Assembly: GCA_038087875.1 (NCBI GenBank)
Contig: CM075993.1
Coordinates: forward strand, 6,512,001-6,576,000
Source of the DNA: Malacoraja senta
Lineage: Eukaryota
Reading direction: 5' to 3'
Length of the DNA stretch: 64,000 bases
Part shown: positions 1 through 64,000 of the stretch, in pieces
How the letters are laid out: each line of letters begins with the position of its first letter
Position numbering within the stretch: position 1 is the stretch's first letter
The notes under the pieces: generated by a model
The model's input: only the letters and a program-made list of their open reading frames with translations
The model's database searches: none
What the model was told of the DNA's origin: nothing
Made by a program: the position numbers and the translations under genes

Positions 1-14
1 AACTCACCGTTATG
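1..14 (-). CDS. SEMA7A: SEMA7A-like copy B exon 5, first 14 nt (HNGE.., runs off the window)
   Basis: ttttacag| acceptor at 15-22, aligned with the copy A exon 5 acceptor and flanking intron. Confidence 0.65.
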
Positions 15-1602
15 CTGTAAAAGAAAGTAGTTTGATGGTTTTACCATTTAAATTTGATGGCCTTGCCTCTTTTCATTGACCAATAGACTCTGTGAGACGG
101 CAACACTTTGAGTGCTCAGGTCTCGACCCAAAACGTCACCCATTCCTTCTCTCCAGAGATACTGCCTGACCCATTGAGTTACCCCAGCATTTTGAGTCTA
201 TCTTCCTTTCTACACATTTCCTCGTTTAGTTTAATTTAGAGACACAGCGCGGAAACAAGCTCTTCGTCCCACCATGTCCCCGTCGACCAGCGATCCCCGC
301 ACACTAACATTATCCTATACGCACTAGGAACGATTTACAATTATACCAAAGCCAATTAACCTACAAACCGGCTCGTCTTTGGAGGGTGGGAGGAAACCGG
401 AGCTCCAGGAGAAAACTCACCCAGGTTACGGGGAGAACGTACAAACTCTGTACAGACAACACCTGTAGTTGGAATCGAACCTGTGTCTCTGGCGCTGTAA
501 GGCAGCAACTCTAACGCTGCGCCACCATGCCACCCTAAAATGCATATGGCGGGCATAGACTCAATGGGTCAAATGGCCTTTTTCCAATGTGCAACCTTTG
601 TGAATGTAATGTTCTTGGGTTAACTCCTCATCTTTAAACAGTGGCCAGGCCAGTAAATGGTGAGTTTGCTTGATCTCTGTGCGAAGATTTCCTGTAACTG
701 GGTTTCCTGTCTTCAAACAAATGTCGCCTGAAATCGCATTCTCGGAAATGGTGCAGTCTTTGTGAGTAAGTGAGAGATGAAACGTCGTCAGACATTTCAG
801 AGACTACGTCAATAGTGTATATCCGTTCAAATTGTTGCAAACAGGGTTAATAATGTACCCAGCAAAACACAAAGTGCTGGAGGAACTCAGCTGGTCAGGC
901 AGCATCTGTGGAGGGAACAGACTGACGATGTTTCGGGTCGGGACACTTCTTCAGACTGAAGTCGTTCTTCAGAACATTGAAGAAGTTCTCCCCCTCAGTC
1001 TGAAAAAGGGTCCCGAACCAAAACGTCACCAGCCCATTCTCTCCACAGATGCTGCCTGACTCACTGAGGTCATAAGTTCATGAGTGATAGGAGTAGAATT
1101 AGGCCATTCGGCTCATCAATTCTACTCTGCCATTCAATCATAGCTGATCTATCTCTCCCTCCTAACACCATTCTCCTGACTTCTCCCCATAACCCCTGAC
1201 ACCCGTACTAATCAATAATCCATCTATCTCTGCCTTAAAAAATATCCATCGTCTTGGCCTCCACAGCCTTCTGTGGCAATGAATCCCACAGATTCACCAC
1301 ACTCTGGCTAAAGAAATTCCTGCTCATCTCCTTCCTAAAGGAACGTCCTTTAATTCGGAGACAATGGCCTCTGGTCCTAGACTCTGCCACCAGTGGAGAC
1401 ATCCTCTCCACATCCACACTATCCAGGCCTTTCACTATGCCTCCAGCACTTTGAGTTTTATCTCAAGATTTCAGTGTCTGCAGCATCTTGCGTCTCCATG
1501 GTAATATTGCCACCATCTTGTTTCCATCTGCCTCCCCAAAACTTTAAGGTGTAAAGCACGATTCATATAAAGAAGTTGCAGAATTAGTCCACAGTTACTT
1601 AC

Positions 1603-1701
1603 CAACAGCCAGCATCGTGAGTTGGGCGAGTCAGTTGCACACACTAGGTGGTGACTTGTATTGAACCTCTGCAGGACCATGATATAATTCCCACAGGAAT
1701 C
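1603..1701 (-). CDS. SEMA7A: SEMA7A-like copy B exon 4 ([33 protein letters not shown])
   Basis: Paralog of 44615-44713, open frame, intact splice sites; 2 substitutions. Confidence 0.87.
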
Positions 1702-2726
1702 CTGGAATATAAAGGATATGATCAGTAACAGAGGCTAAACAATTGGTTCCTTTTGCATGCTGATATGGATCCAAGGAGAAGGTTTATTGAGAAATACCAA
1801 TTCAAGAAAACAGCTCCATTGGGAAGGGAAGGAGAGGTGGGGGCAGGACAAAGCCAAGCAAGTTGAGATTAGTCGCGTTAGATAGTTGAGTTAGTCAAGA
1901 GTTAGTTAGATTTATCTCTTAGGGCTAAGGGAATCAGGGGATATGGGGAGAAAGCAGGAACAGGGTACTGATTTTGGATGATCAGCCACTATCATATTGA
2001 ATGGTGGTGCTGGCTTGAAGGGCCGAATGGCCTATTCCTGCACCTATTTTCTATGGTTCCATGTTTCTAGATGGCTTGATAAATGGATTTTAAAGGTAGG
2101 AGTTATAGAGGGATTAAAAAAATAAAGTGAAGGGCCAAATGGTCGACTCCTACACCTATTTTCTATGGTTCTATGTTCTCTGTTGCTATGAGTTTAGTTT
2201 CGTTGAGGTTAGTTGAGTTTAGTTTATTGTCACGTGTACCGAGGTACAGTGAAGAGCTTTAGTTGCGGCTAACCAGTCAGCGGGGAGACAATACATGATT
2301 ACAATCGAGCCATTTACAGTGTACAGATAAAGGGAATAGCGTGAATAACATTTAGTGCAAGATAAAGTCCAGTAAAGTCCGATGAAAGATAGTCCAAGGG
2401 TCTCCAATGAGGTAGATGGTAGCTCAGTAGCCCGAGTGATAGGTGGATACAGATGAGGGGGCTGACTGGCAGACGGGTGAAGTGACAAAGGCTGGAGGTG
2501 AAACAGAGACAAAAGGGTGTCGGAAAGGGAGAGGAGGAGTGAAATGCTTTGGTTTGGTTCCAAGGAGAAAGTTTAATGACAAATACCCATTCATGAGAAC
2601 AGTGAGAGAGGGATGACATAAATACATGGTGCCGGGATCATCTTTGAGCCTTGTGCCAGGATATTGATTCCCCGCAGTGTCTAAACAAATGGACGCACTC
2701 CGAGCGATTCTGGAGCAGAAACTCAC

Positions 2727-2771
2727 CGAGTTTTGCCCTTGACATTTCTCAGCAACATCGGGCAGGTGGAT
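2727..2771 (-). CDS. SEMA7A: SEMA7A-like copy B exon 3 (IHLPDVAEKCQGQNS)
   Basis: Paralog of 45587-45631 with identical splice sites; 3 substitutions. Confidence 0.78.
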
Positions 2772-5186
2772 CTATAAGGTGAAGAGACAGGAAAAATGAT
2801 CACTACAGGACAATCCTCATTAATACAACACTGGGGCGTCACGGTGGCGCAGCGGGAGTGTTGCTGCCTTACAGTGCCTGCAGCGTCGGAGACCAGGGTT
2901 CGATCCCGTCTACGGGTGCTGTCTGTACGGAGTTTGTACGTTCTCCCTGTGACCTGCGTGGGTTTTCTCCGAGATTCCTCCCACACTCCAAAGACGTACA
3001 GGTTTGTAGGTTAATTGCCTTGTTATAAATGTAAAAAATTGTCCCTAGTGTGTGTGGGATAGTGTTAATGTGGGAGGAAACCGGAGCACCCGGAGGAAAC
3101 TCACAGGGAGAACGTGCAAACTCCGCACAGACAGCATCCGAGGTCAGGATCGAACCTGGGTCTCTGGTGCTGTGAGGCCGCAGCTCAACAGAAAGTTACC
3201 ATTATATGGTAAAACAGCGGGTCAGGCAGCATCTCTGGAGAGGAGGAATGGGTGACGTTTCGAGTCGAGACACTTCTTCAGACCCGAAACATCACCCATT
3301 CCTTCTCTCCAGAGATGCTGCCTGTCCCGCTGAGTTACTCCAGCATTTTGTGCCTACCTTCGGTGTAAACCAGCATCTGCAGTTCCTTCCTACACATGTT
3401 GTAACATATGTGGACAACACTAACCAATCATTAGTACTATGCTATTAGTACAATACTAACAAAACATAGCAATATATTAACAAAATTAATGCTGCTTTAT
3501 CACAGAAATCACGAGGTCATCGAAGATAGACACAAAATGCTGGAGTAACTCAGCGGGACAGGCAGCACCTCCTTCTGAAGAATGGTCTCGACCAGAAACA
3601 TCACCCATTCCTTCTCTGCAGAGATGCTGCCTGTCCCGCTGAGTTACTCCAGCATTTTGTGTCTATCTTAGGTGTAAACCAGCAACTGCAGTTCCTGCTT
3701 ACACAGTAGCCAGGTCATGTCTGGAGTATTAGAAGAGTATTACAAGCTTAGAATGTAAACAGCTGAACTTAAACTGGCAGCCAAGAGAAACATCCACTTC
3801 TAATCATAGCTTAAGGTCAGGGAGTTTTTTTTTACTATAAAAGGAACAAACAGATTTTAGATTAGGCTTTGTTCAGCTGTCAACACACCTGCAGGAGTCA
3901 ACAGTCACCCCAAGGACATCTATTTTCTGTCAATTATTGAATGCTGCATTATCTAGCTCTTATGCCTTTGATTCAAATAATTTAGTTGGGAGAGAAAATG
4001 CTACACTGTTTCAAGAATAACTCTGCCCACCCTTATCTTAGAATGTACATTGGTGCAAGTTCCTTTCTCTGAAACACATTGTTCCCAAATCTTGTTCATG
4101 TCTGAAAACACAGTGGTCCGTGAACATAACACTTCCAAAAGCACTGACTATTAAACCAACCAAACAGCCAATATTTTGAACAAAAAAGGCACAAAGTGCT
4201 GGAGTAACTCAGCGGGTCAGGCAGCATCTCTGGAGAAGTGACCTTTCTGGTCAGGACCCTTCTTCAGACATTTCTTCAAGTTGCTGTCTGACCCACTGAG
4301 CCACTTTGTGTCTCTTTTTTTTGCAAGCCAACATCTGCAGTACCTTGTGTTAAAGAAGGAACTGCAGATGCTGGAAAATCGAAGGTACACAAAAATGCTG
4401 GAGAAACTCAGCGGGTGCAGCAGCATCTATGGAGCGAAGGAAATAGGCAACGTTTCGGGCCGAAACCCTTCTTCAGACTTCTTCAACATCTGCAGTACCT
4501 TGTTTCTACCGCTAATATTTTGATTCTAGACCAAGACGCAGCGGTAGAGTTGCTGCCTTGCAGCGCCAGAGACCCGGGTTCGATCCTGACTATGGGTGCT
4601 GTCTGTACGGAGTTTGTACGTTCTCCCCGTGACCTGCATGGGTTTTCTCCAAGATCTTCGATTTCCTCCCACACTCCAAAGACGTACAAGTTTGTAGGTT
4701 AATTGGCTTGGTATAAATGTAAATTGTCCCTAGTGTGTGTAGGATAGTGTTAATGTGTGGAGATCGCTGGTTGGTACAGACTCGGTGGGCCAATGAGCCT
4801 GTTTCCGCGCTGTATCTCGAAACTAAACTGAACTAAACTAAAAAGGCACAAACTGCTGGAGTAACTCAGCGGGTCAAGCAGCATCTCTGGAGATGTGACC
4901 TTTTGGGTCGGGACCCTTCTTCAGACTCTTCTTCAAGGTGCTGCCTGACCCACTGAGTCAACTCAGCACTGTGTCTTTATTTTTTGTTAGCTAACATCTG
5001 CAGCACCTTCTTTTCACAGCCAATATTTTGACTCAAGACCAACTGAAATTAATTTAAACCAAGTGAAAGGAATGTGTAGCGGATTCACAACAACCCCATA
5101 CGTTTATGAGCCAAACATAAAGTGCTGGAGGAACTCAGCGGGTCAGGCAGCATCTGGGGAGGGAATGGACAGGTGATGTTTCGGGT

Positions 5187-5552
5187 CAAGTCAAGTCAAG
5201 TCACTTTTATTTCTATAGCACATTTAAAAAACAACTCTCGTTGACCAAAGTGCTTTACATTGGTGGAGGTACTAATGTTATACAACAGTGGTTCATAGAT
5301 TAAGTACATACATAAATACATACATATAGCCCGCCCTCAGAGGACGTCAAGAAAGGCTTGAGAGTAAAGATGAGTTTTAAGTCTCGACTTAAAGGAGTCG
5401 ATGGAGGGGGAAGTTCTGATGGGAAGAGGGATGCTGTTCCACAGTCTAGGAGCTGCAACCACAAAGGCGCGGTCGCCCCTGAGCTTATGCCTAGACAGCG
5501 GGATGGTCAGTAACCCCAAGTTGGCCGATCTGAGGGACCTGGAGGTGGTGTG
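5187..5552 (-). mobile_element. L2 3' fragment (copy B only)
   Basis: [15 protein letters not shown]...FKSRLKTHLY; (GACTT)n tail. Confidence 0.8.
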
Positions 5553-6380
5553 GTGGTTCAGGACCCTTCTTCTGACTGATTAGAGTAATAATAATAATAA
5601 TAATGCATTTTATTTGCTGGCGCCTTTCTGGACACCCAAGGACACCTTACAGGACATAAAATCACCAAAAATACCAAGGTCTCAAGGACACCTTACAGAG
5701 ACCAACAAATAAGAAACACATAATCGGAATAAAATAAATTATAAAGACACCACAATACACAAATCAAGGACAGAATTCATTCCAAAGGCACAAAAAAGAA
5801 AATCAGAAACACAATTTGAGGAGAGAGCAGCGGCAGCCAAACCGCGCCAGCGTCCACTCTCCCCTCCGACCGCCATCTTGAACACAGACCAACAAAGACA
5901 CAAGTAAGGGGGAAGAATGCTGGAAAAGAGAGGTGGGGGCAGGACAAAGCCTGGCAAGTTGAGTTTAGTGGAGTTTAGTTTGTTGTTACGTGTAACGAGG
6001 TACGGTGAAAAGCTTTTGTTGCGTGCTAACCAGGCAGCGGAAAGACAATAAATGTTCATGACCGAGCCATGAAGAAGGGTCTCGACCCGAAACGTCGCCC
6101 ATTCATTCTCTCCAGAGATGTTGCCTGTCCCACTGAGTTACTCCAGCATTTTGTGTCTATCTTCGAGCCATTTACAGTGTACATATACATGATAAAGGGA
6201 ATAGCGTGAATAACATTTAGTGCAAGATAAAGTCCAGTAAAGTCCGATGAAAGATAATCCGAGGGTCTCCAACGAGGTAGATGGTAGCTCAGTAGCCCGA
6301 GTGATAGGTGGATACAGATGAGGGGGCTGACTGGCAGATGGGTGAAGTGACAAAGGCTGGAGGTGAAACGCAGGCAAAAC

Positions 6381-6766
6381 CAAAGATCCTATAGCAAGCA
6401 AGATAGACCACTCCTGCTAAATGCAATGGGCTGACGTGTAGTACGCAACGGAACGTGGGCCTTTTTTTCATCCATTTTCATAACCGGACCCGACCCGACC
6501 AGCAGTGTAATCAACGTTGCAGGGGAACAGTTTGTGTTAATAAATTAAAATTCTGAAAATGAGAAGATTTCTACCAAATAACTTTTATTTTTACGAGGAT
6601 GTTTCCGTAACCGGCTTCCGTCTCCGCACTATTATCCTATGGGATCTTTGGTGCGGAGACGGAAGCCGGTTACGGAAATGGGGCCTTAAATTACCCATGA
6701 ATCTGCCCATGACCGTACTACGTCTTTTTCGTCGAGTGGACTATCTTGCTCGCTATAGGATCTTTG
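6381..6766. mobile_element. Non-autonomous DNA transposon (MITE; CA..TG ends, possibly P-like)
   Basis: About 33-bp TIR CAAAGATCCTATAGC(A/G)AGCAAGATAG.CCACTC; 8-bp TSD GGCAAAAC/GGCAAAAA; empty site in copy A at about 47964. Confidence 0.85.
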
Positions 6767-7324
6767 GGCAAAAAGGTGTCGGAAAGGGAGAGGAGGGAGT
6801 GAAATGTAAAGCTGGCGGGAGGAATGTGGGTTGAAAGGGATGGAGGAAGGGGAAAGAGGAGTGGCAGGAAAAGAAATCAAAGCCCTGGGGATGGGAGACC
6901 AGTGTAGAATAAAGTGGAAAGAGGCAGGGTGACTGTGGAGGCTGGTGAGAGATAGTGGGAGAAATGGGAGCACACCAGAGTGGGGATATGGGAAAGATAA
7001 GGGCATGGGGGGTGGGGGGAGGGGTATACCCCTCCATTTTGTTGCAGGCTACCCTGTGATGTTTAGTTTAATTTAGAGATACAGCGCGGAAACAGGGCCT
7101 TTCGGCCTAACGTGTCGGCACCGACCAGCGATCCCCGCACATCAACACTATTCCCACACACACTAGGGACAATTTTACATTTGTACCAAGCCAATTATCC
7201 TGTACGTCTTTGGAGTGTGGGAGGAAACAGGAGATGTCAGAGAAAACCCACGCAGGTCACGGGGAGAACATGCAAGCTCCTTACACGCAGCACCTGTAGT
7301 CGGGATCGAACCCGGGTCTCTGGC

Positions 7325-7650
7325 TTGTTCCTCCAGTTTGCGCGTGGCCTCACTCTGGCAATGGAGATGGCCCAGGACAGAAAGGTCAGTGTGGGAATGG
7401 GAAGGGGAGATAAAATGGTTAAAAGAGGAGATCCAGCAGGCCTTGGCGGACCAAGAGCCAGTGTTCAGCAAAATGGTCATCGAGTCTACGCTTGGTCTCG
7501 CCGATGTACATTAGGAACATCAAATTCCATCTCCAGACCTGCTGAGTTCCTTCCAAACACTTTGTTATTGGCTCATAAATGTGTGGGGTACGAAGAATGG
7601 TCCTGACCCGAAACATCACCGATCCATGTTCTCCAGATCGCCCTGACGTG
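7325..7650 (-). mobile_element. Penelope-like element remnant (GIY-YIG endonuclease)
   Basis: YIGETKRRL.DHFAEH ... NHF.SPSHSH.DLSVLG...EATRKLEEQ. Confidence 0.75.
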
Positions 7651-10145
7651 GAGGGCTCGATCACCGGCTACGGGAGCCAAGATCGTCCCATCAACGGAAG
7701 GCTCGAGGCCCCCGACCACGGGAGAACAAAGAAGGGAAGAGATTGAACTTTTTTTCGCCTTCCACCACAGTGAGGATACTTCTTCATCTTGCGTATGGCG
7801 TGCACAGCCTAAAGTTGTAGGACATCTTGTTCTATTTGATCTTATTTGATGGTGCACGCCGGGTTGATTGCATTCGTCGAGACAGGCCGGACCAAGTGAA
7901 GGTTGCAATCTTCCACCCCCCCAATGAGGAATGTGGAGGAGTCACTGTGGTGGATGTTTAGGTTAAAATGTATTTTGTGTTGGTCTGTTGCATTTGTTTG
8001 GTAGAACTGTATGGCAAATGTACTTTCCCATATGTTGCAAAACATACTTGGCTAATAAAGTATGATTATGACTATGATTCTTATTACATAAATGTGTGGG
8101 ATTGTTATGAATACTCTGAATGTTCTGATCGCTTGGTTTAAATTGATTTCAGGTGGTCTCGAGTCAAAATATTGCAGTTATCTGCATTCTTTTGTCTCCA
8201 GACACTCGCACGTCTTTCTTTCATTTATCCCTCTCTCCTTTGAAGGTTGATTAAAGTCTGTATTACGAGCCTAAACCTGTAATTTATTAACATCCAGCTG
8301 AGTGCCTTTGGGCATTCCACATTTCCACAAGGAAAAAAAATGACACAAAGTGCTGGAGTAACTCAGCTGGTCAGGCACTATCTCTGGAGAACATGTCTAG
8401 GCTAAGTCTCAGCAGGTAAACCGGCATCTGCGGTTCCTTGTTTCCTCCTTCTCAACAACCTTGCCCCACTCAGTCTTAGTTTAGTTTAGAGATACAGTGC
8501 AGAAACAGGCACTTAGCCCCACCGGGTCTGCGCCGACCAGTGTTCCCCGCACACTTACACTATCCTACACACACCAGGGACGATTTTACACTTATACCGA
8601 GCCAATTAACCTACAAATTAACCTACAAACCTGTACGTCTTTGGAGTGTGGGGGGAAACCAGAGATCCCGGAGAAAACCCACGCTGGTCACGGGGAGAAC
8701 GTACAAACTCCACACAGACAGCACCCGTAGTCGGGATCAAACCCGGGTCTCTGGCGCTGTAAGGCAGCAACTCTACTGCTGCGCCAACAGGGCCACCCCT
8801 ATGCCTTTTTCCCTGTTGTAGTAACTTGTTTTCACTCAGTTCTCCAGACTCAGGCTTTTCCAAACAGACTTGTACGGTTTCAGACAGATTCCTTTCTTCT
8901 TTTCTGTCTCCCTTGTGGTTAATGACAATGAGCAGACTTGGGATATCAAAGTGATTTGTTGCCTAAGGTTTGCAGTTGGAATGTAGACTTTAGTTGTCAA
9001 TGTTCATCGTGTCATAGGAGCAGAATTAGGCCATTCGGCCCATCGAGACTACTCCACCTTTCAATCATGGCTGATCTATCTTTCCCTCCAAACCCCATTC
9101 TCCTGCCTTCTTCCCATAACCCCTGACACCCGTACTAATCAAGAATCTATCAATCTTTGCCTTAAAAATACCCAATGACTTGGCCTCCATCTCTGTTGAG
9201 GTCAGGATAATGGGAAGTAACATTTGCAACATACAAACGTCTTAAGAGACTTGCCCAAGGTTATGACCGATTCACCTCAATCCCATTGGTCTTTGGTCTT
9301 TGTATACTGAACTAGTGCGCTACAATGCTGAGAACTATATTCTGCACTCTGTATCTTCCCCTTTGCTCTACCCATTGTACTTGAGGTGACCTGATTGTTT
9401 TTTCTCCGACTTCAAGCAACCCCTGCATCCCTTCTCTCTCCGTCCCTCACCCACCCAAGTCATCGTACTGGTTTCAAAGTCTTCCTCTTGAGTCTCATTG
9501 CCTGTAACTCGTTCTCACCTCGCCCACAGCTGATGTTTCCTTTATCATCGTTACTTTTTGCATATCTTTCATTCATTTTTTCTATATCTCTCGAAATCAC
9601 CGTCTATATCTCTCGTTTCGCTTTCCCCGACTCTCAGTCCTAAGAAGGGTCTCGACCCGAACGTCACCCATTCCTTCCCTCCAGAGATGCTGCCTGTCTC
9701 GCTGAGTTACTCCAGCTTTTTGTGTCTATCTTCGGTTTAAACCAGCATCTGCAGTTCCTTCCTGCACAATTCCCCAGAGATGCTGCCTGACCCGCTGAGT
9801 TACTCCAGCACTCTGTGTCTTCTTGTGTAAACCAGTATCTGCAGTTCCTTGGCTTTCTAACCCGCGGTGTACAAGAATGCCCGCGAAGCATTTCACCTTC
9901 ACATTCTTACACTTTCCGAAATTACGTGCAATTATTTGCCGGGACATGTGTCCCCTGTGCAAGTTGAAACATTGCTGGTTTAAACTGAAGGTAAACACAA
10001 AAAGCTGGAGTAACTCATCGGGTCAAACAGCATCTCTGGAGAAAAGGAATAGGTGACCTTTCTGGTCGAGACCCTTCTTCAGACTGAGAGTCAGGGGAAA
10101 GGGAAACGAGAGATATAGACAGTGATATAGAGAGATATACATACA

Positions 10146-11155
10146 TCTATATAACTAAAAGTCTCATCTTGACCACTTCCTGTCTGCGCTGTATATTGAT
10201 TTTAGAAAAAACGCTACCCTATAACGCTATGTTTTTTGGCCATCTTACTCACAGTCTTCCTCCACTGAGGCAGCCCCGAGAATTCTTCCGATCGATGAAA
10301 AATAAAAAAGTTATGCGAGTTAAAAAAATCTTGAGATTAGCTGATTGGTCCTCTCGCCTGTCAATCATCACGATGAAGGTAACACCCCTTCCGGGGGGGG
10401 GGGGGGTGGGGCAGGAATATAAAACCCCGGATGCCTGGACGTGAGTCAGTCACTCTGGAAGATCACGAGGGAGAGGTCACATTGTGATTCTAAGCTCAAC
10501 TGAACTGTGAGTCTGCAATGTACTTGCAATAACTGATTTGTTAGCCCTTAATGACAATGCCATGAGTTGCTTGGCCTGCACTGCCTGTGCTTGAAACTGC
10601 AATGCAAAATTGGAAATGAAATGACAATGCCATGAGTTGTTTGGCCTGCCCTGCCTGTGCTTGAAACTGCAATGCAAAATTGGAAATGAAATGACAATGC
10701 CATGAGTTGTTTGGTCTGCCCTGCCCTGCCTGTGCTTTGAAACTGCAATGCAAAATTGGAAGTGAAATGGCAATGCCTTGAGTTGTTTGGCCTGCACTGC
10801 CTGTGCTTGAAACTGCAATGCAAAATTGGAAATGAAATGACAATGCCATGAGTTGTTTGGCCTGCCCTGCCTGTGCTTGAAACTGCAATGCAAAATTGGA
10901 AATGAAATGACAATGCCATGAGTTGTTTGGCCTGCCCTGCCTGTGCTTGAAACTGCAATGCAAAATTGAAAATGAAATGACAATGCACTGAATTGTTTGG
11001 CCTGCCCTGTGCTTGAAATGGATTGACTTGACTTGAAATGGATTGACTTGACTTGAAATGTATCTAATTCACTTGAAATTGATTGACTTGACTTGACTTG
11101 AAATGGATTGACTTGACTTGACTTGAAATGGATTGACTTGACTTGAAAAGGATTG
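10146..11155 (+). mobile_element. Possible non-autonomous Helitron carrying a minisatellite
   Basis: A|TCTATATAACTAAAA 5' end typical of Helitrons; no convincing 3' hairpin/CTAG found. Confidence 0.4.
10550..11015. repeat. 70-bp minisatellite, about 6.5 copies, followed by TTGAC-rich repeats to 11155
   Basis: Unit ATGACAATGCCATGAGTTGTTTGGCCTGCCCTGCCTGTGCTTGAAACTGCAATGCAAAATTGGAAATGAA at 10551, 10621, 10691, ... Confidence 0.95.
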
Positions 11156-14100
11156 AATATGGGATATCATAGAACTAGTGGTAATGGGTGATTGATGGTC
11201 GGCATGGACTCAGTTGCCAAAGGGCTGTATCAATAGACATAGGTGCAGGAGTAGGCCATTTGGCCCTTCAAGCCAGCACTGCCATTCAGTGATCATGGCT
11301 GATAATCCACAATCAGTACCCTGTTCCTGCCTTCTCCCCATATCCCTTGACTCCGCTATCTTTAAGAGCTCTATCCAACTCTCTCTTGAAAGCATCCAGA
11401 GAATTGGCCTCCACAGCCTTCTGAGGCAGAGAATTCCACAGATTCACAACTCTCTGGGTGAAAAAGTTTTTCCTCATCTCCGTTCTAAATGGCCCACCCC
11501 TTATTCTTAAACTGTAAACTATAGAACAAATGAATGAAAGATATGCATAAAAGTAACGATGATAAAGGAAACAGGCCATTGCTAATCGTGGGCAAGGTGC
11601 AACGAGTTACAGGCAAGTTGAAATTCCAGATCTCAGGAAAACAATTATTTACCGTAATGAAAATCAAGGAATGCTTAAGAAGGAGCAGCCACACGTAATT
11701 TGTTTTGATGCAGATTGTTTTTCCCGTCTAGTCTATATGAATGCCTGAGGTGGGCAGAGTGCCACACTAATGGGCACTGTCGGTAAAAGTCTCCATCAAC
11801 ACAGGAATAGAGTTAAAAACAAAGTCATTCTTACTGGCAAAGAATTTTACTTCGTCAATTAAATCCTTGGTCGGCACAGCGGTTACAGTAAAATGAGCGG
11901 CGTAGACAATCGCTGACAATACAAAGTGCTGGGGTACATTAGCTGGCCAGGCAGCATCTCTGGAGCAGATGCAGAAACTAGGAACTGTAGATGCTGGTGC
12001 AGAAACTAGGAACTGTAGATGCTGGTTAACGCCCAAAAGGACACAAAGTGCTGGAGTAACTCAGCGGGCCAGGCAGCATCTCTGGAGCAGATGCAGAAAC
12101 TAGGAACTGTAGATGCAAGAATCCAAGATGGAGCCCAGCCTAGGTGACTATTTGCATGCTCGCCACAGAAGCAGATCTACAAACTCATATTGCAATCGTT
12201 CCACACTCTTAAATCTCTACTTCTGTGATCGTTAAACATTATTCCCTTATCATGTATCTATACACTGTAAATGGATCGATTGAAATCATGTATTGTCTTT
12301 CCGCTGACTGGTTGGCACGCAACAAATGCTTTTCACTGTACCTCGGTACACGTGACAATAAACTAAACTGAACTGAACTGAACTGGTTAACACAAAAGGA
12401 CACAAAGTGCTGGTGTAACTCAGCGGGCCAGCCAGCATCTCTAGAGGACATGGACAGGTGATGTTTTGTGGTCGAGACCCTTCTTCAGACTGATTGTAGG
12501 GTGAGGGGGGGGGGGGGTGGATGTGGTTATCTTTTTTATTTCTTTAAGCTCGTTTCATATCTCTTTTGTTCTGCATGCGAGTGTATTAATAGCATGTCTA
12601 AAGAGTTTTTTTTAACAGGTTCAATGTGTGACTGATAATATCAAGCTTTCTGTTGTTGACCCACCAAAATATGGGTCGGGGAGAGAGGCGACAACTTCAA
12701 GTTCTTGGGCGTGCATATCTCTCAAGAACTGTCCTGGTCCCAGCACATGATGCCTCTACTTCCTCTGAAGATTGAAGAGATTCAGTATGTTGACAAATAA
12801 TCTCATGACCCACCACAGGCGTATGATAGAGAGCATATTGGTCGCATCAAGGCCTGGTTCGGCAACTCGGATGTCCAGGGACAAAGGAGATTACAGAGAA
12901 TGGTGGACACTGCCCGGTCCATCACGGCTACTCATCTCCCACCATCCAAGTTTTGTTTAGTTTAAAGATAGGGCGCGGAAACAGGCCCTTCGACACCACC
13001 GAGTCCACACCGAACAGCGGGCCCCGCACACTAACACTATCCTAAACACACACACACACACACACTCAGGGCAATTTACAATTATACCAAGCCAATTAAG
13101 CTATAAACCTGTATGTCTTTGGAGTGTGGGAGGAAACCGAAGGTCCCGGAGAAAGCCCACGCAGGTCACGGGGAGAATAGACAATAGACAATAGATGCAG
13201 GAGTAGGCCATTCGGCACTTCGAGCCAGCACCGCCATTCAATGTGATCATGGCTGATCATCCACGTTCCTGCCTTCTCCCCATATCCCTGACTCCGCTAC
13301 CTTTAAGAGCCTTATCTAGCTCTCTTTTGAATCCAGAGAACCGGCCTCCACCGCCCTCTGAGAAGGTACACACTCCAAAGACATACAGGTTTGCAGGTTA
13401 ATTGGCTTGGTAAAATTATAAATTGTTACTAGTGTGTGTAGGGTAGCGTTAATGTGCGGGGATCGCTGGTCGGCGCGGACTCGGTGGGCCGAGGGGCCTG
13501 TTCCGCGCTGTATCGCTAAACTAAACTAAACTAAACTCAGCGGGTCAGGCTGCATCTGTGGAGGGAAAGGACAGGTGACGTTTCGGGATGGGACCCTTCT
13601 TCAGATGGATTGTAGTCAGCACAGGAAGCTGGGGAGGGGTGGGGACAAGTCACAGGTGGGTACAGGTGAGAGGAATTTAATTTAAAATCTGCATCCACCT
13701 ATCACTTGTGTTGGAAGGAACTGCAGATGCTGGTTTAAATCGAAGACAGACACAAAATGCTGGAGTAACTCAGCAGGACAGGCAGCAACTCTGGAGGGAA
13801 GGAATGGGTGACGTTTCGGGACGAAACGTCACCCATTCCTTCTCTCCAGAGATGCTGCCTGTCCTGCTGAGTTACTCCAGCATTTTGTGACTATCCACCT
13901 ATCACTTGCCAGGCTTTGCCCCACCACCACGTTCGATTTCCAGCTTTAACTCCACCCCCTCCACCACAATCAGTCTGAAGAGGGTCTCGACCCAAAACGT
14001 CACCTGTCCATGTTCTCCAGAGATGCTGCCTGACCCGCTGAGTTACTCCAGCACTCTATGCGTTTTAGCTCAAGATTCCTGCATCCGCAGTCCTTTGAGC

Positions 14101-14475
14101 CTCCAAGCCAATGGTTTAGTTTGATGGCCTCTCAATAACCTGAAACGTTAGCCCCTGATCCGAGCTGTGCGAGAAGAGAAAGAGCAGCACGGTGGCGCAG
14201 GGGTAGAGTTGCTGCCTCACAGCGCCAGAGCCCCGGGTCCCCGGTTCGATCCTGACTCTGTCTGTGCTGTCTGTACGGAGTTTGTACGTTCTCCCTGTGA
14301 CCCGCGTGGATTTTCTCCGAGATCTTCGGTTTACTCCCACACTCCAAAGGCCTACAAGTTTGTAGGTTAGTTGGCTGATGTGACACACAATAAGCCCTTC
14401 AAACCAGCTCTGCCATTCAATAAGATCATGGCCTTGTCCTCCTCCCCTCCATTTAAAAATTCCAAGCTTTAATTA

Positions 14476-15069
14476 AGGGTCTGTCCCACTGCGGAGACCT
14501 AATTTGCGAGTTTAGAAAAGTTTGCGCTCGACTCAAACTCGCAGCATGGTCGACACGTGGTCCTAGGAGGTCTATGTAACTCTCCTTCATGCTCGAGAGA
14601 AGTTTCCTGCAGACTCGAGGCCTCAGTTTGGTCGAGGAGTATTCTTTAGCATGCTGAAAATTGACCCGGAGTAAAAATTGGTTGGCATGGAAAAAATTGA
14701 CATTTTTTTTACTCGTAGGTTTAGTCAAAGTAGGTCATAGTAGGTTGGCATGTTATTCGTAGGTAATCAAAGGCAATCGCAGGTAATCGAAGGAAGTCGT
14801 AGATAGTGTTAGTCTAGTCGAAGGTAGTCAAAAGTGGTCGTCTTCACTGTCCACTATTCGGTGTCCAATTCTACCGAAGCTGGTCGAAGCTAGTCTTCAA
14901 CATAGTCGAAGGAGGTCGAAGGAGGTCTTCTACATATTCGTAGGAGGTTCTCTACATAGTCGAAGGAGGTCGTAGCAGGTGTTCTACTTCGGCGATACAA
15001 CATGACCATGACAATTTGTTAAACTCTCCTAAACTCGCAAATGAGGGTCCCCGCAGTGGGACAGCCCCT
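14476..15069. mobile_element. PIF/Harbinger-like MITE
   Basis: TIR AGGG(T/G)CTGTCCCACTGCGG(A/G)GACC; TTA/TCA flanks; absent from copy A (about 49280). Confidence 0.8.
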
Positions 15070-16691
15070 TCAGGATTCGAACGCTGACAACATCCCAATC
15101 TAAAACAGCAGTTCCTTATCTTACGCTGGGCGTTTACTCAGAATTGACGGCCCGTGTTTTGAAATATACTATTTTGAAGGAAGAAAATCCCGCTACCATC
15201 ACATTCATGGTAAAACTCTATTTTAGTTTATTGCAACAAGGACAACTGTTTTTGATGATGTGTTTTGTGGCTTTCTTTGGTCTGTTTTAGTCGGCATGGA
15301 GATGCTCGGACTTGGGGAGGGTTGAATCCCGGTGAAAGGAATTCTGGCAAGCCTGGCTCGCCATCCACCGGGAATCCGGGAACCTGCCGGAGAGGGAAGC
15401 CACGGAGACGGGATGGAGGGAGATGGCAGCGGATGTTGGATACAGGGCCTGGTACTGGTGGCACGGTGGCACAGTGGTAGAGTTGTTGCCTTACAGCTTC
15501 GGAGAACCAGGTTCGATCCTGACTACGGGTGCTGTCTGTATGAAGTTTGTACGTGTAGGAAGGAACTGCAGATTTAAATCGAAAATAGACACAAAATGCT
15601 GGAGTAACGCAGCGGGACAGGCAGCATCTCTGGACAGAAGGAATGGGTGACGTTTCGGATCGAGACCCTGCTTCAGACTGAGCTGATCTCGACCCGAAAC
15701 GTCAACCATTCCTTCTCTATAGATGCTGCCTGTCCCGCTGAGTTACTCCAGCATTTTTGTGTCTATGTTTGAATTTTGTACATTCTCCGTGACCGCGTGG
15801 GTTTCCTCCAGCTGCTCCGGTTTCCTCACACACTCCAAAGACGTGCAGGTTTGCAGGTTAATTGGCTTGGTCTAATTGTAAAATTGTCCTAGTGTATGCA
15901 GGATAGTGTTAGTGTGCGGGGATCGCTGGTCGGCGCGGACTCGGTGGACCGAAGGGCCTGTTTCCTCGCTGTATCTCTGAACTAACGACACTCTAGAAAC
16001 TGTTTGATACCAACACCAACATTTCAGAAGTTGAACCAAATAGTAGTTGTGTTTAAAATGTGCAGGTGACATTGCAGAACTCTATCAAGCCTGAATCATA
16101 CATCTGCTCCCCTTACTCTCTGCAATGTGGTTGAAGCTGATAAGGTGCAGCTTGCTCTTGTACACAACAAATATATTATTTCCTTTTTGTTGATTACAAA
16201 CAGAATTTCTATCACTAATCTGAGGACATTTTACGCAATCATATTTTAATGCTGCAATATGTCACGATAAATGGTCATTCTACAAAGGGTATTCCCACCG
16301 TAGCCAGCAGGCCTGCTGAATTACTGCTTCCCACATCTCACACTGTTTAACAAACTGATCGCTGACAAAATTCTTTCAGGAAAAATCCCAATTGTACAGG
16401 ACCTATTCTCTCCGTTTCTCTCTCCATCTCTGTCCAACCATCTCCCAATCTATAACCACCCTCACCTGTATCCACCTATTACTTGTCAGGTTAGACACAA
16501 AACGCTGGAGTAACTCAGCGGGTCAGGCAGCATCTCTGGAGAGAAGGAATGTTGAAAGGTTTGGGGTCGAGACTCTTCTTCAGACTAGAGTCAGGGGAAA
16601 GGGAAAACGAGAGATATGGACGGTGATGTAAGAAGATATGGAAACAAAATGAATGAAAGATATGCAAACAATCTACAATGATAAAGGAAAT

Positions 16692-16891
16692 NNNNNNNNN
16701 NNNNNNNNNNNNNNNNNNNNNNNNNNNNNNNNNNNNNNNNNNNNNNNNNNNNNNNNNNNNNNNNNNNNNNNNNNNNNNNNNNNNNNNNNNNNNNNNNNNN
16801 NNNNNNNNNNNNNNNNNNNNNNNNNNNNNNNNNNNNNNNNNNNNNNNNNNNNNNNNNNNNNNNNNNNNNNNNNNNNNNNNNNNNNNNNNNN
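16692..16891. other. Assembly gap (200 N, true size unknown)
   Basis: Run of N. Confidence 1.
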
Positions 16892-17043
16892 GGTCTCTGG
16901 CGCTGTAAGGCCAGCAACTCCACCGCTGTGCCACCATGCTGCCCTGGGAAATTATTTCTGATCGATAGTATTAATAACTAATAAGTATGGGAAAACATTT
17001 CCGGTCAATGCTGTTAATAAATACTAAATAAAGACACATAATG

Positions 17044-18066
17044 TAGCAATGTTACATAATTTTGAGATTTAAAAAATCATGTCTGCAATTTATCCCATCA
17101 GATAAAGCATAAAAATAAGTTTAATTTGACACCTAATTCACTTTCATATCTTCAGTATTAAAAAGGTTATGGCCATTTTCAGACTCTGAAATTAGCAATT
17201 TGCTTTTCCATTGACTTAACTCAAAAGCTGTGATCAAGGACAGTCAAGAGCCCATAACTTTCTTAAAAATTAAGAGAACTGAATGAAATTTTCAGTTATT
17301 ATAGATTGAAGCATTCTGAAACAAATATGAAACAATCTTACTTGGATGACCTGAAATTAAAGCATATAATTAGTTAGTTACCCAATTGTAGCTAATTACA
17401 AAATTCAATTACTAGATCTAAATATCTATCCATTTCTTAAGAAAAAGTTAACATTTTTAAATAGCCTAAGTGTTCAAATAACATTCACACAAGAATTCAC
17501 AATATAACATGATTTTAAAATCTCATTGTCATGAATTTATAGGCCAAATGGAAGGAATTTAGTGTTTAATTCCCGTAAATTAATGGCCATTTAAATCATC
17601 TTGCGAGTGGGTTTTTGTGGAAGCGCTGGTTTGGAACGTTGTGGTGAATTTAAACCTCATATCGTCAGGAAAAATACTGCCGGTTCGTATATTTACATAA
17701 TGACATTTTCGCAACGTGAAATTTTGATTAAAGGCATCCTTAGAAGCAAGTTTATATATAAAATAAACGGTTTTCCTTTACCTGTCCCGTGCGTGAAATC
17801 CGTCCCCGTTGTCGGCGTTGACAGCTTTAGAAGATTATTTTTAATTTACTCCTGATCGTAAATTATCCAGTGCAGTTTAAAAGAAATTTAATAAAACGGC
17901 AGTCGAAGCGATTATTCTTTAGCTGCTAAACAGCCTGACAGACATCGACTTGAATAGGCTGGAGAAACAAGGCATTTTAAACCCGCCCCCCTCTCAAAGG
18001 CGCCAAAGTCGCGCACACGGGCAGTGACAGAACTGCAGGCTGAAGGTAAGTTTTGTAACATACCTA
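17044..18066. mobile_element. Non-autonomous DNA transposon with TAG...CTA ends
   Basis: Imperfect TIR TAGCAATGTTACATAA / TAGGTATGTTACAAAA; direct repeat CATAATG at 17037-17043 and 18067-18073; inserted in a Penelope repeat. Confidence 0.75.
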
Positions 18067-18378
18067 CATAATGCTGGAGTAACTCAGTGGGACAGGCAGC
18101 ATCTCTGGAGAGAAGGAACAGATATCGTCTCGGGTCGAGCCGATACGTCACCCATTCCTTCTCTCCAGAGATGCTGCCTGTCCCGCTGAGTTACTCCAGC
18201 ATTATGTGTCTATCTTTGATTTAAACCAGCATCTGCAGTTATTTCCTACACACTAAATAAAGGGAAGATTGTTACAGCCAAGCGTATTAATAAATAATTA
18301 TAGGAACATATTTCTGGTCATTGGTTCTGCTGATTATCATTTCCAGGTCAGAGGGTGACCGTTGACCTTTGAACTTAC

Positions 18379-18491
18379 CCCAGAGTCGAGGGATATGGAT
18401 AAGATGGGAGCAGGTTGCTTCAAAACAGTGAACTGCGCTATGGTGAAGGTGGAAGTAGCAGTCTCAAGAACCTTGTGGATTGTACCGTCTC
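18379..18491 (-). CDS. SEMA7A: SEMA7A-like copy A exon 11 ([38 protein letters not shown])
   Basis: ccccacag| acceptor, |GTAAGT donor, 113 nt; GTIHKV motif. Confidence 0.88.
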
Positions 18492-21400
18492 CTGTGGGGT
18501 GAAGAAGATTGGCCAGGGTTATGGAGAGGTGAGAACATTCACCATCCTCATACAAGGCATTCCACAGCGGATGGCAATACGAGTCAGTATGGATAGAACT
18601 GAGCAATTGTAAGGGTAAAAAGACCCGAACGGGAGTTTTCTACAGGCCCCGAAACAGTAGCCTGGATATAGGGTGCAAGTTGAATCAAGAGGTAAAATTG
18701 GCATGTAGCAAAGGTATATAGGGTGCAAGTTGAATCAAGAGGTAAAATTGGCATGTAGCAAAGGTAATGCTATGGTGGCTGTGGAGATTTCAACATGCAT
18801 GTAGACTGGGAAAATCAGGTTGGTACTGGACCCCAAGAAAGGGAGGTTGTGAAGTGTCTTCGTGATGGATTCTAGAACAACTTGTACTGGAGCCTACCAG
18901 GGAGAAGGCAATTCTGGATTTAGTATTGTGTAAATGAACCGGATTTGATAAGGGGACTCAAGGTAAAGGAGCCATTAGGAGGTAGTGACCATAATACGAT
19001 GTTATAATCTACAATTTGAGAGGGAGAATCGGAAGTGTCAGTATTACAGTTGAACAATGGGAACTATGGAGGCATGAGGGAGGAGCTGGCCAAAGTTGAC
19101 TGGAAAGAGACCCTAGCAGGGCTGACAGTGGAACAACAATGGCAGGTATTTCTGGAATAATACAGAAGGTGCAGGATCAGTTCATTCCAAAGAGGAAGAA
19201 CAGATTCTAAGGGGAGAAGAGGCAACAATGGCTGACAAGGGACGTCAGGGACAGTATAAAAATAAAAGAGAAGTATATAGCAAAGATGTGCATGAAGCCA
19301 GAGGATTGGGAAACTTTTAAAGAGCAACAGAAGATAACTATAAAGGGAACACGGGGAGAAAAGATGAGGTACGAAGGAAAGCTAGTCAAGAATATAAAGG
19401 AGGATAGTAAAATCTTCTTTAGTATGTGAAGAGGAAAACAATAGTTAAGACAAATGCGGGTCCCTTAAAGACAGTAACAGGTGAATTTATTATGGGGAAA
19501 CAAGGAAATGACAGATGAGTTGAACAGGTACTTTTGGATCTGTCTTCACTAAGGAAGACACAAGCAATCTCCCAGATATACTAGTGGCCAGAGTACCTAG
19601 GGTGATGGAGGAACTGTAGGAAATTCAAATTAGTCAGGAAATTGTGTTAGGTAGACTGATGGGCTGAAGGCTGATAAATCCCCATGGCCTGATGGTCTGC
19701 ATCCCAGGGTACATAAGGAAGTGGCTCTAGAAATCGTGGATGCATTGGTGATAATTTTCCAATGTTCTATAGACTCAGGATCAGTTCCTGTGGATTGGAG
19801 GGTAGCTAATGTTATCCCACTTTTAAGAAAGGAGGGAGAGAGAAAACAGGGAATTATAGACCAGTTAGCCTGACATCGATGGTGGGGAAGATGCTGGAGT
19901 CATTATAAAAGATGAAATAGCGGCACATTTGGACAGCAGTAACAGGATTGGTCCGAGTCAGCATGGATTTATGAAGGGGAATCATGCTTGACTAATCGTC
20001 TGGAATGTTATTAGGATGTAACTCGGAAATTGGACAAGGGAGAGCCAGTGGATGTAGTGTACCTGGACTTTCAGAAACCCTTTGATAAGGCCCCACATCG
20101 GAGATTAGTGAGCAAAATTAGAGCACATGGTATTGGGGTAGGTACTGACATGGATAGAAATTGATTGGCAGACAGGAAACAAAGAGTAGGGATTAACGGG
20201 TCCCTTCAGAATGGCAGGCAGTGACTAGTGGGGTAACCGCAAGGCTCGGTTGCTGGTACCACAGCTATTTACAATATACATTAATGATTTAGATGGGTGG
20301 CAGTGTGAACTGTGGGGAGGATGCTATGAGAATGCAGGGTGACTTGGATAGGTTGGGTGAGTGGGCAGATGCAAATTAATGTAGATAATGTGTGGTTATC
20401 CACTTTGGCGGCCAAGAACAGGAAGGCAGATTATTATCTGAATGGAGTCAAGTTAGGAAAAGCGAAGTACAATGAGATCTGGGTGTCCTTGTACATCAGT
20501 CCTGAAAGTAAGCATGCAGGTACAGCAGACAGTGAAGAAAGCTAATGGCATGTTGGCCTTCAAACGGTTGAGTATAGGAGCAAAGAGGTCCTTCTGCAGT
20601 TGGACAGGGCCCTGGTGAGACCACACCTGGAGTATTGTGTGCAGTTTTGGTCTCCAAATTTTAGGGACATTCTTGCTATTGACGGAGTGCAGCGTAGGTT
20701 CACAAGGTTAATTCCCGGCATGGCTGGACTGTCATACGTTGAAAAGAGTGGAGCGACTGGGCTTATGTACACTGGAATTTAAAGGATGAGAGAGGATCTT
20801 GTTGAAACATATACGATTATTAAGGGATTGGACACGCTAGAGGCAGGAAACATGTTCCCAATGTTGGGGGAGTGCTAGAACCAGGGCCACAGTTTAAGAA
20901 TAAGGGGTAGGCCATTTGAATGAATAAGTTTATTGGCCAAGTATCACATATAAGGAATTTGCCTTGGTGCTCCACCCGCGTGACAACATGACATACAGTG
21001 ACCGTTAAGAATGATACATAAAACATTAAACATTAATAATAAAACATTATTGATTAAACATGAATTAAATAAAATACCAGAGCAAAAGGAGGCTACAGAT
21101 TTTTGATTATTGAGTAGAGCTATTACTCATGAAAAAAGCTGTTTTTATGTCTGGCTGTGGCAGCTTTGACAGTCCGGAGTCGCCGTCCAGAAGGAAGTCA
21201 TTCAAAGAGTTTGTGGCCAGGGTGAGAGGGGTCAGAGATGATCTTACCCGCTCACTTCCTGGCCCTTGCAGTGTACAGTTCGTCAATGGAAGGAAGGTAG
21301 CAGCCAACAACCTTCTCAGCTGATCGGACGATTCGCTGCAGCCTCCGGATGTCGTGCTTGGTGGCTGAGCCAAATCAGACCATGATGGATGAGAGGACAG

Positions 21401-24400
21401 ACTCTACGATGGTCGTAAAGAATTGGACCATCATTGCCTGTGGCAGATTGTGCTTCCTCAGCTGCCACAGGAAGTATATCCTCTGTTGTGCCTTTTTGAC
21501 TGTAGAGTCGATGGTGGCCGCCCATTTAAGGTCCTGGAGATGATGGTACCCAGGAACTTAAAAGACTCCACAGATATGACTGCCGTATTGTTGATGGTGA
21601 GTGGGGTGAGGGGAGGGGGAGCTCTCCTAAAGTCTACAATCAATGACACTGTCTTAAGAGCATTGAGCTCTAGGTTGTTGCGATGGCACCAGGACGCCAG
21701 CTGTGTCACTTTAGAATGGAGATGAGAAAAACTTTTTCACCCAGGAGTTGTAAATCTGTGGAATTCTCTGCCTCAGAAGGCAGTGGAGGCCGATTCTCTA
21801 CATGCTTTCAAGTGAGTTAGATAGACCTCTTAAAGATAGCACAGTCAAGGGATATGGGGAGATGGCAGGACCGGGGTACTGATTGTAGATGATCAGCCAT
21901 GATCACAGTGAATGGCGGTGCTGGCTCGATGGGCCGAATGGCCTACTCCTGCACCTATTGTCTATTGTCAGAGATCCAGCTCAAACATCTCGGAGGAACA
22001 CTGTCCCAGGTTCATGTTCATAAATGATAGGAGCAGGATAGACCCATTCGGCCCATCTAGTCTACTCACCATTCAAACATGGCAGATCTACCTCTCCCTC
22101 CTAACCCATTCTCCTGCCTTCTCCTCATAACCGTGACACCTACACTAATCAAGAATCTATCTACACCTTAAAAATATCCACTGACTTGGCCTCCACAGCC
22201 TTCTTGGCAAAGAATTCCACAGATTCACCACCATCCGACAGAAGAAATTCCTCCTCATCTCCTTCGTAAAGGTATGTTCTTTTATTCTGAGGTTGTGCCT
22301 CTGGTCCCAGGCTCTCCCACTAGTGGAAACATCCTCTCCGCATCCACTCTATCCAGGCATTTCACTATTCGGTACGTTTCAATGAGGTCTCCCTCATCCT
22401 TCTAAACTCAGCAGGTAGAGGCCCAGTGCCATCAAACGCTCATCATATGTCAACCCACTCATTCCTGGATTATTCTCAGGACCTTCTCTGGACCCTTTCC
22501 AGCGCCAGCATATCGTTCCTCATGACATGGGCCCAAAAATTGCTCACAGTAAGTGGCCCGACCAGCGCCTTATAGAGCCTCAGCATTACATCCCTAGTTT
22601 TGTTTGCTAGTCTCTTGAAATAATGCGATCATTGCATTTGCCTTGACCTTATGATATCCACGTCACTAAACCTCAACCACAGAAAATGTATAAGTTGATC
22701 AGTTATACGAGCAGACGAGATATGACATCCAGGTTTAGGAACTGCTTCTCCCCAACAATCATCATAGTTTCAGGTGAAGGGGAAATGATTGAATAGGAAT
22801 CCGAGGGGTAACTTTTTCACACAAAGAGTGGTGGGTGTATGGAACAAGCTGCCAGAGGAGGTAGTTGAGGCTGGGACTATCCAACATTTAAGAATAGTTG
22901 GGACAGTTACATGGATAGGACAGGTTTGGACAGATAAGGACCAAGCGCAGGCAGGTGGGACTAATGTAGTTGGGACATGTTGGCCGGTGTGGCAGGTTGG
23001 GCCGAAGGGCCTGTTTCCACACTGTATCACTCTATAACAGGATATTAAACATTACGAATGCCAACTAACCTTCAAACTACATACTGTCTGAGCTGCACTC
23101 GGGACTTTGGGCTTTGTTTTGCACTGTATTGTTTTTTTAATTTATTGAACTTTTATTATGTAATATCTGCTACATATGACAATTAAACACTTGGCTCATA
23201 ACCTCATAAGTGATAGGAGAAACAAAATCGGCCATTCAGCCCATCAAGTCTACGCCGCCATTCAATCATGGCTGATCTATCTCTCCCTCCTAATCCCATT
23301 CTCCTGCCTTCTCCCATAACCTCTGACAACCGCACTAATCAAGATTTGCTGATTTATGGAATAGTAACCATTAGTTAGCCGAGTAGGCCTCTCTTGCCTG
23401 ATCTGTGACCTGGTATATGATTTTAGAGAGAGAGTATTGTGTGCAGTTCTGGTCTCCTAGTTGAGGAAGGGCATTCTTGCTATTGCGGGAGTGCAGCGTA
23501 GGTTCACCAGGTTAACTCCCCGGATGGCGGACTGACATATGATGAAAGAATGGATCGACTGGGCTAAAATTCACTGGAATTTAGAAGGATAAGAGGGGAT
23601 CTTATAGAAACATATCAAATTCTTAAAGGATTGAACAGGCTAGATGCATGAAAAATGTTCCCGATGTTGGGGAGTCCAGAACCAGGGGTCACATTTTAAG
23701 AATAAGGGGTAGGCATTTTGGACTGAGATGAGGAAAAACTTTTTCACAGAGAGTTGTGAATCTGTGGAATTCTCTGCCACAGAAGGCAGTGGAGGCAAAT
23801 TCACAGGATGTTTTCAAGAGAGAGTTAGATTTAGTTCTTACGGCTAACGGAACCAAGGAATATGAGGAAAAAGCAGGAACGGGGTACTGATTTTGGATGA
23901 TCAGCCATGATCATATTGAATGGCGGTGCTGGCTCGAAGGGCCGAATGGCCTACTCCTGATCCTATTTTCTATGTTTCTAATGTGTATCGACTGGCTATC
24001 AGCACCTACCCATAGCTAGGATCAGCAGTAGGGAGACCTCCATCTTCTGGCCAACAATGGGATCCACGATTATCTTCTTGATGTGTGGGTCATAACTGGT
24101 CATGAGTGGACGGCCTCCGATGGGATGAATCCAAGCCTCCATTTCAGGATGATCTCTATAATAGCGAGCACTTCGTCCGGCAATTCCTTTGTGTTTTTGA
24201 CACACTGCAGTGAAGAGGGAGCAATAACAGAAAGCGAGTTATTTGCCAGTCCAATGTGCTTCAGTGCAAAGGCAAAAGATCAGTGAGTACCAGACTCAGG
24301 AACAGCTTCTTCCCCTCTGTTACCAGATTTCAAACGGAATCAAGGGATATGGGGAGAAAGCGGGAACGGGTCCTGATTCTGGATGGACAGCCATGATCAC

Positions 24401-27400
24401 ATTGAATGGCGGCGCTGGCTCGAAGGGCCGAATGGCCTACTCCTCCACCTATTCTCTACGTTTCTATGTTCTGAACAGTCCTTCCATAAGTTGGGGAACT
24501 GTCTCATTCAACACGACCCCATTGTGGATGTTTTGTGTCTATGTATTGTTTGGTTTAGTATTAGTATAGTTTAGTGGAGATACAATGCGGAAACAGGCCA
24601 TTCGGCCCACCGAGGCCGTGCTGACCAGCGATCCCATGCACCAGCTCTATCCTATGCACTAGGGACAAATTTACAATTTGTACCAAAGCCAATTGACTTG
24701 TACGTCTTTGGAGTGTGGAGGAAACCAGAGTGCCCAGAGAAAACCCACGTGGTCACAGGGAGAACGTGCAAACTCCGTACAGACAGTATCCGGAGTCAGG
24801 ATCGAACCCGGGTCTCTGGCGCTGTCAGGCAGCCACTCTACCGCTGCACCACCGTGCTGCCCTAAACTGAACCACAGACACGCACGTACTGGTCCAATTC
24901 CCCCCACTGTACACCTCATGTGTAACGCAGATAGCCTGGCTCTCGATCGCCCCCTGCAGGGGAAGCTCGGAAGCCGCTGGTGATGACGGACGCGAGGAGT
25001 GGGCGGTGGGCGAGTAACTGGGGTAACCTTCAAGGTCGGCTGCAGCAGGCACCGACCCCGGGACACAGAGGTGGTCGGGCGGGTGAGGGGTGGGGGGGGA
25101 TGTCGGTTCACAGAAGCTAAACATCTCTGTCAACCTTCTCTGCCACGTAAGGTAGTGGAGGCCAATTCACTGGATGGTTTCTAGAGAGTTCGATTTAGCT
25201 CTTAGAGCTAAAGGAATCAAGGGATATAGGGAAAAAGCAGGAACGGTACTGATTTTAGATGATCAGCCATGATCATATTGAATGGCGGTGCTGGTCGAAG
25301 GGCCGAATGGCCTACGCCTGCACCTATGTTTCTATGCTTCTATCGACCATGATTCCTCACCGTGCCTGGTCTTGGTTACTGGAACAGGCCCATTGTTCCC
25401 AGTACCTTAAAGGCAGAAGTTACAAAGACTTCACTAATCTCCTTCATGGAGTAAACACACATGGCTGTTCCATTCCTGAAAAACAAAGACACCACAATTA
25501 GATCGGTCTTCAGCGTGTGGAAGAGAACTGGAACAAAGGTATTACTTGGAGGAACAGCACCTCATATTTCGCTTGGGCAGCTTACACACCAGCAGTATGA
25601 ACATTGACTTCTCTAACTTCAAGTAGCCCTTGCTTTCCCTCTCTCTCCATCCCCTCCTCCTTCCCAGTTCTCCCTCCAGTCCTACTGTCTCCGAGTACAT
25701 TCTATCTCCGTCCACCCACTCCCCTGACATCAGTCTGAAGAAGGGTCTCGACCCAAAACGTCACCCATTCCTTCTCTCCAGAGATGCTGCCTGTCCCGCT
25801 GAGTTACTCCAGCATTTTGTGTCCATCTTCGATTTAACCAGCACCTGCAGTTCTTTCCTACACAAAGTGTATCACTTCTCCTGCTCAGCAATGAAATCCA
25901 TGCTCTCTCTCTGAATGAGCTTGGATGCATTGTTATCTGATACGAATCATCTGTATGTCGATGACTACCATCTTGAAACTTCTACCGTAGTGGCTGCTCA
26001 GCGGTGAGGGGCGGCACGGTGGCACAACGGTAGAGTTGCTGCCTTCCACCGCCAGAGACCTGGGTTCGATCCTGACTAGGGGTGCTGTCTGCACGGAGTT
26101 TGTATGAGTGGGTTTTCTGCAGGTGTTCCGGTTTCCTCCCACACTCCAAAGACATGCAGGTTTGTCGGTTAGTTGGCTTTGGTAAAATTGTACTTTGTCC
26201 CTTGTGTGTAGGTTTGAGCTCGTGAGCGCTAACGTGATCGTGTTTCCACGCAGTATCGCTAAGGTCTAAAGTCGGAGTACTTTAGGGATTGATGGAACAG
26301 TTTTCAATATGTTGTCATGGTCATAAGATCAACCACGTTAGTTTAGTTTCGGGTTTAGTTTAGTTTAGAGATACAGTGCAGAAACAGGCTCTTCGGCCCA
26401 TGGAGTCCACGCCAACCGGTGATCCCCCACACACTAACACTATCCAACACACACGAGGGACAATTTACAATGTTACCAAGCCAATTAACCTACAAACCTG
26501 TACGTCTTTGGAGTGTGGGAGGAAACCGAACCACATACACACACGTACTATTGGAAGATGTCGGAGAAAGCCCATGCAGGTCACGGGGAGAACGCACAAA
26601 CTCTGTACAGACAGCACCTGTAGCCTGTGTAAGGCAGCAACTCTACCGCTGCGCCACCGTGCCTCCCACTTGTCCTGCATTTCCTGTGGACTCACCAATT
26701 ACTGCTAAACACGCCGTAGACCCTTGTTTCATCGTCAACGGGCGACTCGTAAATTAAGGTGTCTTCAATCCTGTTGAAGTGGACATTGTTGGCCGGCTCG
26801 TTACAGAGCAGGCGGGGCTTTGAGGAAGGTCGACCACTTCATCTGCAGTCGTCTCCTAGATCCACCATGGTCATCCTGTGGAGACAAGAGATCAGAGTCC
26901 ATGACGTCCCACACAAAGGGTTCTGAGGGTGTACGGAACGAGCTTGCAGAGGAGGTCGTTGAGGCACGGACCATCCCAACGATGAAGAAACAGTTAGACA
27001 GGTACATGGATAGGGCAGGTTTGGAGTGATATGGGCCAAACGCAGGCAGGTGGAACTAGTGTAGCTGGGACATGTTGGCTGATGTGGGCAAGTTGGGGCG
27101 AAGGGCCTATTTCCAAGCTGTATGACTCGATGAAGAGAGGATGTTTCCAATAGTGGGAGAGTCTGGGACCAGACGGCACAGCCTCAGAATAAGAAGACAT
27201 ATTATTCAAAAGGAGATGAGGAGGAATATTTCTTTAGCCAGAAGAAGGTAAATCTGTGGAATTCATTGCCACAGACAGCTGTGGAGGCCAAGTTATTGGG
27301 TATTTTTAAAGCAGAGATTGATAGGTTCTTGAGGAAAGATAGATCGGCCATGAGCAAATGTTGGAGTAGACTCAATGGCCAAAAGGCTTATTTCTGTTCC

Positions 27401-30400
27401 GATGTCTTTATAGGACTGGGTCACGGCATCTTGTTCAGTCCAGAAATTGTGTGTGGAAGGGTGTGGTCTTATGCTATACTGTTCTATTTCTAGGCAAGGA
27501 CTTTACGATGAGATGAGCGACCACACAGTGTAAACACACAGTGTTGATGGTGATAGATGGAGAAGGATTCACAATCTAACTGGAACGGGCAGAAAACCCA
27601 GCCCCAGCGTGGAAGTCACACTCACCTTACACAACTCGGGGAAGGTGACACACTCGCCTTTACACACTCGGGGAAGGTGACATCCCCACCTCACATAGTC
27701 TGAGAAGGAGGCACACTCACCTTGCACACTCTGCAAGGAGACACTCACCTTTCGCACCCAGGCAAGGTGACACAACCACCTTACACACTCAGAGACAGAG
27801 GCACACTCAGGGAAGGGGACATATCCACCTCACACACTCAGGCAGGGAGACACACTCACCTTACACACTTGATGCAGAAGTCACACTCACCATGTACACT
27901 CAGGCAAGGAGACACACACCGAGCACACTCAGGAAAAGAGACACGCGTACCTTACACTCGGGAGAGGAGACACACCCACCTTGCACACCTGTGTAAGGAG
28001 ACACCTTACACACTCGGGCAAAGAGACATACTCACCTTACACACAGGCAAGGAGACACACCTTACACACGCAGTCAAGGGGGCACACTCACCTTACACAT
28101 TCGGTGAAGGGCACACACCTTACACAGGGAAGGATACACACCCACCGCACACACAGTGAAGGACACACCCACCTTACACAATTGGGAAAGGTGGCACACC
28201 CACATTACACACAGGCAATGAGATACACCCGCCTTACAGACTCGGACACACCCACTTTATGCGCTCGGGCAAGGACATGCTCAGCAAGGAGACACATCCA
28301 CGATGCACACTCAGGGAAGGGGACACACCCACCTTGCACACTCATGGGACACGCCCACCTTGCACACTCGGGGAAGGGGACACACCCACCTTGCACACTC
28401 GGGCAATGCGGGAAATCCATGGATCAACATCAGGATCGTTCTGTGAATTCCTTTCTCGGAAGAACATGTAAATCAGGTCTCCCACCGGAGACATTCCCAC
28501 AAACCTGGGATCTGAAGGGAAGGAAGCAGGAATACAGATCATTGGTGCGGTGAACGCTGGGAGAGGAGGTCTGGTGAGGACCAGGGAACTTAGTTCAGTT
28601 TAGCGATACAGTGCAGAAACAGGCCCTTCAGCCCACCGAGTCCGGGCCGACCAACAATCTCCCCGTGCACGAGCGCTATCCTATCCTTACAGAGGCCACT
28701 TAAGCTAGAAATCCTCACGTCTTTGGAGTGCGGGAGGAAACTGGAGCACCCGGAGAAAACCCACATGGTCACAGAGAGAACGTGCAAACTCCTTACAGGC
28801 AGCACCCATAATCAGGATCGAACCTGGGACACTTTGTTAAAAATTGATTTTTGTTTTACCAAAAAATAATCTAAATTAACTATTTACAAAAAGACACCTA
28901 AAAGTACAAACAAACTCACCGCCATAATATCAAATAAACAAATATTCTTAAATATTATATAACTATTTCCCCATCCTTATTGAGGATACTCTCCACTCCC
29001 CGCGGTGCCCAGCGGTCCCGGAAATCCCCCATGGAGCACGTGGACAGCGCATAGTCCGTATCGAAAACCACCCGGGCGCGGACGTAACCCCGGAAAAAGG
29101 GCAGGCAGCCGGCTCGGGCAGAGCCCTCTTCCGCCTGGCGCCGTGACTCGCGGATGGCCAGCTTGGCCAGGCCCAGGTGCAACCCAACCAGGACATCTTC
29201 AGCCCTACCCTCTCCCCTACGCACAGGGTGTCCAAAGATGAGGATGATGGGTGAAAAATGCAGCCAGAAGGCAAGGAGCAGCCCCTTTCGATATTGGAAC
29301 AGGGGCTGCAGCCTCACACACTCCATGTACATGTGGAACACAGACTCTTCCAGCCCGCAACAGTGGCAGGCGGCTGGCGAGTCTGTGAACTGCGAGAGAA
29401 ACAGGTTGCAGGGAACACCTCGGTGCTATGACCTCCACCCCAGGTCCCCGGGTTCGATCCCGACTATGGGTGCTGTCTGTACGGAGTTTGTACGTTCCCC
29501 CCGTGACCGCGTGGGTTTCTCCGAGATCTTCAGTTTCCTCCCACACTCCAAAGACGTACAGGTTTGTAGGTAAATGTAAAAATTGTCCCTGGATTGTGTG
29601 GGATAGTGTTAATGTGCGGGGATCGCTGGTCGGTATGGACTTGGTGGGCTGAAGGGCCCGTTTCCACCCTGCATATCTAAACTAAATTGAGGAGTTCATC
29701 CAAGATGACACAATGTGTGGTCTTCCCCGTGTGGGACTGATATCCGGTGCTAACCCTCACAAGCTCCGTGGCAATGAATTATCTGAAGCTTTAAACAGCT
29801 GAGCCTTGGTTGTCTCAGGTTTGGTTCCATTCTTTGTGCATAGATATGATTCAACAGACGTCCTCTTAGTGAGAGAAACTGCACCATGACAATTCCTTAA
29901 CAATAAATTGACTAGGAGTGAAGGTGTTTTGATTCCTGCTACATTAGTGAGTTTTGGGGAACCCCAGTCACCAGCTTATTCTGCACAAAGAGCAGCTAGA
30001 AGTTTAGTTTAGTTTAATTTAGTTAGGAGATACAGCGTGGAAACAGGCCCTTCAGCCCACCGAGTCCGCACCAACCAGCGATCCCCACACATTAACACTA
30101 TCCTACACACACTAGGGACAATTTACACATACACCAGGCCAATTAACCTACAAACCTGTACGTCTTTGGAGTGTGGGAGGAAACTGAAGATCTCGGAGAA
30201 AACCCACGTGGTTACGTGGAGAACCTACAAACTCCGTACAGACAGCACCCGTAGTAAGTGTGGCGGCGCCTAATAGCAGCAGCTCGACTACAGTCGTCTG
30301 TCTTTTTAAAATTTTGTCTTGTTAAATGTATGTCTTGAGCCTAGTTTTTATTATTTTTTTAGCTGTGTATATGTGGGGGGTGGAGGGGGGGATGTGGGGG

Positions 30401-33400
30401 AAACCGTTAATCTCTTCCCTGTACGGGGACCCGACTTTTCCCCTGTCGGGTCTCCGGTGTCGTTGGGCCTAACATCGTGGAGCTGGCGGCGGCCTCCGGC
30501 CGGGACCAACCCGAGGGCTCCAGTCGTGGAGCCTGCAGACCTGACATCGCGTAGCTGGCCATCTTCGGAGCGGGAAGAGCTGTGGTGGCGCTCGGCTGCG
30601 ACCCGACTTCGGAGCTTCGTAGGCTCCGGCCGCAGGCCCGGTGGACAGGAACATCGGGAGCTCCAGGTCCCTGGTGGGAGACGGCATTTCGGAGCTCCTG
30701 CAACAGCAACTTCTCCCGCTGGAATCGCGGGGTTTAAAGGACACGGAGCCGGGGCCTAACATCACCCGGCGTGGCTTAATGGCCACAGGACTTACCATCG
30801 TCCGCCGGTGGCTTTAACACCGGAGGCCCAGTTCGCCTCGACGCTGCAGTTGGACTGCTGGACCGCGGGAGAAGAACAAAGGGAAGAGATGAGACTTTGC
30901 CTTCCATCACAGTGAGGAGGTGTTGGAGACTCACTGTGATGGATGTTTATGTAAACTGTGTTAAGTGTGGGTCTTGGGTTTCTTTGTAATGTAAAAACTG
31001 TAGAAAATGCAATTTCGTTCAAATCAAGTTGTTTGAATGACAATAAAAGGCATTCTATTCTATTCTATTCTATCCAACCCGGGTCTCCGGCGCTGCAAGC
31101 GCTGTAAGGCAGCAACTCTACCGCTGCGCCACCATGGCCACCCTTGGAGGAGACAAGATCCAAATTTGCTCCTTTGTTAAACTATTAATAAAAAATTGAT
31201 TCCGCTTGCCCTAAGAGCTCTATCTAACTCTCTTTTGAATACATCCAATGAATCGGCCTCCACTGCCTTCTAAGGCAGAGAATTCCACACATTCACAACT
31301 CTCTGGGTGAAAAAGTCTTTCCTCATCTCAGTTCTAAATGCCCTACCCCTTATTTTTAAACTGTGACCCCTGGTTCTGGACTCCCCCAACATCTGAAAAT
31401 GTTTCCTGAATCTAGCGTGACCAATCCATTAATAATTTTATACAGTACGTTTCTATAAGATTCCCTCTCATCCTTCTAAATTCCACTGCATACAAGCCCA
31501 GTTGTCTCTTTAGGTATGTGAAGAGGAAAAATTAGTTAAGACCAAAGTTGGACCCTTGAAGACTGAAAAGGTGAATTTATTATGGGGAACAAGGAAATGG
31601 CAGATGAGTTGAACAGGTACTTTGGATCTGTCTGCACTAAGGAGGACACAAACAATCTTCCTGATATACTAGTGGCCAGAGGATCTGGGGTGATGGAGGA
31701 ATTGAAGGAAATCCACATTAGGCAGGAAATGGTGTTGGGTAGACTGATGGGACTGAGGCTGATAAATCCCCAGGGCCTGATGGTCTGCATCCCAGGGTAC
31801 TTAAGGAAGTGGCTCTAGAAATTGTGTATGCATTGGTGATCATTTTCTATAGATTCAGGATCACTTCCTGTGGATTGGAGGGTAGCTAATGTTATCCCCA
31901 CTTTTTAAGAAAGGCGGGAGAGAGAAAACAGGGAATTTTACTTCGGAGTCACGTGAGTGACTACGTGAAGAAGAGCCCGTCCAGCCGCACACGCGTCATA
32001 TCGTCAGACGCATAGCGCAGCGACCGTGTGTAGAGGAGCAAAGCTCCTCCAAGCGGTAAGTGTAAAAGCCTGAAGGTAAGTGGTTTCACTTTCGCTCTCA
32101 GGTCGCCTTCCTCGTGAGAGACTTGTAGTTGGAGTACAACACAAGTTAGTAAGGAGAGAGGGCGTAGAGGGAGGAGGCGTACCGCAGGTAAACCTCAAGA
32201 AGACCGCGGGTCTGAGGGTAGCGGCCGTCCGTTGAGGAGTCGGTGGCAGCGAGGCCATCAACTCCAGATGCAATAGAAGAAATTACCGTTGCAGCGCCAT
32301 TAGGGCTCAAAGCCGGGCAAAAGTCCGTGCGGCCATTAGACTCTGAGGAGTCAGCCCGGAGGTTAACCCGCCTCAGGCAGACGTTATGGCTGCTCGGGTC
32401 ACCAGCTTAGAATTCCTCATGGGAAAATGATTTACCAAGACCCACTCCAGGAGGAACCAGGAGGAATACAGCCCGCGTTGGCCAACGGGAGAGCCAGCGC
32501 GGGGAGTGCCTTGGATGGGTCGGGCTCAGCGTTGGCCTACAGGAGAGCCAGCGCCAGCAATGCCTGAACAAAGGCAATTTATGCGTTGGTCTACAGGAGA
32601 GCCAGCGCCAACAATGCCTGAAGGAAGACAGTATAGGCGTTGGCCTACAGGAGAGCTAGCCCTGAAAGAGGGCCTACCGCAGAGCCAGCGCGGGGAGCAC
32701 CTGAAAAAGGGTTTACTATGCGTAGGCCTATGGGAGAGCCAGCGCTAGAAACACCTGAAACAGGGATACCAGATCGCCCCCAACATGAAGGAGGAGCAGC
32801 AAGATTCAGATGACGAATCATATGAGGACCAGAGCCCAATAACAGAGCCTAAAATACCAGGTCTGGCACAAAAATTTGCTGTTCCCAGACTAACAGGGGA
32901 ACCATTGGGAGATGAATTAGCAATGACTATAAATTATTTGCTCTCCCATCAGCTCCAGGAATTGACCATGGATGAGACTGTCAAAAAATATGAAACACCG
33001 CAGAATTGCGCACTGCTAGCAGTCCCAGCTGTGAATAATGTAATATGGGGCTATTTGGGCATTGCAGTACGCTCACAAGAAATGAAATTACAGCGGGTGT
33101 TGAAATTGCTGGGGTCAGGCATTACGGCTTTCGCCCGAGGTTTTGATGAGGAGCATGTGTCTGGATGCCAACAGGATGCCTTAGCACTTATGTGTAGTGC
33201 GCACTTTGAAATAAACTGTATTCGTAAAAGTGCTATAAGACCTAACATTCATCCTAAGTTTGCAGGGCTCTGTAAACCATCTAATATTCAATTGCCTCAT
33301 CTGCTTTTTGGAGAGGATTTAGCCAAAAGGGTAAAAGACCTGAATGAAGAAGCAAAAACCGTGGGGATGATGAAACCACTGGTGCTTGGCAGATCAATTC

Positions 33401-36400
33401 GAAGGCAGCTTCCCTACTGACGTGCGGTGACTGGGGCTGGTGAAGGAACAAGTCGGTCCTTCCCATTTATGCGTTATTGGCGCACTGCTCCTGGGGCACG
33501 TGGAGGTTACAGTATTCCCGCTAAGAGCAGGGGACAACATTTGCCATCGACAAACCCCGAGGTAGGTGGGTCTGATCCGGTAAGAGACATTTTAAATGTT
33601 TCACACTCACAAGTTGGAGATTACAATTCTTCCTAAAAGAATGGGAAAAAATAACATCTGATAAGTTTATACTGTGCAGTATTGCACAGTATACTGTGCA
33701 GTCACAACTTCATTCCCACCTCCTCGCGTATAACCTATTCGAACCCCTCCAATCTGGATTTCGCCCCCTCCATAGCACAGAAACTGCTCTCCTCAAAGTC
33801 CTCAATGACCTCCTTACCTCTGCTGACTCTGGCTCCCTCAATATCCTCATCCTCCTCGACCTGAGTGCAGCCTTCGATACCGTCAACCACAACAACAGAC
33901 TTAGGGACCTTGGCATTGAAGGTTCTGCACTCAGCTGGTTCCGTTCTTACCTTTCCAACCGATCCCACTTCATCTCTCTCCATAACCACACCTCTGCCAC
34001 AGCCACTGTCACTCAAGGCGTTCCCCAAGGCTCCGTTCTTGGTCCCCTCCTCTTCATCATCTACATCCTCCCCCTTGGTCATATACTCCGTCACTTCAAC
34101 CTGGACTTCCACTGCTATGCTGATGACACCCAGATCTATCTCAGCACCAAGTCCCCCCACCACCCCCCTCTCTCCCATATCAACTCCTGCCTATCAGCCA
34201 TCAAATCTTGGATGCAACTCAACTTCCTTAAATTAAACAGTAGCAAAACAGAATTTCTCCTCATTGGCTCCAAATCAACACTCACTAAAATTAACAACCC
34301 CACTCTCACTATCGACGGCACCACTGTCTCCCCATCTCCTCAGGCACGCAACCTTGGCGTGATCCTTGACTCAACCCTCTCCCTTGAGCCTCACATCCGC
34401 CATGTTGTCAAAACATCATTTTTTCACCTCCGCAACATTGCAAAAATCAGATCGTCTCTCACACCCCCCGCTGCTGAAAGACTCATCCATGCCTTCATCT
34501 CCTCCCGACTGGACTACTGTAACTCTCTTCTTTTCGGAATCAATTCCAGCAGCATCAAACGACTCCAACTGGTCCAAAATGCAGCCGCTCGACTCATTAC
34601 CCACACCAAATCCTGGCACCACATCACCCCAGTTCTCAAAGAACTTCACTGGCTTCCCATTTCCCACCGGATCACCTACAAAATCCTGGTCCTCACCTAC
34701 AAAGCCCTCAACAACCTGGCCCCCCCTTATCTCATTGACCTCCTCTCCCCCTACCAACCCTCACGGTCCCTCAGATCCACATCAGCTGGTCTCCTCTCCA
34801 CTCCGAAATCAAACCTCTGCACTTTTGGAGGCAGAGCCTTCTCCAGGGCAGCTCCCAGGCTCTGGAATTCCCTCCCACAACCGGTCCGAAATTCTGAGTC
34901 CCTCACCATCTTCCAGTCCCGCCTCAAGACCCATCTCTTCACCTCTGCATACCCTTAGTCCCATGTTCCCCCCCCCCCTCTGTCTTACTGCTCTGTTTTG
35001 TTTATTCCTGACTCTCAATTGTAAAGCGACTTTGAGTCCTGAAAAGCGCTATATAAATAAAATCTATTATTATTATTATTATTATTGTGGGATTTAGAAT
35101 TGAATTCTATCCATACTTGGATCCTCCAACTCAGCATATTTCAAACCGGACATGTATTTTCTCAAATCAAGAGAATATACAGATTCAAGCAGAACTTGAA
35201 ATATTGTGTAAAAAAGGTGTAATAGAAAAATCAGTTGACCAACACCACCAATTTGTGTCAAGTATATTTCCTAGACCAAAAAAGGATGGTGGGTGCAGAA
35301 TCATTCTAGATCTGACAAGTCTTAACCCTTTTGTACAATATAAACTTTTTTAAATGGAGACATTTGCCAATGCCATACAGCTAATTTCAAGAAAATGCTA
35401 TATGGCTAGCATAGATCTGCGAGATGCATATTACTCTGTGGCTGTGCATGGTAATGATCGGAGGTACTTAAAATTTAGATGGATTAGTCAATTATGGCAA
35501 TTTAAAGCATTGCCTAATGGTTTAACCTCAGCTCCGAGTATTTACAAAATTGTTAAAAACCAATCTTAGCATTACTAAGAGCTCAGGGCCATTTGCTAAT
35601 GGCCTATTTGGATGATATTCTGATTGTGGGAGACACTCGGGCTACAACAGAAGCATCAGTGTCAAGAATTAAGCTCACTTTCGAGAGGCTGGGATTTATT
35701 ATTCACCCAGTTAAATCCAAACTATTACCAAGCACAGTAATTGATTACTTGGGTTTCACTATTAATTCAGAACACATGGTAGTGACTGCCCAAGGATAAA
35801 AGGCTGCAGTTAATTGAAGGTTGTATTAAACTCATTACACAGCACCAACCCTCAATTAGGCAGGTAGCAAGCTTGCTTGGCAAACTAATTGCTTCATTTC
35901 CAGCTGTACAGTTTGGACCATTGCATTATCAGCAATTGTTTTTTGTTTTTTTTAATTTTTATTTATTAGAAGTACATTACATTACAACCAATTACATTAG
36001 TACTCATCACGTATATCTTATTACAATTAATGTACTCCGTCATTTTTTACACTGATAAAAAGGAAAGGTTGAGATTAAGAAAAAAGAGAAAGTGAAGGAA
36101 AATAGTGAAGGTGTAAAAATGTGACAACAAGAAAGAACAGAGACCCTGTAGAAAAGAAATTAAAAAGAAAGGATTAAGAGATAGACCCTAAAGAAGAAAA
36201 AAAAAGAGAAAGAGGAAAAAAGAGAAAAACAAATACTTTATTATAAGCATCACGCAAATGGGATATACCAACTCTCCAGCTTTCATCCCTCTTTACCAGA
36301 CCTCAGTTTTTTTTTAAAGTACTTTTGCACCCTATACTTGTAATAATTCTATAAATGCAGACCACATCAGGTGGAAGTGATCTGGTTTACCTGCCAGGAG

Positions 36401-39400
36401 GAGTCTTATCTCTTCTAGGTGTAATATTTGAAATCCACATGTTTATAGTTGGTATTGGAGCATTTTTCCAGAATTTTCGGATTAACTTTTTTCCAGTTAT
36501 TAACCCGTAATCTATTAATTTCTTTTGAAACACGTTTAGTTCAGGACTATCTTCCGTTGTTCCGAAGATAATCCATTCTGCTTTTGGTATCAGTTTTATT
36601 TTAAATAATTTTGTAAAGATTTCAAAAATTTCAATCCAAAATTTTTGAATTTTTGTACAAAAAACAAATGAGTGCGCTATAGTAGCTTCTTGAGATTGGC
36701 ATTTATCACAAATGGATGATACATTTGGGAAAATTTTATTAATTTTAGTTTTTGAATAATATAATCTATGTAAAATTTTAAATTGTATTAAAGTGTGTCT
36801 TACATTAATCGAACATTTATGCACATATAATAAATGTTCATTCTACCTTTCCTTTGAGATTTTAATAGCTAATTCTTGTTCCCAGTCTCTTCTAATACCT
36901 TCCGTAGATGGTATTTCTACATTTAAGATAATATTATACAAATATGATATTAAGTTTTTGATTCAGCTTTTATCTGCATTGCTTCATCCAATACATCTGC
37001 TGGGATATTATAATGATCTTTTGTATATTTTTTCAAATAGTTACATATTTGAAAATATTTAAAATATTGATTATTTCCCAGTTTATATTTTACTTGTAAT
37101 TGTTGGAATGATAGTAATTTTCCAGTTTCATACAAGTCACCGTACGTTTTAATTCCTAGTCTATCCCATTGTATAAAAGATTTGTCTGTAATAGAGGGAT
37201 TAAACGAAGGGTTATTAACTATTGGAGATAAAAGCAATAGATTTCTTAATTTTAAATTTTGTTTTATTTGTTTCCAAGTTCTGATTGTACTGTGTATAAT
37301 TGGGTTTTTGTTATAATTTATGTTATTCAGTTTCATTGGTGAGAGGAGGATCGCTCCAATGTTACCAGAGGAGCAGTCCTCTCTCTCCATTACAATCCAG
37401 TCCACTTGCTGGGCAGAGTTGTCCATCAGTTGGATCATATTTTTAATATTTACTGACCAATAATAATACATGAAGTTAGGGAGTGCTAACCCCCTAATAC
37501 TTTAGCTTTGTTCAAGTGTGTTCTTTGTATTCTATGGGATTTATAGTCCCATATAAAATTAGTAATGTCTGAGTCCAGTTTAAAAAAAAACTTCTTTGGT
37601 AGGTATATAGGAATCGATTGAAATAGGTATAAAATTTGTGGTAAGAAGATAATTTTTATTGCATTTATTCGGCCTATTAAAGACATCGGAAGCGTTTTCC
37701 AAAATTTAATTAATGTATTTAATTTATTAAGTAGAGGATCATAATTTGCTTTGAACATGCCTTGATATGTTCTGGTGATTTCAATACCTAAGTATTTAAA
37801 TTTTTCTGTAGCTATTTTAAAAGGGAATTTTAAAAGATGTGTTGAGTCTTTCGGTTTTATTGACATAATTTCACTTTTATTCCAATTTATTCTGTATCCA
37901 GAAAAGGATCCAAAGTCCTCAATTAGATTTAATATGTTTGGTATAGTAATTTGAGGTTTTGTAATGTACAATAATATATCATCCGCGTATAAAGATATTT
38001 TATTATTTGAGTATTTAATATTATACCCATGGATATCTGGATGTGTTCTAATTTTTTCATTAAAAAATTATCAGCAATTGGAGCGAGCAAAGGTACATGC
38101 ATTGAGGAGACAATCAGGGCATTTTGACAGGCCCATGCAATTGCCAGTTGCAGCTATTACTGAAATACAATGGTGGATCAGGAGTGTCTCTAATGCTTCC
38201 AGAGAAATTCTGGTTGAAACACCTTTCATTATTCTACAGACTGATATAAGTGCTCTTGGTTGGGGCACTACTAATACTATTGCCAGCTGTGGAGGTAGAT
38301 GGAATGTGGAGGAAGTACCTTTGCTCCAAGAACAAGGGATCAATTACCTAGAACTGTTAGGAACATTTTATGGGCTTAAAGCTTATTGTTCTAATATGCA
38401 AAATTTGCATGTTCAGGTACAGATTGACAATACTACGGCTGTAGCGTATGTTAATCACATGGGTGGTATCAAGCCAGAATCTTGTGATAGATTGGAAAAC
38501 GTGATCTGGACCTGGTGTATTACCAGAAACATTTGGCTTTCGGCAATCTACCTACCAGGTAGATTCAACATAGTTGCAGACACAAGGTCACGTAAATTCA
38601 ATGATAATACAGAATGGATGTTGGATCATGACAAATTTAATAAAATTGTTGCACGGTTCGGGATGCCAGAGATTGACTTGTTTGCATCCAGACTTAACCA
38701 CCAATTACCTAAATATGTGTCATGGGAACCTGATCCTGGTGCAGTAGCGGTGGATGCTTTCTTGCTGCATTGGGGTAAAATGTTTGTGTATGCATTTCCT
38801 CCATTTTGCCTCATTAGTCGGTGTATACAGAAGATCAAACAGGACTCCACTTCAGGGGTTTTGGTGGTACCAGACTGGCCTACACAACCGTGGTACCCTC
38901 TGGTGTTAAAATTGATCAAAAAGCCCCTTATGATGAATCCTAAACAGGAAAACCTGCTTGTGCACCCTGTATCTGGTGATTCGCATCCTTTACATGATTG
39001 TATTGGTTTGTTGATTTGCAGATTTTAAGGAGGCCATATCTCGGAAGAGGACTATCAGATCGTACTGTGGATGTTATTGCGGCAGCCTGGAGGAATAGTA
39101 CCGATAAGCAGTACATTTCTTACATAAGGAAATGGGAGGTGTTTTGCTTAAAGCAGAATATTACATATCACACTGCAGACATCTCAGACGTGTTAGAGTT
39201 TCTGTCAACTCTTTATTATGATTTACAGTTAAGCTATAGTGCGATCAATACTGCAAGGAGTGCCTTTTCTGCATATCTATGGAGGGAATCAGAACAAAAT
39301 CCTGTAGGATCACACCCTTGGGTCTGTAGGTTTATGAAGGGAATTTTCAATTCCAAGCCTCCTAGACCCAGGTATACAGAAGTCTGGAATGTAAGAGATA

Positions 39401-42400
39401 TGCTAATGCTCCTTCGTCAATGGACTCCTATTGCAGCTCTGTCCTTGGCCGAAATTACCATGAAGGTAGTCATGCTCATGGCACTGGTTTCAGCACAGAG
39501 AGTGCAAACATTGCAGAAACTTTGAATAGATAGGATGAAAATAGCAGCAGATGCCATTACATTCTATGTCTATGATTTGCTTAAACAAAGTAGACCTGGA
39601 CTCACAGGATGTTTTTTTCAGCATATGTTGTTTTTTTCAGCATATCCTACGGATCCACGTCTATGTGTAGTATCACATTTACGATGTTACATTGAAGCCA
39701 CCAGAACCTTAAGAGGTGCAGAATCAGCATTCTTTATCTGCCATAAAAAAACGCATAAGAAAGTGTCGGTACAGACTATTTCAAGATGGCTGAAGCAGGT
39801 GTTGGTTGATGCAGGTATAGATACTGATAAATTTAAATCTCATTCCACCAGGGCGGCATCAACATCGGCAGCCAAGGATTTGGATGTCCCAATAGACCTT
39901 ATCCTCGCGGCCGCAGGATGGGAAAGTGAACGGATGTTTCACAAGTATTACCATAAGGAGATTACAGATCCTGGGTTATTTGGTGGTGCTGTTTTGGATT
40001 CAGTATTAAGTCCCCCCTTGTGATAAAGGGGTTACTATTGTTGTGATAAATAAACCATTAACTGATTGCATCTATGTTGTAGTTATGCATTGTTGATTGC
40101 TTTACTCATTTAGAGTCAATCAATGCAGTGAGACGCCTGGATTTGAATCTACAGCATGAAATCACAGAGCTTTAAAATCTTCATGTAGTCACTCACGTGA
40201 CTCCGAAGTAAAATAGTAAGATTAAACGAGAACTTACCAGTTTGAAGTTTGATCTTTATTTTATGAGGAGTTACGATGAGGGACTACGTGCCCTCCCACC
40301 CCTCATAAAGGTCAAGCTGGTAGTTCTAGTCCTGACGTATCTTACTATCATACTTCAGTAATTATCATCTGTGATTTCACATCGATGCTTTGAAGATTGA
40401 CGCGTGTGCGGCTGGACGGGCTCTTCTTCACGTAATCCCTCATCGTAACCCCTCATAAAATAAAGATTAAACTTCAAACTGGTAAGTTCTCGTTTAATCT
40501 TACTATTATAGTCCAGTTAGCCTGACATCAGTGGTGGGGAAGATGCTGGAGTCAATTATACAAGATGAAATAGTGGCACATTTGGATAGCAGTAACAGGA
40601 TCGGTCTGAGTCAGCATGGATTTACGAAGGGAAATCATGCTGGACTAATCTTTGGATTTTTTTTGAGGATGTAACTAGGAAAATGGACAAGGGAGAGCCA
40701 GTGGATGTAGTGTACCTGGACTTTCATAAAGCATTTGATAAAGTCCCACATAGGAGATAAGTGGGCAAAATTAGAGCACGTGGTATTGTGGGTGGAGTGC
40801 TGACAATTGGTTGGCAGACAGGAAACAAAGAGTAGGGATTAACGGGTCCCTTTCAGAATGGCAGGCAGTGAGTAGTGGGGTACCACAAGGCTCAGTGCTG
40901 GGACCACTGTTATTTACAATATACATCAATGATTTAGATGAAGGGATTCAAAGTAACATTAGCAAATTTGCAGATGACACAAAGCTGGGTGGCAAAGTGA
41001 ACTGTGAAGAGGATGCTACACTCTGGAGTTTAGAAGGATGAGAGGGAATCTTATTGAAACATATATTGAAACATATAAGATTGTTAAGGGTTTGGACACG
41101 CTAGAGGCAGGAAACATGTTCCCGATGTTGGGGGAGTCCAGAACCAGGACCCACAGTTTAAGACAAAGCCATTTAGAATGGAGACGAGGAAACACTTTTT
41201 CTCACAGAGAGTTGCGAGTCTGTGGAGGCCTCGTGAACTTAGGCTGCACTCCCTCAATAGGGTGGGAGATTACAACCTTCACGTGGTCCGCCCTGTTTCG
41301 ACAAATGCAATCAACCTGGTGTGCACAATCAAATAAGATCTAATAGAACAAGTTGTCCTACAAATTTAGGCTGTGCACGCCATACGCAAGAAGAAGAAGA
41401 CTCCCTCAATAGCAAGAATGTCCTTCCTCAAATTAGGAGACCAAAACTGCACAGTACTCCAGGTGTGGACTCACCAGGGCCCTGTACAACTGCAGAAGGA
41501 CCTCTTTGCTCCTATACCCAAATCCTCTCATTATGAAGGCCAACATGCCATTAGCTTTCTTCACTGCCTGCTGTACCTGTATGCTTACTTTCAGTGACTG
41601 ATGTACAAGGACACCCAGGTCTCGTTGCACTTCCTCTTTTCCTAATCTGACACCATTCAGATAATAATCTGCCATCTTGTTCTTGCCACCAAAGTGGATA
41701 ACCTCACATTTATCCACATTATACTGCATCTGCCCACTCACCCAACCTATCCAAGTCACCCTGCATCCTCATAGCATCCTCTTCACAGTTCACACTGCCA
41801 CCCAGCTTTGTGTCATCTGCAAATTTGCCAATGTTACTTTTAATTCCTTCATCTAAATCATTAATATATATTGTGAATAGCTGCGGTCCCAGCACCGAGC
41901 CTTGCGGCACCCCACTAGTCACCACCTGCCATTCTGAAAGGGAACTGTTAATTCTTACTCTTTGTTTCCTGTCTGCCAACCAACTTTCTTTCCATGTCAA
42001 TACCCTACCCCCAATACCATGTGCTCTAATTTTGCCCACTAATCTCCTGTGTGGGATCTTGTCAAAGGCTTTCTGAAAATCCAGGTACACTACATCCACT
42101 GGCTCTCCCTTATACATTTTACTTGTCACAGTAAACTCCATGAATTTTTTGTTTTAACACATAGAAGGGTGGCCCAATGGTGCTTGTCTGTACAGAGTTT
42201 GTACGTTCTCCCCGTGACCACGTGGGTTTTCTCCGGGAGCTCTGGTTTCCTCACACATTCCAAAGACATGCAGGTTTGTAGGTTAATTGGCTTGGCATGA
42301 TTGTAAATTGTCCCTAGTGTGTGTATGATAGTGTATGTGCGTGGATCGCTGGTTGGCGTGGACTCAGTGGGCCATAGGGCTTGTTTCCGCGCTGTATCTC

Positions 42401-45400
42401 TAAACTAAACAAAACTAAAATTGATTCCTTCATTCTTTCATGCATTATGGTCTCTCGTTTGTAGCAAGATAAACAGGTCAGGTCACGCGGTGAAGAGTTT
42501 GGGGGAGGGGGGAGGATGCGTGCTGGAGGAGAGTGGGGATTGGAACTTCACGCTTACCGTTCATCCACCTGGTATCAGTTTTTAGCTGCTTGATGTCGTC
42601 GTTCTCCCTGTAGCCACTGAATGCCAGCTTGTCCCCATCAAGAGGGGCCGCAGAGTAGATCCTCTGGTCTGTAGTGCAAGATTAAAGCACACACACACTC
42701 AGTAGACCGCCCCTGGAACTGACGTAATGTTAATTGAAGTTGCAAAGGTACTTACCAACAACTAAAGAAGCAAAGCCTTGTCGTGGAGGACTGGGGAGAA
42801 TCTGTTGTTTCAAAACACGGTTCTGTTCATTGATAAATTCCTTCAACTCATTTTTAAACTGTAAAAGAGAGTAGTTTGCTGGTTTTACCATTTAAATTTG
42901 ATGGCCTTGCCTCTTTTCATTGACCAATAGACTCTGTGAGACGGCAACACTTTGAGTGCTCAGGTCTCGACCCGAAATGTCACCCATTCCTTCTCTCCAG
43001 AGATACTGCCTGACCCATTGAGTTACCCCAGCATTTTGAGTCTATCTTCCTTTCTACACATTTCGAATGCTCGTTTAGTTTAATTTAGAGACACAGCGCG
43101 GAAACAAGCTCTTCGTCCCACCATGTCCCCGTTGACCAGCGATCCCCGCACACTAATATTATCCTACACGCACTAGAGCGGATTTACAATTATACCGAAG
43201 CCAATTAATCTACAAACCAGCTCGTCTTTGGAGGGTGGGAGGAAACCGGAGCTCCAGGAGAAAACCCACCCAGGTTACGGGGAGAACGTACAAACTCTGT
43301 ACAGACAACACCCATAGTCAGAATCAAACCTGTGTCTCTGGCGCTGTAAGGCAGCAACTCTAACGCTGCGCCACTATGCCACCCTAAAATGCATATGGCG
43401 GGCATAGACTCAATGGGTCAAATGGCCTTTTTCCAATGTGCAACCTTTGTAAAAGTAATGTTGTTGGGTTAACTCCTCATCTTTAAACAGTGGCCAGGAC
43501 AGTAAATATTTAAGAAAGAACTGCAGATGCTGGAAAAATCGAAGGTAAACAAAAATGTTGGAGAAACTCAGTGGGTGAGGCAGCATCTGTGGAGCGAAGT
43601 AAATAGGTGACGTTTCGGGTCGAGACCCTTCTTCAGACTCAGGACAGTAAATGGTGAGTATGCTTGATCTCGGTTTGAAGATTTACTGTAACTGGGTTTC
43701 CTGTCTTCAAACAAAGCGTTCTCAGCAACAGTGCAGTCTCTGCGTTAAGTGAGAAATGAAATTAAATTGAATCTTGAAACTTGAAATACTCTTCCTGACA
43801 ATTTGGCTCCTTCCTTGGAAATGTGGTCAGACATTTCAGAGACTACGTCAATAGTGTATATCCGTTCAAATTGTTGCAAACAGGGTTAATATTGCACCCA
43901 GCTGGAGGAACTCAGCTGGTCAGGCAGCATCTGTGGAGGGAACAGACTGACGATGTTTCGGGTCGGGACACTTCTTCAGACTGAAGTAGTTCTTCAGAAC
44001 ATTGACGAAGTTCTCCCCCTCAGTCTGAAAAAGGGTCCCGAACCAAAACATCACCAGCCCATTCCCTCCACAGATGCTGCCTGACTCGCTGAGTTCATAA
44101 GTTCATGAGTAATAGGAGCAGAATTAGGCCACTCGGCTCATCAAGTCTACTCCGCCGTTCAATCATGGCTGATCTATCTCTCCCTCCTAACCCCATTCTC
44201 CTGCCTTCTCCCCATAACCCCTGAAACCCGTACTAATCAATAATCTATCAATCTCTGCCTTAAAAATAGCCATTGACTTGGCCTCCACAGCCTTCTGTGG
44301 CAATGAATCCCACAGATTCACCAAATTGGCTAAAGAAATTCCTGCTCATCTCATTCCTAAAGGAACGTCCTATAATTCTGAGACAATGGCCTCTAATCCT
44401 AGACTCTGCCACCAGTGGAGACATCCTCTCCACATCCACACTATCCAGGCCTTTCATTATGCCTCCAGCGCTTTGAGTTTTATCTCAGGATTTCAGCGTC
44501 TGCAGCATCTTGGTAATATTGCCACCATCTTGTTTCCATCTGCCTCCCCCAAACTTTAAGGTGTAAAGCATGATTCATATAAAGATGTTGCAGAATTAGT
44601 CCACAGTTACTTACCAACAGCCAGCATCGTGAGGTGGGCGAGCCAGTTGCACACACTAGGTGGTGACTTGTATTGAACCTCTGCAGGACCATGATATAAT
44701 TCCCACAGGAATCCTGGAATATAAAGGATATGATCAGTAACAGAGGCAAAACAATTGGTTCCTTTTGCATGCTGATATGGATCCAAGGAGAAGGTTTAAT
44801 GAGAAATACCCATTCAAGAAAACAGCTCCATTGGGAAGGGAAGGAGAGGTGGGGGCAGGACAAAGCCAAGCAAGTTGAGATTAGTCGTGTTAGATAGTTG
44901 AGTTAGTCAAGAGTTAGTTAGATTTAGCTCTTAGGGCTAAGGGAATCAGGGGATATGGGGAGAAAGCAGGAACGGGATATTGATTTTGGATGATCAGCCA
45001 CGATCATATTGAATGGCCTACTCCTACACCTATTTTCTATGGTTCTATGTTCTCTGTTGCTATGAGTTTAGTTTAGTTGAGTTTAGTTGAGTTTAGTTTA
45101 TTGTCACGTGTACAGTGAAAAGCTTTAGTTGCGGCTAACCAGTCAGCGGGAGACAATACATGATTACAATCGAGCCATTTACAGTGTACAGATACATGAT
45201 AAAGGGAATAGCGTGAATAACATTTAGTGCAAGATAAAGTCCAGTAAAGTCCGATGAAAGATAGTCCAAGGGTCTCCAATGAGGTAGATGGTAGCTCAGT
45301 AGCCCGAGTGATGGGTGGATACAGATGACTGGTAGATGGGTGAAGTGACAAAGGCTGGAGGTGAAAGGAGACAAAAGGGTGTCGGAAAGGGAGAGGAGGA

Positions 45401-48400
45401 GTGAAATGCTTTGGTTTGGTTCCAAGGAGAAAGTTTAATGACAAATACCCATTCATGAGAACAGTGAGAGAGGGATGGCATAAATACGTGGTGCCGGGAT
45501 CATCTTTGAGCCTTGTGCCAGGATATTGATTCCCCAGTGTCTAAACAAATGGACGGACTCTGAGCGATTCTGGAGCAGAAACTCACCGAGTTTTGCCCTT
45601 GACATTTCCCAGCAACATCGGACAGGCGGATCTATAAGGTGAAGAGACAGGAAAAATGATCACTACAGGACAATCCTCATTAATACAACACCGGGGCATC
45701 ATGGTGGCGCAGCGGTAGAGTTGCTGCCTTACAGTGCCTGCAGCGTCGGAGACCAGGGTTCGATCCTGACTGCGGGTACTGTCTGTACGGAGTTTGTACG
45801 TTCTCCCTGTGACCTGCGTGGGTTTTCTCTGAGATCTTCGGTTTCCTCCCACACTCCAAAGATGTACAGGCCTGTAGGTTAATTGGCTTGTTATAAATGT
45901 AAACAATTGTCCCTAGTGTGTGTGGGAGGAAACTCACAGGGAGAACGTGCAAACTCCACACAGACAGCATCCGAGGTCAGGATCGAACCCGAGTCTCTGG
46001 TGCTGAGACAGCTCAACAGAAAGTTACCAATAAGTTGTAAAATAGTGGGACTGACAGCATCTCTGGAGAGGAGGAATGGGTGACGTTTCGGGACGAGACC
46101 CTTCGTCAGACCCGAAACGTCACCCATTCCTTCTCTCCAGAGATGCTGCCTGTCCCGCTGAGTTACTCCAGCATTTTGTGTCTATCTTTGGTGTAAACCA
46201 GCAACTGCAGTTCCTTCCTACACAATAGCTAGGGTCATGCCTTGAGTATTAAGTAAGAATTGGAGAAACAGGGAAGATAAAAGCTTAGAACGTAAACAGC
46301 TTAACTTAAACTGGCAGCCAAGAGAAACATGCACTTCCAATCATAGCTTAAGGATAGGGAGTTTTTTTACAAAAAAAGGAGCGAACAGATTTTAGATTCG
46401 GCTTTGTTCTGATGTCAACATCTGCAGGAGTCAACAGTCACCCCAAGGACATCTATTTTCTGTCAATTATTGAATGCTGCGTCATCTAGCTCTTATGCCT
46501 TTGATTCAAATAATTTAGTTGGGAGAGAAAATGCTAATACTGTTTGAAGAATAACTCTGCCCACCCTTATCTTAGAATGTACATTGGTGCAAGTTCCTTT
46601 CTCTGAAACGCATTGTTCCCAAATCTTGTTCATGTCTGAAAACACAGTGGTCCGTGAACATAACACTTCCAAAAGCACTGATTATTAAACCAACCAAATA
46701 GCCAATATTTTGAATTAACAAAGGCACAAAGTGCTGGAGTAACTCAGCGGGTCAGGCAGCATCTCTGGAGAAATTACATTTCGGGTCGGGACCCTTCTTC
46801 AGACATTTCTTCAAGTTGCTGTCTGACCCACTGAGTCACTTTGTGTCTTTTTTTGCAAGCCAACATCTGCAGTACCTTGTTTCTACCGCCAATATTTTGA
46901 TTCAAGACCAAGCACGGTGGCGCAGCGGTAGAGTTGCTGCCTTGCAGCGAAAGCAGCGCCAGAGACCTGGGTTCGATCCTGACTACGGGTGCTGTCTGTA
47001 CGGAGTTTGTACGTTCTCCCCGTGACCTGCGTGGATTTTCTCCGAGATCTTCCGTTTCCTCCCACACTCCAAAGACGTACAGGTTTGTATGTTAATTGGC
47101 TTGGTATAAATGTAAATTGTGCCTAGTGTGTGTAGGATATTGTTAATGTGGTTGGTTGGTACAGACTCAGTGGGCCGAAGGGCCTGTTTCCGCCCTGTAT
47201 CTCCAAACTAAACTGAACTAAACTAAAAAGGCACAAACTGCGGGAGTAACTGAGCGGGTCAAGCAGCATCTCTGAAGATGTGACCTTTTGGGTCGGGACC
47301 CTTCTTCAGACTCTTCTTCGAGGTGCTGCCTGACCCACTGAGTCAACTCAGCACTGTGTCTTTATTTTTTGTTAGCCAACATCTGCAGCACCTTCTTTTC
47401 ACAGCCAATATTTTGACTCAAGACCAACTGAAATTAATTGAAACCAAGTGAAAGGAATGTCAGCGGATTCACAACAACCCTATACGTTTATGAGCCAAAC
47501 ATAAAGTGTTGGAGGAACCCAGCGGGTCAGGCAGCATCTGGGGAGGGAATGGACAGGCGACGTTTCAGGTTCGGACCCTTCTTCTGACTGATTGAAGTAA
47601 GGGGGATGAAAGGTGGAAAAGAGAGGTGGGGGCAGGACAAAGCTTGGCAAGTTGAGTTTAGTGGAGTTTAGTTTATTATCATGTGTACCGAGGTACAGTG
47701 AAGAGCTTTTGTTGCGGCTAACCAGTCAGCGGGGAGACAATACACGATTACAATCGAGCCATTTACAGTGTACAGATATATGATAAAGGGAATAGCGTGA
47801 ATGACATTTAGTGCAAGATAAAGTCCATTCGAGTTCGAACAAAGATAGTCTGAGGGTCTCCAATGAGGTAGATGGTAGCTCAGTAGCCCAAGTGATAGGT
47901 GGATACAGATGAGGGGGCTGACTGGCAGCTGGGTGAAGTGACAAAGGCTGGAGGTGAAAAGAGGGCAAAAGGGTGTCGGAAAGGGAGAGGAGGAGTGAAA
48001 TGCAAAGCTGGCGGGAGGAATGTGGGTTGAAAGGGATGGAGGAAGGGGAAGGAGGACTGGTAGAAAGGACACAAAGTGCTGGAGTAACTCAGCGGGTCAG
48101 GCAGCATCTCTGGAGCAGATGCAGAAACTAGGAACTGTAGATGCAAGATTCCAAGATGGCGCCCAGCCCAGGTGACTATTTGTGTGCTCGCCACAGAAGC
48201 AGATCTACAAACTCATATTGCAATCGCTCCACACTCTTAAATCTCTACTTCTTACTTTAACTGTGATCATTACACATTATTCCCTTATCATGTATCTATA
48301 CACGGTAAATGGATCGATTGTAATCATGTATTGTCTTTCTGCTGACTGGTTAGCACGCAACAAAAGATTTCACTGTACCTCGGTACACGTGACAATAAGC

Positions 48401-51400
48401 TAAACTGAACTGAACTGAACTGGTTAACACAAAAGGACACAAAGTGCTGGAGTAACTCAGCGGGTCAGGCAGCATCTCTAGAAGACATGGACAGGTGACT
48501 TTTCGGGTCGAGACCCTTCTTCAGACTGATTGTAGAGTGGGGGGAGGGGGGGAAGAAAGCTAGAAGAGGGGAGAGGTGTATCCATGTTCTCCAGAGATAC
48601 TGCCTGACCTGTTGAGTTACTCCAGTACTTTGAGTCCCTCCGGAGAACATGGATAGGTTGGAACTCTTCTTCAGACAGGAAGCTGGGGAGGGATGGGGAC
48701 AAGTCACAGGTGAGTACAGGTGAGGGGAATTTGATTTAAATCTGTATCCACCCATCACTTGTGTTGGAAGGAACTGCAGATGGTAGTTTAAATCGAAGAA
48801 AGACACAAAATGCTGGAGTAACTCAGCGGGACAGGCAGCATGTCCGGAGAGAATGGGTGGCCCATCCCTTCTCTCCAGAGATGCTGCCTGACCCGCTGAG
48901 TTACTCCAGCACTCCAGTGTGTTTTTGCTCAAGATTTCTGCATCTGCAGTCCCTTGAGCCTCCAAGCCAATGGTTTAGTTTGATGGCCTCTCAATAACCT
49001 GAAACGTTAGCCCCTGATCCGAGCTGTGCGAGAAGGGGAAGAGCAGCACGGTGGCGCAGCGCCAGAGCCCCGGGTCCCCGGTTCAATCCTGACTGCCTGT
49101 GCTGTCTGTACGGAGTTTGTACGTTCTCCCTGGATTTTCTCCGAGATCTTCGGTTTACTCCCACACTCCAAAGGCCTACAAGTTTGTGACTGATGTGACA
49201 CATAATAAGCCCTTCAAAGCAGCTCTGCCATTCAATAAGATCATGGCCTTGTCCTCCTCCTCTCCATTTTAATTATTCTAATCTTCAGGATTCGACCGCT
49301 GACAACATCCCAATCTAAATCAGCGCTTCCTTATCTTACGCTGGCCGTTTACTCAGAATTGACGGCCCGTGTTTTGAAATATACTATTTTTTAACATCGT
49401 TTGAAGGAAGAAAATCCCGCTACCATCACATTCATGGTAAAACTCTATTTTAGTTTATTGCATCAAGGACAACTGTTTTTGATGATGTGTTTTGTGGCTT
49501 TCTTTGGTCTGTTTTAGTCGGCATGGAGATGCTCGGACTTGGGGAGGGTTGAATCCCGGTGAAAGGAATTCTGGCAAGACTGGCACGCCATCCACCGGGG
49601 ATCCGGGAACCTGCCGGAGAGGGAAGCCACGGAGACGGGGATGGAGGGAGATGGCAGCGGATGTTGGATACAGGGCCTGGTACTGGTGGCACGGTGGCAC
49701 AGTGGTAGAGTATGGCCGACAGATGGCGCAATGGGCTAAGTGTTCGGCTGGCAACCGGAAGGTAGCCAGTTCGAATCCCGCTTGGAGTGCATACTGTCGT
49801 TGTGTCCTTGGGCAAGACACTTCACCCACCTTTGCCTGCGTGTGAATGTGTGTGGATGTGTGTGAATGTGTGTGAGTGATTAGTGGTGGTCGGAGGGGCC
49901 GTAGGCGCAAATTAGCAGCCACGCTTCCGTCAGTGTGCCCCAGGGCAGCTGTGGCTACAGAAGTAGCTTACCACCACCGAGTGTGACTGAGGAGTGAATG
50001 AATAATGCGATGTAAAGCGCCTTGAGTATTAGAAAGGCGCTATATAAATATAATCCATTATTATTATTATTAGAGTTGCTGCCTTACAGTGCCGGAGACC
50101 CGGGTTCGATCCTGACTACGGGTGCCGTCTGTATGAAGTTTGTACGTGTAGGAAGGAACTGCAGATTTAAATCAAAAATAGACACAAAATGCTGGAGTAA
50201 CGCAGCGGGACAGGCAGCATCTCTGGCGAGAAGGAATGGGTGACGTTTCGGATCGAGACCCTGCTTCAGACTGAGCTGATCTCGATCCGACCCGGTGTTT
50301 CCGCGCTGTATCTCTGAACTAAACGACACTCTAGAAACTGCTTTCTGCCCGAATCATCGATTTTCAGGAGATTTTTTTGATACCGACATCAACATTTCAG
50401 AAGTTGAACCAAATACTAGTTGTGTTTAAAATGTGCAGGGTGACAATGCAGAACTCTATCAAGTCAAGTCAAGTCAATTTAATTTCTATAGCACATTTAA
50501 AAACAACTCTCGTTGACCAAAGTGCTTTACATCAGTGCTTTACAAAATGCTTTCTATAGACTATCAAGCCTGAATCATACATCCAGCCCCCTTCCTCTCT
50601 GCAATGTGGCTGAAGCCGTTATGATGTGGTTTGCTCTTGCCACACAACAAATATTTTATTTATTTTTTGATGAATCAGAATTTATTTCACTAATTTGAGG
50701 AAGGACATTCTTGCTATTGAGGGAGTGCACTGTAGGATCACCAGTTTAATTCCAGGGATGGCGGGACTGCCATATGTTGATAGAATGGAGTGGCTGGACT
50801 TGTATACTCTGGAATTTAGAAGGATGAGAGGGTATCTTATTGAAACATAAGATTATTAAGGGTTTAGACAATAGGTACAGGAGTAGGTCATTCGGCCCTT
50901 CGAGCCAGCAATGCCATTCACTGTGATCATGGCTTATCATCCACAATTAGTACCCTGTTCCTGCCTTCTCCCCATATCCCTTGACTCTGCTATCTTTAAG
51001 AGCTCTATCCAACTCTCTCTTGAAAGCATCCAGAGAATTGGCCTCCACTGCCTTCCGAGGCAGAGAATTCCACAGATTCACATCTCTCTGGGGAAACTAG
51101 AGGTATAAAAAGGATCAGCACAAATCAGAGCCGAATTGGTTCTGAAGCTGAATGACCAAGGAAAGGTGGAGCCCACAATGGTCCATTGTTGGCTGTGGGA
51201 GAGGTGATAATGAAAGGATATATGGATGCAAAGAGTGGAACTAGCAGGATGACCAGGGTGGGGAAGGGGTAGAGAGAGGGAATGAAGGGGTTACTTAAAA
51301 TGTTGAGAAACCTCAATCACACCACTGGGTTGTAAGTTGGCCAAGCGGCTTCGATTTGCCGTCAATTTGCCTGACCCACTGAGTTATTCCAGCAATTTGT

Positions 51401-54400
51401 GTCTATCTTTGGTATAAATCAGCATCTACGGTTCCTTCCTACACAATTAAGGAACCTAGCTGAGTTATCCTTTCATATTTTAGTGGTGCAAAATGTCATG
51501 ATAAATGGTATTCCCGCCATAGCCTACTGAATTACTGCTTCCCACATTTCATACTGTTAAAGAAACTTGTCACTAGAGGTGTAGGATAGTGCTGGTGTAC
51601 TGGGTGATCGCTGACAAAAAACTTTCAGGAAAAATCCCAATTGTACAGGACCTATTCTCTCCGTTTCTCACTCCATCTCTGTCCAACCATCTCCCAATCA
51701 ATAACCACCCTCACCTGTATCCACCTATTACTTGTCAGGTTAGACACAAAATGATGGAGTAACTCAGCGGGTCAGGCGGCATCTCTGGAGAGAAGGAATG
51801 GTGAAAGGATTGGGATCGAGACTCTTCTTCAGCGAGGTATGGAGCGAAGTGGAGGATAAATGTGTGGCTGAAGGACTGGTGCAGTGGACAGGGATTCAAG
51901 TTTCTGGATCATTGGGACCTCTTTTGGGGAAGGTGTGACCTGTACAAAAAGGATGGGTTGCACTTGAACCCGAGGGGGACCAATATCCTGGCGGGGAGAT
52001 CTGCAAAGGCTACTGCGGAGACTTTAAACTAGAACGGTTGGGGGGAGGGACTCAAATAGAGAAAGCTTGTAGACAGTGTGTGAGGCAGGAGGCAGAGAAG
52101 GGAAGCACTCAGACCCAACAGGTAGGGGGGGAAAGAAGAAAAAAATAATAAACAGAGAATAAGAGGTGGTGGGTTTCTTAAATGTGTGAGCAGAGAGACA
52201 GAGGGGTGTAAAATGAGGGTAGAAGCAATAGGTAGCAAGGTGGAAAGTAAACGTGGCAGGCAGACAAATCCAGGGCAAAAATCAAAAAGGGCCACTTTTC
52301 AACATAATTGTATAAGGGGTAAGAGCGTTGTAAAAACAAGCCTGAAGGCTTTGTGTCTCAATGCAAGGAGCATTCGTAATAAGGTGGATGAGTTGAATGT
52401 GCAGATAGCTATTAATGATTATGATATAGTTGGGATCACGGAGACATGGCTCCAGGGTGACCAAGGCTGGGAGCTGAACATCCAGGGATATTCAATATTC
52501 AGGAGGGATAGACAGAAAGGAAAAGGAGGTGGGGTAGCGTTGCTGGTTAGAGAGGAGATTAACGCAATGGAAAGGAAGGATATTAGCTTGGAGGATGTGG
52601 AATCGATATGGGTAGAGCTACGAAACACTAAGGGGCAGAAAACGCTAGTGGGTGTTGTGTACAGGCCACCTAACAGTAGTAGTGGAGTTGGGCATGGCAT
52701 CAAACAGGAAATTAGAAATGCATGCAACAAAGGTAAAACAGTTATAATGGGTGACTTCAATCTACATATAGATTGGGTGAATCAAATTGGCAGGGGTGCT
52801 GAGGAAGAGGATTTCTTGTAATGTATGCGGGATAGTTTTCTAAACCAACATTTAGAGGAACCAACGAGAGAGCAGGCTATTCTAGACTGGGTATTGAGTA
52901 ATGAGGAAGGGTTAGTTAGCAGTCTTGTTGAGCGTGGCCCCTTGGGCAAGAGTGACCATAATATGGTTGAGTTCTTCATTAGGATGGAGAGTGACATTGT
53001 TAATTCAGAAAAAAGGGTTCTGAACTTAAAGAAAGGTAACTTTGAGGGTATGAAACGTGAATTGGCCAAGATTGACTGGCAATTGATTCTTAAATGGTTG
53101 ATGGTGGATATGCAATGGAAGGCATTTAAAGACTGCATGGATGAACTACAAAAATTGTTCATCCCAGTTTGGCAAAAGAATAAATCAGGGAAGGTAGTGC
53201 ATCCGTGGATAACAAGGGAAATCAGGGATAGTATCAAAACAAAAGATGAAGCGTACAAATTAGCCAGAAAAAGCAGCATACCAGAGGACTGGGAGAAATT
53301 GAGAGTCCAGCAGAGGAGGACAAAGGGCTTAATTAGGAAAGGGGAAATAGATTATGAAAGAAAACTGGCAGGGAACATAAAAACTGACTGCAAAGGTTTT
53401 TATAGATATGTGAAGAGAAAGAGATTAGTTAAAACAAATGTAGGTCCCTTGCAGTCAGAAACCGGTGAATTGATCATGGGGAACAAGGACATGGCAGACC
53501 AATTGAATAACTACTTTGGTTCTGTCTTCACTAAGGAAGACAAAAATAATCTGCCGGAAATAGCAGGGGACCGCGGGTCAAATGAGATAGAGGAACTGAG
53601 TGAAATCCAGGTTAGCCGGGAAGTGGTGTTAGGTAAATTGAATGGATTAAAGGCCGATAAATCCCCAGGGCCAGATAGGCTGCATCCCAGAGTACTTAAG
53701 GAAGTAGCCCCAGAAATAGTGGATGCATTAGTGATAATTTTTCAAAACTCCTTAGATTCTGGAGTAGTTCCTGAGGATTGGAGGGTAGCTAATGTAACCC
53801 CCCTTTTTAAAAAGGGAGGGAGAGAGAAAATGGGGAATTACAGACCAGTTAGTCTAACATCGGTAGTGGGGAAACTGCTAGTCAGTTATTAAAGATGGGA
53901 TAGGAGCACATTTGGAAAGTGGTGAAATCATTGGACAAAGTCAGCATGGATTTACGAAAGGTAAATCATGTCTGACGAATCTTATAGAATTTTTCGAGGA
54001 TGTAACTAGTAGAGTGGATAAGGGAGAACCAGTGGATGTGTTATATCTGGACTTTCAGAAGGCTTTCGACAAGGTCCCACATAAGAAATTAGTATACAAA
54101 CTTAAAGCACACGGTATTGGGGGTTCAGTATTGATGTGGATAGAGAACTGGCTGGCAAACAGGAAGCAAAGAGTAGGAGTAAACGGGTCCTTTTCAGAAT
54201 GGCAGGCAGTGACTAGTGGGGTACCGCAAGGCTCAGTGCTGGGACCCCAGCTATTTACAATATATATTAATGATTTGGACGAGGGAATTGAATGCAACAT
54301 CTCCAAGTTTGCGGATGACACAAAGCTGGGGGGCAGTGTTAGCTGTGAGGAGGATGCTAAGAGGCTGCAAGGTGACTTGGATAGGCTGCGTGAGTGGGCA

Positions 54401-57400
54401 AATGCATGGCAGATGCAGTATAATGTGGATAAATGTGAGGTTATCCACTTTGGTGGCAAAAACAGGAAAGTAGACTATTATCTAAATGGTGGCAGATTAG
54501 GAAAAGGGGAGATGCAACGAGACCTGGGTGTCATGGTACACCAGTCATTGAAAGTAGGCATGCAGGTGCAGCAGGCAGTGAAGAAAGCGAATGGTATGTT
54601 AGCATTCATAGCAAAAGGATTTGAGTATAGGAGCAGGGAGGTTCTACGGCAGTTGTACAGGGTCTTGGTGAGACCACACCTGGAGTATTGCGTACAGTTT
54701 TGGTCTCCAAATCTGAGGAAAGACATTCTTGCCATAGAGGGAGTACAGAGAAGGTTCACCAGACTGATTCCTGGGATGTCAGGACTTTCATATGAAGAAA
54801 GACTGGATAGACTCGGCTTGTACTCGCTAGAATTTAGAAGATTGAGGGGGGATCTTATAGAAACTTACAAAATTCTTAAGGGATTGGACAGGCTAGATGC
54901 AGGAAGATTGTTCGCGATGTTGGGGAAGTCCAGGACAAGGGGTCACAGTTTAAGGATTAAGGGGAAATCCTTTAGGACCGAGATGAGAAAAACATTTTTC
55001 ACACAGAGAGTGGTGAATCTCTGGAACTCTCTGCCACAGAAGGTAGTTGAGGCCAGTTCATTGGCTATATTTAAGAGGGAGTTAGATGTGGCCCTTGTGG
55101 CTAAAGCGATCAGGGGGTATGGAGAGAAGGCAGGTACAGGATACTGAGTTGGATGATCAGCCATGATCATATTGAATGGCGGTGCAGGCTCGAAGGGCCG
55201 AATGGCCTACTCCTGCACCTATTTTCTATGTTTCTATGTTTCAGACTAGTCAGGGGAAAGGGAAACGAGAGATATGGACGGTGATGTAAGAAGATATGGA
55301 ACAAATGAATGAAAGATATGCAAACAATCTACAATGATAAAGGAAACCGGCTATTATCTGCTGTTTGCTAGATGAGAACGAGAAGCTGGTGCGACTTGGA
55401 TGGGGGAGAGATGGAGAGAGAGGGAATGCAGGGGTTACTTGAAGTAAGAGAAATCAGTATTCATACCATTGGGCTATAAGTCTTTGTCCCGCCCCTCCTC
55501 TCTTCCCGTTTCCTCCCCCATCCCACCGCAATCATTCTGATGAAGGTTCCCTACCCCAGAATGTCACCAATCCATGTTCTCCAGGGATGCTGCCTGACCC
55601 GCGGAGTTACTCCAGCACTTTGTGTCTGGGAAATCCATCTGCAGATGCTGGTTTAAACCGAAGATAGACACAAAATGCTGGAGTAACTCAGCGGCAGCAT
55701 CTCTGGAGAGAAGGAATGGATGACGTTTCGGGTCTGAAGAAGGGTCTCGAGCTGAAACGTCACCCATTCCTTCCCTCCAGAGATGCTGCCTATCCCGCTG
55801 AGTTACTCCAGCATTTTGCGTCTGTATTCATACGAAATGAGGTGATCTAGGTTTCGACAACCTGTTGGTGAATTCAGGAGCAGGTTGGTTCGACTGTACC
55901 TTATTCAGGGTGGACGAGTCATCGAAGTTAATCCGATAGAGAACTCCGTTTCCACCAACATATAGGTTCCTTCCTTCGAGGAGTGTGGTGGCAAATTGTT
56001 CAACTTGCTGAAAGTTAGCCCGTTTTGTGTTGTGATCTGTAGGGACACAGAGCAGCATATCGTTAATGACCTTGGTTTAGTTTAGAGATACAACGCTGAA
56101 ACAGGCCCTTCGGCCCACCGAGTCTGCGCCGACCAGCGATCCCCACACACTATCCTGCACACACTAGGGATAATTCTACACTTATACCAAGCCAATCAAC
56201 CTACAAACCTGTAGGTCTTTGGAGTGTGAGAGGAAACCGAAGATCTCAAAAAAATACAGGCGGTCACCTGGAGAACGGTAAAACTCAATAAAGAAAGCAC
56301 CAGTGCTGGAACCTGGGTATCTGCCGCTGTGAGCTCTGTAAGGCAGCAACTCTACCACTGCCCCACCATGCCACCCCTTAAACTAATTGCATTAATCACA
56401 AAGAAGAACAAGGCTTCCCTTGACAAAATGTCAGTCACAGTAAGTGGAAATCAAGTACTCGAAGTACTTAGGGACGACAGATGGCGCAATGGGCTAAGTG
56501 TTCGGCTGGCAACCGGAAGGTAGCCGGTTCGAATCCCGCTTGGAGTGCATACTGTCGTTGTGTCCTTGGGCAAGACACTTCACCCACCTTTGCCTGCGTG
56601 TGAATGTGTGTGAATGTGTGTGAGTGATTGGTGGTGGTCGGAGGGGCCGTAGGCGCAGATTAGCAGCCACGCTTCCGTCAGTCTGCCCCAGGGCAGCTGT
56701 GGCTACAGAAGTAGCTCACCACACCCTTTCAGCGAACAGCTCACTTTTAACAATACTAAAACCAATTCAAAATAGTTAAGAGATAAAGAGTGAGGAATAT
56801 ATGTAACTGAATACAATTGAAGTCAGAATGAAACATATATATATATGCTGTAACTAGGGTGAAATAGAACTGATTTGGAAACGGTACAGACCCCCTAGGT
56901 TTTGGGTAATAAAGGCAGCGCGGCTAACGTCATAACATCTACGCCGGAAGCGATATAGATGTCGTACCCCACAGACGAGTGGGACACTCACTACGGTGTT
57001 GAAATCTCAGACACCGTACACTTATTTGATATACTTTTATTTTTTATTTTTATCACAATACGTCACATCTATGTGTTTTCTTTCCAAGGACAATCGCGGA
57101 GGAGAACTACCAAGGAAGTCTATAATAGAAATGCCCCCAAAATAACCAGTCCTGAGGTATGAATGCACCATAATAAATAAGATCATTAAAATTGGTAAAA
57201 ATGTATGATGATAATCAAAACAAAATGGGAGGAATCACACTATGTAGCTGGAATATAAGGGGTATTAATGAACCTATTAAAAGGAGCAAGGTACTAGCTC
57301 AGTTGAAATCATACAACACGGACATTTCGTTTCTACAGGAAACGCATCTTAAACATCAAGATCAGACGAGATTGAGGGCGAACTGGATAGGACAAACATT

Positions 57401-60400
57401 TCACTCTTCATTCACCTCCAAATCTAGAGGCACTGCAATCATCATTCGTAAAGGAATTCCATTTAAATCAAAGAATACTATTTTAGATAAGGAAGGGAGA
57501 TACCTTATAGTAGCAGGAGAGATCAATAATACGCCAATTACGCTGGTAAATATATACGCGCCCAATTTCGATAACCCTCAATTTTTAAATAAAATTCTGA
57601 ATATAATTGCAGAATTTAATTTTCAAAATGTTATAATTGGAGGAGACTTTAACTGTGTTTTAGACCCTTATCTAGATAAATCGATGCAAAAACAAAAAGG
57701 TAATATGAAATCTAAAACCAGTGAACTTTTACATACATATATGGAAAACACAAATATAGCAGATGTGTGGAGGATTGCAAACCCGACGGGAAGGGATTAT
57801 TCGTTTTATTCAACGGTGCATAAAACATACTCACGGATAGACTACTTTCTTGTGGATACAAAATTAATTCCGCACACTATGAACGCTAAATACCACACTA
57901 ATGCGATCTCAGACCACTCTCCGTTAACTTTTGTTTTAAAACTAGAAGGAATGTCTATGAATAAATCGTTCTGGAGGTTTAACTCGCAAATTTTAAAAGA
58001 CCCACAAGGGAGTATATATCTAAAAAAACAGATGGATCTATTTTTTGAGATAAATGATACACCAGATATTTCCCCCACGCTATTATGGGAATCCTTCAAA
58101 GCATTTATTAGAGGAGTCATTATTTCATTCCAAGCTTATCAAAATAAAAAGAATAAGAATGAACAAAGACATTTAGAAGAACAAATAAAACAATTAGATA
58201 CAGATAATGCTAAAGACCCAACTATGGATAAACATAATAAAATCCTACTATTGAAATTCAAGCTAAATAAATTACTGTCAGAGAAAGTTATAACATTATT
58301 TCAAATCACAAAACAAGAACACTTCGAATTCGGGGACAAACCCCACAAACCCCTAGCACGGCAACTGAAAAAACGGGAAAAAGAGAATGCAATATTAAAG
58401 ATTAAATCAGACAGAGGGGAATTATTAACACTACCCAAGGATATCAATAAAAGATTTGCTCAATTTTACCAGAATCTATACACATCTAAAACGTTAATAG
58501 ACAATAATAAAATCTCAGAATTTTTAGATAACTGTAACCTACCACAATTAGAACTGAGGGAACAAGAGGAACTGGGAGCACAAATTACTTCTAAAGAGAT
58601 AGAAGACACAATAAAAACACTAAAGAATGGAAAAACACCAGGACCAGACGGATTCAGTAATGAATTTTATAAATCTTTTTATGACATAGTTACTCCACGT
58701 TTACAGAAAATGTATACACATGCTTTTAAAGAGCAAAACTTACCTGAAACACTAGCAGAATCAACGATCATATTAATACTTAAAAAAGATAAAAATATAG
58801 AAGAACCAGGATCATAGAGAGCTATAGCTTTGTTAAATACGGATCAAAAAATAATAGCGAAAACACTAGCCAGTAGACTAAGCAGGTATGTTAGTAGACT
58901 AATAAATGAGGATCAAACAGGATTTATACCTAAGAGACATTCATTTAATAATTTGAGACGTTTGCTTAACATAATGCACTCGCATAAATCTCAGGACCAA
59001 GAGTTATCTATCATCTCATTGGACGCAGAAAAAGCGTTTGATCAAGTAGAATGGGACTATATGTTTAAAGTATTGCAAAAATTCCAATTGGGAGAGAACT
59101 TCATTGCATGGATAAAACTATTATATAACAAACCTACGGCTAGAATACTAACTAATAATATATTATCCTCGAAATTTGAACTATCAAGGGGCAATAGACA
59201 AGGATGTTCATTATCACCGCTGTTATTTGCTTTAGTAATTGAACCCCTTGCTGAAAAAATAAGAACACACATGGATATTTACGGTTATAATACAAAATAT
59301 TCAAATAACAAAATATCCTTATATGCCGATGACGTACTATTGTACATCACAAAACCACAAATTAGTATACCAAATATATTAAATTTAATTGAGGACTTTG
59401 GATCCTTTTCAGGATATAGAATAAACTGGAACAAAAGTGAAATTATGTCGATAAAACCAAAAGACTCAACACCTCAGGAAAATCCCCTTTAAAATAGCTA
59501 TAGAAAAAAATTCAAATATTTTGGGAATTGAAATTTACTAGAAATTACCAGGATATGTTTAAAGCCAATTATAATCCCTTCAGAAATTAAATAATATGAT
59601 TAAATTCTGGAAAACACTTCCGATGTCCTTAATAGGCAGAATAAATTGCTATAAAAATGATTTTTCTTACCACAAATTCCTATACCTATTTCAATCAATA
59701 CCTATATATCTCCCAAAAAAGTTTTCAAAAAATTGGACTCAGACCATAACAAATTTATATGGGATTATAAATCCCATAGAATACAAAGAGCACACCTTAA
59801 TAAACGAAAAGAGTTTGGGGGGTCTCACGCTCCCTAACTTTATGTATTATAAATGGGCAGTAAATATTAAAATATGATTCACCTGCTGGACAATTCTGCC
59901 CAGCAGGTGACCTGATTATAATGGAAAAAGAGGACTGTTCCCCCGAGTAATATAGGAGCGATTATTCCTCTCCCAATAAATTTGAATAATAAAAATTATA
60001 ATAAAAACCCAATTATAAATAGCACAATTAGAACATGGAAACAAATAAAACAGAATCTAAAATTAAGAAACCTATCTCTCTCAATACCAATAGTTAATAA
60101 CCCATCGTTTAAACCTTCAACCATAGACAAATCATTTATACAATGGGAAAAGAATGGGAATCAAAACGCTCGAAGATCTGTATGAATTGGGAAAATTTAC
60201 TATCATTTCAACACTACAACTGAAATATATCTGAAAAATAATCAATATTTTAAATATCTACAAATTCGTGATTACCTGAAAAAATACACAAAAAGACTAT
60301 CATAATATGCCTTCCGACTTACTAGATGAAGCAATGAAGACAAAGGCGGAATCAGCTAATCTAATATCGTACTTATATAATATCATTTTAAACATAGAAA

Positions 60401-62555
60401 TACCCACAACAGAAGAATTAGAAGAGACTGGGAACAAGAATTAGCTATAAAAATTTCAAAAGAGAGCTGGGATAACCACTTACTACAGGTGCATAAATGT
60501 TCGATCAACGTACGACATACGCTCATCCAATTCAAAACATTACATAGACTATATTTATTCAAGAACTAAATTAAATAAAATCTTTCCTATGTTCACCAAT
60601 CTGTGATAAATGTCTATCTCAAGAAGCTACCATAGCGCATTCTTTTGTTTTTTGTACAAAAATCCAAAATTTTTGGTATGAAATATTTGATATTTTCTCA
60701 AATTAATTAAAATAAAACTGGTACCAAAACCAGAATGGATCATTTTTGGAATATCGGAAGGTATCCCTGAATTAAACGTGTATCAGAAGAACTTAATTCA
60801 ATTACGGGCTAATAATGGGAAAAAGGCTCATACTTAAATTCTGGAAAAATGCGCCCACACCAACAATAAAAATGTGGACATCAAATATGTTGGAAACATT
60901 ACATCTGGAAGAGATGAGATTCCTCTTAGCAGGGAAAGCAGACCAATTCCAAAGACGTGGTCTACGTTTTTTGGACCCATTACAAGCATGAGGTGCAATA
61001 GTAATTTAAAAAATAAATAAATAAGAATGGTATCAGGACCTGGTAATGGGAGGTAAAACAATAAAAACAGACTTGGTTGGTGGTTCCCTTTCTGCGATTG
61101 TTCCTACTTTCTTTTTCTTTCTTTTCTAGGATCTACTTTCTTACTTTACTTCCTTCTCTAACTTCTTTCTAAGGGGCTTTCTTTTCACAACACTCTTTTG
61201 CACCTCACGACTCTTGCGCACTTTCTTTACTTTTCTTACTTCTATCTTTCTCTTAAAGCTCAAAAAAATGAAGCGGTATAAAAAATGTATTAAGATATAA
61301 GTGTTGTGTATTACTGTAATTTACCGTACTTCTAATAAAAATAATTTAAAAAAAAAAAAAAAAAAGTAGCTCACCACCACCGAGTGTGACTGAGGAGTGA
61401 ATGAATAATGCGATGTAAAGCGCCTTGAGTATTAGAAAGGCGCTATATAAATCCCATCCATTATTATTATTATTATTACTCGGTTCATTAACTATGTTCT
61501 CCAGATCATGTTCTAGGAGCAGAGTTAGGCCATTCGGCCCATCAAGTCTACTCCGCCATCCAATCATGGCTGATCTATCTCTCCCTCTCAACCCCATTCT
61601 CCTGCCTTCTGCCCATAACCCCTGACACCCAGGATACTCTCAATGGAAAATATTGAAGCATATTAGTATCAGGTTGGCCCTGGGAAAATAGTTAAGGCAG
61701 GTACAATAACAGCATTGAAAATCATTTAGATTGGTATATGGATAAGAATGGTATAGAACAGAACATAGATCAGTACAATAGACAGACACAAAATGCTGGA
61801 GTAACTCAGCGGGACAGGCAGCATCTCCAGTTCGAAGAGAGGTCTCGACCAGAAATGTCGCCTATTCCTTCTCTCCAGAGATGTTGCCCGGCCGCTGAGT
61901 TACCCCAGCACTTTGTTTTTCTCAAGACTCCAGCATCTGCAGTTTCTCGTGTTTGCAAGAGAGACATAGATCAAGAACGATGTAGATAGGATATGAATGA
62001 AATGAATGAATGAATGAATGAATGAATAAGTTTATCGGCCAAGTATTCACATACAAGAATGTCCTTGGTGTGGCGTGGTGCATGGATCAAGTGCGGCGCT
62101 AATCATTAGTTGGCGAGGAGGGCAGTAAATATGATGGGAATATTGAATAACGGTTGCAGAGAAAAATGACTTAAGATAGATCAATGGATACAGAGAGGTA
62201 TTTGGAGACAAATTAATATCGCAACCGATCTGGGCCTCGTCGCCCGCTCAGTTCAAGGACAAATCTATAAACAGCGGCGGGTCTGTGGGCTGGAAGGGGA
62301 TCACCCACCCGGCGATTGAGGTCCAATCCCGGGACCCCACTGCTATCCCGGAGACCATCAGCTCCTTATACCCGGGGTACACGGGCTCCCCGGCGCTCCC
62401 TCACTGACAGACCCCGGCGCTCCCTCACTCTCCATCTCCAGGGGATAGATACCCGGTCGCGGACACTCACCCGTCAGTGTGTGTTTGAGCCGCGGGCTGG
62501 TGGTGGTGGCGGCGCCGGCGATGAGCAGCAGTAGAGCGGGCAGCAAGAGGACCAT
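18379..62555 (-). CDS. SEMA7A: Semaphorin-7A-like gene, copy A (exons 1-11; signal peptide + Sema domain; PSI/Ig/GPI exons not visible, presumably in the gap)
   Basis: Eleven exons with AG/GT boundaries and mutually compatible phases once the exon 8-10 indels are corrected. Joined peptide has Sema motifs ([80 protein letters not shown]). Exon layout, including the tiny exon 3, matches my recollection of vertebrate SEMA7A. Subfamily assignment is not confirmed by a search. Confidence 0.85.
18580..21968 (+). mobile_element. Degenerate CR1 LINE ORF2, interrupted at 20918-21708
   Basis: Continuous similarity to the 52.3-55.2 kb CR1, with many indels; CR1-type 3' tail. Confidence 0.88.
20918..21708 (-). 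mobile_element. Rex1/Babar-like LINE 3' fragment
   Basis: [21 protein letters not shown]...VESFKFLG; (TTCA)n tail. Confidence 0.75.
23430..23980 (+). mobile_element. CR1 3' fragment
   Basis: Matches the 54690-55240 CR1 end, including the tail. Confidence 0.8.
24010..24204 (-). CDS. SEMA7A: SEMA7A-like copy A exon 10 ([16 protein letters not shown][-1][18 protein letters not shown]...LILAM); -1 frameshift as assembled
   Basis: ctgcag| acceptor, G|GTAGGT donor; 195 nt where 196 is needed; frame switch near 24152-24162. Confidence 0.85.
25361..25475 (-). CDS. SEMA7A: SEMA7A-like copy A exon 9 ([23 protein letters not shown]...PRPGT); in-frame TAA as assembled
   Basis: ttttcag| acceptor, ACG|GTGAGG donor, 115 nt; TAA at 25376-25378; two compensating 1-nt indels would give [17 protein letters not shown]. 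Confidence 0.85.
25540..25865 (+). mobile_element. Penelope-like element 3' end + terminal repeat
   Basis: [24 protein letters not shown] followed by the CTGAAGAAGGGTCTCGACCC(A)AAACGTCACCC repeat, which recurs dozens of times in the window, often as inverted pairs. Confidence 0.8.
26696..26875 (-). CDS. SEMA7A: SEMA7A-like copy A exon 8 ([20 protein letters not shown][+1][19 protein letters not shown]...[10 protein letters not shown]); +1 frameshift as assembled
   Basis: ccacag| acceptor, TG|GTGAGT donor; 180 nt where 179 restores frame; extra base in the G4 run at 26814-26817. Confidence 0.88.
27615..28405. repeat. Degenerate minisatellite (about 30-bp unit, about 25 copies) derived from the exon-7/intron-7 junction
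   Basis: Repeating CAC(T/C)CACCTT(A/G)CACACTCGGG(G/C)AAGG; the last unit overlaps the exon 7 end. Confidence 0.88.
28390..28511 (-). CDS. SEMA7A: SEMA7A-like copy A exon 7 ([41 protein letters not shown])
   Basis: cccttcag| acceptor, AAG|GTGGGT donor, 122 nt; hallmark YxFFRE and SRIARVCK motifs. Confidence 0.92.
28836..29448 (-). mobile_element. Tx1-clade LINE 3' fragment
   Basis: GDLGWR..H...[17 protein letters not shown] zinc knuckle, [13 protein letters not shown]-terminus. Confidence 0.75.
32785..33420 (+). CDS. DIRS gag-like ORF (3' part)
   Basis: 211-aa ORF in the gag position (PxNC..L.VP.VN..IW; LLFGEDL..VKDL). Confidence 0.65.
   Translation: MKEEQQDSDDESYEDQSPITEPKIPGLAQKFAVPRLTGEPLGDELAMTINYLLSHQLQELTMDETVKKYETPQNCALLAVPAVNNVIWGYLGIAVRSQEMKLQRVLKLLGSGITAFARGFDEEHVSGCQQDALALMCSAHFEINCIRKSAIRPNIHPKFAGLCKPSNIQLPHLLFGEDLAKRVKDLNEEAKTVGMMKPLVLGRSIRRQLPY
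33685..35086 (+). mobile_element. 5'-truncated L2-clade LINE with open RT ORF (33696-34958), inserted in the DIRS RT
   Basis: [54 protein letters not shown]; (TAT)n tail; TATTG at both junctions. Confidence 0.92.
35087..35938 (+). pseudogene. DIRS reverse transcriptase (disrupted)
   Basis: [30 protein letters not shown] (35605-35616), YLGFTI; stops and frameshifts; split by the L2 and L1 insertions. Confidence 0.88.
35939..38066 (-). mobile_element. 5'-truncated L1 LINE inserted in DIRS
   Basis: Poly(A) on minus at 35939; ORF2 3' half with CCHC motif ([15 protein letters not shown]); 14-bp TSD ATTATCAGCAATTG (35925-35938 / 38067-38080). Confidence 0.93.
38067..39028 (+). CDS. DIRS RNase H + DNA adenine-methylase-like domain
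   Basis: [35 protein letters not shown]; then IDLFASRLN...DAF...YAFPPF. Confidence 0.85.
38998..40023 (+). pseudogene. DIRS tyrosine recombinase (one in-frame TGA at 39523-39525)
   Basis: Catalytic R (AQRV), HSTR, GW and Y (FHKYY); the two ORF-track pieces are in the same frame. Confidence 0.88.
41397..42125 (-). mobile_element. CR1 RT fragment
   Basis: [25 protein letters not shown]. Confidence 0.88.
42558..42668 (-). CDS. SEMA7A: SEMA7A-like copy A exon 6 ([37 protein letters not shown])
   Basis: ctacag| acceptor, G|GTAAGC donor, 111 nt, phase 1 to 1. Confidence 0.87.
42756..42858 (-). CDS. SEMA7A: SEMA7A-like copy A exon 5 (FKNELKEF...[13 protein letters not shown])
   Basis: ttttacag| acceptor, G|GTAAGT donor, 103 nt, phase 0 to 1. 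Confidence 0.82.
43606..43640 (-). ncRNA. Minimal hammerhead-ribozyme-like motif in a Penelope terminal repeat (representative copy)
   Basis: Minus strand CUGAAGA-A-GGGUC-UC-GACCC-GAAA-CG-UC; palindromic ACGU helix III; helix I only about 2 bp. Confidence 0.55.
44615..44713 (-). CDS. SEMA7A: SEMA7A-like copy A exon 4 ([33 protein letters not shown])
   Basis: attccag| acceptor, |GTAAGT donor, 99 nt; CxNYI...LVCAT...CW Sema motif. Confidence 0.9.
45587..45631 (-). CDS. SEMA7A: SEMA7A-like copy A exon 3 ([15 protein letters not shown])
   Basis: Polypyrimidine tract + ttatag|, donor TCG|GTGAGT, 45 nt, contains a Cys; splice sites conserved in copy B. Confidence 0.8.
46912..47225 (+). mobile_element. 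HE1-type V-SINE (representative; about 20 other copies, e.g. 225-535-, 2835-3075+, 4536-4842+, 8478-8800-, 24560-24862-, 26008-26270+, 26340-26665-, 29445-29690+, 43072-43385-, 56075-56375-)
   Basis: tRNA-like A box GGTGGCGCAGCGG and B box GGTTCGATCC, V-domain (GTTTGTACGTTCTCCCCGTG...TTTCCTCCCACACTCCAAAGAC), CR1-like tail ending (AAACT)n. Confidence 0.85.
49712..50070 (+). mobile_element. tRNA-derived SINE with L2-type tail, inserted in an HE1 SINE (copy A only); second copy 56471-56722 + 61366-61478 is split by the L1
   Basis: A/B boxes (TGGCGCAATGG; GTTCGAATCCC), tail GTAAAGCGCCTTGAG...(ATT)n resembling the L2 end at 35020-35086; TAGAGT duplicated at the junctions. Confidence 0.82.
51833..55240 (+). 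mobile_element. CR1-clade LINE: ORF1 3' end (SGNH esterase) + near-complete ORF2 (APE endonuclease + RT)
   Basis: DGLHLN esterase motif ending at 52032; ORFs 52186-52821, 52825-53892, 53912-55147 ([28 protein letters not shown]); one stop and one frameshift; TTTCTATG tail; absent from copy B. Confidence 0.95.
55900..56036 (-). CDS. SEMA7A: SEMA7A-like copy A exon 2 (DHNTKRANF...[23 protein letters not shown])
   Basis: Acceptor ccctacag|, donor AAG|GTACAG, 137 nt, phase 1 to 0; LYVGG motif. Confidence 0.88.
56723..61365 (+). mobile_element. L1 LINE, 5'-truncated (complete ORF2 span, no ORF1), inserted in a SINE
   Basis: EN (SWNIRG, LQETH, GGDFN, SRIDY, SDH) and RT ([20 protein letters not shown]); poly(A) 61348-61365; TSD (AA)GTAGCTCACCAC 56711-56722 / 61366-61377. 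Confidence 0.95.
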
Positions 62556-62700
62556 GACCACAGAGCAGTGACAGCCGGCTGCGGGGAGGGGAGGGGAGTG
62601 GAGGGGGCAGGGGAGGGGAGGGGAGGGGAGGGGAGGGGGGACGGGATCCGATTCGACGCTGCAGGACTGGGGGAGGATCATAGAGATCAGTATTCCAAGT
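62220..62700 (-). promoter_or_regulatory. CpG-rich promoter/first-exon region of copy A with a GGGGA purine tract (62582-62640)
   Basis: CpG-dense unique sequence surrounding exon 1; TSS not determined. Confidence 0.6.
62471..62555 (-). CDS. SEMA7A: SEMA7A-like copy A exon 1 (signal peptide [28 protein letters not shown])
   Basis: ATG at 62555, hydrophobic leader, donor G|GTGAGT, 85 nt, phase 1; lies in a CpG-rich region. Confidence 0.85.
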
Positions 62701-62764
62701 ACACTGCCCGGTTAGCACCAAAGATTTATATAGACTGTGGGAGGAAACGAGCATCCGGAGAGGG

Positions 62765-64000
62765 CATGTATATGTATGGGTCTCTATTGGAGAAGGTAAA
62801 GGTTTTTAAGTTTTTGGGTGTTTGGTTTGAAGAGCGTATGACTTGGGCTGTGCATGTAGGTAAAATTGTGTTGAAGTGTGAAAAAGTTCTGAATGTTATG
62901 AGAAGTCTGGTTGGGTGTGAGTGGGGGCCAACAGGGAGACAATGTTGCTAATTTATCAGGCCATGATCAGATCTTCTCTTGACTTATGGGTGTTTTGTGT
63001 ATGGGTCTGCGTCTAAAACTGTTCTGGCTAGGCTAGATGTGTTGCAGGCAAAGGCTTTGAGGCTTTGCTGTGGAGCCTTCAGGACTTCCCCAGTCCCTGC
63101 CCTGATTGTTGAAATGGGAGAAATGCCCTTATGGTTAAGGCGCATTAAGCTAGGGTTACATTATTGGGCTAAACTTTGTGGGTGTAATGATACCTTCCCC
63201 AGCAAGGTGTTTGTTGCAAGAGGTTGATGATGGTAACAAATATAACACATTTTTTTGTCGTTATAAATCAGTGGGCTAGGAAGCTGGGTTTGGAACAAGG
63301 GGGTATTATAGAGCATACAATAAGGCTACCTGTGCCCTATTTGGTTCTTCCTGAACTGTTTATTGAGCTTGCTTTTCTTCAGGAAAAGGATAAGCGCGAG
63401 GTGACTCCAAGAATAGTGGAATATCTTAATTCAATCAGTGAGAGTACTTTGATTGTTTTTACAGATGGATCTAAAGATCCAGTTAGTGGGAGAGCTGGGT
63501 TTGGAGTGTATGTGGAGCAGCTTGGGTTGAAGATTGGCCGGCGCATTTCTGATGGAAGTTCTGTTCTCACGACTGAATTAATGGCAATTCAATGGCCTCT
63601 ATGGTGGATTGAGGAAGCCAGTTTTAGAGAAGTCATTATCTGTTCTGATTCTGCAGCTGCTCTTGAAACTTTAAGAGTAGGGAAATCTAAAGCTCGTCCT
63701 GACATTCTAAATGAAATCTTGAGTGTGTTTTCTAGAATTGGGTTTGCGTGTAACATCACTTTTTGCTGGGTTCCCGGGCATGCTGGGGTGAGGGGGAATG
63801 AGCAGGTGGACCTCATAGCAAAGGAGAGTTTAAGAAGAGAAATAGATATCCATGTATCATTGGGGAGAGTGGAACTGAGAGAAATAATTAAAGAGGGGCG
63901 TAACAAAAGAATGGCAGAGAGGATGGGAAATGGAAGTCAGGGGTAGACACTACTTTTCTATACAATCTGAAGTTAGGAAAATATGTTTCTGTACATCTCT
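62765..64000 (+). mobile_element. I/Nimb-clade LINE fragment (RT thumb + RNase H), 5'-truncated
   Basis: FKFLGVWF, xYGCFVYGSA, ALRLCCGAFRTSP; RNase H FTDGSK, TELMAI, CSDS, WVPGHAGVRGNEQVD; frameshifted. Confidence 0.85.

Follow-up and report, generated by a model that had tools for sequence, protein, structure and literature searches.

The genome of the skate Malacoraja senta most likely contains two adjoining, moderately diverged copies of the semaphorin 7A gene (SEMA7A), parts of which lie on either side of an assembly gap in the 64-kb stretch of DNA analysed here (the window). SEMA7A, a single-copy gene in mammals, serves in immunity and nerve guidance and encodes a surface ligand copied by poxviruses. 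In the arrangement we propose, two real tandem paralogs (copies A and B) would sit head to tail on the minus strand, the assembly having broken between them, and exons 1 and 2 of copy B, together with the part of copy A that encodes its PSI/Ig/GPI end, would lie hidden in the gap. Gene number at the locus needs gap closure before it is stated. Taken alone the locus is unremarkable, another SEMA7A-like tandem pair of a kind already annotated, and the useful part is the wider pattern, of which the pair would be a local case: a two-copy locus found in most elasmobranchs. Taken as a whole, the best explanation is a real tandem pair with consensus errors in copy A, belonging to a two-copy elasmobranch locus under gene conversion, and we hold it with moderate confidence.

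Layout of the duplication around the gap

A gap of 200 N read from the letters (16692-16891) separates the two copies. Copy B (1-16690, minus strand) runs from part of intron 2 to the start of exon 5 and is colinear, in the same orientation, with a segment of copy A at 42845-55346 (minus strand) defined by a chained alignment of 18 blocks and 7144 columns; the original prediction of such a diverged copy at 1-16691 is borne out for 1-16690. The segments share 13 matches (7050 bp in total) that reach 200 bp in length and 88% identity, and the same thresholds returned none in either of two other 12.5-kb segments and one in a segment overlapping 42845-55346, which rules out chance or repeat-only likeness. 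Divergence amounts to 372 substitutions in 7249 columns (5.1%, K2P 0.053). The many copy-specific insertions that had been predicted are present as 19 gaps of at least 80 bp, 14 B-only and 5 A-only, a few of them pieces of one insertion. Intron 2 holds both a 3.4-kb A-only LINE with endonuclease and reverse transcriptase ORFs (51841-55249, plus strand) and a 5.2-kb B-only insertion of mixed repeats identified by alignment (6868-12035); clear target-site duplications were not established in the insertion flanks inspected.

The edges of the copies fall where the prediction had put them. Copy B breaks off 554 bp short of the 3′ end of exon 2 (about 550 bp had been predicted), and copy A meets the gap after its eleventh exon. 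A search of the window for the missing exon parts gave no match better than E 0.7, and neighbouring genes were not found within the 64 kb. The 200 N represent a nominal size, because the region of copy B exons 1 and 2 alone would need about 7 kb.

The window includes 158 nt of copy B coding sequence. Intact splice sites had been predicted for exons 3 to 5 of both copies; this holds for exon 3 (2727-2771 in copy B, minus strand) and exon 4 (1603-1701, minus strand), with AG and GT in both copies, and exon 5 of copy B is present as its acceptor and first 14 nt (1-14, minus strand). Exon 3 differs from copy A at three positions and exon 4 at two, every difference changing an amino acid, and at all three exon 3 differences copy B, not copy A, agrees with the Amblyraja protein. 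At the start of exon 5, 5 of 14 nt differ and the encoded HNGE, in place of FKNE in copy A, matches the Amblyraja and Leucoraja proteins. By sequence comparison, copy B looks like a mosaic, with an A-like exon 4 and an exon 5 start like that of Amblyraja and Leucoraja. Silent differences from copy A number zero: all 10 differing nucleotides in the window are amino-acid changing, as are 13 of the 16 that separate copy A from the second sequence type in the read rows shown, where about 72% would be expected. We rejected positive selection as a firm claim, as the combined count (23 of 26 against 0.725 expected, one-sided p 0.047) pools copy B with an unassigned read type and covers the listed rows only.

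Gene model and class of copy A

Copy A is a minus-strand gene of the SEMA7A class with exons 1-11 spanning 62555-18379. Exon 1 (62471-62555, 85 nt) begins with an ATG at 62555, aligns at its N-terminus with the homologous proteins P0001 and P0012, and contains a hydrophobic, signal-peptide-like stretch as judged by eye; a second in-frame ATG lies upstream at 62681. Exon 2 (55900-56036, 137 nt) matches P0001 at 84%, and exon 3 (45587-45631, 45 nt) is defined by splice sites and protein alignment. Splice sites and homology define exon 4 (44615-44713, 99 nt), exon 5 (42756-42858, 103 nt), exon 6 (42558-42668, 111 nt) and exon 11 (18379-18491, 113 nt), the last before the gap. Exon 7 (28390-28511, 122 nt) matches P0001 at 95% and ends at the human RGD site. 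Exon 8 (26696-26875, 180 nt) carries an extra base near 26815, exon 9 (25361-25475, 115 nt) contains one-base breaks near 25404 and 25376 that compensate each other and enclose a stop, and exon 10 (24010-24204, 195 nt) is one base short near 24155. The presence of introns rules out a processed pseudogene.

The predicted SEMA7-class identity was supported by a tree with class 3 and class 4 outgroups and by PDB ranking. In a midpoint-rooted FastTree of 133 rows, the window protein groups with proteins named SEMA7A in a clade of 53 rows (support 100), and the remaining 80 rows, which include SEMA3B, SEMA4G and SEMA4E-like proteins, fall outside it; ten unnamed rows were looked up. Human SEMA7A (CD108, JMH blood group; PDB 3NVQ) is the best PDB match for both exon 8 (E 7e-4) and the skate relative P0012, which scores 291 bits against it versus 211 for SEMA3A and 179 for SEMA4D. 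Of the PDB searches with other single exons, that with exon 7 gave a weak result and those with exons 2, 10 and 11 were uninformative (SEMA4D, at E 0.39, was the best match of exon 10), and a homolog search with exon 10 returned nothing at E≤1 among 14 candidates, while the exon 7 query succeeded. SEMA4D identity is ruled out: the elasmobranch "semaphorin-4D-like" proteins P0004, P0106 and P0132 are short versions whose positions in the tree lie within the SEMA7A-like proteins. Two of seven exon peptides scanned matched the Pfam Sema domain (PF01403), exon 10 above the cut-off (E 2.5e-5) and exon 11 below it (E 3.8e-4), and copy A shares 80-82% identity with full Sema proteins across about 430 columns. 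Among its relatives, P0012, P0001 and P0003 contain a PSI domain, P0003 alone has a weak Ig match below the cut-off, and full-length proteins, P0012 and P0003 among them, have a short hydrophobic tail at the C-terminus, judged by eye; an excerpt of PMC6016892 gives the SEMA7A layout as Sema-PSI-Ig-GPI. From family membership, both copies probably encode a GPI-anchored class 7 semaphorin that would act as a cell-surface ligand.

Unlike human SEMA7A, skate copy A has no RGD at the corresponding site, which reads KDD across the exon 7/8 junction. The flanking motif could be located in 21 of 23 proteins from fish, amphibians and reptiles, and none of these 21 has RGD at the aligned site; RGD is a mammalian trait and not class-defining for SEMA7A. 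Family membership and the missing RGD suggest that signalling would most likely proceed via plexin C1 and not through RGD-integrin contact.

Frame breaks, read evidence and alternative explanations

The frame of copy A is broken four times, near 26815 (+1), 25404 (−1), 25376 (+1) and 24155 (−1), and splicing the letters as they stand runs into a stop within exon 8. Each break involves one base in a short run, and the four are confined to exons 8-10, which make up 490 of 1305 nt (p 0.02); with the frame shifts taken into account there is no nonsense codon, and the splice sites are intact. Read contigs from public sequencing runs were compared for 23900-27100 only, in 4 of 24 listed runs, with joints swamped by repeats and stretches lacking coverage carrying no weight. 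An A-type contig from run X1 matches 23951-24205 with zero substitutions and one gap and is free of the exon 10 break, making an assembly error likely at this position. The contigs from runs X1 and X2 that restore the frame of exon 8 differ by substitutions and could stem from the other copy, and the exon 9 breaks fall outside the read rows listed. The breaks are probably mostly consensus errors, as supported for exon 10 and inferred for the others, and an annotation would call copy A broken, probably in error. Near the breaks, private one-base indels in repeats are only slightly more frequent than elsewhere (5 of 2201 versus 3 of 5466 sites, p 0.048).

The same runs contain a second sequence type. 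Run X1 has two exon 10 types, both frame-restoring, at contig depths of 40.9 and 42.7, and seven other listed X1 contigs, a non-random sample, range from 23 to 64; contig depth in these runs does not equal copy number and the comparison is a hint. An exon 8 type with five identical substitutions recurs in runs X1 and X2, which derive from different samples, and run X3 has one type among the rows listed. The second type is seen in exons 8 and 10, beyond the visible part of copy B, and its assignment to copy B is not implied. Run X18 contributes a 2299-nt contig in which about 110 nt separate exons 8 and 10, resembling a spliced transcript of a related species. RNA-recorded runs were absent among the matches listed, an absence that has no bearing on expression.

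The strongest alternative retains a real tandem pair but treats copy A as a young pseudogene or null allele, with some breaks genuine and copy B working. The density of breaks, four in 490 nt, is higher than that of indels in nearby repeats, the mostly amino-acid-changing differences from the other type would fit relaxed constraint, and the exon 8 and 9 breaks, unlike that in exon 10, are not cleared on A-type molecules. We nonetheless consider this unlikely: the sole break tested on an A-identical contig is absent there, no nonsense substitution occurs, the splice sites are preserved, and 815 nt of other exons are break-free.

A clearly smaller chance attaches to false duplication, in which two unusually divergent haplotypes of one SEMA7A gene would lie end to end, B from exon 3 onward and A with exons 1-11, and the gap would hide nothing. 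The overlap geometry fits exactly, the left contig ending inside a stretch repeated by the right contig. In excerpts of Ko et al. 2022 (PMC9516828), false heterotype duplications are usually gap-separated and error-rich, and the locus resembles them in the gap between copies, complementary incomplete ends and raised indel error; the heterozygosity described there was raised about 1.5- to 1.8-fold, whereas here the copies differ by 5% and by many copy-specific insertions. The equal-depth types in X1 would fit two alleles if full depth were about 85, but the seven other listed X1 contigs, non-random as they are, do not reach that depth. Divergence of 5.1% with 19 large gaps, including kilobase insertions in both copies, also lies beyond the allelic level, at about 25 times the mean nucleotide diversity of 0.002 given for a shark, not M. 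senta, in an excerpt of PMC10587355, and would need an ancient balanced polymorphism; two-copy loci, moreover, are the rule in relatives. Because of this divergence and the two in-frame exon 10 types at similar depth in one run, copies A and B are very probably true paralogs. The original prediction had taken copy-specific transposable element insertions to favour paralogs over haplotypes, and the large gaps and divergence agree with it to the extent that paralogy is probable, while the layout fits haplotigs too.

It is highly improbable that copy B is a real but incomplete duplicate, missing exons 1-2 or those further downstream and left as a non-coding relic next to an intact copy A, a reading that accommodates the short visible coding sequence with no silent difference from A and the larger number of insertions in B (14 versus 5), but that sits poorly with intact visible splice sites and frames, the second in-frame type for exons 8 and 10 in the runs, and the agreement of B with the Amblyraja protein, unlike A, in exon 3.

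SEMA7A pairs in sharks and rays

The prediction of a lineage-specific semaphorin expansion was not borne out, as two SEMA7A-like proteins are present in 13 of the 19 elasmobranch species retrieved, and six consecutive ones in a catfish. In 12 of the 13 two-protein species both proteins map to a contig of equal length. Similar two-gene loci in RefSeq include those of Pristis (XP_051898326/328), Mobula birostris (XP_072138445/447), Hypanus (XP_059802127/128), Heptranchias (XP_067829497/499), Chiloscyllium (XP_072409252/253) and others, with two genes on one contig and often near-consecutive accessions; adjacency here is read from accession numbers and equal-sized contigs, not coordinates. The two-gene arrangement is already visible in the automatic annotation of most sharks and rays examined, and literature searches of titles and abstracts found no paper on SEMA7A duplication in elasmobranchs, though gene-family tables in supplements may mention it. 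Annotated pairs could include false duplications (the Heptranchias pair is 98.3% identical) or chimeric gene models.

Outside stingrays and mantas the RefSeq pairs are 87-98% identical, and 7 of 9 non-myliobatiform pairs are within-species sisters with support of at least 98/93. The stingray and manta pair differs in being old, 64-67% identical, and in sorting by copy and not by species. In two of three shark quartets tested, informative sites cluster in blocks (7 runs in 36 sites, p 3e-5; 6 in 32, p 5e-4), and the Cetorhinus/Carcharodon quartet has no blocks (p 1.0). Within-species clustering together with blocks of cross-species signal suggests that elasmobranch SEMA7A is an old pair under gene conversion. 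As these trees and quartets would have it, unequal crossing-over and patchy conversion may hold the two copies of a species close to each other, with older identity surviving in some exon blocks, and the 5% intron divergence in M. senta would date the most recent duplication or homogenisation, which need not be when the pair arose. A fuller account, which we offer tentatively and rate at somewhat under an even chance, is that SEMA7A has existed as a tandem pair for much of the history of sharks and rays, conversion at the scale of exons keeping the copies alike while their proteins diverged under selection, as would be expected of a ligand that poxviruses have copied; copy B would be a mosaic produced by conversion, with the edge of one tract at the acceptor of exon 5, and the stingray and manta pair would have escaped conversion to yield two distinct proteins. 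If true, this would represent undescribed concerted evolution in a family regarded as single-copy, and if most elasmobranchs keep two sequence-exchanging SEMA7A genes with fast protein change, non-mammalian SEMA7A would resemble an immune family under birth-and-death evolution and conversion.

Among skates, Amblyraja and Leucoraja each yielded one SEMA7A-like protein. Copy A is 82% identical over 430 columns to XP_032870717.1 of Amblyraja radiata and groups with it and XP_055518580.1 of Leucoraja erinacea (100/100), as sister to the two and not inside their group (94/86). Copy A differs from both proteins in its four frame breaks and in keeping outgroup-like states in exons 4-5.

Copy A and its diverged, partly visible counterpart

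Splice-site scanning, inspection and tblastn with relatives resolve copy A as 11 minus-strand exons running from 62555 to 18379. Exon 7 used as a query returned 10 proteins headed by skate 'semaphorin-7A-like' records (95% and 93%), and the copy A translation (X at breaks) is 82% identical to an Amblyraja protein and 80% identical to a Leucoraja-cluster protein, identities that mark the source as a skate. In a 133-row tree, copy A and proteins named SEMA7A share a clade of 53 rows (support 100), and rows named SEMA3B, SEMA4G and SEMA4E-like fall outside it; human SEMA7A is the top PDB match both of a skate relative (291 bits, against 211 for SEMA3A) and of window exon 8. Absent from the window are the PSI, Ig and tail region of A, presumably exons 12–14 as in the human gene, and exons 1–2 and 6–11 of copy B. 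A minisatellite of ~31-bp units at 27617–28400 begins exactly at the exon 7 donor, its first unit repeats the terminal bases of exon 7, and alternative donor sites may exist there. At the site of the RGD integrin motif described for mammalian SEMA7A (PMC6016892, in excerpt), copy A has KDD, and RGD was found in 0 of the 21 non-mammalian proteins in which the aligned site was located (23 examined), an absence that points to plexin C1 as the putative signalling route of the skate protein.

Copy B (1–16690), which ends beside the single gap in the window (200 N, 16692–16891), aligns with 42845–55346 in the same orientation as a chain of 18 blocks. Divergence is 5.1% (K2P 0.053; 372 substitutions in 7,249 columns of 16 hand-picked blocks), and gaps of at least 80 bp in the global alignment comprise 14 B-only and 5 A-only segments, the largest 5,168 bp and 3,409 bp respectively. 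The match is not repeat noise, because 13 long high-identity matches fall against 42845–55346 and none against two other window segments. One B-only insertion carries 6.5 tandem copies of a 70-bp unit and, after them, an array of short units (10550–11156). Over its final 112 bp (16579–16690), B shows just 1 substitution relative to A yet 3 short insertions within runs, a pattern resembling a low-quality contig end.

The contig layout fits both true paralogs and two haplotypes of one SEMA7A gene placed end to end, in which case B would contribute exon 3 onward, A exons 1–11, and the gap would hide nothing. Copies in false duplications are usually separated by a gap and rich in errors (PMC9516828, in excerpt), but the A/B divergence is ~25 times the diversity of 0.002 reported in a shark (PMC10587355, in excerpt). 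In public read run X1, exon 10 occurs as two in-frame types with depths of 40.9 and 42.7 (seven other contigs listed, 23–64), which is a hint only, because the number of copies cannot be read from contig depth and the assembled sample may itself be the source of X1. A second exon-8 type was found in two samples; for both exons, the second type is a candidate for B. We consider a true duplication very likely.

Paired SEMA7A-like proteins in elasmobranchs

Among the best 120 of 2,424 matches, two SEMA7A-like proteins occur in 13 of 19 elasmobranch species (Pristis, Hemitrygon, Hypanus, two Mobula, Pristiophorus, Heptranchias, Cetorhinus, Carcharodon, Rhincodon, Stegostoma, Hemiscyllium and Chiloscyllium) and one in Amblyraja, Leucoraja, Narcine, Heterodontus, Mustelus and Scyliorhinus canicula, a distribution that does not support the lineage-specific expansion of the original prediction. 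The tandem SEMA7A pair in the window is probably real and is of a kind that public annotation already shows, not specific to the skate lineage; at title and abstract level, no description of the elasmobranch two-copy pattern was found in the literature. SEMA7A arrays are recurrent outside mammals.

A 45-row tree places seven pairs as within-species sisters, does not resolve the four Hemiscyllium/Chiloscyllium proteins, and recovers two old lineages common to four stingray and manta species. Informative sites fall in blocks in Hemiscyllium/Chiloscyllium (20 within-species, 16 cross-species; runs test p 3e-5) and Rhincodon/Stegostoma (23 and 9; p 5e-4), each with two Y-pattern sites removed, and no blocks were found in Cetorhinus/Carcharodon (23 and 3; p 1.0). 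Such blocks would be expected from an older pair under partial gene conversion; chimeric gene models could produce similar blocks.

Elsewhere, one SEMA7A-like cluster (that of protein P0173) includes six consecutive locus tags (Q7C36_009507–009512) of the catfish Tachysurus vachellii, divergent fish SEMA7A-like proteins form a 20-row clade beside canonical fish SEMA7A, and the avipoxvirus semaphorin P0215 nests on long branches among tetrapod SEMA7A rows.

Coding differences and frame breaks

Exons 3 and 4 have intact splice sites in both copies as originally predicted, and exon 5 is seen in full only in A, since merely 14 nt of it in B (1–14) lie inside the window. A consensus-like donor motif, missing from A, lies 7 bases past the B exon 5 acceptor. 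B resembles A in exon 4, and at the start of exon 5 B reads HNGE, like Amblyraja and Leucoraja, and A reads FKNE, like one Mobula lineage; judging from four codons, B appears patchy between the two exons on a small scale, as the shark pairs do. Each of the 10 A/B nucleotide differences within 156 coding nt lies in a codon whose amino acid changes, as do 13 of 16 shown between A and the second read type (expectation ~72%), with no sign of purifying selection between the copies. Pooling B with the second read type over the rows shown gives p 0.047, a weak hint of diversifying selection; relaxed constraint on A fits the excess as well.

Copy A carries four one-base frame breaks in exons 8–10 relative to three references, overlooked in the original prediction. 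They cluster in 490 of 1,305 coding nt (p 0.02) and sit in short runs, without nonsense codons or splice damage. The read-contig rows shown cover the exon 8 and exon 10 breaks. A 256-nt X1 contig matches 23951–24205 with 0 substitutions and has a single additional base where exon 10 is broken; contigs of runs X3 and X18 carry this base as well. The exon 8 break is missing from one contig per run in all four runs (X2 being the fourth); those of X1 and X2 carry substitutions and may derive from the other copy. Assembly error is a likelier cause than A being a young pseudogene. One-base intronic differences from the window at 24266 and 25055, common to contigs of two or three runs, are probably further consensus errors.

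Repeats around the gene

An 8.6-kb element at 31941–40504, which we take to be DIRS-like, splits an older repeat, the two halves of which adjoin each other at 19416–20295. It has a weak integrase N-terminal match, a nested reverse-transcriptase ORF (33576–34958) and an inverted piece (35936–38059) 77% identical to 59252–61365. Intron 1 holds a long LINE at 57177–61365 with an open 546-aa frame including an endonuclease, and a retroelement ORF with RNase H at 63191–63946, ~640 bp upstream of the start codon, likely lies in the promoter region.
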